A stretch of DNA of 31,684 nt, from the NCBI GenBank assembly GCA_032249095.1, contig JAVVGN010000015.1:1-31684 (forward strand). The letters are read 5' to 3'. Positions 1 to 31,684 of this stretch are shown here, piece by piece (positions within the stretch are counted from its first letter, which is position 1; every line of letters starts with the position of its first letter). The DNA is from Candidatus Caldarchaeales archaeon. Its GTDB lineage: Archaea > Thermoproteota > Nitrososphaeria_A > Caldarchaeales > Calditenuaceae. The translations under genes were made by a program, and so were the position numbers. Under the pieces are notes generated by a model. It searched no databases. It saw only the letters and a list, made by a program, of their open reading frames with translations, and was not told where the DNA came from.

Positions 1-70
1 TGAGATGGACACTTTCGTCCGCTATCTCCGCCATATTGCGGCTGTCAGCGATGTGGATGATAGCCGTCAT
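1..70 (-). CDS. hypothetical protein, 5' fragment (gene runs off the window start)
   Basis: ATG at 70 preceded by GGAGGCAAAA. The frame MTAIIHIADSRNMAEIADESVHL stays open to the window edge. Confidence 0.45.
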   Translation of the reverse strand, partial: MTAIIHIADSRNMAEIADESVHL

Positions 71-91
71 TTTTGCCTCCTTCACTCCTGC

Positions 92-646
92 TCAGAGAAA
101 GAGCATCACAACTTGACGGCTAAGATTTTCCCATTCCTGTTCTAGCCTTGCAACACGTTCGGCAGCATAGGCGAACTCCGCTTTGGCACCTTCTTCGTCG
201 CCCTTCAGTAGGTATTCTTTCGCTCTCTGGTTCCACATGCCTATGTCCTCTAGAGTCCCCCTGCATCGGTGGAGGAGGGAACGAAGTTGGCTCCTTATTT
301 TTGTCTTTGATAACCACTTGGTAACGGCTGGGTAACGGCGGGTTAGGTCTTGGATTTGGTCAACACGGACTTTATCAATTTCTGCGATGAGTTTATCAAG
401 CCTGTCGCAAAGTTGTACCCATTCGTCGCCAAGGATGAGGTAGAAGGTGTAGCTGAACCGCACCGCCCGCGCGGGGATGCCAGCCTCATTTAGGCGCCTT
501 ACGAAGTTTTCAATGCTAGTTTTGTAGGTTCCCTGCCAGTAAGATGCCTTCCCGCCAAGGGTGTCGCTGCCGTATCGAATTAAGTACCGCTGCCATTCCC
601 CACGAGCCAGTTGTTGCGCCCGCATAACTTGCTCCTGCGATAGCAT
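92..646 (-). CDS. hypothetical, predominantly helical protein (184 aa)
   Basis: ATG at 646 with SD GGAGGTAACATCAA. 12-mer lies 41 nt upstream. TGA stop. Confidence 0.7.
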   Translation of the reverse strand: MLSQEQVMRAQQLARGEWQRYLIRYGSDTLGGKASYWQGTYKTSIENFVRRLNEAGIPARAVRFSYTFYLILGDEWVQLCDRLDKLIAEIDKVRVDQIQDLTRRYPAVTKWLSKTKIRSQLRSLLHRCRGTLEDIGMWNQRAKEYLLKGDEEGAKAEFAYAAERVARLEQEWENLSRQVVMLFL

Positions 647-687
647 TTGATGTTACCTCCTTTCGGTAGTTCCTGTCCGCTTCTCCC

Positions 688-699
688 ATTATTCGGCAG
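688..699 (-). promoter_or_regulatory. conserved 12-mer CTGCCGAATAAT (candidate -10-type promoter element)
   Basis: Exact copy, 41 nt upstream of the ATG at 646. Confidence 0.6.
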
Positions 700-748
700 A
701 CCTGTAGGTGTCTGTCACCTGCCGTCGGCTCCAGCCGACAGTATCTCA

Positions 749-982
749 TTATTTATCGCCTTTGGTGGTGCGGGCGACGATGCGCCCCGTGTAGATGCCC
801 TTGACAGGATAGCCATCCAAAAAATCGGGCAAGTTCGCCTCTTCCACAGGGATGCTCAAGAGGACGCTCAGGTAAGTTTGCCCTTGCGCATCCTTTCGGA
901 TGCCGACCCCGACGACACCAGGCAACTGCCGAAGGCGCTCGGCATGTCGCTTCAAGACGACTTCAATGGGTTCTTTGGGCAT
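749..982 (-). CDS. small hypothetical protein (77 aa)
   Basis: ATG at 982 follows AAGGAGGGGAGTGCT. The longer 95-aa start in the ORF track has no SD. Confidence 0.6.
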   Translation of the reverse strand: MPKEPIEVVLKRHAERLRQLPGVVGVGIRKDAQGQTYLSVLLSIPVEEANLPDFLDGYPVKGIYTGRIVARTTKGDK

Positions 983-1032
983 AGCACTCCCCTCCTTTAT
1001 AGCTGAATTATAGTGTAGGTGTCGGGATAACT

Positions 1033-1638
1033 TCAAAGAAACATTTGAAGGATTAACCCCTGAAAGGCTTTGACAATTGCACCAAAATCTCCGTGAATTC
1101 GCCCTGACTCCTCAAACTCCTTTTCGCTGAACCATCGAAGGTCAAAAACCGGCTCCTTTAGCCCTTCTACAAGTCTTGCCTCTAAATCTATCCGATGACA
1201 GCCGTGGGTCTTCGGCTGTCGATAGTTTTTAGTTGCCGAGAGCCTACAGGCGGCAAAGCCGTCGTTATTATAGTAGGAAAGAAAGAAATGAACGTCAAAG
1301 TCTTTTTCTAAGGGAGCAGAAAAGTATTTTGTAAGCAAATAGACAGTTATCAAGCGAGCGAGTGCGCCCGCATTTCTCGGCTTAAAAGCGACCTCATCTG
1401 GCCCAGTGTGGAGGCAATTTCCAAACAGGTAGGACCCCTCTGCGAAAATAAAGAGTACCGCTGAAATGCTCCCCCCGTCAACTTTGCCGCCTACTTTTAC
1501 AGCCCAATGCGGCCCGATGGAGGGCAGCGGCTGGGGTTGTTCAATTTGGTAGAAAGCCTCTTTTACGAGGCCTGTCCTTTCTATCTCCTTGACGATGAGG
1601 TTTAGGGTTCTTACGATAGCCGCCTTGTTAGTAGGCAT
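1033..1638 (-). CDS. array paralog, subfamily C (MPT.K N-terminus)
   Basis: ATG at 1638 lies 11 nt after GGAGGTG. N-terminus MPTNKAAIVRTLNLIVKEIERTGL resembles 14460-15080 and 3048-3644. C-terminal tail is AIVKAFQGLILQMFL. 12-mer lies 26 nt upstream. Confidence 0.75.
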   Translation of the reverse strand: MPTNKAAIVRTLNLIVKEIERTGLVKEAFYQIEQPQPLPSIGPHWAVKVGGKVDGGSISAVLFIFAEGSYLFGNCLHTGPDEVAFKPRNAGALARLITVYLLTKYFSAPLEKDFDVHFFLSYYNNDGFAACRLSATKNYRQPKTHGCHRIDLEARLVEGLKEPVFDLRWFSEKEFEESGRIHGDFGAIVKAFQGLILQMFL

Positions 1639-1664
1639 AGCGGACAACGCACCTCCAGCAGCCT

Positions 1665-1676
1665 ATTATTCGGCAG
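1665..1676 (-). promoter_or_regulatory. conserved 12-mer CTGCCGAATAAT
   Basis: Exact copy, 26 nt upstream of the ATG at 1638. Confidence 0.6.
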
Positions 1677-1745
1677 AGGCGTCGGAGCAGCACGAGCGGA
1701 AGGGAACGCACACCAGTGGCGAAGGGAGCAAACTGGTTATTAGGG

Positions 1746-2333
1746 TCATACGGCGATAGACAGGGCGATGCCGTGAATGAGGGAGATTAGGAAGGATAGA
1801 GGATTTTGCCACGCAGGGCATTCAAAGGTTTTCCATGACCATTCGGGACGATCTTCGCAGCTAACCCGCCACTTGTTGCTGGGAGAATAGTAGCGAAAGC
1901 AGAACTCATAGCCATTGAGGAGAACGGCGAGGTCGCCGTCTTTGAACCTTGCAAATAATCCTTTTCTTAAAACCAACCTTTTCGCCTCAGTCAGTATGAT
2001 GTTATCAAGGAAGGCAAAGATGGAATTTTTCAGGGTATCAAGCTTTAGGTCTGAATCTTTCCCTGCGTGGAGGCAATCAATCACCTCGTTGCGGTCGTCA
2101 AAGAGGAAAACGACGCAAGGGCAGTTGGCATGCTGAAGCAGGCGGGCTGCTAAAGCGCCTATTGGCCGACCGTGCCACTCGACTGTCCATACAACTTCAT
2201 TAGGAGAGGGCATGCGCTTTCGGATTTTCATTCCTTGCCCTTGACCTTGCCACCCCTTAATTTCGCTATCGACAATTTCGATAATCTTGGCAAAAGCTTG
2301 ATTTGGCTGCCGTTTGGAAGCCTTTTGAGCCAT
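1746..2333 (-). CDS. array paralog, subfamily D (clear paralog of 25452-26042)
   Basis: ATG at 2333 follows AAAGGGGTGACCAATAAG. SPNEVVWTVEWHGRPIGALAARLLQ, ILTEAKRLVLRKGLFARF and QNPLSFLISLIHGIALSIAV align with 25452-26042. Confidence 0.75.
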   Translation of the reverse strand: MAQKASKRQPNQAFAKIIEIVDSEIKGWQGQGQGMKIRKRMPSPNEVVWTVEWHGRPIGALAARLLQHANCPCVVFLFDDRNEVIDCLHAGKDSDLKLDTLKNSIFAFLDNIILTEAKRLVLRKGLFARFKDGDLAVLLNGYEFCFRYYSPSNKWRVSCEDRPEWSWKTFECPAWQNPLSFLISLIHGIALSIAV

Positions 2334-2356
2334 CTTATTGGTCACCCCTTTGGCGA

Positions 2357-2368
2357 ATTATTCGGCAG
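2357..2368 (-). promoter_or_regulatory. conserved 12-mer CTGCCGAATAAT
   Basis: Exact copy, 23 nt upstream of the ATG at 2333. Confidence 0.6.
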
Positions 2369-2417
2369 TCCCGAACTATTGGGAGCGCCACAACCGTGCA
2401 AATATTGGGCTTCTCCT

Positions 2418-3023
2418 TCAAAGCGTCGCCATAAGCGTCACGCCTCTGAAAACCTCGTCTGGGTTGGAAAAATCGCCAGTGGCAATAACTGTGCCGTCAG
2501 CCCGAATGACCTCGATTAGCGGGCAGTTTGTATCTCCATAACGGACGATGACGCTTAGGCTGCTATCCTTAAATCCGCAACTTTTTAAGTCAAAAAGGCA
2601 TTCAGCGGTGCTCCCATTATATCTGAGGAGGACTGGTGGCGCAATAGCACTTTTGCTTGGTGTCGTCAAAAGGCTAAGTCTTGATGAAAGGTATATCCCT
2701 AAAAAGAGAACGGTAATTATTCTGCACAGGTCATCAAGTCTCTTCATTCCGAAGAAGATGGCTCCGCACTGAGGGATGATTTTAATGTCAGAAAAGCTAA
2801 CCCTGTAATTTCTTAACACCGAAAATCTAAAAACAATCTTACATTCAAATACTTTTCCCTCGACGGTTACGCGCCACCAAGGCTTATAAAAGCTAAACAA
2901 TTGTGTGGGACTGACCATATAGGAGAAGTCGGTTATCATACCAAGTTTTTTGAGCTTGTGTGCAAGACCATGGAGGGTTCGGTTAATATTTTCCTTCATC
3001 TTCGTTATGATGTGTGCCGCCAT
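2418..3023 (-). CDS. array paralog, subfamily C
   Basis: ATG at 3023 lies 9 nt after GAGGTG. FFGMKRLDDLCRIITVLFLGIYL aligns with 3048-3644 and 1033-1638. C-terminus is FSNPDEVFRGVTLMATL. Confidence 0.7.
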   Translation of the reverse strand: MAAHIITKMKENINRTLHGLAHKLKKLGMITDFSYMVSPTQLFSFYKPWWRVTVEGKVFECKIVFRFSVLRNYRVSFSDIKIIPQCGAIFFGMKRLDDLCRIITVLFLGIYLSSRLSLLTTPSKSAIAPPVLLRYNGSTAECLFDLKSCGFKDSSLSVIVRYGDTNCPLIEVIRADGTVIATGDFSNPDEVFRGVTLMATL

Positions 3024-3047
3024 TGCTCTCGACACCTCGCAGGCAAA

Positions 3048-3644
3048 TTAAAGGAGCAATTGGCAGACCAACCCATTGAGGATTTTCCTCGCCGTCGCGG
3101 GGTCACTCAAGATGATTGGTTCGTCGTGGAGCGGGACACCTGCGGGGTATTCAAGCCTAACCGATAGTTCCTTTGTGTCTCGCAGTAAAACAATACGAAG
3201 GGTGGCAATAGGCGCGCGCCCAGGGCTGTAGGAGCCTTGCTCGGCTATCTTTATGGTGCTTTTCGCAAAGGCACGATCGATTGTGAAGAATTTTCATATC
3301 TTATATTGCTGTTGAAATGGGCGGGCGAAAAAGTCGCCAACCAGAAGGACAGCTGTTACGGCAGCGAGGTCGTCTGTGTGCTGTTTTCCAAAAAAGATGG
3401 GTTTATAATCAGATAGGATGGCTTCGTAAAAGATAGCCCTGTTGTTTTTAAACACGATGATTATCCCATCGACCCTCTGGGCATCGATATAGCCGCTGAT
3501 GTCTATATGCCATTCACGCGTGTCTCCCCAAGAAGTCTTACCAAGCCAAACTCGATAGGTAGTGTTCTTTATAAAGCCAACCTCTGCTACCTTGCGGGAG
3601 ATAATATCGGCAATCCGACAGATAGTGGCTTTTTTCAAGGGCAT
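3048..3644 (-). pseudogene. array paralog, subfamily C, interrupted by an in-frame TGA at 3294-3296
   Basis: ATG at 3644 with SD GGAGGTGATTACCAAG. The frame is open on both sides of the TGA. The 81 codons after it end in LSDPATARKILNGLVCQLLL then TAA (3048-3050), matching the family C-terminus. Total of 199 codons equals the paralog length. Confidence 0.6.
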
Positions 3645-3668
3645 CTTGGTAATCACCTCCGACCCCCC

Positions 3669-3680
3669 ATTATTCGGCAG
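3669..3680 (-). promoter_or_regulatory. conserved 12-mer CTGCCGAATAAT
   Basis: Exact copy, 24 nt upstream of the ATG at 3644. Confidence 0.6.
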
Positions 3681-3771
3681 AAGCCCGTGCAGGGGGCGGG
3701 AAGCATATTGCCGCCCCGCTGTTGGAGATGGAAGGAGAGGGTGCAAAGTTATTTTCGGCACCGAAATAACC

Positions 3772-4227
3772 CTAGCGCTGATGATTGCGGAGGTGACGGA
3801 GGAGTTCGTCCAATTTCTTTTGCAGCTGTCGGAACGGTTCATTTTCTTCGTCGGCTTTCCCTTCGTCGGAGATGCCCTCATAGAAGACCTGCTGGGCCTG
3901 CGCACCAAGTCTTGGTATAACTTCTTTCTCAATAATACTTAGGACGGAATATCTGAAACCTCTAACCAACCTGTCATCACCTATTTTCCGCAAGTCGTCT
4001 TCAAGGGACAAAAGCCAATCAAGGGTTGGAATAACCGTAGGGGGGATGTCTTTTTTCATTCTCAGCCAACCTTTGATCTCTTCTAGGTTTGTAATCAGGG
4101 TTTGGAGCTTTTCTGACGCTGATTCGCAGGCGCCCAGCAGGCGGTTCACTCTAGCCCGTATTACGCTGCTTTGGGTTGTGGCTTGATAAATAAATTTATT
4201 CAGTTCTTCGTTCACGGTGGTGAACAT
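3772..4227 (-). CDS. hypothetical helical protein (151 aa)
   Basis: ATG at 4227 after AAGGGCGGGG. Its 3' end overlaps only the spurious 5' extension of ORF 3294-3932. Confidence 0.6.
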   Translation of the reverse strand: MFTTVNEELNKFIYQATTQSSVIRARVNRLLGACESASEKLQTLITNLEEIKGWLRMKKDIPPTVIPTLDWLLSLEDDLRKIGDDRLVRGFRYSVLSIIEKEVIPRLGAQAQQVFYEGISDEGKADEENEPFRQLQKKLDELLRHLRNHQR

Positions 4228-4272
4228 CCCCGCCCTTGATTTTAATACATTCGCCGGTGTAAGTTTATTGTA

Positions 4273-4893
4273 TTAGATGAGCGAGACAACTATCGCCTTC
4301 ACAAGGCTTTCCACGATGTCGCCTTCATCGGGAAGTTCTACCCCCGTCTCTATTTTCTTGCCCCAGCCTGACTGAAAGGTAAGGTATAGCTGCCTGAGGG
4401 TAAATTTGAAGTATATTTTGGTGTTGCGGTCGGGTAGGCGGACAGCTCGACTGTCAGACCACCACTGCGCTTTAGGAAATTTCTTAGCGACTGCTCTGGC
4501 AATAAGGCGGGAGACTAATTCATTCAGCCGCCCATAGAACACTTTCCAGTGCTCAGACTTTAGTTCCTTAATGTCGGTAGCGTGGCCTATGTGCCAGTGC
4601 CCTACCCCTTTTATTCCTATCAATGTTTCTACCTGCTGGTTATATTTGAGTCTTCTGGTTGAGAAAACGACATAGATGGTTTCCTTTGGCTTGTTTTTGC
4701 CCGCAGGGGCTCTGATGAGAAAGGCAAAGGGCGCAATTTCATAGTATTCACTTTCTTCCAACCACCCCTTTAGGGTAGGGAAAAGTGCCCCTGCCAGTCC
4801 TACCCCCTCGCTAACTTCAACCCCAGTGATGCGGCTTAGGACGGGAAGGTATTTAGCGACGAAAATATCACGGAGTTGTTTTGCCAGCACCAT
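4273..4893 (-). CDS. array paralog, subfamily B (paralog of 8918-9511)
   Basis: ATG at 4893. AKYLPVLSRITGVEV, WKVFYGRLNELVSRLIARAVAKKFPKA and DEGDIVESLVKAIVVSLI align with 8918-9511. Confidence 0.75.
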   Translation of the reverse strand: MVLAKQLRDIFVAKYLPVLSRITGVEVSEGVGLAGALFPTLKGWLEESEYYEIAPFAFLIRAPAGKNKPKETIYVVFSTRRLKYNQQVETLIGIKGVGHWHIGHATDIKELKSEHWKVFYGRLNELVSRLIARAVAKKFPKAQWWSDSRAVRLPDRNTKIYFKFTLRQLYLTFQSGWGKKIETGVELPDEGDIVESLVKAIVVSLI

Positions 4894-4903
4894 AGGTAGT
4901 CAT

Positions 4904-4915
4904 CCCCCCCCCCCC
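4904..4915 (-). repeat. homopolymeric G12 tract (C12 on the plus strand)
   Basis: Run of 12 C at 4904-4915. It sits 10 nt upstream of the ATG at 4893 and 6 nt after the upstream stop codon. Confidence 0.9.
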
Positions 4916-4921
4916 ACCGCC

Positions 4922-5253
4922 TTAAAGAGCGGAAAGATACAGTCCCTTCACGATATGGCTAAGCACGGAGATTGGATTTTCTTCGTGTCGTCCTCTGACG
5001 CTATCCACTTTTGCCCATCCGTATGGAGGTTGGTTCTGCCATTTTCTGATAGTCCAAGTCCAAGTTGTCTTTCCTAAGCGGAATAAGATTTCGTACTGCT
5101 GATTGCCTATAGTTACATATAGGGGTTTACCTGACTTTCGTATGAGTGAGCCCCGTCGTGCAAGGGGGCAACCTCAAACCCCCAGCTCTCCCACAGGGAT
5201 TTGAACTCGTCAAGGATTTCAGTGACTTTCTCAATGAGTTCTCGGTTGGTCAT
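4922..5253 (-). pseudogene. miniature array paralog (subfamily A termini only), split by a frameshift
   Basis: Frame 1 runs from the ATG at 5253: MTNRELIEKVTEILDEFKSLWESWGFEVAPL... and stops with TAA at 5113-5115. Frame 2 is open from 5173 to the TAA at 4922-4924 and encodes ...GKTTWTWTIRKWQNQPPYGWAKVDSVRGRHEENPISVLSHIVKGLYLSAL. Confidence 0.5.
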
Positions 5254-5278
5254 TTTGTTGGTCACCTCCGCTATCCTT

Positions 5279-5290
5279 ATTATTCGGCAG
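5279..5290 (-). promoter_or_regulatory. conserved 12-mer CTGCCGAATAAT
   Basis: Exact copy, 25 nt upstream of the ATG at 5253. Confidence 0.6.
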
Positions 5291-5321
5291 AACATCGGGT
5301 CGCCCTCTTGACACCAATGCG

Positions 5322-5966
5322 TTAAGGCGCCGCCTGCTCCTTTCCCCCTTCTGTATGGTTCTCCGAGCAACTCTTTTCCCTTCCCGCAATCTTCAAGATA
5401 AACGATAGTGCCCTCTCTATTGACCCAGCGCACGACGAAAGCACTTGGTTTGTCTTTCGGTCGGTGACCTCTATGTAAGCGCCATAGATGCTACTATCAT
5501 CTACCGTCGGCCCTATTGTTAAGGAAACAACCTTTTCGTCATTGTTCTCGTCGAAGTAGCTAAAATGGGTTGTTACTCGGTCGTCGGTTATTTCCTCAAA
5601 CTTCCACGACCAAAAGAAACCATGATAGGATAGAAGGTGCTCTAAGGCTAATATCAAAAGGACGGGTATCAGGCGAGGGCTATCAAGGGGGATTTCGCCG
5701 ACCTCGTTCGCTACTGTAGTTGACGAAGGAATGAACTTGTCATCCACTATCATTCCGAGATACTCTGAGCGCAGCTGGTTTGCCCCTTCGTGGGTTTTGC
5801 CGAGATAGCGACAATAGAGGTAGATAAAGCGTGTATCTTCGTCTTTCTTGGCTTTGAGCACTCCCTTCAGTATTTCCACGAGCCCCCAGTCTAGGTCTAT
5901 CATCCGACATATTTCATTCAACCGCAGCCATCGTGGGTCTTTAGGTTCTCTTATGACCCGAATCAT
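5322..5966 (-). CDS. divergent array paralog (214 aa)
   Basis: ATG at 5966, 6 nt after the upstream stop. Contains ICRMIDLDWGLVEIL, and SIERALSFILKIAG near the C-terminus. Confidence 0.6.
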   Translation of the reverse strand: MIRVIREPKDPRWLRLNEICRMIDLDWGLVEILKGVLKAKKDEDTRFIYLYCRYLGKTHEGANQLRSEYLGMIVDDKFIPSSTTVANEVGEIPLDSPRLIPVLLILALEHLLSYHGFFWSWKFEEITDDRVTTHFSYFDENNDEKVVSLTIGPTVDDSSIYGAYIEVTDRKTNQVLSSCAGSIERALSFILKIAGREKSCSENHTEGGKEQAAP

Positions 5967-5972
5967 CTTTCG

Positions 5973-6569
5973 TCACACCATCCTCATGGCGAAGGCTGCC
6001 CAGAAGTCTTTCGGGATGTTATCCCCCTTTGTCAAGAATTCAGTGATTATCTTGGCGTTCTCCGCCGACACTTCCAACCTCCGCTGAAAGGATGGAGTAG
6101 ATTTGCCTGTCAGGACAAGGTATGGGGTCTCGTCGGGTTTGTGATGGGCGGTCACGGTAATCGGGAAATCTCCGTGTCGGTAGTAAAGGGTTGTTGGCTG
6201 GTTAGGTGTCGTGAACCATTTATCGGGCGCTTTTTCGGTGACAGCATTCATAAACAACTTGACGAGCATCCTGTCTAGGTAAAAGGAAATTTCTTCAAGC
6301 AATTTCTTTTGGTCATCAACAGTAACCTCGTATTCCTCGCTTTCGCCGAAAATTTCCACGCCAAATATATGGGTTTCCGACCAAAAGTCTTCGGTGAAGC
6401 TGCGTCGCCAAAAGATGGAGAAAATTGGGTCTTCGTGTAAGCCGTTGCCTGACGCCCAGACAGAAAGGTAGTAAGGCTTATCGCTGCGCCTGCACTTATA
6501 GCCTATTGCCCGCAGAATCGGGATGTAAAGCCGTCGGATGGGCTTCCACAGGAATTTGAGCTTGAACAT
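5973..6569 (-). CDS. array paralog, divergent subfamily B
   Basis: ATG at 6569 after GGGGGGAGCAGCATAG. RLYIPILRAIGYKC resembles KYLPVLSRITG and KYIPILKRMGG. Palindrome lies 22 nt upstream. Confidence 0.7.
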   Translation of the reverse strand: MFKLKFLWKPIRRLYIPILRAIGYKCRRSDKPYYLSVWASGNGLHEDPIFSIFWRRSFTEDFWSETHIFGVEIFGESEEYEVTVDDQKKLLEEISFYLDRMLVKLFMNAVTEKAPDKWFTTPNQPTTLYYRHGDFPITVTAHHKPDETPYLVLTGKSTPSFQRRLEVSAENAKIITEFLTKGDNIPKDFWAAFAMRMV

Positions 6570-6591
6570 CTATGCTGCTCCCCCCTTGCTG

Positions 6592-6621
6592 AGAGTTAAT
6601 TTCGGCGCCGAAATTAACTCT
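6592..6621. promoter_or_regulatory. perfect 30-bp palindrome AGAGTTAATTTCGGCGCCGAAATTAACTCT
   Basis: Perfect dyad, 22 nt upstream of the ATG at 6569 and 60 nt downstream of the RHH gene stop. Confidence 0.65.
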
Positions 6622-6680
6622 TGAATTCCGCAACACCTTCTATGCGGTCTAGGATGGGGGCATACTTGGCAACGGATATG

Positions 6681-6983
6681 TTACGGAATTTTTCCGCCAG
6701 AATTTTGGTCGCCCCCAATTTTTAGCTCTTTCTCTAAGTAGTAGGCTAGGGCGATAGCCATCAAGTCCTGCATTGTCATCTGAAGGTCTATGGCGAGGTG
6801 TTTATAGGTCTTGACGATATGGGTGGGTAGGCGAATAGTTATCTTGCTATAGCGAGTTAGGTCTTTCCTTGCCCTTGCTACTGGCTCTTGCTGTTCTCTC
6901 GGCTCTGGTGGGGGCGACGGTTCTCCTACCTGCCCATGTGCCTTGTAGAAGAGTTGCCAAAGTGTTTTTAGTGTCTTGCTCAT
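6681..6983 (-). CDS. ribbon-helix-helix (CopG/Arc-like) DNA-binding protein
   Basis: ITIRLPTHIVKTYKHLAIDLQMTMQDLMAIALAYYL fits the strand-helix-helix pattern of RHH repressors. The N-terminal part is Pro/Glu-rich. Confidence 0.5.
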   Translation of the reverse strand: MSKTLKTLWQLFYKAHGQVGEPSPPPEPREQQEPVARARKDLTRYSKITIRLPTHIVKTYKHLAIDLQMTMQDLMAIALAYYLEKELKIGGDQNSGGKIP

Positions 6984-7013
6984 GGCGTTCCACCGATGTG
7001 ATTTTACCGCAAG

Positions 7014-7580
7014 TTAAAGGTATAGCAATCCTTCCGCCTTTACTATGTTCAGGCACGCCTCAATAGGATTGACGGATATAGGCTGGCGGACGACGGCGGG
7101 TTTGCGTGGCGGCGTGGCAAACCCCCTCTGCGGGAACTCTGTTAAGGTGACCGCCCAAGTCCAAGTTCGTTTGCCCAGCGAGAATTCCAGAGACAGTAAT
7201 TGTTGCTTTGTCCGCCGAGATATGCATCGCCCTTTTCTCGTCCAGACAATGGGCAGTTTCTTCCAAGCTAAGAAAGCGACGAAGTTTTCCAGAACTCGGC
7301 GGAGACGCCTTTCCGTCCACTGAAGCAGTGCCCCGTCGCCCTTCTCCCACTCTTGCGGGCAGACGAATGTCTGTCGCCATCCGAGCCAGAGACGAACCCC
7401 GCCTGCCTCTTCCACGACGAAAAGGGCTTCGTGCCTATCGCCCGCTTGGTTGGAAAGTACCCAGTGACGACCACCATTTATGGAGCGGTATTTCACTTCT
7501 AACCCCCACAGCCGACATATCGGCGCTATTTTGTTCTCTATCATCTCAACGACGGCGTTGTAGTATTCTCGGCTGGTCAC
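7014..7580 (-). CDS. array paralog, subfamily A
   Basis: GTG at 7580 lies 9 nt after AAGGAGGG. Contains IAPICRLWGLEVKY and RTWTWAVTL...NPIEACLNIVKAEGLLYL. The ORF-track extension reads through the 12-mer. Confidence 0.7.
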   Translation of the reverse strand: MTSREYYNAVVEMIENKIAPICRLWGLEVKYRSINGGRHWVLSNQAGDRHEALFVVEEAGGVRLWLGWRQTFVCPQEWEKGDGALLQWTERRLRRVLENFVAFLAWKKLPIVWTRKGRCISRRTKQQLLSLEFSLGKRTWTWAVTLTEFPQRGFATPPRKPAVVRQPISVNPIEACLNIVKAEGLLYL

Positions 7581-7608
7581 CGTATGGTTCCCTCCTTTCG
7601 CCAGAAAC

Positions 7609-7620
7609 ATTATTCGGCAG
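7609..7620 (-). promoter_or_regulatory. conserved 12-mer CTGCCGAATAAT
   Basis: Exact copy, 28 nt upstream of the GTG at 7580. Confidence 0.6.
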
Positions 7621-7650
7621 TGACACCGACTACCGTGGACTATCGTGTGG

Positions 7651-8247
7651 TTAGAGTGCTTGCAAAGCAATTCCCTTCCGAAGCTGGTGGAAGAACTCTA
7701 TGGGGTTTTCTGCCAAATCCCGCTTGAACCGCCCGATGGATTGTTTCGTCAGAAAAGTCTTTACTTCCCACACCCAATTTTTCGTTAACAGGTGAAAGTA
7801 AAGGCGGAAAACCTCGTCGCCTGCCTTAACGAGCAAGTTGGGTCGGTAGCGGACGCTTTTGTTCGTAATGAAAGCCACGACAAGTCTGGCGACAAAGTGC
7901 CTATAGGCAGCTCGAATAAGGTTTTCTGCCGTCGCCTTGTCAGTGTGGTTGTTAAGAAAAACCAAAGTATTTATGACGGACGATGCGTTAATGAAAACTC
8001 TGTCATCTATTGCGCAGCGAACGGGAATGTATGTATAAAGCTCAAGGTAGGCGCTTCTTTGGTTGCCCCACCTTATCTCCCAAAGCTTGCTGACAATCTT
8101 AATTTGGGGCGCTCCTGCGATGGGTTGATAGCTATCTCCTTCCGCTGGCTGTGGTGTCACTTCAAATCCCCACGAGACCAGCAGCGGGAGAAATTCGTCC
8201 TGCCAAATTTGCTTGGCGGTTTCGTAAAGGCAGTCTTTGCTGTTCAT
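7651..8247 (-). CDS. array paralog, subfamily A
   Basis: ATG at 8247. Contains FLPLLVSWGFEV and KNWVWEVKT...LAENPIEFFHQLRKGIALQAL. Confidence 0.75.
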   Translation of the reverse strand: MNSKDCLYETAKQIWQDEFLPLLVSWGFEVTPQPAEGDSYQPIAGAPQIKIVSKLWEIRWGNQRSAYLELYTYIPVRCAIDDRVFINASSVINTLVFLNNHTDKATAENLIRAAYRHFVARLVVAFITNKSVRYRPNLLVKAGDEVFRLYFHLLTKNWVWEVKTFLTKQSIGRFKRDLAENPIEFFHQLRKGIALQAL

Positions 8248-8266
8248 CGCTATCACCCGTCCTGCC

Positions 8267-8278
8267 ATTATTCGGCAG
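8267..8278 (-). promoter_or_regulatory. conserved 12-mer CTGCCGAATAAT
   Basis: Exact copy, 19 nt upstream of the ATG at 8247. Confidence 0.6.
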
Positions 8279-8285
8279 AGTAACC

Positions 8286-8855
8286 CTAAAGCGTCAAAAG
8301 GGAAATGCACCTTCGGATTTTATCCACTAATTCTGGGATGCTTTGGGCGAACACCCGTATCGGTGGATGCCCTTCGGGCTTCAAAAAGATATTCTCTCCA
8401 GTCGCAAAAAACTCAATAGAAACCAATTTCCTTGACGGTGTGATGGCTGCAATTTCTTGAACCCTTTTTGTCCCTTTTATAACATTCGACATTGGGAGAA
8501 TATCCTCCAAAATTAGAGAGACCCTAATCTTTGTAAAGAGCAGTTCCGATGTTACTTCTCTCGCCCTTTCGAAGAAAGCTGCCCAGATATTTCTGATTTC
8601 TGTGGGGGAGAAAACATCGGAAGCGACATCGTTCTCTATAATTATCCTGTCGGCTGGCAGACGGGCGACGACGAAAACCAAATGGTAGCTGTCCTCGTTG
8701 CCATTGTAGAAGGGATATAAGCGCCAGATATGGTAATCTATTTCCCCCTCATTTCGTCGGCTATAGCGGCAGGTAATCCCCCACGCCGAGAGAAATCGGA
8801 CAAATCGCCTGTTGAACAGGTCAACGAGTTGCGAAACTTCAATCCGATAAGGCAT
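8286..8855 (-). CDS. array paralog, subfamily A (divergent C-terminus)
   Basis: ATG at 8855 after GGGAGGCAAAGGTAG. Contains FVRFLSAWGITCRY. C-terminus is ELVDKIRRCISLLTL with a TAG stop. Confidence 0.7.
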   Translation of the reverse strand: MPYRIEVSQLVDLFNRRFVRFLSAWGITCRYSRRNEGEIDYHIWRLYPFYNGNEDSYHLVFVVARLPADRIIIENDVASDVFSPTEIRNIWAAFFERAREVTSELLFTKIRVSLILEDILPMSNVIKGTKRVQEIAAITPSRKLVSIEFFATGENIFLKPEGHPPIRVFAQSIPELVDKIRRCISLLTL

Positions 8856-8873
8856 CTACCTTTGCCTCCCTTT

Positions 8874-8903
8874 GAGAGTTATTTTCGGCGCCGAAATTAA
8901 CCC
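8874..8903. promoter_or_regulatory. 30-bp palindrome, imperfect copy (2 arm mismatches)
   Basis: AGAGTTATTTTCGGCGCCGAAATTAACCCT, 18 nt upstream of the ATG at 8855. Confidence 0.6.
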
Positions 8904-8917
8904 TTTCGCCAGCCTCC

Positions 8918-9511
8918 TTATATCAGAAGGGTCGTCAGGGCTTTTGTGATGATATCGGCAATATCTCCTTCCGAAGGGACATCGGCAACTACATCGTATT
9001 CGTTTTCCCAATGATCAAAACCGTCCATGTAGCGGATGTGGATTTTTCGCAAAGTAAATTTGATAATAACTCTATAGTGGTTTGGTAATACAAGCTGGTT
9101 TTTGCCTAAATGAAGCGCTTTTGGAATGCGGGTTGCCACCATACATGTCAGAAGTTTAGAAGTCAATGAATTCATCTGCCCGTAGAACTGCCGCCAATCG
9201 TCGGCGCTGAACGCACCTTCCTTATCTGGACGGACAATCCACGGGGCGTGGGTGGCGATGTAAATGTACGTCTTATAGAAGTCTTCATCTTTGTCTTTTA
9301 TATCAGCGAAATAAAGACCGTGCTCCGCAGGGGTGGGTGGCGGAACGGTAATTACAAAAGAAGTTCCTTCTATCTGCCCACCAGATTTCCTGATGGCATC
9401 GACGGCGAAGTAGTATTCTAAGCCCGTTTCTTTTACTTGAACTCCCCCCATGCGTTTGAGAATAGGGATGTACTTCTTAGCGACGATATAGGCTAGTTTT
9501 TTCGACAGCAT
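8918..9511 (-). CDS. array paralog, subfamily B (paralog of 4273-4893)
   Basis: ATG at 9511. Contains KKYIPILKRMGGVQV, WRQFYGQMNSLTSKLLTCMVATRIPKA and SEGDIADIITKALTTLLI. Confidence 0.75.
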   Translation of the reverse strand: MLSKKLAYIVAKKYIPILKRMGGVQVKETGLEYYFAVDAIRKSGGQIEGTSFVITVPPPTPAEHGLYFADIKDKDEDFYKTYIYIATHAPWIVRPDKEGAFSADDWRQFYGQMNSLTSKLLTCMVATRIPKALHLGKNQLVLPNHYRVIIKFTLRKIHIRYMDGFDHWENEYDVVADVPSEGDIADIITKALTTLLI

Positions 9512-9573
9512 TGTTGTCGCCCCCTTGCAGTCGTTTGTATCGTGGGAAGGCAGCCTTTGCCGTCCAACGCTGA

Positions 9574-9585
9574 ATTATTCGGCAG
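9574..9585 (-). promoter_or_regulatory. conserved 12-mer CTGCCGAATAAT
   Basis: Exact copy, 62 nt upstream of the ATG at 9511. Confidence 0.55.
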
Positions 9586-9621
9586 GGGTGACGGGTGACC
9601 CTATTGGAAAAGGGGCGTCGG

Positions 9622-10248
9622 TCAGAGGGAGACGGCAACGACGAGGGCGCGGAAAAGAGTTTGGTATGCGTCAAAGGGGTTTTCTTGAAGGTCTTCCTTG
9701 ATGGTGGCTACATCTTTGAAGATGCCCGTGTCAGTTACCACCTTTGCTTTCCAGACCCAGCACTGCTTATAAAGACGGAAGGACACACTTGTTATGGTGT
9801 TACCTATCTTGCTGTAGAAGGTAAGCGTGTGTTGGGCGGGGTTTTGGCAGATTTTCCCTACGGCGAAGCGGGCGATAGAAGTGCGAAATGCCTTTCGTGC
9901 TAGCTCTGGTAGTTGTTCAATGTGATACAGAAAGGGGTCTCCGTAAATATACACTCTTTCTTCATCCGCCTCGCTGCTCCAAAAAGTTACTCTGAGGAGC
10001 TTCCCGAAATCGATGCTAGTGGTTTTTCTAAGGACACTGCTGTAGTCGCTCTTGTAGCAGATACTAAGGTGGACTGTCTCCTTGCCGTCAGAGATGACCC
10101 ACCCGCTCTCTTGGAATGCCCCGCCGTCCCCAAACCGCCCGCACCTCTCGACGGGGTATTGGTTGACGGAAATCCCCCACTTTTCCAGCAAGGGGGCGAA
10201 CTCCTGCTGCCAAATTTGGCAAATCGTGTAGTAATCTTCCAATTGCAT
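9622..10248 (-). CDS. array paralog, subfamily A
   Basis: ATG at 10248 after GGAGGTGCACAGCG. Contains FAPLLEKWGISV and QCWVWKAKV...LQENPFDAYQTLFRALVVAVSL. Confidence 0.75.
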   Translation of the reverse strand: MQLEDYYTICQIWQQEFAPLLEKWGISVNQYPVERCGRFGDGGAFQESGWVISDGKETVHLSICYKSDYSSVLRKTTSIDFGKLLRVTFWSSEADEERVYIYGDPFLYHIEQLPELARKAFRTSIARFAVGKICQNPAQHTLTFYSKIGNTITSVSFRLYKQCWVWKAKVVTDTGIFKDVATIKEDLQENPFDAYQTLFRALVVAVSL

Positions 10249-10270
10249 CGCTGTGCACCTCCGCCGTCGG

Positions 10271-10282
10271 ATTATTCGGCGG
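10271..10282 (-). promoter_or_regulatory. 12-mer variant CCGCCGAATAAT
   Basis: One mismatch to the consensus, 22 nt upstream of the ATG at 10248. Confidence 0.5.
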
Positions 10283-10295
10283 GCGATAATAGATT

Positions 10296-10605
10296 AAAAA
10301 ACGCCCACCGCCCCACGGAGGTCACCTACCGTCGGCTAAAGCCGACGGCTTGCCCTTGCGCTGATGAGCGCAGGGCTTCCGCCCCAAAGGGCGCCCGCCT
10401 ACCTTCGGCGGTTAGGTTTCCTGCCGCCGACCTCGGCGGGGGGGCTGGGTGACAGTGATGTCGGGTCACCCCCGACCAGCCCACTGCCCTACCAACCGCT
10501 GGGTTGGTAAGACAGCATAAGTTACCCTCCCCAGGTCTCTGTGGACGCACATGGCACGCCGACGGAAGACGGGGCGGTGGGCGGCGATGGGACGCCGTGC
10601 GTCGG
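10296..10605 (-). ncRNA. candidate structured RNA or complex terminator (class unknown)
   Basis: GC-rich segment with no credible coding frame. Contains many local hairpins, for example 10329-10348, 10353-10375, 10423-10438 and 10490-10509. A 13-bp exact long-range complement (10302-10314 with 10571-10583) is followed on the minus strand by a T6 run (10296-10301). Confidence 0.3.
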
Positions 10606-10654
10606 TCGGGAGCGATTACCTTGGCACCGTCTTTAATATTTTACCTGAAACGAC

Positions 10655-11392
10655 TTACAACTGTCCTAGCCAATAAGCTTTCCCTATCGCCTGAATGAGC
10701 CTTTCGCCTTCGTTGATGGGGTTTTCCTTGATGGGATAGCGCAGCGTTACTATTTCGTCTTCTCTTCCGTCGAGACTGTGTAAGGTTGTTGTGTAGAGAG
10801 CGCCGACGACCCGCCAAATCCACTCGTCAGTTATTTTGTTGAACGAGAAATCCACTCGTATCTCGTCATAGAAAAAGTTGGGGCTTCTGGTTCTGGGCAA
10901 TAGGCGGAGCGTCGTATCTTCCAAGTGAGCCAGTTTAAAAGGCAAGGTCTTGTCACGAAGGACTTTTCCTTTGACGGCGGCTGTAACGAGCCCAGCTACC
11001 GCCATAAAGACAAAGGCGCTGCTTACAGCTTCTATTCCCCCCACTGTAGAAAATTCACCAGGGCTTATAGATCTTCTGAAGGATCGAAAGACAGTGCCTA
11101 ATTGCACGATGCCTCTGTCCACCCAAACCGACACAATCGCCGTATAGGGAAAAAGATAAGGGCAATCCCACAAATGGGTGGTGGTAGGTAAGAAGAGCAT
11201 CTCTTCGGTGGGGGGCGCACACTCTCTTACGCAGCGGGCGTCAACAGCCCGCCAGCCATCAACAACCATCTTCGCTCCAGTGGGGTCGTGCTGGCGGTAG
11301 CGAACGGGGTAGCCCCACTGGCCCAGCAGGTTTCCTAGCTCCCTGTTAACCGTCAAGACGACCGTCTTTAAGCAATCGCTAAGTTCCAGCAT
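10655..11392 (-). CDS. array paralog, subfamily A (enlarged, 245 aa)
   Basis: ATG at 11392 after AAAGGGGGCACAAGAGCA. Contains LGNLLGQWGYPVRY and DEWIWRVVG...IKENPINEGERLIQAIGKAYWLGQL. Confidence 0.7.
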   Translation of the reverse strand: MLELSDCLKTVVLTVNRELGNLLGQWGYPVRYRQHDPTGAKMVVDGWRAVDARCVRECAPPTEEMLFLPTTTHLWDCPYLFPYTAIVSVWVDRGIVQLGTVFRSFRRSISPGEFSTVGGIEAVSSAFVFMAVAGLVTAAVKGKVLRDKTLPFKLAHLEDTTLRLLPRTRSPNFFYDEIRVDFSFNKITDEWIWRVVGALYTTTLHSLDGREDEIVTLRYPIKENPINEGERLIQAIGKAYWLGQL

Positions 11393-11429
11393 TGCTCTTG
11401 TGCCCCCTTTAGTTTTGGTGTGACAAAGC

Positions 11430-11470
11430 GCCCGCCGCCCCCGCTGGGGGTCGTTGCCGAGGCGGCGGGC
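11430..11470 (-). terminator. GC-rich hairpin downstream of the VWA gene
   Basis: 10-bp arms GCCCGCCGCC / GGCGGCGGGC with a 21-nt loop, followed on the minus strand by GCTTTGT (weak U-tract). Confidence 0.35.
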
Positions 11471-11542
11471 GAGGGCAGGTGGACAGGGGGTGGGGGTGAA
11501 GGCGATGCGATGCGATGCGCCTACTTTATTTTACTCAGAGAG

Positions 11543-12958
11543 TTAGTCGGCGACTTCAACGACTTTTGCCCAACTGGGCATCTTGTCTTTGCTTTCGTGC
11601 TTTTCCCCAATGAGGCAGATGATGAGCGGTAGGGGTGTTGGGTCTTCAGGGAATGGTGAGTAGCCGTCGGTCAGGACGACGATGGCGTTGTAGCGCCTTC
11701 GCCGCCTTTCCTGTAAGGCTCGGTTGATGCCTTCTACCATATCCGTCCCGCCACGCCCGACAATTTCCCTGACCTGCGAAAACGACTTAACATCACGGAC
11801 GATTTTGTGGACGGCGGCATCGCACATGTAGACATCCACTTTGATGTTCGCCTGTCGGGTGATGCCCAGAATTTCCGCAAGCGCCCGCTCAATCTCTGCC
11901 ATAGACATACTTCCGCTTGTGTCAAGGACAGCAGCAACGGCGTCTGCGTCATATTGCACCATTGACGGGATGACGAAGGGATGATAGGCTTCGCCTCGGC
12001 GGTTCGGGTAAAGGAAGGTATAGTCCTCTTTGCCCCTTGCGGCATTCGTCCGTGACTTGCGGATAAGGTGAGCGAGCAATTGACGCCAGTTGATTTTGGG
12101 GTTAAGAATTTGTTCGGCGATTTCCACCAAGTCGGCTGGAACCGTTCCCCTATTTTTGGCGTGCTCCTTGATTTGGCGGGCGGTCTCTTCCATTCGGGCA
12201 CGAATCTGCGCTTCCGATGCGCCCGGCTGGTCTTTATCTTGTGGGTCTAATTCATAGTCCTTCGGTGTGCCAGCGCCACTGCCACCTTCATCCAGCCGTT
12301 GCGGGAGTGTCGGGTATTTGTGCCCCTGCACTAAGATAACCGTGCCACCCGACCCCTTTCCTTGCTTCCATTGCTGCATAAAGGACTCAGGGATGCGCAG
12401 GTAGTACTCTTCAGCGCTCAATCCCTCAGGCAACCCAAGTTTTTGGGGCAAGAAGATGAGTTCCGTCAGTTGCGGGTAGGGGGCAAGGTCAAGATGTTGA
12501 TTGATTTCCAAGTCCGCTGCGATGTTCCATTTCTCGTGGTCGTTAGGCGTGACGCCCATCATCGTCGCCCTGACAGAGTGGCGGCGGAAAAGATGCTCAA
12601 TTTCGTGTCGCAGAATTTCCACCATCAGGTTAATCGGGTAGTCCGAGATAACATCAGAGTCAAGAAACTGTTTGAGACTTTCAGTGGTGATGACCTTCGG
12701 AAATTTCGGGTGAAAGGACAGGACGAAGAAGGGGTTGAAGTAAATCCGTCCCCACTTATCTACTGCAACCGTGTCGCAACCGATGACCTTGACGAAGCGG
12801 AGAAGCCCCGCCAGTGGCGCATAATAGGGATAGCGGGCGAGCTGGCTCGTGCGGAAGCCCCACGCCCGTGCCGCCCGCAGGAGTTCCAGCGCCTTGTCAA
12901 AAGCCAAGTCAAGCACCTCGTCGCTAATCTCAACGACCTTGATTTCTGGCTTTTTCAT
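11543..12958 (-). CDS. Zn-metallopeptidase-like (HExxH) N-domain fused to a VWA domain (DUF2201-like architecture)
   Basis: HEIEH motif in EILRHEIEHLFRRH. MIDAS-type DxSxS in AVLDTSGSMS. Sits immediately downstream of a MoxR-like ATPase, the usual pairing. Confidence 0.75.
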   Translation of the reverse strand: MKKPEIKVVEISDEVLDLAFDKALELLRAARAWGFRTSQLARYPYYAPLAGLLRFVKVIGCDTVAVDKWGRIYFNPFFVLSFHPKFPKVITTESLKQFLDSDVISDYPINLMVEILRHEIEHLFRRHSVRATMMGVTPNDHEKWNIAADLEINQHLDLAPYPQLTELIFLPQKLGLPEGLSAEEYYLRIPESFMQQWKQGKGSGGTVILVQGHKYPTLPQRLDEGGSGAGTPKDYELDPQDKDQPGASEAQIRARMEETARQIKEHAKNRGTVPADLVEIAEQILNPKINWRQLLAHLIRKSRTNAARGKEDYTFLYPNRRGEAYHPFVIPSMVQYDADAVAAVLDTSGSMSMAEIERALAEILGITRQANIKVDVYMCDAAVHKIVRDVKSFSQVREIVGRGGTDMVEGINRALQERRRRRYNAIVVLTDGYSPFPEDPTPLPLIICLIGEKHESKDKMPSWAKVVEVAD

Positions 12959-13004
12959 CGTACTTCCCCCCTTTGTGTTGTTGGACTGTTTTGCCCGCTA
13001 TTTC

Positions 13005-13016
13005 GTTATTCGGCAG
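13005..13016 (-). promoter_or_regulatory. 12-mer variant CTGCCGAATAAC
   Basis: One mismatch to the consensus, 46 nt upstream of the ATG at 12958. Confidence 0.5.
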
Positions 13017-13032
13017 AGCGGAGCGTCGGAAG

Positions 13033-13066
13033 GTGGGGCGGGGCAGGTTCGTCTGCCCCACCCCAC
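13033..13066 (-). terminator. GC-rich hairpin downstream of the AAA+ gene
   Basis: 14-bp stem with one mismatch (GTGGGGCGGGGCAG / CTGCCCCACCCCAC) and a 6-nt loop. No clear U-tract. Confidence 0.3.
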
Positions 13067-13076
13067 GCTTCAGCAT

Positions 13077-14324
13077 CTAACTGGCGAGGCTTTGCTGCCA
13101 CTTCGTCACGATTGCCGCAAGGCTGTCAACCACCCGTTTGAAGTCGGGAGGCACATAAGGTGGAAGCTTGCTAGCTGGTGTCACCATAATCTGCAAGATT
13201 GTCCAATATTTGTCAATGTTGACGGACGGGTCACGGGCGACTTCGTTCATATAGGACAGAAGCATCAAGGCGAGGTCACGACGGTTCAACTTATCTGCGT
13301 CGGCAAGTTTGACGGCGAAGTTGGCGATAAGCGTGAAGATTTTGTTGTTGCGCTTTTTCGCTGCGTCGTAGTAAATTTGGGCGATGTTAGAGATGAGCAA
13401 CAATTGGGTGTCTTCCTTGCTAGGGAAAGGCGCTTTGCCTTCCAGCACCGCCATCGGGTCTGGCATATCCAAATTCTCAAGCCAGTGGATGAAAGGAGTT
13501 GCGGCGCTGCCGCCGATGCAACCGACGGCAAGGAGCCCGTGCAGTTCCGTCGCCCGATGCTCCGTCAAGGAGATGCCCCAGTAAAGGTCAGCAGCTGCCA
13601 TCAACTTCGTCAAAAACTCCCAGCTTCGTGGTGATGGGAAGGCGTAACAGTCGGGGAACTCCATCCCTTCACGAGGGAGTTGGTGAATAAGCGATGGGTT
13701 GACTTTCTCAAGGAAGGTGGCGACGACGCTCCCCCACTTTCGCAGGTAGGGCGTCATATTAGCATCCCAAATCGCCTTCAGCCGCTCAATAATCTCGTTG
13801 TCCTCAGCAAAACTCCCGAAGCGGAAATAGTTGGCAATCGGCTTAGGCGCTGGCGGCTGGAATTGCAGATGGACGAAGCGGTTCGCCATCGGAAGAGACA
13901 GCTCAAAACCCAACCCCGTCATCTCAGACGGGTTGCCCGCACCCAGAATGCGGGTCTGCGGGTGGAGTTTGAAGTCGTCAACGGCTCGCTCAAGAATGAG
14001 ACGCAACAATGCTGCCCACACGGCAGGTGGAGCAGCGGTAATCTCGTCAAGGAAGATGAGGCTCGGTTCAGTGGCAGCGACTTTCAGAAAGTAGGGGCGC
14101 TCAAACTGCGTTCCGCTCTCCGTGCGGTAGGGCAAGCCACGAATGTCCGTCGGGTCTAAAGTTGACCCAATAATTGTGAACACCTTGAAGCCGAGCGCCG
14201 CGCCGAGCGATTCCACGAAGCGGGATTTGCCGACACCCGGATAGCCCCACACCAGGGTCGGCACATCCGCCTTCAGCGCCACGCCAATCGCCTCTTTGGC
14301 AAGTTTCTGTTCTGCTGACGCCAT
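13077..14324 (-). CDS. MoxR-like AAA+ ATPase (AAA_5 type)
   Basis: Walker A GYPGVGKS, Walker B LIFLDEI, sensor region ILGAGNP and ANRF. TAG stop. Confidence 0.85.
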   Translation of the reverse strand: MASAEQKLAKEAIGVALKADVPTLVWGYPGVGKSRFVESLGAALGFKVFTIIGSTLDPTDIRGLPYRTESGTQFERPYFLKVAATEPSLIFLDEITAAPPAVWAALLRLILERAVDDFKLHPQTRILGAGNPSEMTGLGFELSLPMANRFVHLQFQPPAPKPIANYFRFGSFAEDNEIIERLKAIWDANMTPYLRKWGSVVATFLEKVNPSLIHQLPREGMEFPDCYAFPSPRSWEFLTKLMAAADLYWGISLTEHRATELHGLLAVGCIGGSAATPFIHWLENLDMPDPMAVLEGKAPFPSKEDTQLLLISNIAQIYYDAAKKRNNKIFTLIANFAVKLADADKLNRRDLALMLLSYMNEVARDPSVNIDKYWTILQIMVTPASKLPPYVPPDFKRVVDSLAAIVTKWQQSLAS

Positions 14325-14366
14325 CGTCGGTCACCCTCCTTTTGTGAGTTTTTGCGTCACCCGTCT

Positions 14367-14378
14367 ATTATTCGGCAG
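14367..14378 (-). promoter_or_regulatory. conserved 12-mer CTGCCGAATAAT (proximal copy of a tandem pair)
   Basis: Exact copy, 42 nt upstream of the ATG at 14324. Confidence 0.6.
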
Positions 14379-14446
14379 GGCTATCGCCTTACCTCAAACG
14401 ATGGGCGGGGGATAACGACGACTTGTGGGATTTCAACCGTACTTCT

Positions 14447-14458
14447 ATTATTCGGCAG
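14447..14458 (-). promoter_or_regulatory. conserved 12-mer CTGCCGAATAAT (distal copy of a tandem pair)
   Basis: Exact copy, 68 nt upstream of the proximal copy. It begins 1 nt after the TAG stop of 14460-15080. Confidence 0.5.
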
Positions 14459-14459
14459 A

Positions 14460-15080
14460 CTAAATGTGGTAAAGCGCCAGTGCCCGCTCTAAGCACTTCA
14501 CCACGAGCGGATACTTGTCGGAGATAGTCAAGGCGGGTTCGGGGTCTTTCCCTAGGTGGGCGCTGACAGCGGCGAAAAACCCGTCGGGATGAAGGGAAAA
14601 GGGAACTTGCATTGTGATAGTCGCCCGACCTCGTGGCGATGCTGCGGTTTCGTTGACGACAATGGCGGTGTCATCTACGATGACGGCGATATGACTCCTT
14701 GGTCGGATACTCAGTTGGTAAAACTCCCACAATGCTCTCTCAATAAGGCGACAAAGGTGGTCGTGCAAGGCATCCGCTAAGAGAAAAGCGATAGCCTCCG
14801 CCGCCGTCCTATGAAACCATCCGTCCCTTCTTAGGCGACCGCCTAGCAGCGCTACCAAAGGAGAATAGAAGAAGGGCTTTTCCAAGTCAGGGTGGAAGTA
14901 AACGGTGGCACATAAATATGTCATGGGGGATTGGAGGGTAAATCGTAAAGGGATAGGCAAAATTTCCTCAGATGTGAGGCTTAGTTCCCATTTCCATCCG
15001 AGTTGATCAAGGACGCCTGCCTTCTCAATTAAATAGACCATCGTTGAGAGAACCTTTTCCGCTAGTATCTTCGTGGGCAT
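14460..15080 (-). CDS. array paralog, subfamily C
   Basis: ATG at 15080 gives MPTKILAEKVLSTMVYLIEKAGVLDQ, parallel to MPTNKAAIVRTLNLIVKEIERTGL of 1033-1638. C-terminus is YPLVVKCLERALALYHI. Overlaps the upstream gene by 56 nt, so the start is uncertain. Confidence 0.6.
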   Translation of the reverse strand: MPTKILAEKVLSTMVYLIEKAGVLDQLGWKWELSLTSEEILPIPLRFTLQSPMTYLCATVYFHPDLEKPFFYSPLVALLGGRLRRDGWFHRTAAEAIAFLLADALHDHLCRLIERALWEFYQLSIRPRSHIAVIVDDTAIVVNETAASPRGRATITMQVPFSLHPDGFFAAVSAHLGKDPEPALTISDKYPLVVKCLERALALYHI

Positions 15081-15606
15081 CGCTCTCGCCACCTTGCGGT
15101 TTTGCCCCCATCTGAAGGTGGGGGATAGTGAAGGAGGCAGTAAGTAGAAGGACGATGGAGGCGACAAGAAATCCCTTTACAAGGACGGTTACTGCTACCG
15201 CCAACCCCGCAAGGCACATCAGTATGTCTCCGACCACCTTCGTTTCTGTGCTGTAATAGGGATTAACAGTTTTCGCCGCTTTTACTCCCAACGGGTAAAG
15301 GAGAACATAGTTGGCGACAAAGGCAATAACGCCAAGCCAAATCTGTAGGGAAGACAATTGGGACCGACAAAAGAGGGCAAAAAAGAGAAGGAGGCAGATG
15401 ACCTGAACAATGGGGAAAACGGGAACGAAGGATGGTGACTTAGGCATTTCATCGGTGGCGGTGTAAAAACCCAAGTGGGCGAGGGTGAAAATAATTATGC
15501 TCGCCAAAGCGAACGCTGGCGATTTGAAGTAAATCCCACACGCTACCGCTATCAGCGGATAGGCAACCTCGGAAAACGCAGTGGCAACCTGCATTGCACG
15601 GGTCAT
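15025..15606 (-). CDS. multi-pass integral membrane protein (193 aa)
   Basis: ATG at 15606 after GGAGGCGATGAGAG. Has 5-6 long hydrophobic segments, for example AFALASIIIFTLAHLGFY, VFPIVQVICLLLFFALF and LAGLAVAVTVLVKGFLVASIVLLL. Confidence 0.7.
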   Translation of the reverse strand: MTRAMQVATAFSEVAYPLIAVACGIYFKSPAFALASIIIFTLAHLGFYTATDEMPKSPSFVPVFPIVQVICLLLFFALFCRSQLSSLQIWLGVIAFVANYVLLYPLGVKAAKTVNPYYSTETKVVGDILMCLAGLAVAVTVLVKGFLVASIVLLLTASFTIPHLQMGAKPQGGESDAHEDTSGKGSLNDGLFN

Positions 15607-15727
15607 CTCTCATCGCCTCCGCCCTTAAATTTTATCGCATTAAAAAGTTAAAATCAAAGGCAGGGCTGGTAGCCATCGGGCGGAGAAGGTAAAGGATTTC
15701 ATTAAAATCTCAGTGGAGGTGACAAAA

Positions 15728-16186
15728 ATGTCGGATATTCGGTACCTAATCAGAGGCATCCAACACCTGATTAAGGCGATAAGACAAGAAGAGCTAATTC
15801 TCAAGAAGGACCAGGTAACAAAATTTCGCGTAAGATTTGTTTGGAATGGGGAAGAAGGTTTTAACGAGTATATTACCAGCGACGGCGAGGAAGCCGCCGC
15901 GTGGTTTGTGTCTGATACGCGGACTCCTGACAGTATTAAAGACATTGTAGAAAGTGTCATCATAGGGGAAAAATGGTTTAAGATAATGGAAGTATCAGGC
16001 GATATTTTTGAAATCGACGGAAAGAAATACTTGGTTGAGAAAGCCGCGGGTCTTAACCTCACTTATGAAGACATCAAAAAGTTGGTTGAGGAAGGACTAA
16101 CTGAATTGAGCGCCGATGCTGTAACAGACATCTTTCCGATGGATGAGGCAGATGAGTGGTGGGAACGTGAACGTGGAGGAAAATGA
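15728..16186 (+). CDS. hypothetical acidic protein (152 aa), the only plus-strand gene
   Basis: ATG at 15728 after GGAGGTGACAAAA. Visibly AT-richer than its surroundings. Convergent with the tRNA-Arg and 16374 block. Confidence 0.6.
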   Translation: MSDIRYLIRGIQHLIKAIRQEELILKKDQVTKFRVRFVWNGEEGFNEYITSDGEEAAAWFVSDTRTPDSIKDIVESVIIGEKWFKIMEVSGDIFEIDGKKYLVEKAAGLNLTYEDIKKLVEEGLTELSADAVTDIFPMDEADEWWERERGGK

Positions 16187-16285
16187 AGAATAGGTGAATA
16201 GACCTAACGGGCATTTAGGTTAGGCTTGGCGGCACGGCGTGGGCAGGTTGCGTTAGGCGGGCGGAGTTATTCGTTTTCGCACAGG

Positions 16286-16363
16286 TGGTGCGCCCGGAGG
16301 GATTTGAACCCCCGACCTGAGGATTAGAAATCCCCCGCTCTATCCAGACTGAGCTACGGGCGC
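16286..16363 (-). tRNA. tRNA-Arg (anticodon UCU), CCA encoded
   Basis: Hand-folded cloverleaf. Acceptor GCGCCCG/CGGGCGC, D-arm GCUC/GAGC, anticodon stem GGGGA/UCCUC with loop UUUCUAA, T-arm GGGGG-UUCAAAU-CCCUC, then ACCA. Confidence 0.85.
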
Positions 16364-16373
16364 ATTCCCCTAT

Positions 16374-16964
16374 TCAAATACTAGATATTGCCAGAACGGA
16401 GAGAAGTTTCCCTACAACCGTTCCCAGCGTTCCCCTCACCGATGCCTCGCCCCTGTTTATCGTAATCTTAGCATTTTCCTCGTTTGCAATGACCATCTCT
16501 ACCTCCAAGCCAGTCTTTGTATCCCCCGAAAACATCAATTCTCGTTTTGCTCCGTCGCAGTCGTAGGTGCGGAAGAAATGTACCATAGAGTAAACATCCA
16601 CCAAATGGGTTGCGAGGGCGCAAAGGGCGAGCAGGGTCTGGGGAGATATTGGCAGTAGTCCGCCGGTTCTTACGCACGAGCAGACCTTACCGAATGGACG
16701 GAATTCAATAAATTCGCCCCAATAGGCACGGATTTTGTAGGGTTTATAGACGGCGATTTCATCGCTGGAGAACACGAAAACTTTCTCTGGCTTATCCCAG
16801 CTTCCGTAACCCCAAAAATGGGAGCGGATATGGGGCAATGCCTCGGCACGGGAGGCAACGATGATGGGCTTACTAATGCCCCACCGGTTCAATATCGCTG
16901 TCGCCTGTTCGGCGATACCGATTAGGCGTCGCCCGATGGTTTTGTCGTTAAGCCTGCGTGCCAA
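16374..16964 (-). CDS. array paralog, subfamily A (divergent)
   Basis: TTG at 16964 lies 6 nt after GAGGTGA. Contains ATAILNRWGISK. C-terminus is TVVGKLLSVLAISSI. Confidence 0.65.
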   Translation of the reverse strand: MARRLNDKTIGRRLIGIAEQATAILNRWGISKPIIVASRAEALPHIRSHFWGYGSWDKPEKVFVFSSDEIAVYKPYKIRAYWGEFIEFRPFGKVCSCVRTGGLLPISPQTLLALCALATHLVDVYSMVHFFRTYDCDGAKRELMFSGDTKTGLEVEMVIANEENAKITINRGEASVRGTLGTVVGKLLSVLAISSI

Positions 16965-16991
16965 TTTATATCACCTCGCTTCGTGCAAGCT

Positions 16992-17003
16992 ATTATTCGG
17001 CAG
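16992..17003 (-). promoter_or_regulatory. conserved 12-mer CTGCCGAATAAT
   Basis: Exact copy, 27 nt upstream of the TTG at 16964. Confidence 0.6.
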
Positions 17004-17018
17004 GGCAGGGGAAAGACT

Positions 17019-17477
17019 TCATACTCCGCTGAGAGCATCAATCTGACGGGATAGCCGAAGCAACTCCCTCGGTGTGACTTTGTTCGTGGTCGTGCTGGCA
17101 ACCAGCCGCTCAAACTTCGGGTCGTAAACCTCTATTTGAATTTCCGTCGGAGATACAACTCGGAGATGGAGTCCGACATTGCGCCCCCGAAGGGCTACAC
17201 CGCTTGCGACCGACAACGGCAGGCTTTGCTTCCAACCGAGCCGAGACGAGAGGTAGGCAGCGATAACCCTTTCCACCGTCCTTGCGACCTTCCTTGCCGT
17301 GTCGGTTAAGAGCCAATCGGGCGGGTGAAACTCCATCCACCCTTCGGCGGGCGTGTAAACCTTAAAGTAAAATTCACCGCCACGCTTGTAAATGCGGAAT
17401 TTAATCCTCCACGCACCGAGCATTTCTCTGAATTCCTCAATTGTTTGTCTGACCGCTTTAACCTGTGTGACGGTCAA
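17019..17477 (-). CDS. short array-related protein (152 aa)
   Basis: TTG at 17477 lies 6 nt after AAGGAGGTGA. EFREMLGAWRIKFRIY resembles the family N-terminus. Lacks the ENP tail. Confidence 0.6.
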   Translation of the reverse strand: MTVTQVKAVRQTIEEFREMLGAWRIKFRIYKRGGEFYFKVYTPAEGWMEFHPPDWLLTDTARKVARTVERVIAAYLSSRLGWKQSLPLSVASGVALRGRNVGLHLRVVSPTEIQIEVYDPKFERLVASTTTNKVTPRELLRLSRQIDALSGV

Positions 17478-17491
17478 GGTTTATCACCTCC

Positions 17492-18082
17492 TTAGATTAG
17501 GGCAATGGCTAATGCCCGTGCCACTTGCCGAAAGTATTTCATTGGGGGTCTGCTCACTTTCCTTTCAAATTTCCATAAAGCTCTACCTGAATTGTCTTCT
17601 AAGATAAAAGCCCAAGTTGAAAGGTCGTTGTTCACTTTAAAGGAAAGAAAAAGGGGCAATTCTCCAACCTGCATTGTGCTACCCGTCTCGTCAAGCCATA
17701 AGCAGTTAAACCCCCGATGGTCAAGGTAGTCGTAAAGTAGATGAGTAACGAAGACGGAGACGCACCCTGCCAAGGCGGCGGATACAGCCTCCGCTTCATC
17801 CCACGAGTACCGCTGCTTGGCAGGAAAGGCGGCGTCTCCATACATAAGGTGATTACCAATAAGCACATCCTTGCCCCATCGCTCTATAACGAAAATACCC
17901 CGCCTAACCAGCTCCTCAAGCGTTGACGGCGGCCAAGCCCCCCAGTCGCAGAAGGAAAAATCATTCCGTACAAGGTAGTAAGTACACATCTTATCGGCGC
18001 TTCGTTTTACCTCTACCACCAGCCCCCACTTTTCAAGTATGGGGATAAACCGTTGCTCAATGATTTGGCGGATGGCTTTCAT
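17492..18082 (-). CDS. array paralog, subfamily A (close to 18257-18883)
   Basis: ATG at 18082 after GGAGGTGATAGAG. Contains FIPILEKWGLVVEV and LSTWAFIL...RPPMKYFRQVARALAIALI. The ORF-track N-terminal extension reads through both regulatory elements. Confidence 0.75.
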   Translation of the reverse strand: MKAIRQIIEQRFIPILEKWGLVVEVKRSADKMCTYYLVRNDFSFCDWGAWPPSTLEELVRRGIFVIERWGKDVLIGNHLMYGDAAFPAKQRYSWDEAEAVSAALAGCVSVFVTHLLYDYLDHRGFNCLWLDETGSTMQVGELPLFLSFKVNNDLSTWAFILEDNSGRALWKFERKVSRPPMKYFRQVARALAIALI

Positions 18083-18103
18083 CTCTATCACCTCCAAAGG
18101 CGC

Positions 18104-18115
18104 ATTATTCGGCAG
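18104..18115 (-). promoter_or_regulatory. conserved 12-mer CTGCCGAATAAT
   Basis: Exact copy, 21 nt upstream of the ATG at 18082 and 30 nt downstream of a palindrome copy. Confidence 0.6.
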
Positions 18116-18145
18116 GTTGGGATAGGGGGTGGGGGTGCCCCTCGC

Positions 18146-18175
18146 AGAGTTAATTTCGGCGCCGAAATTAACTCT
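18146..18175. promoter_or_regulatory. perfect 30-bp palindrome AGAGTTAATTTCGGCGCCGAAATTAACTCT
   Basis: Perfect dyad. The only copy combined with a 12-mer. Confidence 0.65.
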
Positions 18176-18256
18176 AGCCTCTATAGAGCGAGGAGCCATA
18201 GCACTTTCTCAATTTTCGGAAAGGCAGTTGCGGGCGAACGCGTTTGCCCTCTTAGG

Positions 18257-18883
18257 CTATAAAAGGGTGAGACTGAGCATTTTCTCTACCTGCCTGAAAT
18301 ACTTCATTGGCGGGCGCTCCTTCCTTTTTCTGAGCTGGCAGGTAGCCCCCGCTCGTGTGGCGATCTTGAATGCCCAGAAGGGTGAATCATCTTGCAGATT
18401 GAAGGCAATCGTTACTTCCTTAGGGTCTGGAAAGTCCAAAAATATTTCGTGCCCGTTCCAGCGATTGTGTCGGATGTCCTTCCAGCCACGACGGGTTAGG
18501 TAGCAATATAGCGATGCGACGATGAAGGCGGAGATGCATCGGGTAAATGCACGGCTCAATTCCTCAGCCAAGTCCCTATAGCGATGATACCATATCGGGG
18601 GGAAGGGGACGCCCTCTGCAAAGTAGGGGCTGCCGACTACAAAGCCCAAAGGCGTCTTTTCCACGATGATTATAGTCCTATCGAATGGCAGATGGGGGCA
18701 GTCGCAGTCGTCCTTGACGGCCCAAAGTTTCTCGCTGTCGGTGCTTCGGCGACTTTCTACGACTTTCAGCCCCCATAGTTTCAGCAGAGGAGCATATCCT
18801 ACTCGCACTACCCGCCGAAAGAAGTCAAAGCTCAGCGGCTCGTCCTGTTGGCGCTTCGCAATAAGGCGCTGAATAGCCTGCAT
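18257..18883 (-). CDS. array paralog, subfamily A
   Basis: ATG at 18883. Contains YAPLLKLWGLKVVE and SPFWAFKI...RPPMKYFRQVEKMLSLTLL. Confidence 0.75.
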   Translation of the reverse strand: MQAIQRLIAKRQQDEPLSFDFFRRVVRVGYAPLLKLWGLKVVESRRSTDSEKLWAVKDDCDCPHLPFDRTIIIVEKTPLGFVVGSPYFAEGVPFPPIWYHRYRDLAEELSRAFTRCISAFIVASLYCYLTRRGWKDIRHNRWNGHEIFLDFPDPKEVTIAFNLQDDSPFWAFKIATRAGATCQLRKRKERPPMKYFRQVEKMLSLTLL

Positions 18884-18904
18884 TCTATCATCACCCCTGC
18901 CTCC

Positions 18905-18916
18905 ATTATTCGGCAG
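18905..18916 (-). promoter_or_regulatory. conserved 12-mer CTGCCGAATAAT
   Basis: Exact copy, 21 nt upstream of the ATG at 18883. Confidence 0.6.
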
Positions 18917-18977
18917 ACGGTTAGATAAGCACCACCGATAGGATAGATAACATTTTTCGGAAGTGTTTTATTGGGCT

Positions 18978-19526
18978 TTAATTTTTATTTCTTTCGTATT
19001 TTGCTAAAATTTCGTAGCTATATGTATTGGTGTTAAGCTTTGCGAAGACGAACGCCCAAGTTGGCGCACGGATGCTGAAATCAAAGGTTACTGCGAGTTT
19101 TGCGCCTGGAATGGCGAGGTCAATCCAATCTTCATCCCCCTTTGCAAGGTCAGGAAGAGCCAGCCTATGCTTGTGGAGATACCAACGAAGTAGGAAAGTA
19201 ATGTAGGACGAGATAGATTTGTCACAAACAACATAATATTTATTAGTCTCCGCACTTCCGTATTTTCTCTTAACTGGAATAGTTTCTCTTATTAGCCAAC
19301 CATCGCTAATTGACCAATATCTGTCCGTCTTTGTAATTACTAAAATTATTCGGTTGTTATCAAAGATCGCGTCTGAATCAATACCTACATAAGTTTGCAT
19401 CCGTTTGTCGGTATCAACTAAGAATTTGGTAGTGCCCCGCGAAGGAGTGTGTCTTTCGCTGATGGACAACCCCCACTTGTTCAGCAATGGGAGGTATTCT
19501 TCCTTAAAGCGACGGATAAAGTTCAA
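18978..19526 (-). CDS. array paralog, subfamily A (AT-rich)
   Basis: Preferred start is TTG at 19526, 9 nt after GGAAAGGAGG. The alternative ATG at 19583 overlaps the upstream gene. Contains YLPLLNKWGLSISE and APTWAFVF. Confidence 0.65.
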   Translation of the reverse strand: MNFIRRFKEEYLPLLNKWGLSISERHTPSRGTTKFLVDTDKRMQTYVGIDSDAIFDNNRIILVITKTDRYWSISDGWLIRETIPVKRKYGSAETNKYYVVCDKSISSYITFLLRWYLHKHRLALPDLAKGDEDWIDLAIPGAKLAVTFDFSIRAPTWAFVFAKLNTNTYSYEILAKYERNKN

Positions 19527-19566
19527 CGAAGTGCGCCTCCTTTCCCTTTGCAGCGTAAGGTTCAGT

Positions 19567-20193
19567 CTAAACCCGTGCCACATATACTAATCGTAAGATA
19601 TTGTCAAAATGGTTTAGCGGATTTTCAGTAGCTTTCCTTTTGTATGACGGTAGCCTGTGGAAGTGATTATTAAGGGAATCGAAAACCGCAAGACAGAAAG
19701 CCCATTTTGGTTTGCTATGGCTGAATTCAAAACGGACGGAAAGATACCGTCTATCGTCAATTTTTACATCTACCCAATAATTCATCTCTTGGGGATAAGT
19801 GGTCTCCAGACAGCTCAAGCCCCTTTTTGTGCAGTAGCAATAAAACAGGAAAGTAATAAAGGACGAGACAGCGCAGTCGCAAAGGTGGCGCATCACCTCT
19901 TTCTCTTCTTCCGTATACTTTCTTTTTACGAAAAACACCTCGTCAAAAGTCCGACCGTAATCGCTAACCACCCAATATTTTTCCTTGCGCCCACTAACTT
20001 TTGTGATTATCAACAAGGTAAAATCTTCGTCAATAAGCGACTGCTTGGCTCTATCCACATACTGGGAAAGGTCAGAAGTGACAAGGAACAGGGCGCTGCC
20101 CCTCATGGTAATTGGTTTTTCCATAAGGAAGAGCCCCCATTCCGCCAAGACGGGCGCATATTCTGACCGCAGCATCTTCTTGAGCACTTGCAC
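19567..20193 (-). CDS. array paralog, subfamily A (AT-rich)
   Basis: Contains YAPVLAEWGLFLME and KPKWAFCL...TENPLNHFDNILRLVYVARV. Start is either GTG at 20193 or ATG at 20175, and neither has a strong SD. Confidence 0.65.
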   Translation of the reverse strand: MQVLKKMLRSEYAPVLAEWGLFLMEKPITMRGSALFLVTSDLSQYVDRAKQSLIDEDFTLLIITKVSGRKEKYWVVSDYGRTFDEVFFVKRKYTEEEKEVMRHLCDCAVSSFITFLFYCYCTKRGLSCLETTYPQEMNYWVDVKIDDRRYLSVRFEFSHSKPKWAFCLAVFDSLNNHFHRLPSYKRKATENPLNHFDNILRLVYVARV

Positions 20194-20239
20194 GCCGCTT
20201 CATCCCTATTTGGCGAGGTTGATTACCTAAAATCTAAGT

Positions 20240-20312
20240 GGGGGCAGGACTTTAGTGGCGGCATTGAGTCGTTCCGCCAACGGCTGGCGCCCGTTGCGCC
20301 TTCCCTGCCCCC
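20240..20312 (-). terminator. compound inverted repeat downstream of the Xis-like gene
   Basis: Outer 9-bp arms GGGGGCAGG / CCTGCCCCC enclose two smaller hairpins, GGCGC..GCGCC and GGCGG..CCGCC. Confidence 0.3.
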
Positions 20313-20319
20313 GCTACAT

Positions 20320-20583
20320 TTATCCGCTCCTGTATCGTCTTGGCGGGCGCCAACCTGACAGCAGTTTCCTCTTAAAGTATCGCCAGTCGTCCTCCTGCAC
20401 CATGACCTGACCGCCGACCTTTTGCCACGGACAGTGGAGGCGGATAAGCCTCCATGCCAACCAGTATGTTATCTGCACGCCGCTCCTTTGCAAGTCTTTC
20501 CAGCATTCTTTGATGTTCAGCCATCGACCTTGCACTCCGTTCCGCCCCCTTCGGAATGGAGGAAAAGTACGCCTTCGCCGCAT
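20320..20583 (-). CDS. small excisionase/AlpA-like (HTH_17-type) DNA-binding protein
   Basis: LNIKECWKDLQRSGVQITYWLAWRLIRLHCPWQKVGGQVMVQEDDWRYF resembles the Xis-family pattern (helix-turn-helix followed by KVGG..... wing). Start is uncertain, ATG at 20583 or GTG at 20535. Confidence 0.4.
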   Translation of the reverse strand: MRRRRTFPPFRRGRNGVQGRWLNIKECWKDLQRSGVQITYWLAWRLIRLHCPWQKVGGQVMVQEDDWRYFKRKLLSGWRPPRRYRSG

Positions 20584-21236
20584 ACATCACACTTATACCC
20601 GTTCGGGAAGTCGTGGCGGAAAGGGCGGGGATGCGGGCATTGTAGCCCGCAAAGGTTGTAAACGAGGAGGTAAAGAAACGCCGTATCCATGTCCTTTTTG
20701 GGCGGGTTGTTTAAAAGGTAGGTAATAAGGTCGTTTATCCATTGCCGAAACTCTGGGCTTAGGTCGTCTTCTTTTAGGGCGGGGTAGGGGACAGGGGGAT
20801 GTTGGCAAGCGCAGGGGATATTTATGAGCAATTTCCAGTCCGCATCGGTTTGCGGTGTTGGTGGCTCAGGGGCATCTACGGCGCCAAGACCGAAAGAAGA
20901 CCGCAGCCATAACCTCGCCCGCGCCCGATCTTTTTCTTGTTCTCGTCGTTTTGTGTGAAGTGGAAGATTAAAGGTGTCGAGTGCTTGCCCGTCTGGCAGG
21001 CTGTAGGCGACAAGGTAGTCATCGGAGTATTCCCTGATTATCTCGTTGGGGTTTTCCGAGCTAACCTCAACGATAGACCAGTCCCAGATGCCGTCCTTTA
21101 CATACTCGTCCGCTGCCTCTATCGCCGCTTCTATCGTTTCATAAGTCTCCTCGGATAGCTCAAAATCCCCGCCGAAGCACCCGTAGGGGTCTTCGCCGTA
21201 ACAATCTGGACACCAGACTTTAAAGCGGTAGGGCAC
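20517..21236 (-). CDS. hypothetical acidic protein with terminal Cys pairs (239 aa)
   Basis: GTG at 21236 after GGGAGGCAATATCC. Has CPDC near the N-terminus and CDVC near the C-terminus. Confidence 0.65.
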   Translation of the reverse strand: MPYRFKVWCPDCYGEDPYGCFGGDFELSEETYETIEAAIEAADEYVKDGIWDWSIVEVSSENPNEIIREYSDDYLVAYSLPDGQALDTFNLPLHTKRREQEKDRARARLWLRSSFGLGAVDAPEPPTPQTDADWKLLINIPCACQHPPVPYPALKEDDLSPEFRQWINDLITYLLNNPPKKDMDTAFLYLLVYNLCGLQCPHPRPFRHDFPNGYKCDVCGEGVLFLHSEGGGTECKVDG

Positions 21237-21257
21237 GGATATTGCCTCCCTTCCTTC

Positions 21258-21899
21258 TTATACTTGGTGGATTGCGCTCAGTCTTTCCACCATTGCCTTC
21301 GCCTCTTCTGGTTCGGACATGCTCCCTTCCTTCATCAAGTGAACGAGCATTTCGATAGCATCGCTCCAGGTATTATACATCAAGCGCACTGGCTTAACTA
21401 TATCCCGTCCAGCAAGCCCGCCATTGCCTTCCTCTTGGCTGCCGATTTCCAGCATATAGCCATCATCGACTTTTGTCAAGAAAAGGTAAATGTAGTTGTC
21501 CAACCGGTCGGGGAAAATTTTGACCCTCAAAGAAAGCTTGTGCCCGTCTACTTCTACCCACAGGGCTCTTGTCTTTAGCAGAAACCTAAAGGACATGTCT
21601 AAATATTCCCGCCAGAGGAGGAAGCGGAGCGACAGTGCCGCCACCGTAAGGATGGAGGGGTAGTCTTTGACGAGAATTCTCTGCCGATAACCGCGCAGAA
21701 ACCCAAGGACGGAAATACCTATTTCGGTACCCCCAGTGCCGCCGTCTATCAGGTTAACCTTGTTAATCTCGAACTTTGGTAGTCCAAACTTCCTTCCTAT
21801 GAGGTTGATTTCTCGTTCAATTCTAGCTGCTAAGGGGAAACGGTAAATCCATTGGGGCGTGAAAAAGCTGGCGACGGTAGCCATCAGGTGTCGCAACAT
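21258..21899 (-). CDS. hypothetical protein (213 aa), possibly a remote array relative
   Basis: ATG at 21899. INLIGRKFGLPKFEI loosely resembles the ..WGL.V. N-terminal motif. Confidence 0.6.
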   Translation of the reverse strand: MLRHLMATVASFFTPQWIYRFPLAARIEREINLIGRKFGLPKFEINKVNLIDGGTGGTEIGISVLGFLRGYRQRILVKDYPSILTVAALSLRFLLWREYLDMSFRFLLKTRALWVEVDGHKLSLRVKIFPDRLDNYIYLFLTKVDDGYMLEIGSQEEGNGGLAGRDIVKPVRLMYNTWSDAIEMLVHLMKEGSMSEPEEAKAMVERLSAIHQV

Positions 21900-21905
21900 C
21901 GTCGT

Positions 21906-22649
21906 TCACTTCCGTCCTTGTCGGAGATTTTGGCGGAGCAGCTTTAGGAGGGGCGTCTGGATTTTCCGCGTAGGTTCTATCAGGGTATGGTCTGGCTCTG
22001 TTATTCCCACAACAACCCCGATAACTTTTCCGTCCAATAGGGCAGGGCTGCCACTTGTCCCACTCCACGCCTTCGGATGCCCGTAGATGAGCCTCTCTCG
22101 GACGGGTTTGATGACGCCCCAAGTCCGCTCAAAGTCGGGGTCGTCCACTGTCAATTTCCAAATAACAGGCGTTATGGTCGGCATTCTATTTTTCTGCAAG
22201 GGGCGCCAAGAAATAATCGTTAAGTCTGCCCCCGCTGGCGGCACCTCAAAGGAGACAGGCAGGTAATCTTTTGCCTGAATGCCGCTAACCCGCAAGACAG
22301 CAATATCGGCGTCCGACGGAAAAATAACGACTTTTGCCTGATGGAATCGTTCGTTAAATTTGATTAGTATGTGGATTTTGCTTCGCTTGATAGCTTTCTG
22401 CATATATTCGTCGTCTTCCCAATTTTCGTGTGGGAGGGTGTGGGCAGCAGTCAGCACAAGGTCGGGTCCGATAAATGCTCCCGTCCCGTAAAACCTTATG
22501 CCCGTCGGGAGAAGTTCTATATCCGCAGACTTAAGGACCCGCCAATAAATCGCCGTCAGGTAGGGTACTTTGAATGGGCGGAAAGCGGAGGCGACGAGGG
22601 GAAGGAGAAGGACAATGGTGAAAGGAAAGATTAACATCCTTTGGCGCAT
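21906..22649 (-). CDS. trypsin-like (S1) serine protease with an N-terminal signal or anchor
   Basis: His motif VLTAAHT, Asp motif DADIAVLRV, Ser motif GTSGSPAL. Hydrophobic N-terminus LIFPFTIVLLLPLVASA. ATG at 22649 lies 8 nt after GGAGG. Confidence 0.8.
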   Translation of the reverse strand: MRQRMLIFPFTIVLLLPLVASAFRPFKVPYLTAIYWRVLKSADIELLPTGIRFYGTGAFIGPDLVLTAAHTLPHENWEDDEYMQKAIKRSKIHILIKFNERFHQAKVVIFPSDADIAVLRVSGIQAKDYLPVSFEVPPAGADLTIISWRPLQKNRMPTITPVIWKLTVDDPDFERTWGVIKPVRERLIYGHPKAWSGTSGSPALLDGKVIGVVVGITEPDHTLIEPTRKIQTPLLKLLRQNLRQGRK

Positions 22650-22915
22650 CTCCGCCACCTCCTTTCCGCTCTCCTCCGAAGGGCGAACTGCTCCGAGCGT
22701 GGGTTATAAACCGCTATGGTTTTCTTATCTTCATCAAGGAAATACACTAAGAAAGGAACGGGCAGTGTTTTGGCGAAACCTATGGCGGCGCTAATTATCT
22801 TATCTTTGTCCGCTTCCTGCCCGATGGGAATGTAAACAGGTGGCGACCCGATGACGGGGGATGCTATCCCAATAGATGCCGTCTTGTCCTTAATCCGAGC
22901 CCATATCTTTTTCAT
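22631..22915 (-). CDS. small hypothetical protein (94 aa)
   Basis: ATG at 22915 after GGGGGAGGATTGCCA. Confidence 0.55.
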   Translation of the reverse strand: MKKIWARIKDKTASIGIASPVIGSPPVYIPIGQEADKDKIISAAIGFAKTLPVPFLVYFLDEDKKTIAVYNPRSEQFALRRRAERRWRRCAKGC

Positions 22916-22934
22916 TGGCAATCCTCCCCCATGC

Positions 22935-23255
22935 TCAGAGAAACAAAATACCAAGTTTTGCTTTCCGAAAGAATTTTACCCAATTTTTTTGGGCTTTTCG
23001 CAACGAACTGACAAGACACAAGATAGAGGCGACGGTAGGGTCGCCCAACTTGCCCCCCTCTAAGTCCCTTTGGAGCTGCCGCAGGTCGTGAAGGATGAGC
23101 CCGACGGTCATCAGATGCTTAAGGATACCCCAAATGAGTTGAGAGTGACGGGGGCAATTGTCATAGGCGTAGGAAATCTCCGCTATAAGTTTTTCTCCTT
23201 GTTTTAGAGACTGCTCCACGAGACGGCTGTAATATTCCTTTTTTTCTTTCCACAT
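22935..23255 (-). CDS. small hypothetical protein (106 aa)
   Basis: ATG at 23255 after GAGGAGGAACGACA. The longer ORF-track start overlaps the upstream gene. Confidence 0.55.
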   Translation of the reverse strand: MWKEKKEYYSRLVEQSLKQGEKLIAEISYAYDNCPRHSQLIWGILKHLMTVGLILHDLRQLQRDLEGGKLGDPTVASILCLVSSLRKAQKNWVKFFRKAKLGILFL

Positions 23256-23269
23256 TGTCGTTCCTCCTC

Positions 23270-23731
23270 TCAAAGGGTGGCAAGTGTTATTAGGCGGGCG
23301 ATGCCTTCGTAACCTAGCGAAACGAGGTTTCTCGGTCGGAATTTCAGCCGATAATCCCACCGATAGTGGCGGTCTTTACTGAAGAACGAAATGACCAGGC
23401 TAACATTGTAACTAGCTGGGTCAGTATTCATAGAGAAAAGGCGAATTGCTTCATAGTCTGCCTCCAACTCAGCAATATGCCCCTCATCAATTTTGTATCC
23501 TTCTAACAAGGAAAAGTGGCAGGCGGTGCAATGTAGGTCAAGACGCCACACCCGCAAGCAAAACTGCTTGGCATCTTCAAAGAGGTGTGTATCTCTTAAG
23601 TGCGGCACCAATCTGTCTATTTCCTCTCTTAGCGCTTTTACTTTTTTCTCGAGCTTCTGAATTCGCACTTCCACTTCCAACCTTTGTCGTGTTTGCGCTA
23701 CTAACGGGTGTACGGAAGTTGGCGATGACAT
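23270..23731 (-). CDS. hypothetical coiled-coil protein with an array-like C-terminal segment (153 aa)
   Basis: ATG at 23731 after GGAGGTGAGGTCGGC. The C-terminal part HYRWDYRLKF...GYEGIARLITLATL resembles the family tail. Confidence 0.6.
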   Translation of the reverse strand: MSSPTSVHPLVAQTRQRLEVEVRIQKLEKKVKALREEIDRLVPHLRDTHLFEDAKQFCLRVWRLDLHCTACHFSLLEGYKIDEGHIAELEADYEAIRLFSMNTDPASYNVSLVISFFSKDRHYRWDYRLKFRPRNLVSLGYEGIARLITLATL

Positions 23732-23745
23732 GCCGACCTCACCTC

Positions 23746-24384
23746 CTAAATTGTTGACGCCACGATTGTGTTGTGCAAGTCTTTAAGTGCTGTCTGCCGC
23801 AACTGCGGGTAGGGGATTTTTGCCTCCACGAACACTACTCCGTTATCTTCAACGATGAGACTAACCGTATATGCTTGCGGGTCGGTTTTCTCATCTATCA
23901 TCGGAAAGCGAAGGAAAGCGCTAAGGTCATTAATTCGTCCCCACTTTGGAAGTGGTAAATCTATATGCGAATCCAAATGAACTCGTAGGTCTTCGAAATC
24001 ATAAGTCGATAGCCCCCAAATATCCTTCAAAAGGTTATTGATCACCATTAATGTCAAGAAAGTCGTGCTTGACCGCTGCCTCTCCAATCGCCTGATGGTG
24101 GGGTTTGTGTTGACGCTGAGGTGGACATAGAGGTGAAGACGAAGATTAAAAAATATTCCTATGTAAGGAAGCGGCGGTTTGGAGTGGATGAGGGCGTCCC
24201 ACATCACATGGTCTTTCTCAATAAGACATAGGGCGAAAGGTTGTCCTCGCCATCTTATCGTCCCGTCCCTATCCACACGGTAGGTGCGAATCCCCCATTT
24301 CTCCCGCAAGGTATTTACCCATTGGGTCGCTGTTTCCTTGGCGAGTTGGCGGAGTGTCTCTTGCTTAGTAGATGAGCGGGGCAT
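23746..24384 (-). CDS. array paralog, subfamily A (divergent)
   Basis: ATG at 24384 after AAGGGAGGTTAATAAGG. Contains WVNTLREKWGIRTYRV. C-terminus is LKDLHNTIVASTI. Confidence 0.65.
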   Translation of the reverse strand: MPRSSTKQETLRQLAKETATQWVNTLREKWGIRTYRVDRDGTIRWRGQPFALCLIEKDHVMWDALIHSKPPLPYIGIFFNLRLHLYVHLSVNTNPTIRRLERQRSSTTFLTLMVINNLLKDIWGLSTYDFEDLRVHLDSHIDLPLPKWGRINDLSAFLRFPMIDEKTDPQAYTVSLIVEDNGVVFVEAKIPYPQLRQTALKDLHNTIVASTI

Positions 24385-24835
24385 CCTTATTAACCTCCCT
24401 TGTTTGTATTTGGTCGCATCGGGCAACACCGATACAAGTTACATACCAATGGTCTGGTCTCCAAAAGTCCAAGTTCCCTATTCGGCGTTCATATTCCTCC
24501 CAGCTGTTGAAAAGGCTAGGTAGCCAACTTTCGTCCGTCGCTGCGATGATAGGGATGTAATAGCCGTCTTTGTCTCTTACGGAGAGAACATAGACCTTCT
24601 CAGGCGCTGATGAAGTATCCACCTGTTTATCTTCCAAAGAGCCAAGTATAGATGCTGCCCACCAGTCAAATCGTTCCCTCGTGATGGACTCCCAGTCGGC
24701 GTTATCAACTTGGTCTCGGCTCTCAAAGAGTGGAACGACTTCCCAATCGGTATCCCCGCGTGGCTCAATAGAAGCGATAGTTGGGATGAGGTAGCCGTCG
24801 TCATCAAAGGTTGTATGGACCCACAAGAAGCGCAT
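24365..24835 (-). CDS. hypothetical acidic protein with an internal repeat (156 aa)
   Basis: ATG at 24835 lies 21 nt after the palindrome. Has two similar segments, DDDGYLIPTIASIE and DKDGYYIPIIAATDE. Confidence 0.6.
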   Translation of the reverse strand: MRFLWVHTTFDDDGYLIPTIASIEPRGDTDWEVVPLFESRDQVDNADWESITRERFDWWAASILGSLEDKQVDTSSAPEKVYVLSVRDKDGYYIPIIAATDESWLPSLFNSWEEYERRIGNLDFWRPDHWYVTCIGVARCDQIQTREVNKDAPLIY

Positions 24836-24841
24836 CCCGTT

Positions 24842-25411
24842 TCACCTCGCCTTTTGAGAGTTAATTTCGGCGCCGAAATTAACTCCCCAGCCGACAGCCT
24901 TGTAGGGGATTTCTGCGGGGGTGGTTTTGACGAACATAATTTGGGCGATACCTGCGTAAGGGTAAAGAGAAATATCCCGTGCGGGGTTGAGGTTGACGAC
25001 GGTGAAGACCAGTTGACCGCTAAAACCAGCGTCCACGACGGTCATATTGTATGCTAATCCCTGCCGTGCATAGGTGCTTTTCCCAAACAATAGCCCGACA
25101 AGGTTCGTCGGTAGGCTGAAGGTTTCCAGACTGGCGACTTGGAGGCAATGGTAGGGAGGTAGCGGGAAATTCTCGCCCTCGCCCAGTTCTATTACCTCAA
25201 CATCGCCGTTTTCTAGCTCTACGAGTCCGCCTTGCCGACCCCGAAGTTTAGGGCGAAACCATACGAAGCGGGGGTGCAGGCGGAAAGTATAGCCGTGTGG
25301 GTCTAGCCCGTAACTGATGCCCATCAGTTGACGCTTTTCAGGCACGAAGTCGGTTATGAAATCGGGCTTCTCTGCCACGAGCCGTTTGATTTCTGCGTCG
25401 CTGAGAAACAT
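24842..25411 (-). CDS. dcd: dCTP deaminase/dUTPase-superfamily protein
   Basis: MFLSDAEIKRL, SLETFSLPTNLVGLLFGKSTYARQGL and VVDAGFSGQLVFTVVNLN align by eye with the Dcd motifs ([31 protein letters not shown].N). SD is GGGGTGACCGCCG. Confidence 0.7.
   Translation of the reverse strand: MFLSDAEIKRLVAEKPDFITDFVPEKRQLMGISYGLDPHGYTFRLHPRFVWFRPKLRGRQGGLVELENGDVEVIELGEGENFPLPPYHCLQVASLETFSLPTNLVGLLFGKSTYARQGLAYNMTVVDAGFSGQLVFTVVNLNPARDISLYPYAGIAQIMFVKTTPAEIPYKAVGWGVNFGAEINSQKAR
24857..24886. promoter_or_regulatory. 30-bp palindrome (29/30), embedded in the 3' end of the dcd-like CDS
   Basis: AGAGTTAATTTCGGCGCCGAAATTAACTCC, 21 nt upstream of the ATG at 24835. Encodes ..VNFGAEINS.. of the dcd-like protein. 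Confidence 0.6.
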
Positions 25412-25451
25412 CGGCGGTCACCCCATGCGAGATTATACCAGCGGACGGGAT

Positions 25452-26042
25452 TTAAAGGAAAATCTCGGCGGGGAGGGCATCCAGAAGGCGGGCGAAATAC
25501 TCCAATGGGTGGTTATCCGCGCAGTCAAAAGTTCTATGAATGATGTGTGGGGCACATCCATAGGTCAACCGCCACGCATTCTCTTCAATAAGATAGAGGA
25601 AGTTCAGTATTTGTCCGCCAAAGGAAAGATAAATAATTCCGCAGGTGACGGTAGCAAAGAATCCCTTTCTCATGGCTATCCGTCTGCTTTCCTCTGTCAG
25701 GGTCACGAATAGGAAGGTCTCAAGTAGGCGAGCCAAGTCAATTTTGACTTTCTTTGGCAGGCTTTTTCTATTGCGAGGCAAGTCGCTGATAACTACCGCC
25801 CGCTCATTGCACAAAACTTCAATATAGGGCTGGGTCTTGCCGTCGGGTTGGACAAGGCAAGCACAGAGAGCATTGACATGCTGCCCTTCCCACTTTATTG
25901 TCCAGATGACCTCGTTGGGTGTTCGGGCAGATTTGCTCACTTCTATTTTTCGTTGGCGCCAAGTCTCCGCCGTCTCGTCAATAAAATTTACGACGCTGCT
26001 GAAAAACTCCGCCCACATTTGCGCTGGGGTTAGCTTGGGCAT
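25452..26042 (-). CDS. array paralog, subfamily D (paralog of 1746-2333)
   Basis: ATG at 26042 after AAGGGGTGAGCAAAGCG, the same SD layout as 1746-2333. Contains TPNEVIWTIKWEGQHVNALCACLVQ, TLTEESRRIAMRKGFFATV and NHPLEYFARLLDALPAEIFL. Confidence 0.75.
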   Translation of the reverse strand: MPKLTPAQMWAEFFSSVVNFIDETAETWRQRKIEVSKSARTPNEVIWTIKWEGQHVNALCACLVQPDGKTQPYIEVLCNERAVVISDLPRNRKSLPKKVKIDLARLLETFLFVTLTEESRRIAMRKGFFATVTCGIIYLSFGGQILNFLYLIEENAWRLTYGCAPHIIHRTFDCADNHPLEYFARLLDALPAEIFL

Positions 26043-26064
26043 CGCTTTGCTCACCCCTTAGAAT

Positions 26065-26766
26065 TCAAAAGGATGCCAAGGCAATGACCTTAAGTGCTTT
26101 AGCGACGGCTTGGCTGTGTCCGCCGACAAACTCGTAGAGTTCTCCCCCGTTAGCTATCATACATACTGCATTCCGCCGTCCGAAGAGGATGGTGAAAGAA
26201 GGCGCCTGGTCAGGTGCATAGCTCCTAGCTATGACGACCGCAATGTAATTTAGTGGGTCGTGGCGCCAACAGCCACAGAGCCCCACCCACCCCCTATAAA
26301 GGTCGGTAACCTTTGCAGCCAGCGCCTTTGCAGCTAAAACTATCGGAAGGGGTAAGTTTAATGGGGGGTGTTGTATAAGGGAAGTTCCCACCTTGCTGTA
26401 TCCGACAATCCAGCTTTCGGATGGCAAACTAAACAGGTAAACGACGCTCCCCAGGGGGCATACTACCGTCTGGTGCTGCAAGGAGATATAGGCGAGACAT
26501 TCGTCGGTGCGCTTAATGCCGATGGCGTAAAAGTACGTTTCCTCAAGGCCGATGGCGTAAAAGTACGCTTCCTCAAGGATGAAATCTGCTTTTGGGTATG
26601 GTAGGGTAATGATAGTTGTCGGACAATTAACCCCCCACTTCCTTAGGATTTGGTTGGTTTTGTAGATTATTTTGTTGACACCAAGCTCCTTGATCCACCG
26701 CATCCTCTCCCCGTTGTGAAGGTGATGGGTTGTTTTGACATGACCTCTCTTAGGCATCTTGGTCAC
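26065..26766 (-). CDS. array paralog, subfamily A (divergent), carrying a 10-aa tandem duplication
   Basis: Contains NQILRKWGVNC. C-terminus is AVAKALKVIALASF. Start is ambiguous: GTG at 26766, ATG at 26757, or an internal ATG. Confidence 0.6.
   Translation of the reverse strand: MTKMPKRGHVKTTHHLHNGERMRWIKELGVNKIIYKTNQILRKWGVNCPTTIITLPYPKADFILEEAYFYAIGLEETYFYAIGIKRTDECLAYISLQHQTVVCPLGSVVYLFSLPSESWIVGYSKVGTSLIQHPPLNLPLPIVLAAKALAAKVTDLYRGWVGLCGCWRHDPLNYIAVVIARSYAPDQAPSFTILFGRRNAVCMIANGGELYEFVGGHSQAVAKALKVIALASF
26518..26577 (-). repeat. 30-bp in-frame tandem duplication (2 copies, 1 mismatch)
   Basis: Copies are 26518-26547 and 26548-26577 (GCCGATGGCGTAAAAGTACGYTTCCTCAAG), differing only at 26538/26568. 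They encode EEAYFYAIGL and EETYFYAIGI. Confidence 0.9.
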
Positions 26767-26771
26767 CGTGC

Positions 26772-26801
26772 AAAGTTAATTTCGGCGCCGAAATTAACTC
26801 T
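26772..26801. promoter_or_regulatory. 30-bp palindrome (29/30)
   Basis: AAAGTTAATTTCGGCGCCGAAATTAACTCT, 5-14 nt upstream of the candidate starts of 26065-26766. Confidence 0.6.
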
Positions 26802-26882
26802 TGCTGCCAATTTAGTTGTGCCCCCCACATCAGGAATGGGGGGGAAGGAAATGCACAGCCGACGGTAGTCCGCCAGCCCGAC

Positions 26883-27077
26883 CAACTCGTGCATACTGTT
26901 TAGGCTTGCGCCACCAGCAACTCATGCTTCCCTTATAGGCTTGCCTTGTCGACAACTCGTGCGCTTATGCCTACAAAATGCCGTCCCTCCAACTCGTGCA
27001 GAATGCGCTACTTCTCTATCGCCCCCCAATCAACTCGTGCATTGACTTAAACTTCGGTGCGGCTTCAACAACTCGTG
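26883..27077. repeat. iteron-like array: six direct copies of CAACTCGTGC
   Basis: Copies start at 26883, 26918 (CAACTCATGC), 26953, 26990, 27031 and 27068. Spacing is 35-41 bp. The array is non-coding, between 27119-27991 and the palindrome at 26772. Confidence 0.75.
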
Positions 27078-27118
27078 CCTTACCGCAAATTCAGCCGTCA
27101 GCGCCTTGCGCTCAATTT

Positions 27119-27991
27119 CTAAGGGATGGTGTGTTGCTTCATTCGTTCCACGATGCCTTTTACGAAGGTGGCTACTTTTTCGTCTTCTTCGTCTTGCAGC
27201 ATATTTTCTACCTCTTGGATAGCCCGCAGGACTTGTGGGAGTGCCTTTCTGGGGTGCATCATCATTTCGGGCGGGATTTTGGTGGCGTGCCCCAAGTGTA
27301 TCACGGGATAGATTTCCACGACTGGCAGACCTTGAGTTTTTCGGGCGACTTCCCACAGGTGGGTGACAAAGATATTCGCTGCCTTGACTATCGCTGCGAA
27401 ATGACAGTGCCCTTTCGTCCAATCGGGATGGTCTTGCTGATACTTCTCTTTATAGCTGGCATAAAGTTCCGCCAGTAGGTTAGGCGAGCGCTTGTAGACG
27501 AGAAGCGACTGCTTGACGATAAGGTAGAGGACACTTTTCGCTTTAGGGTTGTAGGGGCGAACTTTACCTGGCTCGGCTTTCACGATTTTACCTGTGCGGG
27601 GGTCGGGAGCGACACCGCAGTGTTTGGCAAGGCAGGACGGATAAACCCTCGCAGCGGGGTTTCCGATATAACCAAGCAACCTACCAAAAAGGTGCTTGCC
27701 GACTCCTGGGATGAAGGCTGCCCACTGCTTCCATTCGGGAAGGTCTGAGACGATGCGGGCGATTTCCCCTTCCGCCCGCTCTCGTGTGGCGAGGGCAGCC
27801 CCCGCATCTGCTAGAAGAAGGTCTCTGCACTTTGATGCCGCCTCCTTCAGAAGGGGGGACTGTTCAAAGCGCCGTAACGACTGAAGACGCTTTAGGGCAT
27901 CGTCCCACAGCCTTACCCACATCCCCAGCTCGTTGTAAGGCGGCATCCATAGTCGCTCTTTGTCCACTCGCAGTTCGGTTTTGAACGACAT
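27119..27991 (-). CDS. protein with an IS110-family C-terminal (Transposase_20-like) domain and no DEDD/RuvC-like N-domain
   Basis: FIPGVGKHLFGRLLGYIGNPAARVYPSCLAKHCGVAPDPRTGKIV...YNPKAKSVLYLIVKQS matches the IPGIG....L.A.IGD...F.....LA.Y.GL.P....SG pattern. The N-terminal 90 aa look coiled-coil with no GIDxxK-type motif. ATG at 27991 follows GGGAGG. Confidence 0.5.
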   Translation of the reverse strand: MSFKTELRVDKERLWMPPYNELGMWVRLWDDALKRLQSLRRFEQSPLLKEAASKCRDLLLADAGAALATRERAEGEIARIVSDLPEWKQWAAFIPGVGKHLFGRLLGYIGNPAARVYPSCLAKHCGVAPDPRTGKIVKAEPGKVRPYNPKAKSVLYLIVKQSLLVYKRSPNLLAELYASYKEKYQQDHPDWTKGHCHFAAIVKAANIFVTHLWEVARKTQGLPVVEIYPVIHLGHATKIPPEMMMHPRKALPQVLRAIQEVENMLQDEEDEKVATFVKGIVERMKQHTIP

Positions 27992-28040
27992 GGGGGCATC
28001 GCCTCCCACTCGTTTTACGCTGTCATTAGCATATTATACT

Positions 28041-28616
28041 CTATGCCCCTTTGCGGCGGTAGCGTCGGTTCTCAATTTTCTCATAATTGACCTTTACCCC
28101 CTTCCTCATGGGGATTTCGGCGACGATTTCGTGGCGATACTTAGGGCTTGTTGTGCCGTCGCCAAACTCCCTAGATGCCAGCACGAGAATCGTCCTGTTG
28201 TTGACATCAAAGAGGTAGAGCCACTCCAGAAAGAGCGGGTCGCATTGCGGGTCGGGATTCCCGTCGTGGCAGTCGCAACCCCACTTGAGCATACTGTGAA
28301 ATCCGTCCCGCTTGAGGAAATATTCGCTATGGCAGTAGCATTGGGGAGCGTCGGCGTTTTCGTCCAATTTCCAACCGCCCAGACTGTTGGGGTCAAGGAC
28401 GATGCGTCCGCCCCGCTCTAGGCGTGACCAACCGCCAGGGTGCTCCAAGATAACGCTCTCCACGACTTTCATCACATCCCAGTCACAGTCGGGTAGGACT
28501 TCCTCTATGAGCGTTCGCAGTAGCCCCTCTGGGTAAGAGTCGTAGTGATGGTAAACACCAATCCAGCGCAACGGCTTACGGCTAATCAGAACGCCAATGA
28601 CGCCTCGTGTCGCCAT
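28041..28616 (-). CDS. hypothetical Cys/His-rich protein (191 aa)
   Basis: ATG at 28616. 12-mer lies 45 nt upstream. Contains a CYCHSEYF...[16 protein letters not shown] cluster. Confidence 0.65.
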
Positions 28617-28661
28617 CGTCTATTACCTCCCTTCGGTAGGGTTTGTGTCTGCCACCTACCT

Positions 28662-28673
28662 ATTATTCGGCAG
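28662..28673 (-). promoter_or_regulatory. conserved 12-mer CTGCCGAATAAT
   Basis: Exact copy, 45 nt upstream of the ATG at 28616. Confidence 0.6.
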
Positions 28674-28782
28674 GGGCAGCCCCCATCTGTCGCAGGCGGG
28701 ACAGCATCAAAGCAAGCCGCCGGCTGGAGCCGATGGCAGTTCCTTCTCTCGTAGGTAATGCTGGCGGAAGTCTTAAGGGCTC

Positions 28783-29364
28783 TCACAGGAGAGAAAGACC
28801 AATACCTTTGACGATGGCTGGGAGCGCTTCTATGGGGTTTTCCGTAAGCGGTCGGCGAACGCTCTCTATCGTCACCAAACCCACCCCGTCTACGCCCTGC
28901 CGCACTTGCCAAGTCCAACCATTTCGTCGCAAGTAGAAGGAAAAGCAGAATAACTCGCATTCGCTCTCCCCAGAAAGCTTAAGGTAGAGATGTTTGCCCG
29001 ACTTCCAAATGTAAAGTCCAGTCTCTTCAATGGCAACTGCTTGGGCTGCCTCTAACACTAACCATTCAGTTAGCCTCTCAAAGAAAGAGCGAATGTATTT
29101 CCAATTTTCTTCCCTCGCCCTAATATGGTCGCAGTTTTTCTCGTTGCTGTTTAGATAGATCCAAGGTACAGCATCTTCGGGCACACTGTCGGGTGAGGGG
29201 GGCTCAACACGGATGCGGAGCGGACGGAGAACATTACCTCCGTGCTTAATCAGCTATAGTCCGACGGCGACAGGCTGGGCATCAATGCCCCAGCCTTGCC
29301 ACAGTTGGGCAAACTCGTTAAATATCTCCGTCAACTTGCCTTTGGCTGCACTTAAGCCGTTCAC
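28783..29364 (-). pseudogene. array paralog, subfamily A, interrupted by an in-frame TAG at 29254-29256
   Basis: GTG at 29364 follows GGAGGTGATCGTA and encodes VNGLSAAKGKLTEIFNEFAQLWQGWGIDAQPVAVGL then TAG. The same frame continues LIKHGGNVLRP...NGWTWQVRQ...TENPIEALPAIVKGIGLSLL. Total of 194 codons equals the family length. Confidence 0.6.
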
Positions 29365-29385
29365 TACGATCACCTCCGCCCGCTA

Positions 29386-29397
29386 ATTATTCGGCAG
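29386..29397 (-). promoter_or_regulatory. conserved 12-mer CTGCCGAATAAT
   Basis: Exact copy, 21 nt upstream of the GTG at 29364. It starts 1 nt after the TAG stop of the methylase gene. Confidence 0.6.
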
Positions 29398-29398
29398 A

Positions 29399-30277
29399 CT
29401 ACACTATTGGCGGGGTGATGGGCTTAGGAGCTTCCTCATTAGCCTCAGTGTAATTTAACCATAAAGCATCTTTGACCTTAGCACCTTCAGACCCCTTCCC
29501 AATGGCGGAAGTGTTCCGATAGGCGACCTCTATTACTTTCCAGCCATTCAGCATTTCGTCGTAAAGTGGACATTTTGGATGGGTAATTAAAACCTTACCC
29601 TTTACCTGCTGAAGTGCCGCTAACAACTCCCGATGTTGTTCGTCTGTCATTTGAAAAAGGTAGTTTTTAGGTGTGCTAAGCGTTTCTGGTAGGTAGGGCG
29701 GGTCAATAAAAAAGAAAGTGTTGGATGTATCATAGCGGCGGATGACATTGATGGCATCGTCACATTCAATTACGACATTCCGCAAGCGCAGGTGAAATCG
29801 CTCAAACTCTGCAATGGTATTTCTAAACGCCCGTAAGGTTACCCCCTTGTTGGCTTTGGGGAACGACCAAGCGGGGTTGGCAATAGCAGCGGAAAAACTT
29901 TGGCGATTGAAGACATAAAACGCCCACGCCAACTCCAAAAGTTCGTCATCGTTAAATTCATCAAGACTGCGAGGGTTTCCAAGATGCCGCTTCAACTTCT
30001 CCCTCACAGAGTAAAACTCCGCTCTACTGTAGGGGGTTAGCTCGCAAAGTTCCTGAAGGCGTTGCCAAAGGCGCTCGTCTCGCAGGCAGCGGTAGAATGC
30101 GACAATGCGAAAGTCAATATCGTTTAGGATTTCCAGCGGGGACGGTTCTTTTGCCCAAAAGAGAGCCGCCCCGCCTGCAAAGGGTTCACAATAGACCTCA
30201 TGTGGCGGGATTAACTGAAGGAGCAACTTCGTCAAATAGTGCTTTCCGCCATAGGACTTGATTGGCTGCCCACTCAA
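29399..30277 (-). CDS. dam: N6-adenine DNA methyltransferase (D12/Dam class)
   Basis: SAM-binding FAGGAALF and catalytic FFFIDPPYLPE (DPPY). N-terminal SYGGKHYL. TTG start lies 7 nt after GGGAGTGA. Confidence 0.85.
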   Translation of the reverse strand: MSGQPIKSYGGKHYLTKLLLQLIPPHEVYCEPFAGGAALFWAKEPSPLEILNDIDFRIVAFYRCLRDERLWQRLQELCELTPYSRAEFYSVREKLKRHLGNPRSLDEFNDDELLELAWAFYVFNRQSFSAAIANPAWSFPKANKGVTLRAFRNTIAEFERFHLRLRNVVIECDDAINVIRRYDTSNTFFFIDPPYLPETLSTPKNYLFQMTDEQHRELLAALQQVKGKVLITHPKCPLYDEMLNGWKVIEVAYRNTSAIGKGSEGAKVKDALWLNYTEANEEAPKPITPPIV

Positions 30278-30412
30278 AGAAAAATCACTCCCAGATTCTT
30301 TTTGTAACTGTCATAACTAGTCGTTACATTATCATGAGTAGGGGTCGCAACCCCCACTCTTGTACCAGGCCGCTTCTTTGGCACGGTACATTCCCCTCCC
30401 AAAGATGGTCAG

Positions 30413-30916
30413 TTAGCAAGTTTCGGTGCTATCAAAAGTATCCGTGAAGAAGGTTTTGCATTTGGGGCATCTAAGCACTCTTTTCTGTGTCTGTTCAAGT
30501 TCCTGTAGCTTAGGCTTGACTCGTAAGCGTATTGCCGCCCCCAACTTGCCCCAGAAACGCCACGAGAGGCGTTTCCGATACTCCCTGTCGTGGAGGGCGT
30601 GCCAAATGGTTGATTTGTCATATCCCGTCATCTCTGCCAAGTCTGCTAAGGACACACCCGCCTTTTCCATCCATTCTGCAATGCCCTTAGGAAGCGCCTT
30701 AGCACCCTTTGATGCGGTTTTCTTTCTCGTCGCCTTCTTCTTTTTTCCTGCGGGTGCGGGTCTGCGCTTTTGCCTCTTGCTGACTTCGGTTGCCATCGGT
30801 TCTGGTTTTGGCTGGGGCGCTTCCTCGCTCGGCTTTTCGTCCCTTTGCTCTCGTGGGGCTAAGACGGAAAGCACTCGGCTCTTGATATTTTCCCAGAGTA
30901 AACGCCAACTTTTCAT
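30413..30916 (-). CDS. HTH DNA-binding protein with a Lys-rich basic linker and a C-terminal CxxC
   Basis: AGVSLADLAEMTGYDKSTIWHAL is a typical helix-turn-helix. Basic tract KRQKRRPAPAGKKKKATRKK. ATG at 30916 follows GGAGGGACGATGCA. Confidence 0.5.
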   Translation of the reverse strand: MKSWRLLWENIKSRVLSVLAPREQRDEKPSEEAPQPKPEPMATEVSKRQKRRPAPAGKKKKATRKKTASKGAKALPKGIAEWMEKAGVSLADLAEMTGYDKSTIWHALHDREYRKRLSWRFWGKLGAAIRLRVKPKLQELEQTQKRVLRCPKCKTFFTDTFDSTETC

Positions 30917-30936
30917 TGCATCGTCCCTCCTTCTAA

Positions 30937-31191
30937 TTATATTTCAACCTTAATTTGGGCGAGGACAACCCGCCCAACGGACTTGACGATAACTTCCCCA
31001 CCACCTGCTTCCTGCGCCATTTTGACGGCGTGGTCAAATGCCCTATCAGCGTACTGCTGAATTGGGCTGACGGTCATTAAGACGATTGTCTTTCCGTCCT
31101 TGTCCACGACATCAATGTATTCCGCTTCGCTCCTTACCGATTCCCACGCCTTCCGCCAGCGGATTGGGAAAGAGTGGCGCTGTCGGCGCAT
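30937..31191 (-). CDS. small hypothetical protein (84 aa)
   Basis: ATG at 31191 after AAAGGGGTGTTTGACAA. A degenerate palindrome lies 17 nt upstream. Confidence 0.55.
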   Translation of the reverse strand: MRRQRHSFPIRWRKAWESVRSEAEYIDVVDKDGKTIVLMTVSPIQQYADRAFDHAVKMAQEAGGGEVIVKSVGRVVLAQIKVEI

Positions 31192-31208
31192 TTGTCAAAC
31201 ACCCCTTT

Positions 31209-31238
31209 CAAGGTTATTTTCGGCGTCGAAATTATACC
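31209..31238. promoter_or_regulatory. degenerate copy of the 30-bp palindrome
   Basis: AAGGTTATTTTCGGCGTCGAAATTATACCT. The core TTTCGGCG(T/C)CGAAATTA is retained and the outer arms have diverged. Confidence 0.4.
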
Positions 31239-31272
31239 TCAACCGACCACCGCCAGTCAATTACTCGTAGGG

Positions 31273-31348
31273 TGGTGGGCGGTGCAGGAGTTGAACCTGC
31301 GCCCTCCTCCTTGTAAGGGAGGCGCTCTTCCGCCTGAGCTAACCGCCC
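31273..31348 (-). tRNA. tRNA-Val (anticodon UAC), CCA encoded
   Basis: Hand-folded cloverleaf. Acceptor GGGCGGU/ACCGCCC, D-arm GCUC/GAGC, anticodon stem CCUCC/GGAGG with loop CUUACAA, T-arm GCAGG-UUCAACU-CCUGC, then ACCA. Confidence 0.85.
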
Positions 31349-31367
31349 GATGAGTTCAATTATCGCT

Positions 31368-31679
31368 TCACAGAAGCGAAAGAGCCACTGCCTTAACCGA
31401 TTCCATAAGGAGTGTCATCGGATCATCACCTCTGCCCCCGCTGATGTGCCACTTACCGCCGCCGTTTAAATCTGGCAAAATCCATTTGAAAGTGCCATCG
31501 CTACAAAGCTGGAAATATATGTCGTTGAGCCAGCACTTGCCAATCTTAACGCATAGTCGCTTTCCGATTCCGTAATCGGCAACATAGTTGGGGCAGCCGA
31601 GTTTGCTGTATAGCTCGTCCCCCGCCGCATATAGGAAAAGTCCTTTTAGAAGCCTCTCAAGGAGATAATCAATTTCCAT
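31368..31679 (-). CDS. short array-related protein (103 aa)
   Basis: ATG at 31679. C-terminus GKWHISGGRGDDPMTLLMESVKAVALSLL matches the family tail (W.. then [DN]P then an amphipathic helix ending in aliphatic residues). Confidence 0.6.
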   Translation of the reverse strand: MEIDYLLERLLKGLFLYAAGDELYSKLGCPNYVADYGIGKRLCVKIGKCWLNDIYFQLCSDGTFKWILPDLNGGGKWHISGGRGDDPMTLLMESVKAVALSLL

Positions 31680-31684
31680 CCATA

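Follow-up and report, generated by a model that had tools for sequence, protein, structure and literature searches.

A 12-bp motif without a -35 element as the probable core promoter of a family of large hot-spring mobile elements

The 12-mer CTGCCGAATAAT, which recurs on one strand of the window (the whole 31,684-nt stretch of DNA analysed here), probably serves as core promoter in a family of large mobile or extrachromosomal elements, at least 256 kb in length, from neutral hot springs. On the evidence of sequence comparison, it is best read as a promoter that dispenses with a -35 element, with transcription predicted to start 6–9 nt downstream of the motif, and its mechanism is probably that of an ordinary alternative-sigma type of promoter. 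A preliminary description of this DNA had proposed a promoter that is specific to a dedicated sigma factor or RNA polymerase, or one typical of a host lineage with unusual promoters; that reading is supported by the orientation of the motif, the terminators near it, a conserved downstream Y-G-G, sequence constraint, lineage variation and element specificity.

Motif copies in the window

When the window was scanned for CTGCCGAATAAT allowing at most one mismatch, 17 matches were found on the minus strand and none on the plus strand. Fifteen of these are exact, and the copies at 10271 (CCGCCGAATAAT) and 13005 (CTGCCGAATAAC) are single-mismatch variants. Every copy is intergenic (17/17) and oriented with the gene strand (17/17), which reproduces the number, strand and placement given in the preliminary description. 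Its estimate of a chance expectation far below one was likewise upheld: in 100 dinucleotide-preserving shuffles of the window, 0.11 ± 0.31 matches were expected and 17 was reached in none (0/100). The copies are as follows, with distances measured from the 3′ end of the motif to the start codon.

29386..29397, minus strand: motif, 1 nt past the stop of DNA methyltransferase gene 29399-30277 and 21 nt before the GTG of paralog pseudogene 28783-29364
28662..28673, minus strand: long-leader motif followed by GG at +9/+10, 45 nt before the ATG of gene 28041-28616
18905..18916, minus strand: motif, 21 nt before the ATG of paralog 18257-18883; orthologous copies in loci L174, L177 and L125
18104..18115, minus strand: motif, 21 nt before the ATG of paralog 17492-18082, with a 28-nt palindrome hairpin directly upstream
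16992..17003, minus strand: motif, 27 nt before the TTG of gene 16374-16964
14447..14458, minus strand: motif, distal copy of the tandem pair before the AAA+ gene, 1 nt past the stop of gene 14460-15167
14367..14378, minus strand: long-leader motif, proximal copy of the tandem pair, 42 nt before the ATG of MoxR-type AAA+ gene 13077-14324
13005..13016, minus strand: long-leader variant CTGCCGAATAAC, 46 nt before the ATG of DUF2201/VWA gene 11543-12958
10271..10282, minus strand: variant CCGCCGAATAAT, 22 nt before the ATG of paralog 9622-10248; L177 has CTGCCGAATAAT at the orthologous position
9574..9585, minus strand: long-leader motif, 62 nt before the ATG of gene 8918-9511
8267..8278, minus strand: motif, 7 nt past the stop of gene 8286-8855 and 19 nt before the ATG of paralog 7651-8247
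7609..7620, minus strand: motif, 28 nt before the GTG of paralog 7014-7580
5279..5290, minus strand: motif, 25 nt before the ATG of truncated 46-aa paralog remnant 5113-5253
3669..3680, minus strand: motif, 24 nt before the ATG of gene 3294-3644
2357..2368, minus strand: motif, 23 nt before the ATG of paralog 1746-2333
1665..1676, minus strand: motif before gene 1033-1647, 17 nt before a TTG or 26 nt before an ATG
688..699, minus strand: long-leader motif, 41 nt before the ATG of gene 92-646, with a hairpin upstream

In 16 of the 17 copies, the motif ends 17–62 nt from a start codon. The spacing classes reported earlier were recovered: a short spacing of 19–28 nt (n = 11; 29386, 18905, 18104, 16992, 10271, 8267, 7609, 5279, 3669, 2357 and 1665), a long-leader spacing of 41–62 nt (n = 5; 28662, 14367, 13005, 9574 and 688), and the distal tandem copy at 14447, which lies 68 nt upstream of the 14367 copy. 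This tandem pair before the AAA+ gene is kept in L051, L056, L174, L177 and L125. A GGAGG-type Shine-Dalgarno sequence stands between motif and start codon at all 16 proximal copies, as had been stated. Three copies had also been described as abutting the upstream stop codon; the 1-nt gap (TAG-T-motif) is present at 14447 and 29386, whereas the motif at 8267 begins 7 nt past the stop.

The motif stands before about one third of the genes, and two of the genes downstream of it are decayed, 28783-29364 by an in-frame stop and 5113-5253 to a 46-aa stump. A 14-bp G+C hairpin lies upstream of the 13005 copy, within 13017-13076, and a tRNA-Arg(TCT) gene at 16286-16363 follows gene 16374-16964. A consensus scan of the window for sigma-70 promoters and terminators showed enrichment of neither the canonical promoters nor the terminator consensus.

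Conserved anatomy of pooled sites and the predicted transcripts

A set of 278 non-redundant motif sites was pooled, all of which read GCCGA(A/G)TA(A/G), with the core given as GCCGA(A/G)TAA. The motif-to-start spacing of these sites peaks sharply at 21–22 nt. No -35 element was found in the 278 sites, where no position between -60 and -2 carries more than 0.1 bit of information and A shows no enrichment; the absence of a -35 noted for the window is thus confirmed in the pooled set. Apart from the motif itself and a downstream Y-G-G, no further conserved promoter element was identified between -60 and +30 of the 278 sites. The Y-G-G lies at a fixed distance downstream of the motif, with Y at +8 (72–75%), G at +9 (78–81%) and G at +10 (79–84%), and eight poorly conserved positions separate it from the motif block. 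These frequencies hold in the 196 sites not chosen by the search pattern, and the spacing to the motif is constant with or without a Shine-Dalgarno sequence at that place; 64% of the 91 long-leader sites have the GG, compared with a background of 7.5%. The downstream flank (A/G)G proposed earlier is replaced in the pooled sites by W-R-G, followed by the fixed-distance Y-G-G at +8 to +10. Outside the motif there is no A+T stretch open to melting.

Between orthologous sites, the motif differs at 12 of 432 positions (2.8%), compared with 416 of 1080 in the 30 nt before it and 102 of 288 in the 8 nt after it (35–39%). The motif is constrained far more than its flanks and is under strong purifying selection.

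Intrinsic terminators that satisfy a strict criterion end 7–35 nt upstream of 37 of the 278 sites, compared with 0.6 in shuffles; a lax criterion was uninformative (123 sites, compared with 90 in shuffles), and the strict one was used instead. A 120-nt mini-tmRNA (Rfam tmRNA, 62.7 bits) follows the motif at three loci, with its mature 5′ end 12 nt past the motif, which implies that the signal acts on transcription rather than translation and that the start would lie within 12 nt. The motif precedes unrelated protein genes as well as the mini-tmRNA gene, in agreement with the earlier view of a locus-wide expression signal as opposed to a part of the paralog repeat unit.

The window is identical to a contig deposited in an NCBI genome bin labelled Candidatus Caldarchaeales archaeon. 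A full bacterial tmRNA (163.6 bits) is encoded in related elements. For the AAA+, VWA and primase proteins, the closest homologues in the outgroup come from bacteria, and the tRNA-Val is ~80% identical to E. coli tRNA-Val. Despite the archaeal label, the tmRNAs, the hairpin terminators, the universal use of Shine-Dalgarno sequences and the bacterial nearest homologues point to a bacterial host, as judged from sequence.

In the mechanism that we propose, a bacterial multi-subunit RNA polymerase carrying an element-dedicated sigma-70-family factor, which may be element-encoded or an alternative host sigma, would bind the motif block without a -35. The G+C half, (C)TGCCG, would be read as duplex DNA in the style of an extended -10, and the A+T half, A(A/G)TAA(T), would be melted. 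Transcription would start at a G 6–9 nt past the motif, so that the short-form mRNA would begin at or just before the Shine-Dalgarno sequence as 5′-GGAGGUGA, followed by 5–6 nt and AUG; the long-form mRNA would start GGAC(G/A)CAAAA, with the Shine-Dalgarno sequence 15–30 nt further on. Together, promoters and terminators would make many genes separate promoter-gene-terminator units, and genes that have no motif would be co-transcribed with the upstream gene or use other signals. As a counterpoint to this mechanism, a start at +9 would put the A+T block 2–3 nt further upstream than in standard promoters.

Distribution of the motif among hot-spring elements

Among metagenome contigs, ~90 carry same-strand copies of the motif; they come from a few series of hot-spring samples, and lengths of 107 kb and 256 kb are represented among them. 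Approximately 70 of 114 metagenome stretches carry 2–16 copies per locus, on a single strand and upstream of start codons, with 11 copies in L050 and 14–17 in L174 and L177. Variants of the motif occur at the same position in different lineages (TTGCCGAATAAT in L056; TTGCCGAGTAAA or ATGCCGAGTAG in L044), and the motif sequence shifts in step with element lineage. The motif is confined to contigs of this element family and does not stand before housekeeping genes; the 131 largest non-redundant proteins of motif-rich loci comprise mobile-element functions only, with zero housekeeping genes. The cargo consists of one-strand arrays of orphan genes, with integrase or transposase genes in some loci, and homology blocks between relatives start 14–44 nt upstream of motifs. 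A fold search with a model of the paralog gave a TM of at most 0.30.

No GTDB representative genome contains the motif in multiple copies. The pattern of motif plus Shine-Dalgarno sequence gave 37 single matches in GTDB genomes, mostly within genes, and one chance match in IMG/VR; since these are only single chance matches, neither collection holds a host genome or a known virus with the signal. A blastn search of the AAA+/VWA region against phages gave no match, the AAA+ profile found no relatives in IMG/VR, the CRISPR repeat of L051 had no match among plasmids, and a literature search with the motif strings returned only unrelated primer sequences. Such elements are absent from IMG/VR and the GTDB representative genomes, and at least one of them has probably been mis-binned into an archaeal genome.

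Comparison with known promoters and alternative readings

The sigma-28 -10 consensus GCCGATAA occupies -15 to -8, in which GC takes the part of an extended -10 and base A-11 flips out (PMC12784957). The invariant motif core GCCGA..TAA keeps the element order of this sigma-28 (FliA/SigD/WhiG) consensus: its G+C part could act as a duplex-read extended -10, the next A could be the flipped -11, and a purine start a few nt downstream would be expected. In contrast to sigma-28 sites, all 278 motif sites have one extra base (GCCGA-R-TAA), so that they match only if 1 nt is inserted, and a further conserved C and T precede the core. The TAAA(G) -35 of sigma-28 promoters, ~15–16 bp upstream of the -10, is absent from the motif sites, and the genes behind the motif are orphan mobile-element cargo, not flagellar genes. 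The proteins scanned included neither the product of a sigma-28-like gene nor a sigma-70-family domain.

The late promoters of phage T4 (TATAAATA), which gp55 reads, lack a -35 and consist of one short block near -10. The motif resembles these and other -35-independent phage promoters as an element-specific single block at many genes, presumably read by the host core polymerase with an element-specific factor, but its sequence is unrelated and half G+C, and many motif units are closed by their own intrinsic terminator.

Several other known signals were compared and rejected. In the extended -10 of sigma-70 promoters (TGnTATAAT), the TG lies one base upstream of a TATAAT-like hexamer with A-11 and T-7, whereas here it lies three bases upstream of AATAAT, which bears out the earlier remark that the TG is unlike a canonical extended -10; the AGTAAA or AGTAGN of relatives also loses the equivalent of T-7. 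The sigma-54 geometry (GG 10 nt upstream of GC) was absent from the aligned sites on inspection by eye. The motif is not palindromic and has no conserved inverted partner upstream, as would be found in an integron attC site (RYYYAAC...GTTRRRY inverted repeats), and a DNA inverted repeat CTGCC...GGCAG was rejected because position +9 is G, not A.

The preliminary description had suggested searching the element for a sigma factor or RNA polymerase gene. Neither turned up in the proteins of the window (Pfam and PHROG, relaxed thresholds) or in 131 pooled proteins, a search that covered just part of an element at least 256 kb long. This negative sigma-factor result is consistent with a promoter read by an element-encoded polymerase, either single-subunit and T7-like or divergent and multi-subunit, rather than by the sigma-bearing host polymerase. 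Conservation in T7-type promoters runs without a break from about -17 to at least +3, and these promoters occur as near-identical, strictly oriented replicon copies with G starts. The motif copies are also near-identical across the replicon and strictly oriented, with inferred transcripts that start with GG, and promoters of phage polymerases typically take the form of an uninterrupted, element-specific block conserved almost perfectly at many genes. We nonetheless consider this reading decidedly unlikely: a non-conserved 8-nt spacer separates the block from the YGG, where T7-type promoters are conserved through +1; no polymerase gene is present among the 131 protein families, drawn from the sampled parts of the element; IMG/VR contains no relatives; and the hairpin-plus-T terminators and the Y(-1)/R(+1) rule suit a bacterial core enzyme. 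An archaeal promoter, in which CTGCCG would be the BRE and AATAAT(WR) the TATA box of a Caldarchaeales host, with starts ~23–25 nt downstream and leaderless short-form mRNAs, would agree with the bin in which the contig sits, with the single asymmetric block of G+C then A+T without a -35, and with the sharp 21–22 nt peak in distance to many start codons, which suits transcription beginning ~23–27 nt past an archaeal TATA box. It is improbable given that a start at +23 would truncate the mini-tmRNAs that begin 12 nt past the motif at three loci, that G+C hairpin and T-run terminators are strongly enriched, and that related elements carry the full bacterial tmRNA (163.6 bits). Essentially every gene has a Shine-Dalgarno sequence, yet in the short form it would fall in the untranscribed gap, and the conserved YGG at +8 to +10 would be left without a role. 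The base preceding ATG is usually a purine, known BREs are purine-rich and CTGCCG is not, and the bacterial affinities of the AAA+, VWA and primase proteins and of the tRNA-Val (~80% identical to that of E. coli) also argue against an archaeal promoter.

The 12-bp length and high specificity of the motif, the conserved tandem pairs before the AAA+ gene and an HTH protein encoded at 30413-30916 would suit a site for an element-encoded DNA-binding regulator beside weak or unrecognised promoters. That the motif is asymmetric and strictly follows the orientation of the gene, holds the sole meltable A+T stretch, keeps a constant distance to the YGG and is accompanied by no other conserved promoter element from -60 to +30 makes such a regulator site quite improbable. 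Scarcely plausible, in our estimation, is an element of the 5′ leader RNA (a protein operator, a processing site, or a CUGCC hairpin with GGYGG/Shine-Dalgarno that controls translation). The motif is always near a Shine-Dalgarno sequence, GGYGG at +6 to +10 can pair with CUGCC if G-U is allowed, and 72% of sites fold as a CUGCC hairpin at 37 °C, but the stability is marginal (-4.8 compared with -3.9 kcal/mol for shuffled motif at 37 °C; -1.1 compared with -0.5 at 65 °C), and A is nearly absent at +9 though U-A pairing beats U-G. Terminators directly upstream imply that there is often no upstream transcript to carry the motif. The mini-tmRNA genes that it precedes are without a ribosome-binding site, distal tandem copies have no Shine-Dalgarno partner, and long-leader sites keep the GG though the true Shine-Dalgarno sequence is elsewhere. 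We assign a likelihood close to negligible to the motif being a site of recombination or a cassette boundary (integron-like, or the target of a transposase) at which gene units are shuffled, its upstream placement being incidental. The start of homology blocks 14–44 nt upstream of motifs, the one-strand orphan-gene cargo and the integrase and transposase genes of some loci would accord with it; against it, there is neither an inverted partner nor an imperfect palindrome of the attC kind, the boundaries of the homology blocks do not coincide with the motif, and the fixed distance to YGG and Shine-Dalgarno sequence and the placement before mini-tmRNAs are left unexplained.

A bolder form of the promoter reading, which we regard as unlikely, is that the element carries a transcription specificity system of its own in which no resemblance to known sigma factors or polymerases is detectable. 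Acting through the 12-bp -35-less promoter, this system would drive hundreds of insulated promoter-gene-terminator units across a replicon of 256 kb or more. A candidate for the factor of such a system may be a member of an abundant orphan family, for example the ~200-aa superfamily with a weak Whirly/PUR-like fold. Still more radical would be a version in which the Caldarchaeales archaeon is the true host and the element imports bacterial-style signals.

The motif provides a sequence tag for very large hot-spring mobile elements built almost wholly of orphan genes, and a search with this tag retrieves contigs of these elements from metagenomes. Under the preferred reading of a -35-less core promoter, the promoter-gene-terminator layout and the element-encoded mini-tmRNAs give testable predictions for metatranscriptomes and, if the cognate factor is found, the two would constitute a thermophile-derived orthogonal pair of promoter and specificity factor.

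Motif copies and the anatomy of their flanks

When the window was scanned for the 12-mer CTGCCGAATAAT, allowing at most one mismatch, 17 matches were recovered, all on the minus strand, as are the window's long ORFs; shuffled sequences give a chance expectation of 0.11, and 0 of 100 shuffles reached 17. The copies are exclusively intergenic (17/17), and downstream of 16 of them come a GGAGG-type Shine-Dalgarno sequence and then a start codon, which lies 19–28 nt from the motif in 11 cases and 41–62 nt in 5. A distal tandem copy at 14447 (minus strand) sits 68 nt upstream of the copy at 14367. These coordinates and counts, and the placement of the motif directly after upstream stop codons, agree with the preliminary description. 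Two paralogs are damaged: 28783–29364 by a single in-frame stop at codon 37, with a perfect motif and Shine-Dalgarno sequence retained, and 5113–5253, cut to 46 aa with many stops after it, its motif and Shine-Dalgarno sequence still perfect.

The anatomy of the motif was derived from 278 non-redundant sites pooled from the window and related hot-spring metagenome stretches (designated by L-numbers). The pooled core reads C-T-G-C-C-G-A-A-T-A-A, then T>C>A,G; seven of its positions (G-C-C-G-A plus a later T and A) were preset by the pooling pattern, so the pooled sites are uninformative on their conservation, for which the comparison of orthologues is the test. When orthologous sites are compared between the window and its relatives, 12 of 432 motif positions differ, mostly at the last base, and the flanks differ at 416 of 1080 positions in the 30 nt upstream and at 102 of 288 in the 8-nt spacer. 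Position −1 is a pyrimidine in 82% of pooled sites, and the stretch from −60 to −2 has essentially no information content, hence no −35 element in the 278 sites. Downstream of the core, a poorly conserved spacer gives way to a signal at fixed distance: depletion of C at +6, Y at +8 in 72–75%, G at +9 in 78–81%, and G at +10 in 79–84%. This YGG persists in 196 sites outside the search-pattern selection. The motif-to-start-codon distance is bimodal, with a sharp peak at 21–22 nt and a broad one at 37–50 nt; in 91 long-leader sites, GG occurs in 64% compared with 7.5% in background, and a functional Shine-Dalgarno sequence lies 15–30 nt beyond YGG.

Action on transcription or in RNA

The layout of dense loci is gene, G+C hairpin, T run, motif, 8 nt, GGAGGTGA, and start codon. 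Strict intrinsic terminators ending 7–35 nt upstream were found at 37 of the 278 sites, compared with 0.6 in shuffles. The upstream transcript would terminate at the predicted hairpin, leaving the motif as the sole conserved element before the next gene. Three different loci, moreover, have a 120-nt mini-tmRNA whose mature 5′ end comes exactly 12 nt after the motif; this RNA scores 62.7 bits against the Rfam tmRNA model and has a predicted fold with an acceptor stem containing G3-U70, a T arm, and an ACCA end; one long helix replaces the mRNA part.

tmRNA genes in relatives of the window
L154, 7425–7544, minus strand: mini-tmRNA
L072, 2182–2301, plus strand: mini-tmRNA
L137, 841–960, reverse-complement coordinates: mini-tmRNA
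L044, 2681–3006: full tmRNA, 163.6 bits, predicted tag peptide atypical

Because it precedes a non-coding RNA gene, the motif is not a translation signal, and the 12-nt distance requires that the start fall within 12 nt of it. Bacterial RNA polymerase usually prefers a pyrimidine(−1)/purine(+1) pair, with which the Y-then-G pattern downstream of the motif agrees. The motif can also be read as acting in RNA, where CUGCC pairs with GGYGG at +6 to +10 if G-U pairs are allowed. However, the predicted hairpin is marginal at 37 °C (−4.8 kcal/mol versus −3.9 with a shuffled motif) as well as at 65 °C (−1.1 versus −0.5), the sites avoid A at +9, where it would form a better pair than G does, and neither the distal tandem copies nor the mini-tmRNA sites have a ribosome-binding site to regulate.

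The element family and its gene content

Contigs near-identical to the window occur in several hot-spring metagenomes; one related sample, 3300005858, was taken at a Yellowstone thermal site (PMC8787282). Regions orthologous to the window lie inside contigs of 255,739 bp and 106,681 bp, so the element is very large or part of something larger. L050, whose AAA+ protein is 72% identical, has 11 same-strand copies of the motif in 10 kb, and L174 and L177 have 14–17 each; the variant in L056 is TTGCCGAATAAT, and L044 carries TTGCCGAGTAAA or ATGCCGAGTAG at equivalent places. Scanning metagenomes for the motif with GGAGGTG close by yielded 114 stretches, of which about 70 have 2–16 copies on one strand and all trace to a small group of sample series; the same pattern gave chance single matches only, mostly within genes, in IMG/VR and 185,579 GTDB representative genomes. 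Among the 131 largest non-redundant proteins of motif-rich loci, only mobile-element functions were found (primase/helicase, ParA, integrases, TnpB, methyltransferases, HNH endonuclease, and dCTP deaminase), and none was a housekeeping, capsid, sigma-factor, or polymerase protein. The motif is thus a property of the element family.

Homology blocks between the window and L177 or L174 start 14–44 nt upstream of motif copies, with extra genes between blocks, and it appears that the elements gain and lose gene units in modular fashion. L051 has a split AAA+ gene and three copies of the motif; its CRISPR array (about 26 repeats, CTTTCAATCCCACAATGGTTCGATTGCTAC, about 900–2700) adjoins genes that bear the motif, together with a ParA gene and a primase of the Prim-Pol/D5 type, and PLSDB plasmids gave no match to the repeat. 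Some motif copies, among them the distal one ahead of the AAA+ gene, are preceded at about 15–30 nt by an A+T-rich palindrome, which may be an operator at regulated promoters.

Positions of the palindrome AATTTATT..AATAAATT
L051, near 4000
L056, near 2260
L066, near 1945
L129, near 2510
L154 (reverse complement), near 5900

Most of the roughly 47 window genes have no Pfam or PHROG match.

Features of the window
11543–12958: DUF2201/VWA protein, Pfam/PHROG match
13077–14324: MoxR-type AAA+ ATPase, Pfam/PHROG match
Elsewhere in the window: trypsin-like protease, dCTP deaminase, and DNA methyltransferase, each a Pfam/PHROG match
27119–28009: 296-aa protein, weak IS110 C-terminal (Transposase_20) match
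26883–27078, minus strand: GCAYGAGTTG array, six copies at 35–41-nt spacing, 0.46 expected
30413–30916, minus strand: 167-aa HTH protein, weak XRE/Cro-type HTH (HTH_31, E = 6e-4)
16286–16363, minus strand: tRNA-Arg(TCT), inside the gene array
31273–31348, minus strand: tRNA-Val(TAC), inside the gene array
6593–6620, 8876–8903, 18147–18174, 24858–24885, 26773–26800: 28-nt perfect palindrome GAGTTAATTTCGGCGCCGAAATTAACTC, five copies, 0 expected

The roughly 200-aa array proteins, at least 12 of them in the window, form one superfamily (about 12 window genes, for example 9622–10248, 7651–8247, 17492–18082, 18257–18883, and 19567–20193). Its members number 108 across the pooled loci, and it has a conserved W-G in the N-terminal part and an N-P motif in the C-terminal part. 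One protein was modelled with AlphaFold (mean pLDDT 83); the model has two beta-sheet-plus-helix halves and only weak matches in the PDB to Whirly, PUR-alpha, and MRP (E about 0.006–0.1, TM at most 0.30). Both tRNA genes come after a protein gene without its own motif. The GCAYGAGTTG array lies directly downstream of the IS110-like gene, and the 45-kb relative L044 ends with a matching gene-plus-array pair (15527–16558) with about 24 copies of GCACGARTTA; array and adjoining gene resemble iterons or a centromere paired with the protein that binds it. The HTH protein, near the contig's upstream end, is a candidate regulator, and a 50%-identical homologue carries the JGI name lambda repressor-like. 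Three of the five GAGTTAATTTCGGCGCCGAAATTAACTC palindromes lie about 20 nt upstream of start codons of genes without the 12-mer; an operator, a second class of promoter, and an RNA hairpin are possible readings.

Host, polymerase, and the promoter reading

An NCBI genome bin that bears the label Candidatus Caldarchaeales archaeon (MDT7877596.1, locus tags RQ862_) contains a contig identical to the window. Given this label and a G+C/A+T block 21–22 nt from start codons, the motif could be an archaeal BRE/TATA promoter with leaderless mRNAs. Against this stand the full-length tmRNA of L044 and the mini-tmRNAs in relatives, the motif only 12 nt before the latter, bacterial-type terminators, the conserved YGG, and a Shine-Dalgarno sequence at essentially every gene, even within the would-be untranscribed gap. 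Furthermore, the nearest outgroups of the AAA+, VWA, and primase proteins are bacterial, and the tRNA-Val shares about 80% identity with its E. coli counterpart. From these sequence comparisons, the window is probably a mis-binned mobile-element contig.

A bacterial multi-subunit enzyme with a sigma factor fits better than a T7-type polymerase, given the hairpin-plus-T terminators and the spacing between block and start; in T7-type promoters, conservation runs unbroken through +1. Among known promoter elements, the nearest is the −10 region of sigma-28, GCCGATAA at −15 to −8, with GC serving as an extended −10 and with a flipped-out A-11 (PMC12784957). The motif core GCCGA(A/G)TAA has its letters plus one extra base. 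A sigma-28 promoter was ruled out by this universal insertion, read in sites whose pooling pattern preset seven core positions, and by the absent TAAA −35. The sigma-28 register puts the start at +6 or +7, where G occurs in 53–62% of sites, and YGG suggests +9, so that the predicted start is 6–9 nt downstream. Canonical sigma-70 promoters are not enriched in the window. The search for a sigma-factor or polymerase gene on the element, proposed in the preliminary description, found none in the accessible DNA; we infer that a specificity factor exists.

The terminators, mini-tmRNA sites, orthologue constraint, and Y-then-G pattern support the element-wide promoter originally proposed, and on this evidence the motif would be an element-specific promoter needing no −35. 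Element-specific promoters as such are already known; this putative one belongs to an uncharacterised family of giant hot-spring elements.

What the first reader, a model, noticed from the sequence alone, without database searches (positions are those of the whole stretch)
6592..31238. Six copies of a 30-bp (near-)perfect palindrome occupying the same upstream position as the 12-mer
AGAGTTAATTTCGGCGCCGAAATTAACTCT is a perfect dyad at 6592-6621 and 18146-18175. It is 29/30 at 24857-24886 and 26772-26801, 28/30 at 8874-8903, and degenerate at 31209-31238. Five copies end 5-22 nt before a start codon, immediately ahead of the SD, in gaps that lack the 12-mer. A dyad this long and this conserved is typical of an operator for a dimeric repressor. 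If transcribed it would form a 13-15 bp hairpin abutting the SD, acting as a translational or RNase III control element or as a terminator of the upstream unit. Candidate binders are encoded in the window. The RHH protein (6681-6983) stops 60 nt upstream of the 6592 copy, and there are also the HTH protein (30413-30916) and the Xis-like protein (20320-20583). The copy at 24857 is embedded in the last 15 codons of the dcd-like gene, so the palindrome is maintained even inside coding sequence.
Basis: partly seen in the sequence, partly recalled or inferred. Interest (0 to 1): 0.7.

Follow-up and report, generated by a model that had tools for sequence, protein, structure and literature searches.

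The report
Phage-wide 30-bp boundary palindrome repeat
The 30-bp palindrome is real and is a multi-copy repeat found only in phages and related mobile elements of the hot-spring bacterium Fervidibacter, where it marks gene ends and cassette junctions, so it looks more like a REP-type repeat than a classical promoter operator.

Summary
There are five strong copies: perfect at 6592 and 18146, 1 mismatch at 24857 and 26772, and 2 mismatches at 8875, not 8874. The degenerate copy is at 31210, and a seventh decayed copy lies at 3745. None is expected by chance.

All genes lie on the minus strand. Each copy sits between a stop codon and the next Shine-Dalgarno sequence (SD).

The 22-nt core is absent from 185,579 reference genomes and from IMG/VR. 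It occurs in 90 hot-spring metagenome loci, at about 37 distinct sites. These loci encode portal, capsid, DNA polymerase, ribonucleotide reductase and primase genes. CRISPR spacers assign the host to Candidatus Fervidibacter, and one spacer is the palindrome itself.

Across the family, the element:
- abuts or overlaps upstream stop codons;
- lies between convergent genes, with no robust divergent case;
- follows tRNA genes;
- precedes the 12-mer at 1-64 nt.

It shows presence/absence and cassette junctions at its edges. One copy is inserted in frame in a primase gene, flanked by 13-nt direct repeats.

It has no U-tract, and its A/U-rich stem is barely stable at the host's growth temperature.

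Best reading, with confidence about 0.4: a REP/PeSL-like boundary palindrome. The main rival is a stoperator-like site for the window's Xre-type HTH protein. No function has been shown experimentally.

The parts
6592..6621 (.). Perfect copy of the palindrome AGAGTTAATTTCGGCGCCGAAATTAACTCT. On the minus strand it lies 59 nt after the stop of ORF 6681-6983 and 22 nt before the ATG of ORF 5973-6569.
   Evidence: Orthologous copies in L006, L029 and L043. L006 carries a 550-nt insertion about 10 nt upstream of it, and the upstream sequence differs in L029/L043.
8875..8904 (.). Copy with 2 mismatches. On the sense strand one is a G.U pair and one an A.A mismatch. It lies 13 nt after a stop codon and 19 nt before the ATG of ORF 8286-8855.
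   Evidence: The same two deviations are kept in L006 and L053. The hairpin is not the predicted MFE structure here.
8864..8871 (-). AGGGAGGC, the working SD of ORF 8286-8855. It is the downstream member of a duplicated SD-like motif that flanks the 8875 copy.
   Evidence: In L006 the flanking repeat is 9 nt, GGGGAGGCA.
8912..8919 (-). AAGGAGGC, the upstream member of the duplicated SD-like motif, overlapping the stop codon of ORF 8918-9511. Read here as a footprint of insertion.
18146..18175 (.). Perfect copy, 81 nt after a stop codon. It is followed 30 nt later by the 12-mer, then SD and the ATG of ORF 17492-18082.
   Evidence: Identical in L039, L040 and L053.
18104..18115 (-). 12-mer CTGCCGAATAAT (promoter-like), downstream partner of the 18146 copy.
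24857..24886 (.). Copy with 1 mismatch, inside the last codons of the dCTP-deaminase-like ORF 24842-25411. It encodes GVNFGAEINS and ends 21 nt before the ATG of ORF 24365-24835.
26772..26801 (.). Copy with 1 mismatch, 14 nt before the ATG of ORF 26065-26757, at the end of a 361-nt non-coding stretch. It is absent from the orthologous site in L046.
31210..31239 (.). Decayed copy (23/30), 33 nt downstream of tRNA-Val. Its left arm supplies the TATAAT of a sigma-70-like promoter. Its right arm is deleted in the relative L042.
31231..31260 (-). Sigma-70-like promoter TTGACT-18-TATAAT (11/12 match), upstream of the operon 30937-31191 plus the HTH gene 30413-30916. Fully conserved in L042.
3745..3774 (.). 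Seventh, decayed copy with a 1-nt deletion. It overlaps the stop of ORF 3772-4227 and is followed by a G+C-rich hairpin and the 12-mer at 3669-3680. L043 lacks the cassette made of this ORF plus the left part of this copy, and the junction lies inside the right arm.
30413..30916 (-). Xre/Cro-type HTH protein, the best candidate binder if the palindrome is a protein site. Binding is not shown.
6681..6983 (-). Probable ribbon-helix-helix protein, second candidate binder. Binding is not shown.

Best explanation
The palindrome is a REP- or PeSL-like boundary repeat of Fervidibacter phages and related mobile elements. It is a short element, capable of forming a hairpin, that has spread to about one site per 4-5 kb by insertion and recombination.

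It persists where it does no harm: just after stop codons, between convergent genes, after tRNA genes, and ahead of the next promoter-like 12-mer.

In cis it punctuates transcription units in either orientation, as an attenuator or 3'-end hairpin, or as a site for a sequence-specific factor. It also gives short identical linkers at which gene cassettes are gained, lost and swapped.

Shown here: the copies, their specificity to these elements, their positions, the insertion and indel footprints, and the symmetry-preserving variation.

Inferred: that it is mobile, that it acts on transcripts, and that a sequence-specific enzyme or protein recognises it. That factor has not been identified.
For: Specificity
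- 90 metagenome loci carry the 22-nt core. There are none in IMG/VR or in 185,579 genomes. IMG/VR hits to the 16-nt core are chance matches.
- The loci encode portal, major capsid, DNA polymerase A, ribonucleotide reductase, ThyX and primase proteins.
- Host link: a CRISPR array with 80 or more repeats has the palindrome as one spacer. The same repeat occurs in Fervidibacter MAGs, and other spacers hit the window and related loci.

Position
- About 37 distinct sites.
- With both neighbours confidently called: 15 co-directional, 5 convergent, 0 divergent.
- Distance to the upstream stop is between -8 and +7 nt at 11 sites. At three of them the TAA inside AGAGTTAA is itself the stop codon.
- It lies downstream of tRNA genes.
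- It precedes the 12-mer at 1-64 nt in 11 site clusters.

Insertion and turnover
- A variant sits in frame in the linker of a primase-helicase gene. It is flanked by the 13-nt direct repeat CAAAACGGTCACG and is absent from homologues.
- A duplicated SD flanks the 8875 site.
- Flanking direct repeats of 7 nt or more: 10 observed against about 2.5 expected.
- The element is absent at the 26772 site in L046.
- A gene cassette has its junction inside the arm of the 3745 copy.
- A 550-nt insertion lies next to the 6592 copy.
- The copies at 31210 and 3745 are decaying.
- A relative with four 12-mers has no palindrome in 12 kb.
- A second family, PAL2, occupies the same stop-codon-abutting position in another relative.

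Symmetry
- Pair 8-23 is A-T in 16 distinct sequences and T-A in 8. The covariation score is 0.114 against 0.076 in shuffles (1 of 500 shuffles reach it).

Closest described systems
- PeSL cassettes (PMC2839356, PMC4122927) and the Cluster O 17-bp repeats (PMC4351075).
Against: - No mobilising enzyme, such as a RAYT or other HUH enzyme, was found. The only recombinase nearby is an IS110-like protein at 27119-27991, and nothing links it to the repeat.
- The flanking direct repeats vary in length (7-13 nt) and in offset, unlike the duplications made by a transposase.
- The centre (positions 9-22) is invariant. A simple structural element does not need that.
- There is no sense-strand preference for G.U over A.C (9 against 9). 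The hairpin is only -2 to -3.6 kcal/mol at 75-80 C. There is no U-tract. So an unaided RNA role is doubtful.
- The phage has separate canonical terminators with a G+C-rich stem and a T-run.
- Gene calls in the loci come from an ad hoc hexamer model trained on the window.
- Loci were collected by an exact 22-mer, which inflates apparent conservation of the core.
Confidence: 0.4

Rival explanations
1. It is a double-stranded DNA site for a dimeric phage regulator, with the Xre-type HTH 30413-30916 as best candidate and the RHH 6681-6983 as second. It would work like a palindromic version of the mycobacteriophage stoperators. The bound protein would block or insulate transcription between units, and the 31210 copy would be the autoregulatory operator of the regulator's own operon.
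For: - Perfect conservation of a 24-nt dyad, including its centre.
- A+T-rich arms around a G+C core, and marginal hairpin stability at 75-80 C.
- No wobble bias specific to RNA.
- The 8875 copy keeps an A.A mismatch in three orthologues and is not predicted to fold as the hairpin.
- The HTH fold is nearest to SinR, C-proteins and DdrO, which bind dyads.
- Of 49 window proteins, only the HTH and RHH have homologues in the G+C-richer palindrome-bearing elements.
- A palindrome of this class lies upstream of the operon that encodes the HTH in three lineages: the window (the decayed copy overlapping the -10 of TTGACT-18-TATAAT), L044 and L114 (PAL2).
- Stoperator precedent: PMC9283540.
Against: - Most copies are at gene 3' ends or convergent junctions, not at promoters.
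- Spacing to the 12-mer varies from 1 to 64 nt.
- At 31210 the relative L042 keeps the promoter but has lost the right arm.
- L115 encodes the HTH (59% identity) but has no palindrome in 12 kb.
- The in-frame insertion with flanking repeats, and the presence/absence polymorphism, are not expected of operators.
- There are no prophage copies in host MAGs, so a lysogeny-type global repressor is not indicated.
- Other phage loci share at least six more protein families with the G+C-richer elements, which weakens the co-occurrence argument.
Confidence: 0.3
2. It is a factor-independent bidirectional transcription terminator or attenuator. In this reading it is the stem-loop half of a terminator-promoter cassette whose promoter half is the 12-mer.
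For: - Location at gene 3' ends and convergent junctions, after tRNA genes and before the 12-mer.
- The hairpin is the dominant predicted fold at four window copies, with z from -2.2 to -4.0.
- The stem-loops of PeSL cassettes terminate transcription (PMC2839356).
Against: - No U-tract after any copy.
- Only 4 G-C pairs among 13, and -2 to -3.6 kcal/mol at 75-80 C, while F. sacchari grows at 65-87.5 C (PMC11535203).
- The same phages use canonical G+C-rich hairpins with T-runs, for example after the capsid gene at L080:3202-3235.
- Five window copies are followed directly by SD and ATG with no promoter, so efficient termination would silence those genes.
- Identical sequence at all sites is not needed for termination.
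Confidence: 0.12
3. It is an RNA processing or stability site. A sequence-specific or double-strand-specific endoribonuclease, of RNase III type or phage-encoded, would cut polycistronic transcripts at the hairpin. That would leave protective 3' hairpins upstream and defined 5' ends just ahead of the SD.
For: - Inter-cistronic position 14-22 nt before the ATG, and just after stop codons and tRNAs.
- An invariant apical part with covarying lower stem pairs fits a hairpin recognised by a protein.
- Precedents, from my own knowledge: T7 and SP82 RNase III sites.
Against: - The 13-15 bp stem is shorter than typical RNase III substrates and does not extend into the flanks.
- No G.U tolerance on the sense strand.
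- Weak stability at host temperature.
- No nuclease was identified.
Confidence: 0.1

Closest known systems
PeSL cassettes (promoter-early stem-loop) of T4-type phages (PMC2839356, PMC4122927)
   Same: - Short conserved intergenic motifs in ORFan-rich regions.
- A stem-loop paired with a conserved promoter-like motif next to the SD.
- Indels and gene replacements between close relatives have their junctions at the motifs.
   Different: - The PeSL promoter is sigma-70-like, and the stem-loop is G/C-rich and variable in sequence. Here the stem-loop is a nearly invariant A/T-rich 30-mer.
- The promoter partner (the 12-mer) is present at only about a third of sites.
- This palindrome also occurs in the structural and replication regions.
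- Terminator activity has not been tested here.
Bacterial REP/BIME extragenic palindromes
   Same: - Many near-identical 20-40-nt palindromes.
- Extragenic, at gene 3' ends and between convergent genes, and rare in divergent promoter regions.
- Copies decay and show presence/absence.
   Different: - Found only in phages and mobile elements, with none in the host chromosome.
- A perfect dyad with no asymmetric head such as GTAG.
- No RAYT-type enzyme was found.
- Occasional in-frame copies inside genes.
17-bp dyad repeats of Cluster O mycobacteriophages (PMC4351075)
   Same: More than 30 copies per phage genome of an invariant inverted repeat, spread through the genome and mostly intergenic, with function unknown.
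   Different: - 7-bp arms with a variable 3-bp centre, against 13-15-bp arms with an invariant centre here.
- One third of the Cluster O sites lie within genes.
- No reported bias towards stop codons.
Stoperators of Cluster A mycobacteriophages (PMC9283540)
   Same: Dozens of copies of one conserved site in short intergenic gaps across a phage genome. They would act on transcription elongation rather than at promoters.
   Different: - Stoperators are 13-bp, asymmetric, oriented with transcription and bound by a monomeric immunity repressor of a temperate phage.
- Here the site is a 30-bp perfect dyad, no binder is shown, and lysogeny is not indicated.

Membership tests
Classical operator of a dimeric repressor | Dyad-symmetric site | tested here: met
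   30-bp dyad; positions 9-22 invariant in 29 distinct variants.
Classical operator of a dimeric repressor | Fixed position overlapping or adjoining a promoter | tested here: not met
   No -35 element upstream of any copy except 31210. Spacing to the 12-mer is 1-64 nt and the palindrome lies upstream of it. Copies sit at convergent junctions.
Classical operator of a dimeric repressor | Cognate DNA-binding protein that binds the site | not testable with these tools
   Candidates exist: an Xre-type HTH and a weak RHH. Binding needs EMSA or footprinting.
Intrinsic (Rho-independent) terminator | G+C-rich stem followed by a U-tract | tested here: not met
   4 G-C pairs among 13. No T-run after any copy on either strand. 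The terminator scan does not list the copies.
Intrinsic (Rho-independent) terminator | Location at the 3' end of transcription units | tested here: met
REP/BIME-type extragenic palindrome | Many near-identical palindromic copies, extragenic, biased to 3' ends and convergent junctions | tested here: met
   About 37 sites; 15 co-directional, 5 convergent, 0 divergent. One possible divergent site, the L012/L038 cluster.
REP/BIME-type extragenic palindrome | Associated RAYT (Y1/HUH) enzyme | tested here: inconclusive
   It did not appear among the 25 commonest Pfam families of 150 locus proteins, but the list was truncated at 25 of 73. The phage genome is incomplete.
REP/BIME-type extragenic palindrome | Resident in the host chromosome | tested here: not met
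   0 matches in 185,579 genomes, including Fervidibacter MAGs.
PeSL cassette | Conserved promoter plus stem-loop in one intergenic cassette next to the SD | tested here: inconclusive
   The order palindrome, 12-mer, SD occurs in 11 site clusters, but most copies lack the 12-mer. Promoter activity of the 12-mer is not shown.
PeSL cassette | Indel and replacement junctions between relatives coincide with the motif | tested here: met
   L006 insertion, L043 cassette, L046 absence, synteny breaks at palindromes and 12-mers.
Stoperator | Asymmetric site oriented with transcription | tested here: not met
   Perfect dyad.
RNase III processing site (T7/SP82 type) | Duplex of about two helical turns, often with an internal loop | tested here: not met
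   13-15 bp only, with no extension into the flanks.
MITE | Target-site duplication of fixed length | tested here: inconclusive
   Flanking direct repeats are in excess (10 against 2.5 expected), but they are 7-13 nt long and at variable offsets.

The most novel reading that the evidence does not exclude
The palindrome would be a virus-borne counterpart of bacterial REP elements. A hairpin-specific enzyme, not yet identified, would copy it to new sites, including in frame within genes. It would be shared between a large Fervidibacter phage and a smaller satellite-like element carrying Xis/AlpA-like and primase-helicase genes. It would serve as the common linker for cassette exchange among them. 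It is abundant enough that the host's CRISPR system has taken it as a multi-copy target.
Probability: 0.25. Interest if true: 0.7.

Novelty: new variant of a known kind. Interest (0 to 1): 0.5.

Why it matters
Phages of Fervidibacter, a hyperthermophile that grows at 65-87.5 C, appear undescribed. The two library searches on Fervidibacter found no paper describing them, and the isolation paper does not mention viruses or CRISPR.

This repeat, together with the 12-mer, gives a compact handle on how their genomes are divided into units and how gene cassettes move.

If the repeat is mobile, it extends REP-type biology to viruses. If it is a protein site, it is a palindromic counterpart of stoperators in an organism living near 80 C.

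In either case it is a usable marker for finding this phage group in metagenomes. It also links phage and host directly, because the repeat itself is a CRISPR spacer.

Tried and rejected
- **Host REP:** rejected. No hits in genome contigs.
- **Known phage:** no megablast match among 50,697 phage records. No IMG/VR relative by DNA or by the DUF2201 protein.
- **Known RNA family:** only two tRNAs in Rfam.
- **Sigma-70 promoter inside the palindrome:** no -35 element at 16-18 nt from GTTAAT at any copy except 31210.
- **Phage RNA polymerase whose promoter or terminator this could be:** motif searches found only one FDGD, in a 1,298-aa protein with no Pfam match and no sign of a polymerase.
- **RNA-level wobble test:** 9 G.U against 9 A.C on the sense strand, so uninformative or negative.
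- **Conservation of core against flanks:** 0.026 against 0.194 differences per site. Not used as evidence of selection, because the loci were collected by an exact 22-mer.
- **Similarity of the 12-mer to the palindrome arm:** they share GCCGAA and then TAA. The chance of a shared 6-mer is about 0.04 (my own rough calculation, not a tool result), so this is noted but not relied on.
- **Link between the six GCA(C/T)GAGTTG repeats and the palindrome arm:** they share only GAGTT, which is not significant.
- **Xis-like label for 20320-20583:** no Pfam or PDB support, and weak coding score.

Full report
**1. Observation**

A search for the 30-mer with up to 3 mismatches finds five copies. None is found in 100 dinucleotide shuffles.
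- 6592-6621 and 18146-18175 are perfect.
- 24857-24886 and 26772-26801 have one mismatch.
- 8875-8904 has two.

A looser search and the repeat finder add the degenerate copy at 31210-31239 (23/30). They also add a seventh, decayed copy at 3745-3774 with a 1-nt deletion.

Essentially all genes in the window are on the minus strand. On that strand the palindrome always lies between a stop codon and the next SD.

The gap from palindrome to ATG is 14-22 nt at five copies, and these gaps have no 12-mer. At 18146 and 3745 the palindrome is followed by CTGCCGAATAAT, then SD and ATG. The 12-mer has 17 copies, all on the coding strand.

The 24857 copy lies within the C-terminal tail of a dCTP-deaminase-like ORF. 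It encodes GVNFGAEINS, codons 176-185 of 189, beyond the Pfam domain.

**2. What the window is, and where else the palindrome occurs**

The window matches no deposited phage. The 22-nt core is absent from IMG/VR and from one genome of each of 185,579 species. It occurs in 90 metagenome loci.

About ten of these loci are syntenic with the window at 82-90% identity. One lineage (L042/L068) is at about 74%. The rest share only the palindrome.

Those other loci encode a portal protein, an SU10-type major capsid protein, DNA polymerase A, a primase-helicase, DnaB, ribonucleotide reductase, ThyX, RNA ligase and methyltransferases. So the window is part of a large phage whose whole genome carries the repeat.

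Clustering by flanking sequence gives about 37 distinct sites.

A subset of loci with higher G+C (0.55-0.57, against about 0.50) carries an Xis/AlpA-like gene and a primase-helicase gene. One of these loci also holds host-like cell-envelope genes. They look like a distantly related integrative or satellite-like element.

*Host.* Locus L088 is a CRISPR array with 80 or more identical repeats, and one spacer is the palindrome with its flanks. The same repeat occurs only in Candidatus Fervidibacter MAGs. Other spacers match the window (12045-12070) and related loci, and one contains the 12-mer.

Sample names such as GBSCSSed77C point to Great Boiling Spring. F. sacchari grows at 65-87.5 C (PMC11535203).

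**3. Anatomy across the family**

I called genes in the loci with a hexamer coding model trained on the window. This is an ad hoc method and carries that caveat.

With both neighbours called at a score of 20 or more, there are 15 co-directional sites, 5 convergent and 0 divergent. Two further convergent sites are supported by homology:
- tRNA, then palindrome, then ribonucleotide reductase on the opposite strand;
- an RHH-like gene, then palindrome, then an AAA_25 gene on the opposite strand.

There is one possible divergent site, upstream of the Xis/AlpA-like gene.

Relative to confidently called genes, the palindrome lies from -8 to +7 nt from the upstream stop at 11 sites. At three of them the TAA inside AGAGTTAA is itself the stop codon. 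It never comes closer than 14 nt to a start codon.

Where a 12-mer is near, the order is palindrome then 12-mer in 11 site clusters, at 1-64 nt. The reverse order occurs in 2. No sigma-70 -35 element accompanies any copy except 31210.

**4. Sequence variation**

Positions 9-22 (TTTCGGCGCCGAAA) are invariant in 29 distinct variants. Variation is confined to the outer stem.

Pair 8-23 is A-T in 16 variants, T-A in 8 and unpaired in 5. Pairs 2-29 and 3-28 also switch between A-T and G-C. The covariation score is 0.114 against 0.076 in shuffles, and 1 of 500 shuffles reaches it.

This fits selection for pairing. It could equally reflect two sub-families that were each copied.

With orientation fixed by the 12-mer and gene calls, G.U and A.C mismatches on the sense strand are equal, 9 each. 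So there is no signature of an RNA-level constraint.

The RNA hairpin is -15 kcal/mol at 37 C but only -3.6 to -2.1 at 75-80 C. In context it is the dominant predicted fold at 6592, 18146, 24857 and 26772. It is not at 8875, 3745 or 31210. No copy is followed by a T-run.

The same phages have canonical terminators with a G+C-rich stem and a T-run. One follows the major capsid gene (L080:3202-3235), 18 nt from a palindrome that closes the convergent gene. Another lies upstream of the 12-mer at about 10300 in the window.

**5. Turnover and insertion footprints**

1. In L038 a variant (GGAGTTATTTTCGGCGCCGAAAATAACCCC) sits in frame in the linker between the Prim-Pol and D5_N domains of a 921-aa primase-helicase. 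It is extended to a 42-nt palindrome and flanked by the 13-nt direct repeat CAAAACGGTCACG. Homologues have a gap at that position.
2. The 8875 site is flanked by a duplicated SD. This is AAGGAGGC and AGGGAGGC in the window, and the 9-nt GGGGAGGCA in L006. Without the insert, the junction would be a standard stop-SD-ATG arrangement.
3. Flanking direct repeats of 7 nt or more are in excess, 10 observed against about 2.5 expected among 90 flank pairs. Their length and offset vary.
4. L046 lacks the palindrome at the 26772 site.
5. L043 lacks the cassette made of ORF 3772-4227 plus the left part of the 3745 copy. The junction is AATA|ACTTTGC, inside the right arm.
6. L006 has a 550-nt insertion about 10 nt from the 6592 copy, and L029/L043 differ upstream of it.
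7. At 31210 both the window and L042 carry decayed versions. L042 has lost the right arm. Both keep TTGACT-18-TATAAT exactly, and its -10 lies in the left arm. What is conserved there is the promoter, not the dyad.
8. L115 is a relative with the DUF2201 gene, the 200-aa paralogues, the HTH gene (59% identity) and four 12-mers. It has no palindrome in 12 kb.
9. L114 is another relative. It has neither the palindrome nor the 12-mer. It has a second family, PAL2 (GATTGAATTTAT-NCGN-ATAAATTCAATC), at two sites. Both overlap or abut the upstream stop codon. PAL2 also lies 30 nt downstream of the palindrome in L044, L001, L013 and L014.

**6. Candidate binding proteins**

- **Xis-like ORF (20320-20583).** Pfam and PDB give no support for the Xis-like label.
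- **RHH ORF (6681-6983).** It has an RHH-like pattern and a weak CopG-family match, E=0.006.
- **HTH ORF (30413-30916).** It has a sub-threshold HTH_31 hit. Only 13 homologues exist among 5.8 billion proteins. The model is confident for residues about 79-145. Its nearest folds are the Xre-type dyad binders SinR, C-proteins, DdrO and ClgR, though the Foldseek E-values are weak, 0.04-0.3.

Of 49 window proteins, only the RHH and HTH have homologues in the G+C-richer elements. Other phage loci share at least six more families with those elements, so this co-occurrence carries less weight.

A palindrome of this class lies upstream of the operon encoding the HTH in three lineages. At one copy per 4-5 kb, this is only modest evidence.

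**7. Explanation**

The evidence places the element at the ends of genes and units, in either orientation. It is not at promoters. Its copies are gained, lost and decayed, and cassette junctions fall at its edges.

I therefore read it as a REP/PeSL-like boundary palindrome, with confidence about 0.4. It spreads by insertion or recombination and is tolerated at gene ends. It acts in cis as punctuation and as a recombination linker, and some factor still unidentified recognises it.

The main rival, at about 0.3, is a duplex site for the Xre-type HTH acting as a palindromic stoperator. In its favour are the invariant centre, the A/T-rich arms, the weak hairpin at 80 C and the absence of an RNA wobble bias. 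Against it are the positions, the loss of the dyad at 31210 in L042, L115, and the insertion footprints.

A plain intrinsic terminator (about 0.12) fails on the U-tract, on stem composition and on the five copies that sit directly before genes with no promoter. An RNase III-type site (about 0.1) fails on stem length. These readings are not fully exclusive of one another.

**8. Comparison and novelty**

The closest described systems are these:
- PeSL cassettes of T4-type phages (PMC2839356, PMC4122927);
- bacterial REP elements;
- the unexplained 17-bp dyad repeats of Cluster O mycobacteriophages (PMC4351075);
- stoperators (PMC9283540).

The element meets the distributional features of REP and PeSL. 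It lacks a RAYT enzyme, host residence and a sigma-70 promoter partner. It fails the defining features of operators, intrinsic terminators, stoperators and RNase III sites.

I rate it a new variant of a known kind, with interest 0.5.

**9. Limits**

- The gene calls in the loci are home-made.
- Sites are not fully independent.
- Loci were ascertained by an exact 22-mer.
- The phage genome is incomplete.
- No transcript or binding data exist.

Noticed in passing
window, 17 sites on the minus strand (e.g. 1665-1676, 8267-8278, 18104-18115, 29386-29397): The 12-mer CTGCCGAATAAT occurs 17 times, always on the coding strand and about 17-62 nt before an ATG in most cases. It is also present in the relative L115, which lacks the palindrome. 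It shares GCCGAA and then TAA with the palindrome arm. It is probably a phage-specific promoter element, but that is untested.
   Followed up: partly
L088:1-5336: A host CRISPR array with 80 or more repeats (GTTTCCATCCCCTCAAGGCGGGTCGGAGAC). The spacer between the repeats at about 1932 and 1998 is the palindrome. The repeat is found only in Candidatus Fervidibacter MAGs, and other spacers hit window 12045-12070 and related loci.
   Followed up: yes
L070:2017-3211 (also L007, L054, L074, L085): Next to the portal gene the phage carries 18 degenerate copies of a ~31-nt repeat, CTTTCCACCTTACCCATATTGTCGCGAAAT, mostly 66 nt apart. This could be a CRISPR-like or iteron-like array. One spacer-sized interval is the palindrome, and another copy lies just before the array.
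   Followed up: no
window 26892-27078 (minus strand): Six copies of GCA(C/T)GAGTTG at 35-41-nt spacing fill the non-coding stretch between the IS110-like gene and the 26772 palindrome. The array length differs in L046.
   Followed up: partly
window 27119-27991 (minus strand): A 290-aa protein homologous to the C-terminal domain of IS110-family transposases (PDB 9mty, E=1.7e-11; PHROG 4285, E=5e-17). It lacks a full DEDD domain. It is conserved in L046 and L058.
   Followed up: partly
window 1033-10248, 14460-20193, 25452-26042: At least four families of very divergent ~190-215-aa paralogues (19-33% identity), with no Pfam or PHROG match, make up much of the window. L115 has similar ~200-aa genes.
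   Followed up: partly
window 10260-10654; also 721-743, 10327-10349, 28721-28739; L053:~9700-9860: A ~400-nt G+C-rich, highly structured non-coding region that ends in a T-run before a 12-mer. The hairpin GCCGTCGGCT-N-AGCCGACGGC recurs at three window sites. It also occurs inside a 160-nt structured insertion that L053 carries between the SD and ATG of the 18082 gene.
   Followed up: no
window 31231-31260 (minus strand): A near-consensus sigma-70 promoter, TTGACT-18-TATAAT, downstream of tRNA-Val. It is identical in the 74%-identity relative L042 and drives the operon that ends with the HTH gene.
   Followed up: yes
L114:617-640 and 5145-5172; L044:9662-9681; L001, L013, L014: A second palindrome family, PAL2 (GAATTTAT-NCGN-ATAAATTC core), is found in related elements. 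It again starts at or within the upstream stop codon.
   Followed up: partly
L109-L113 (Great Boiling Spring contigs): The most distant homologue of the window's HTH protein sits in a three-gene cassette of HTH, ParA-like ATPase and RHH. This looks like a partition module. No palindrome was found in these short contigs.
   Followed up: no
window 11543-14324 (minus strand): A MoxR-type AAA ATPase (13077-14324) lies next to a DUF2201 metallopeptidase/VWA protein (11543-12958). The pair is conserved in L042, L053, L068 and L115.
   Followed up: no
window 15728-16186 (plus strand); 16286-16363 and 31273-31348 (minus strand): The only well-scoring plus-strand ORF in the window (152 aa, no family match). 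It lies in a 767-nt gap in the minus-strand gene calls that also holds tRNA-Arg. tRNA-Val is the second tRNA in the window.
   Followed up: no
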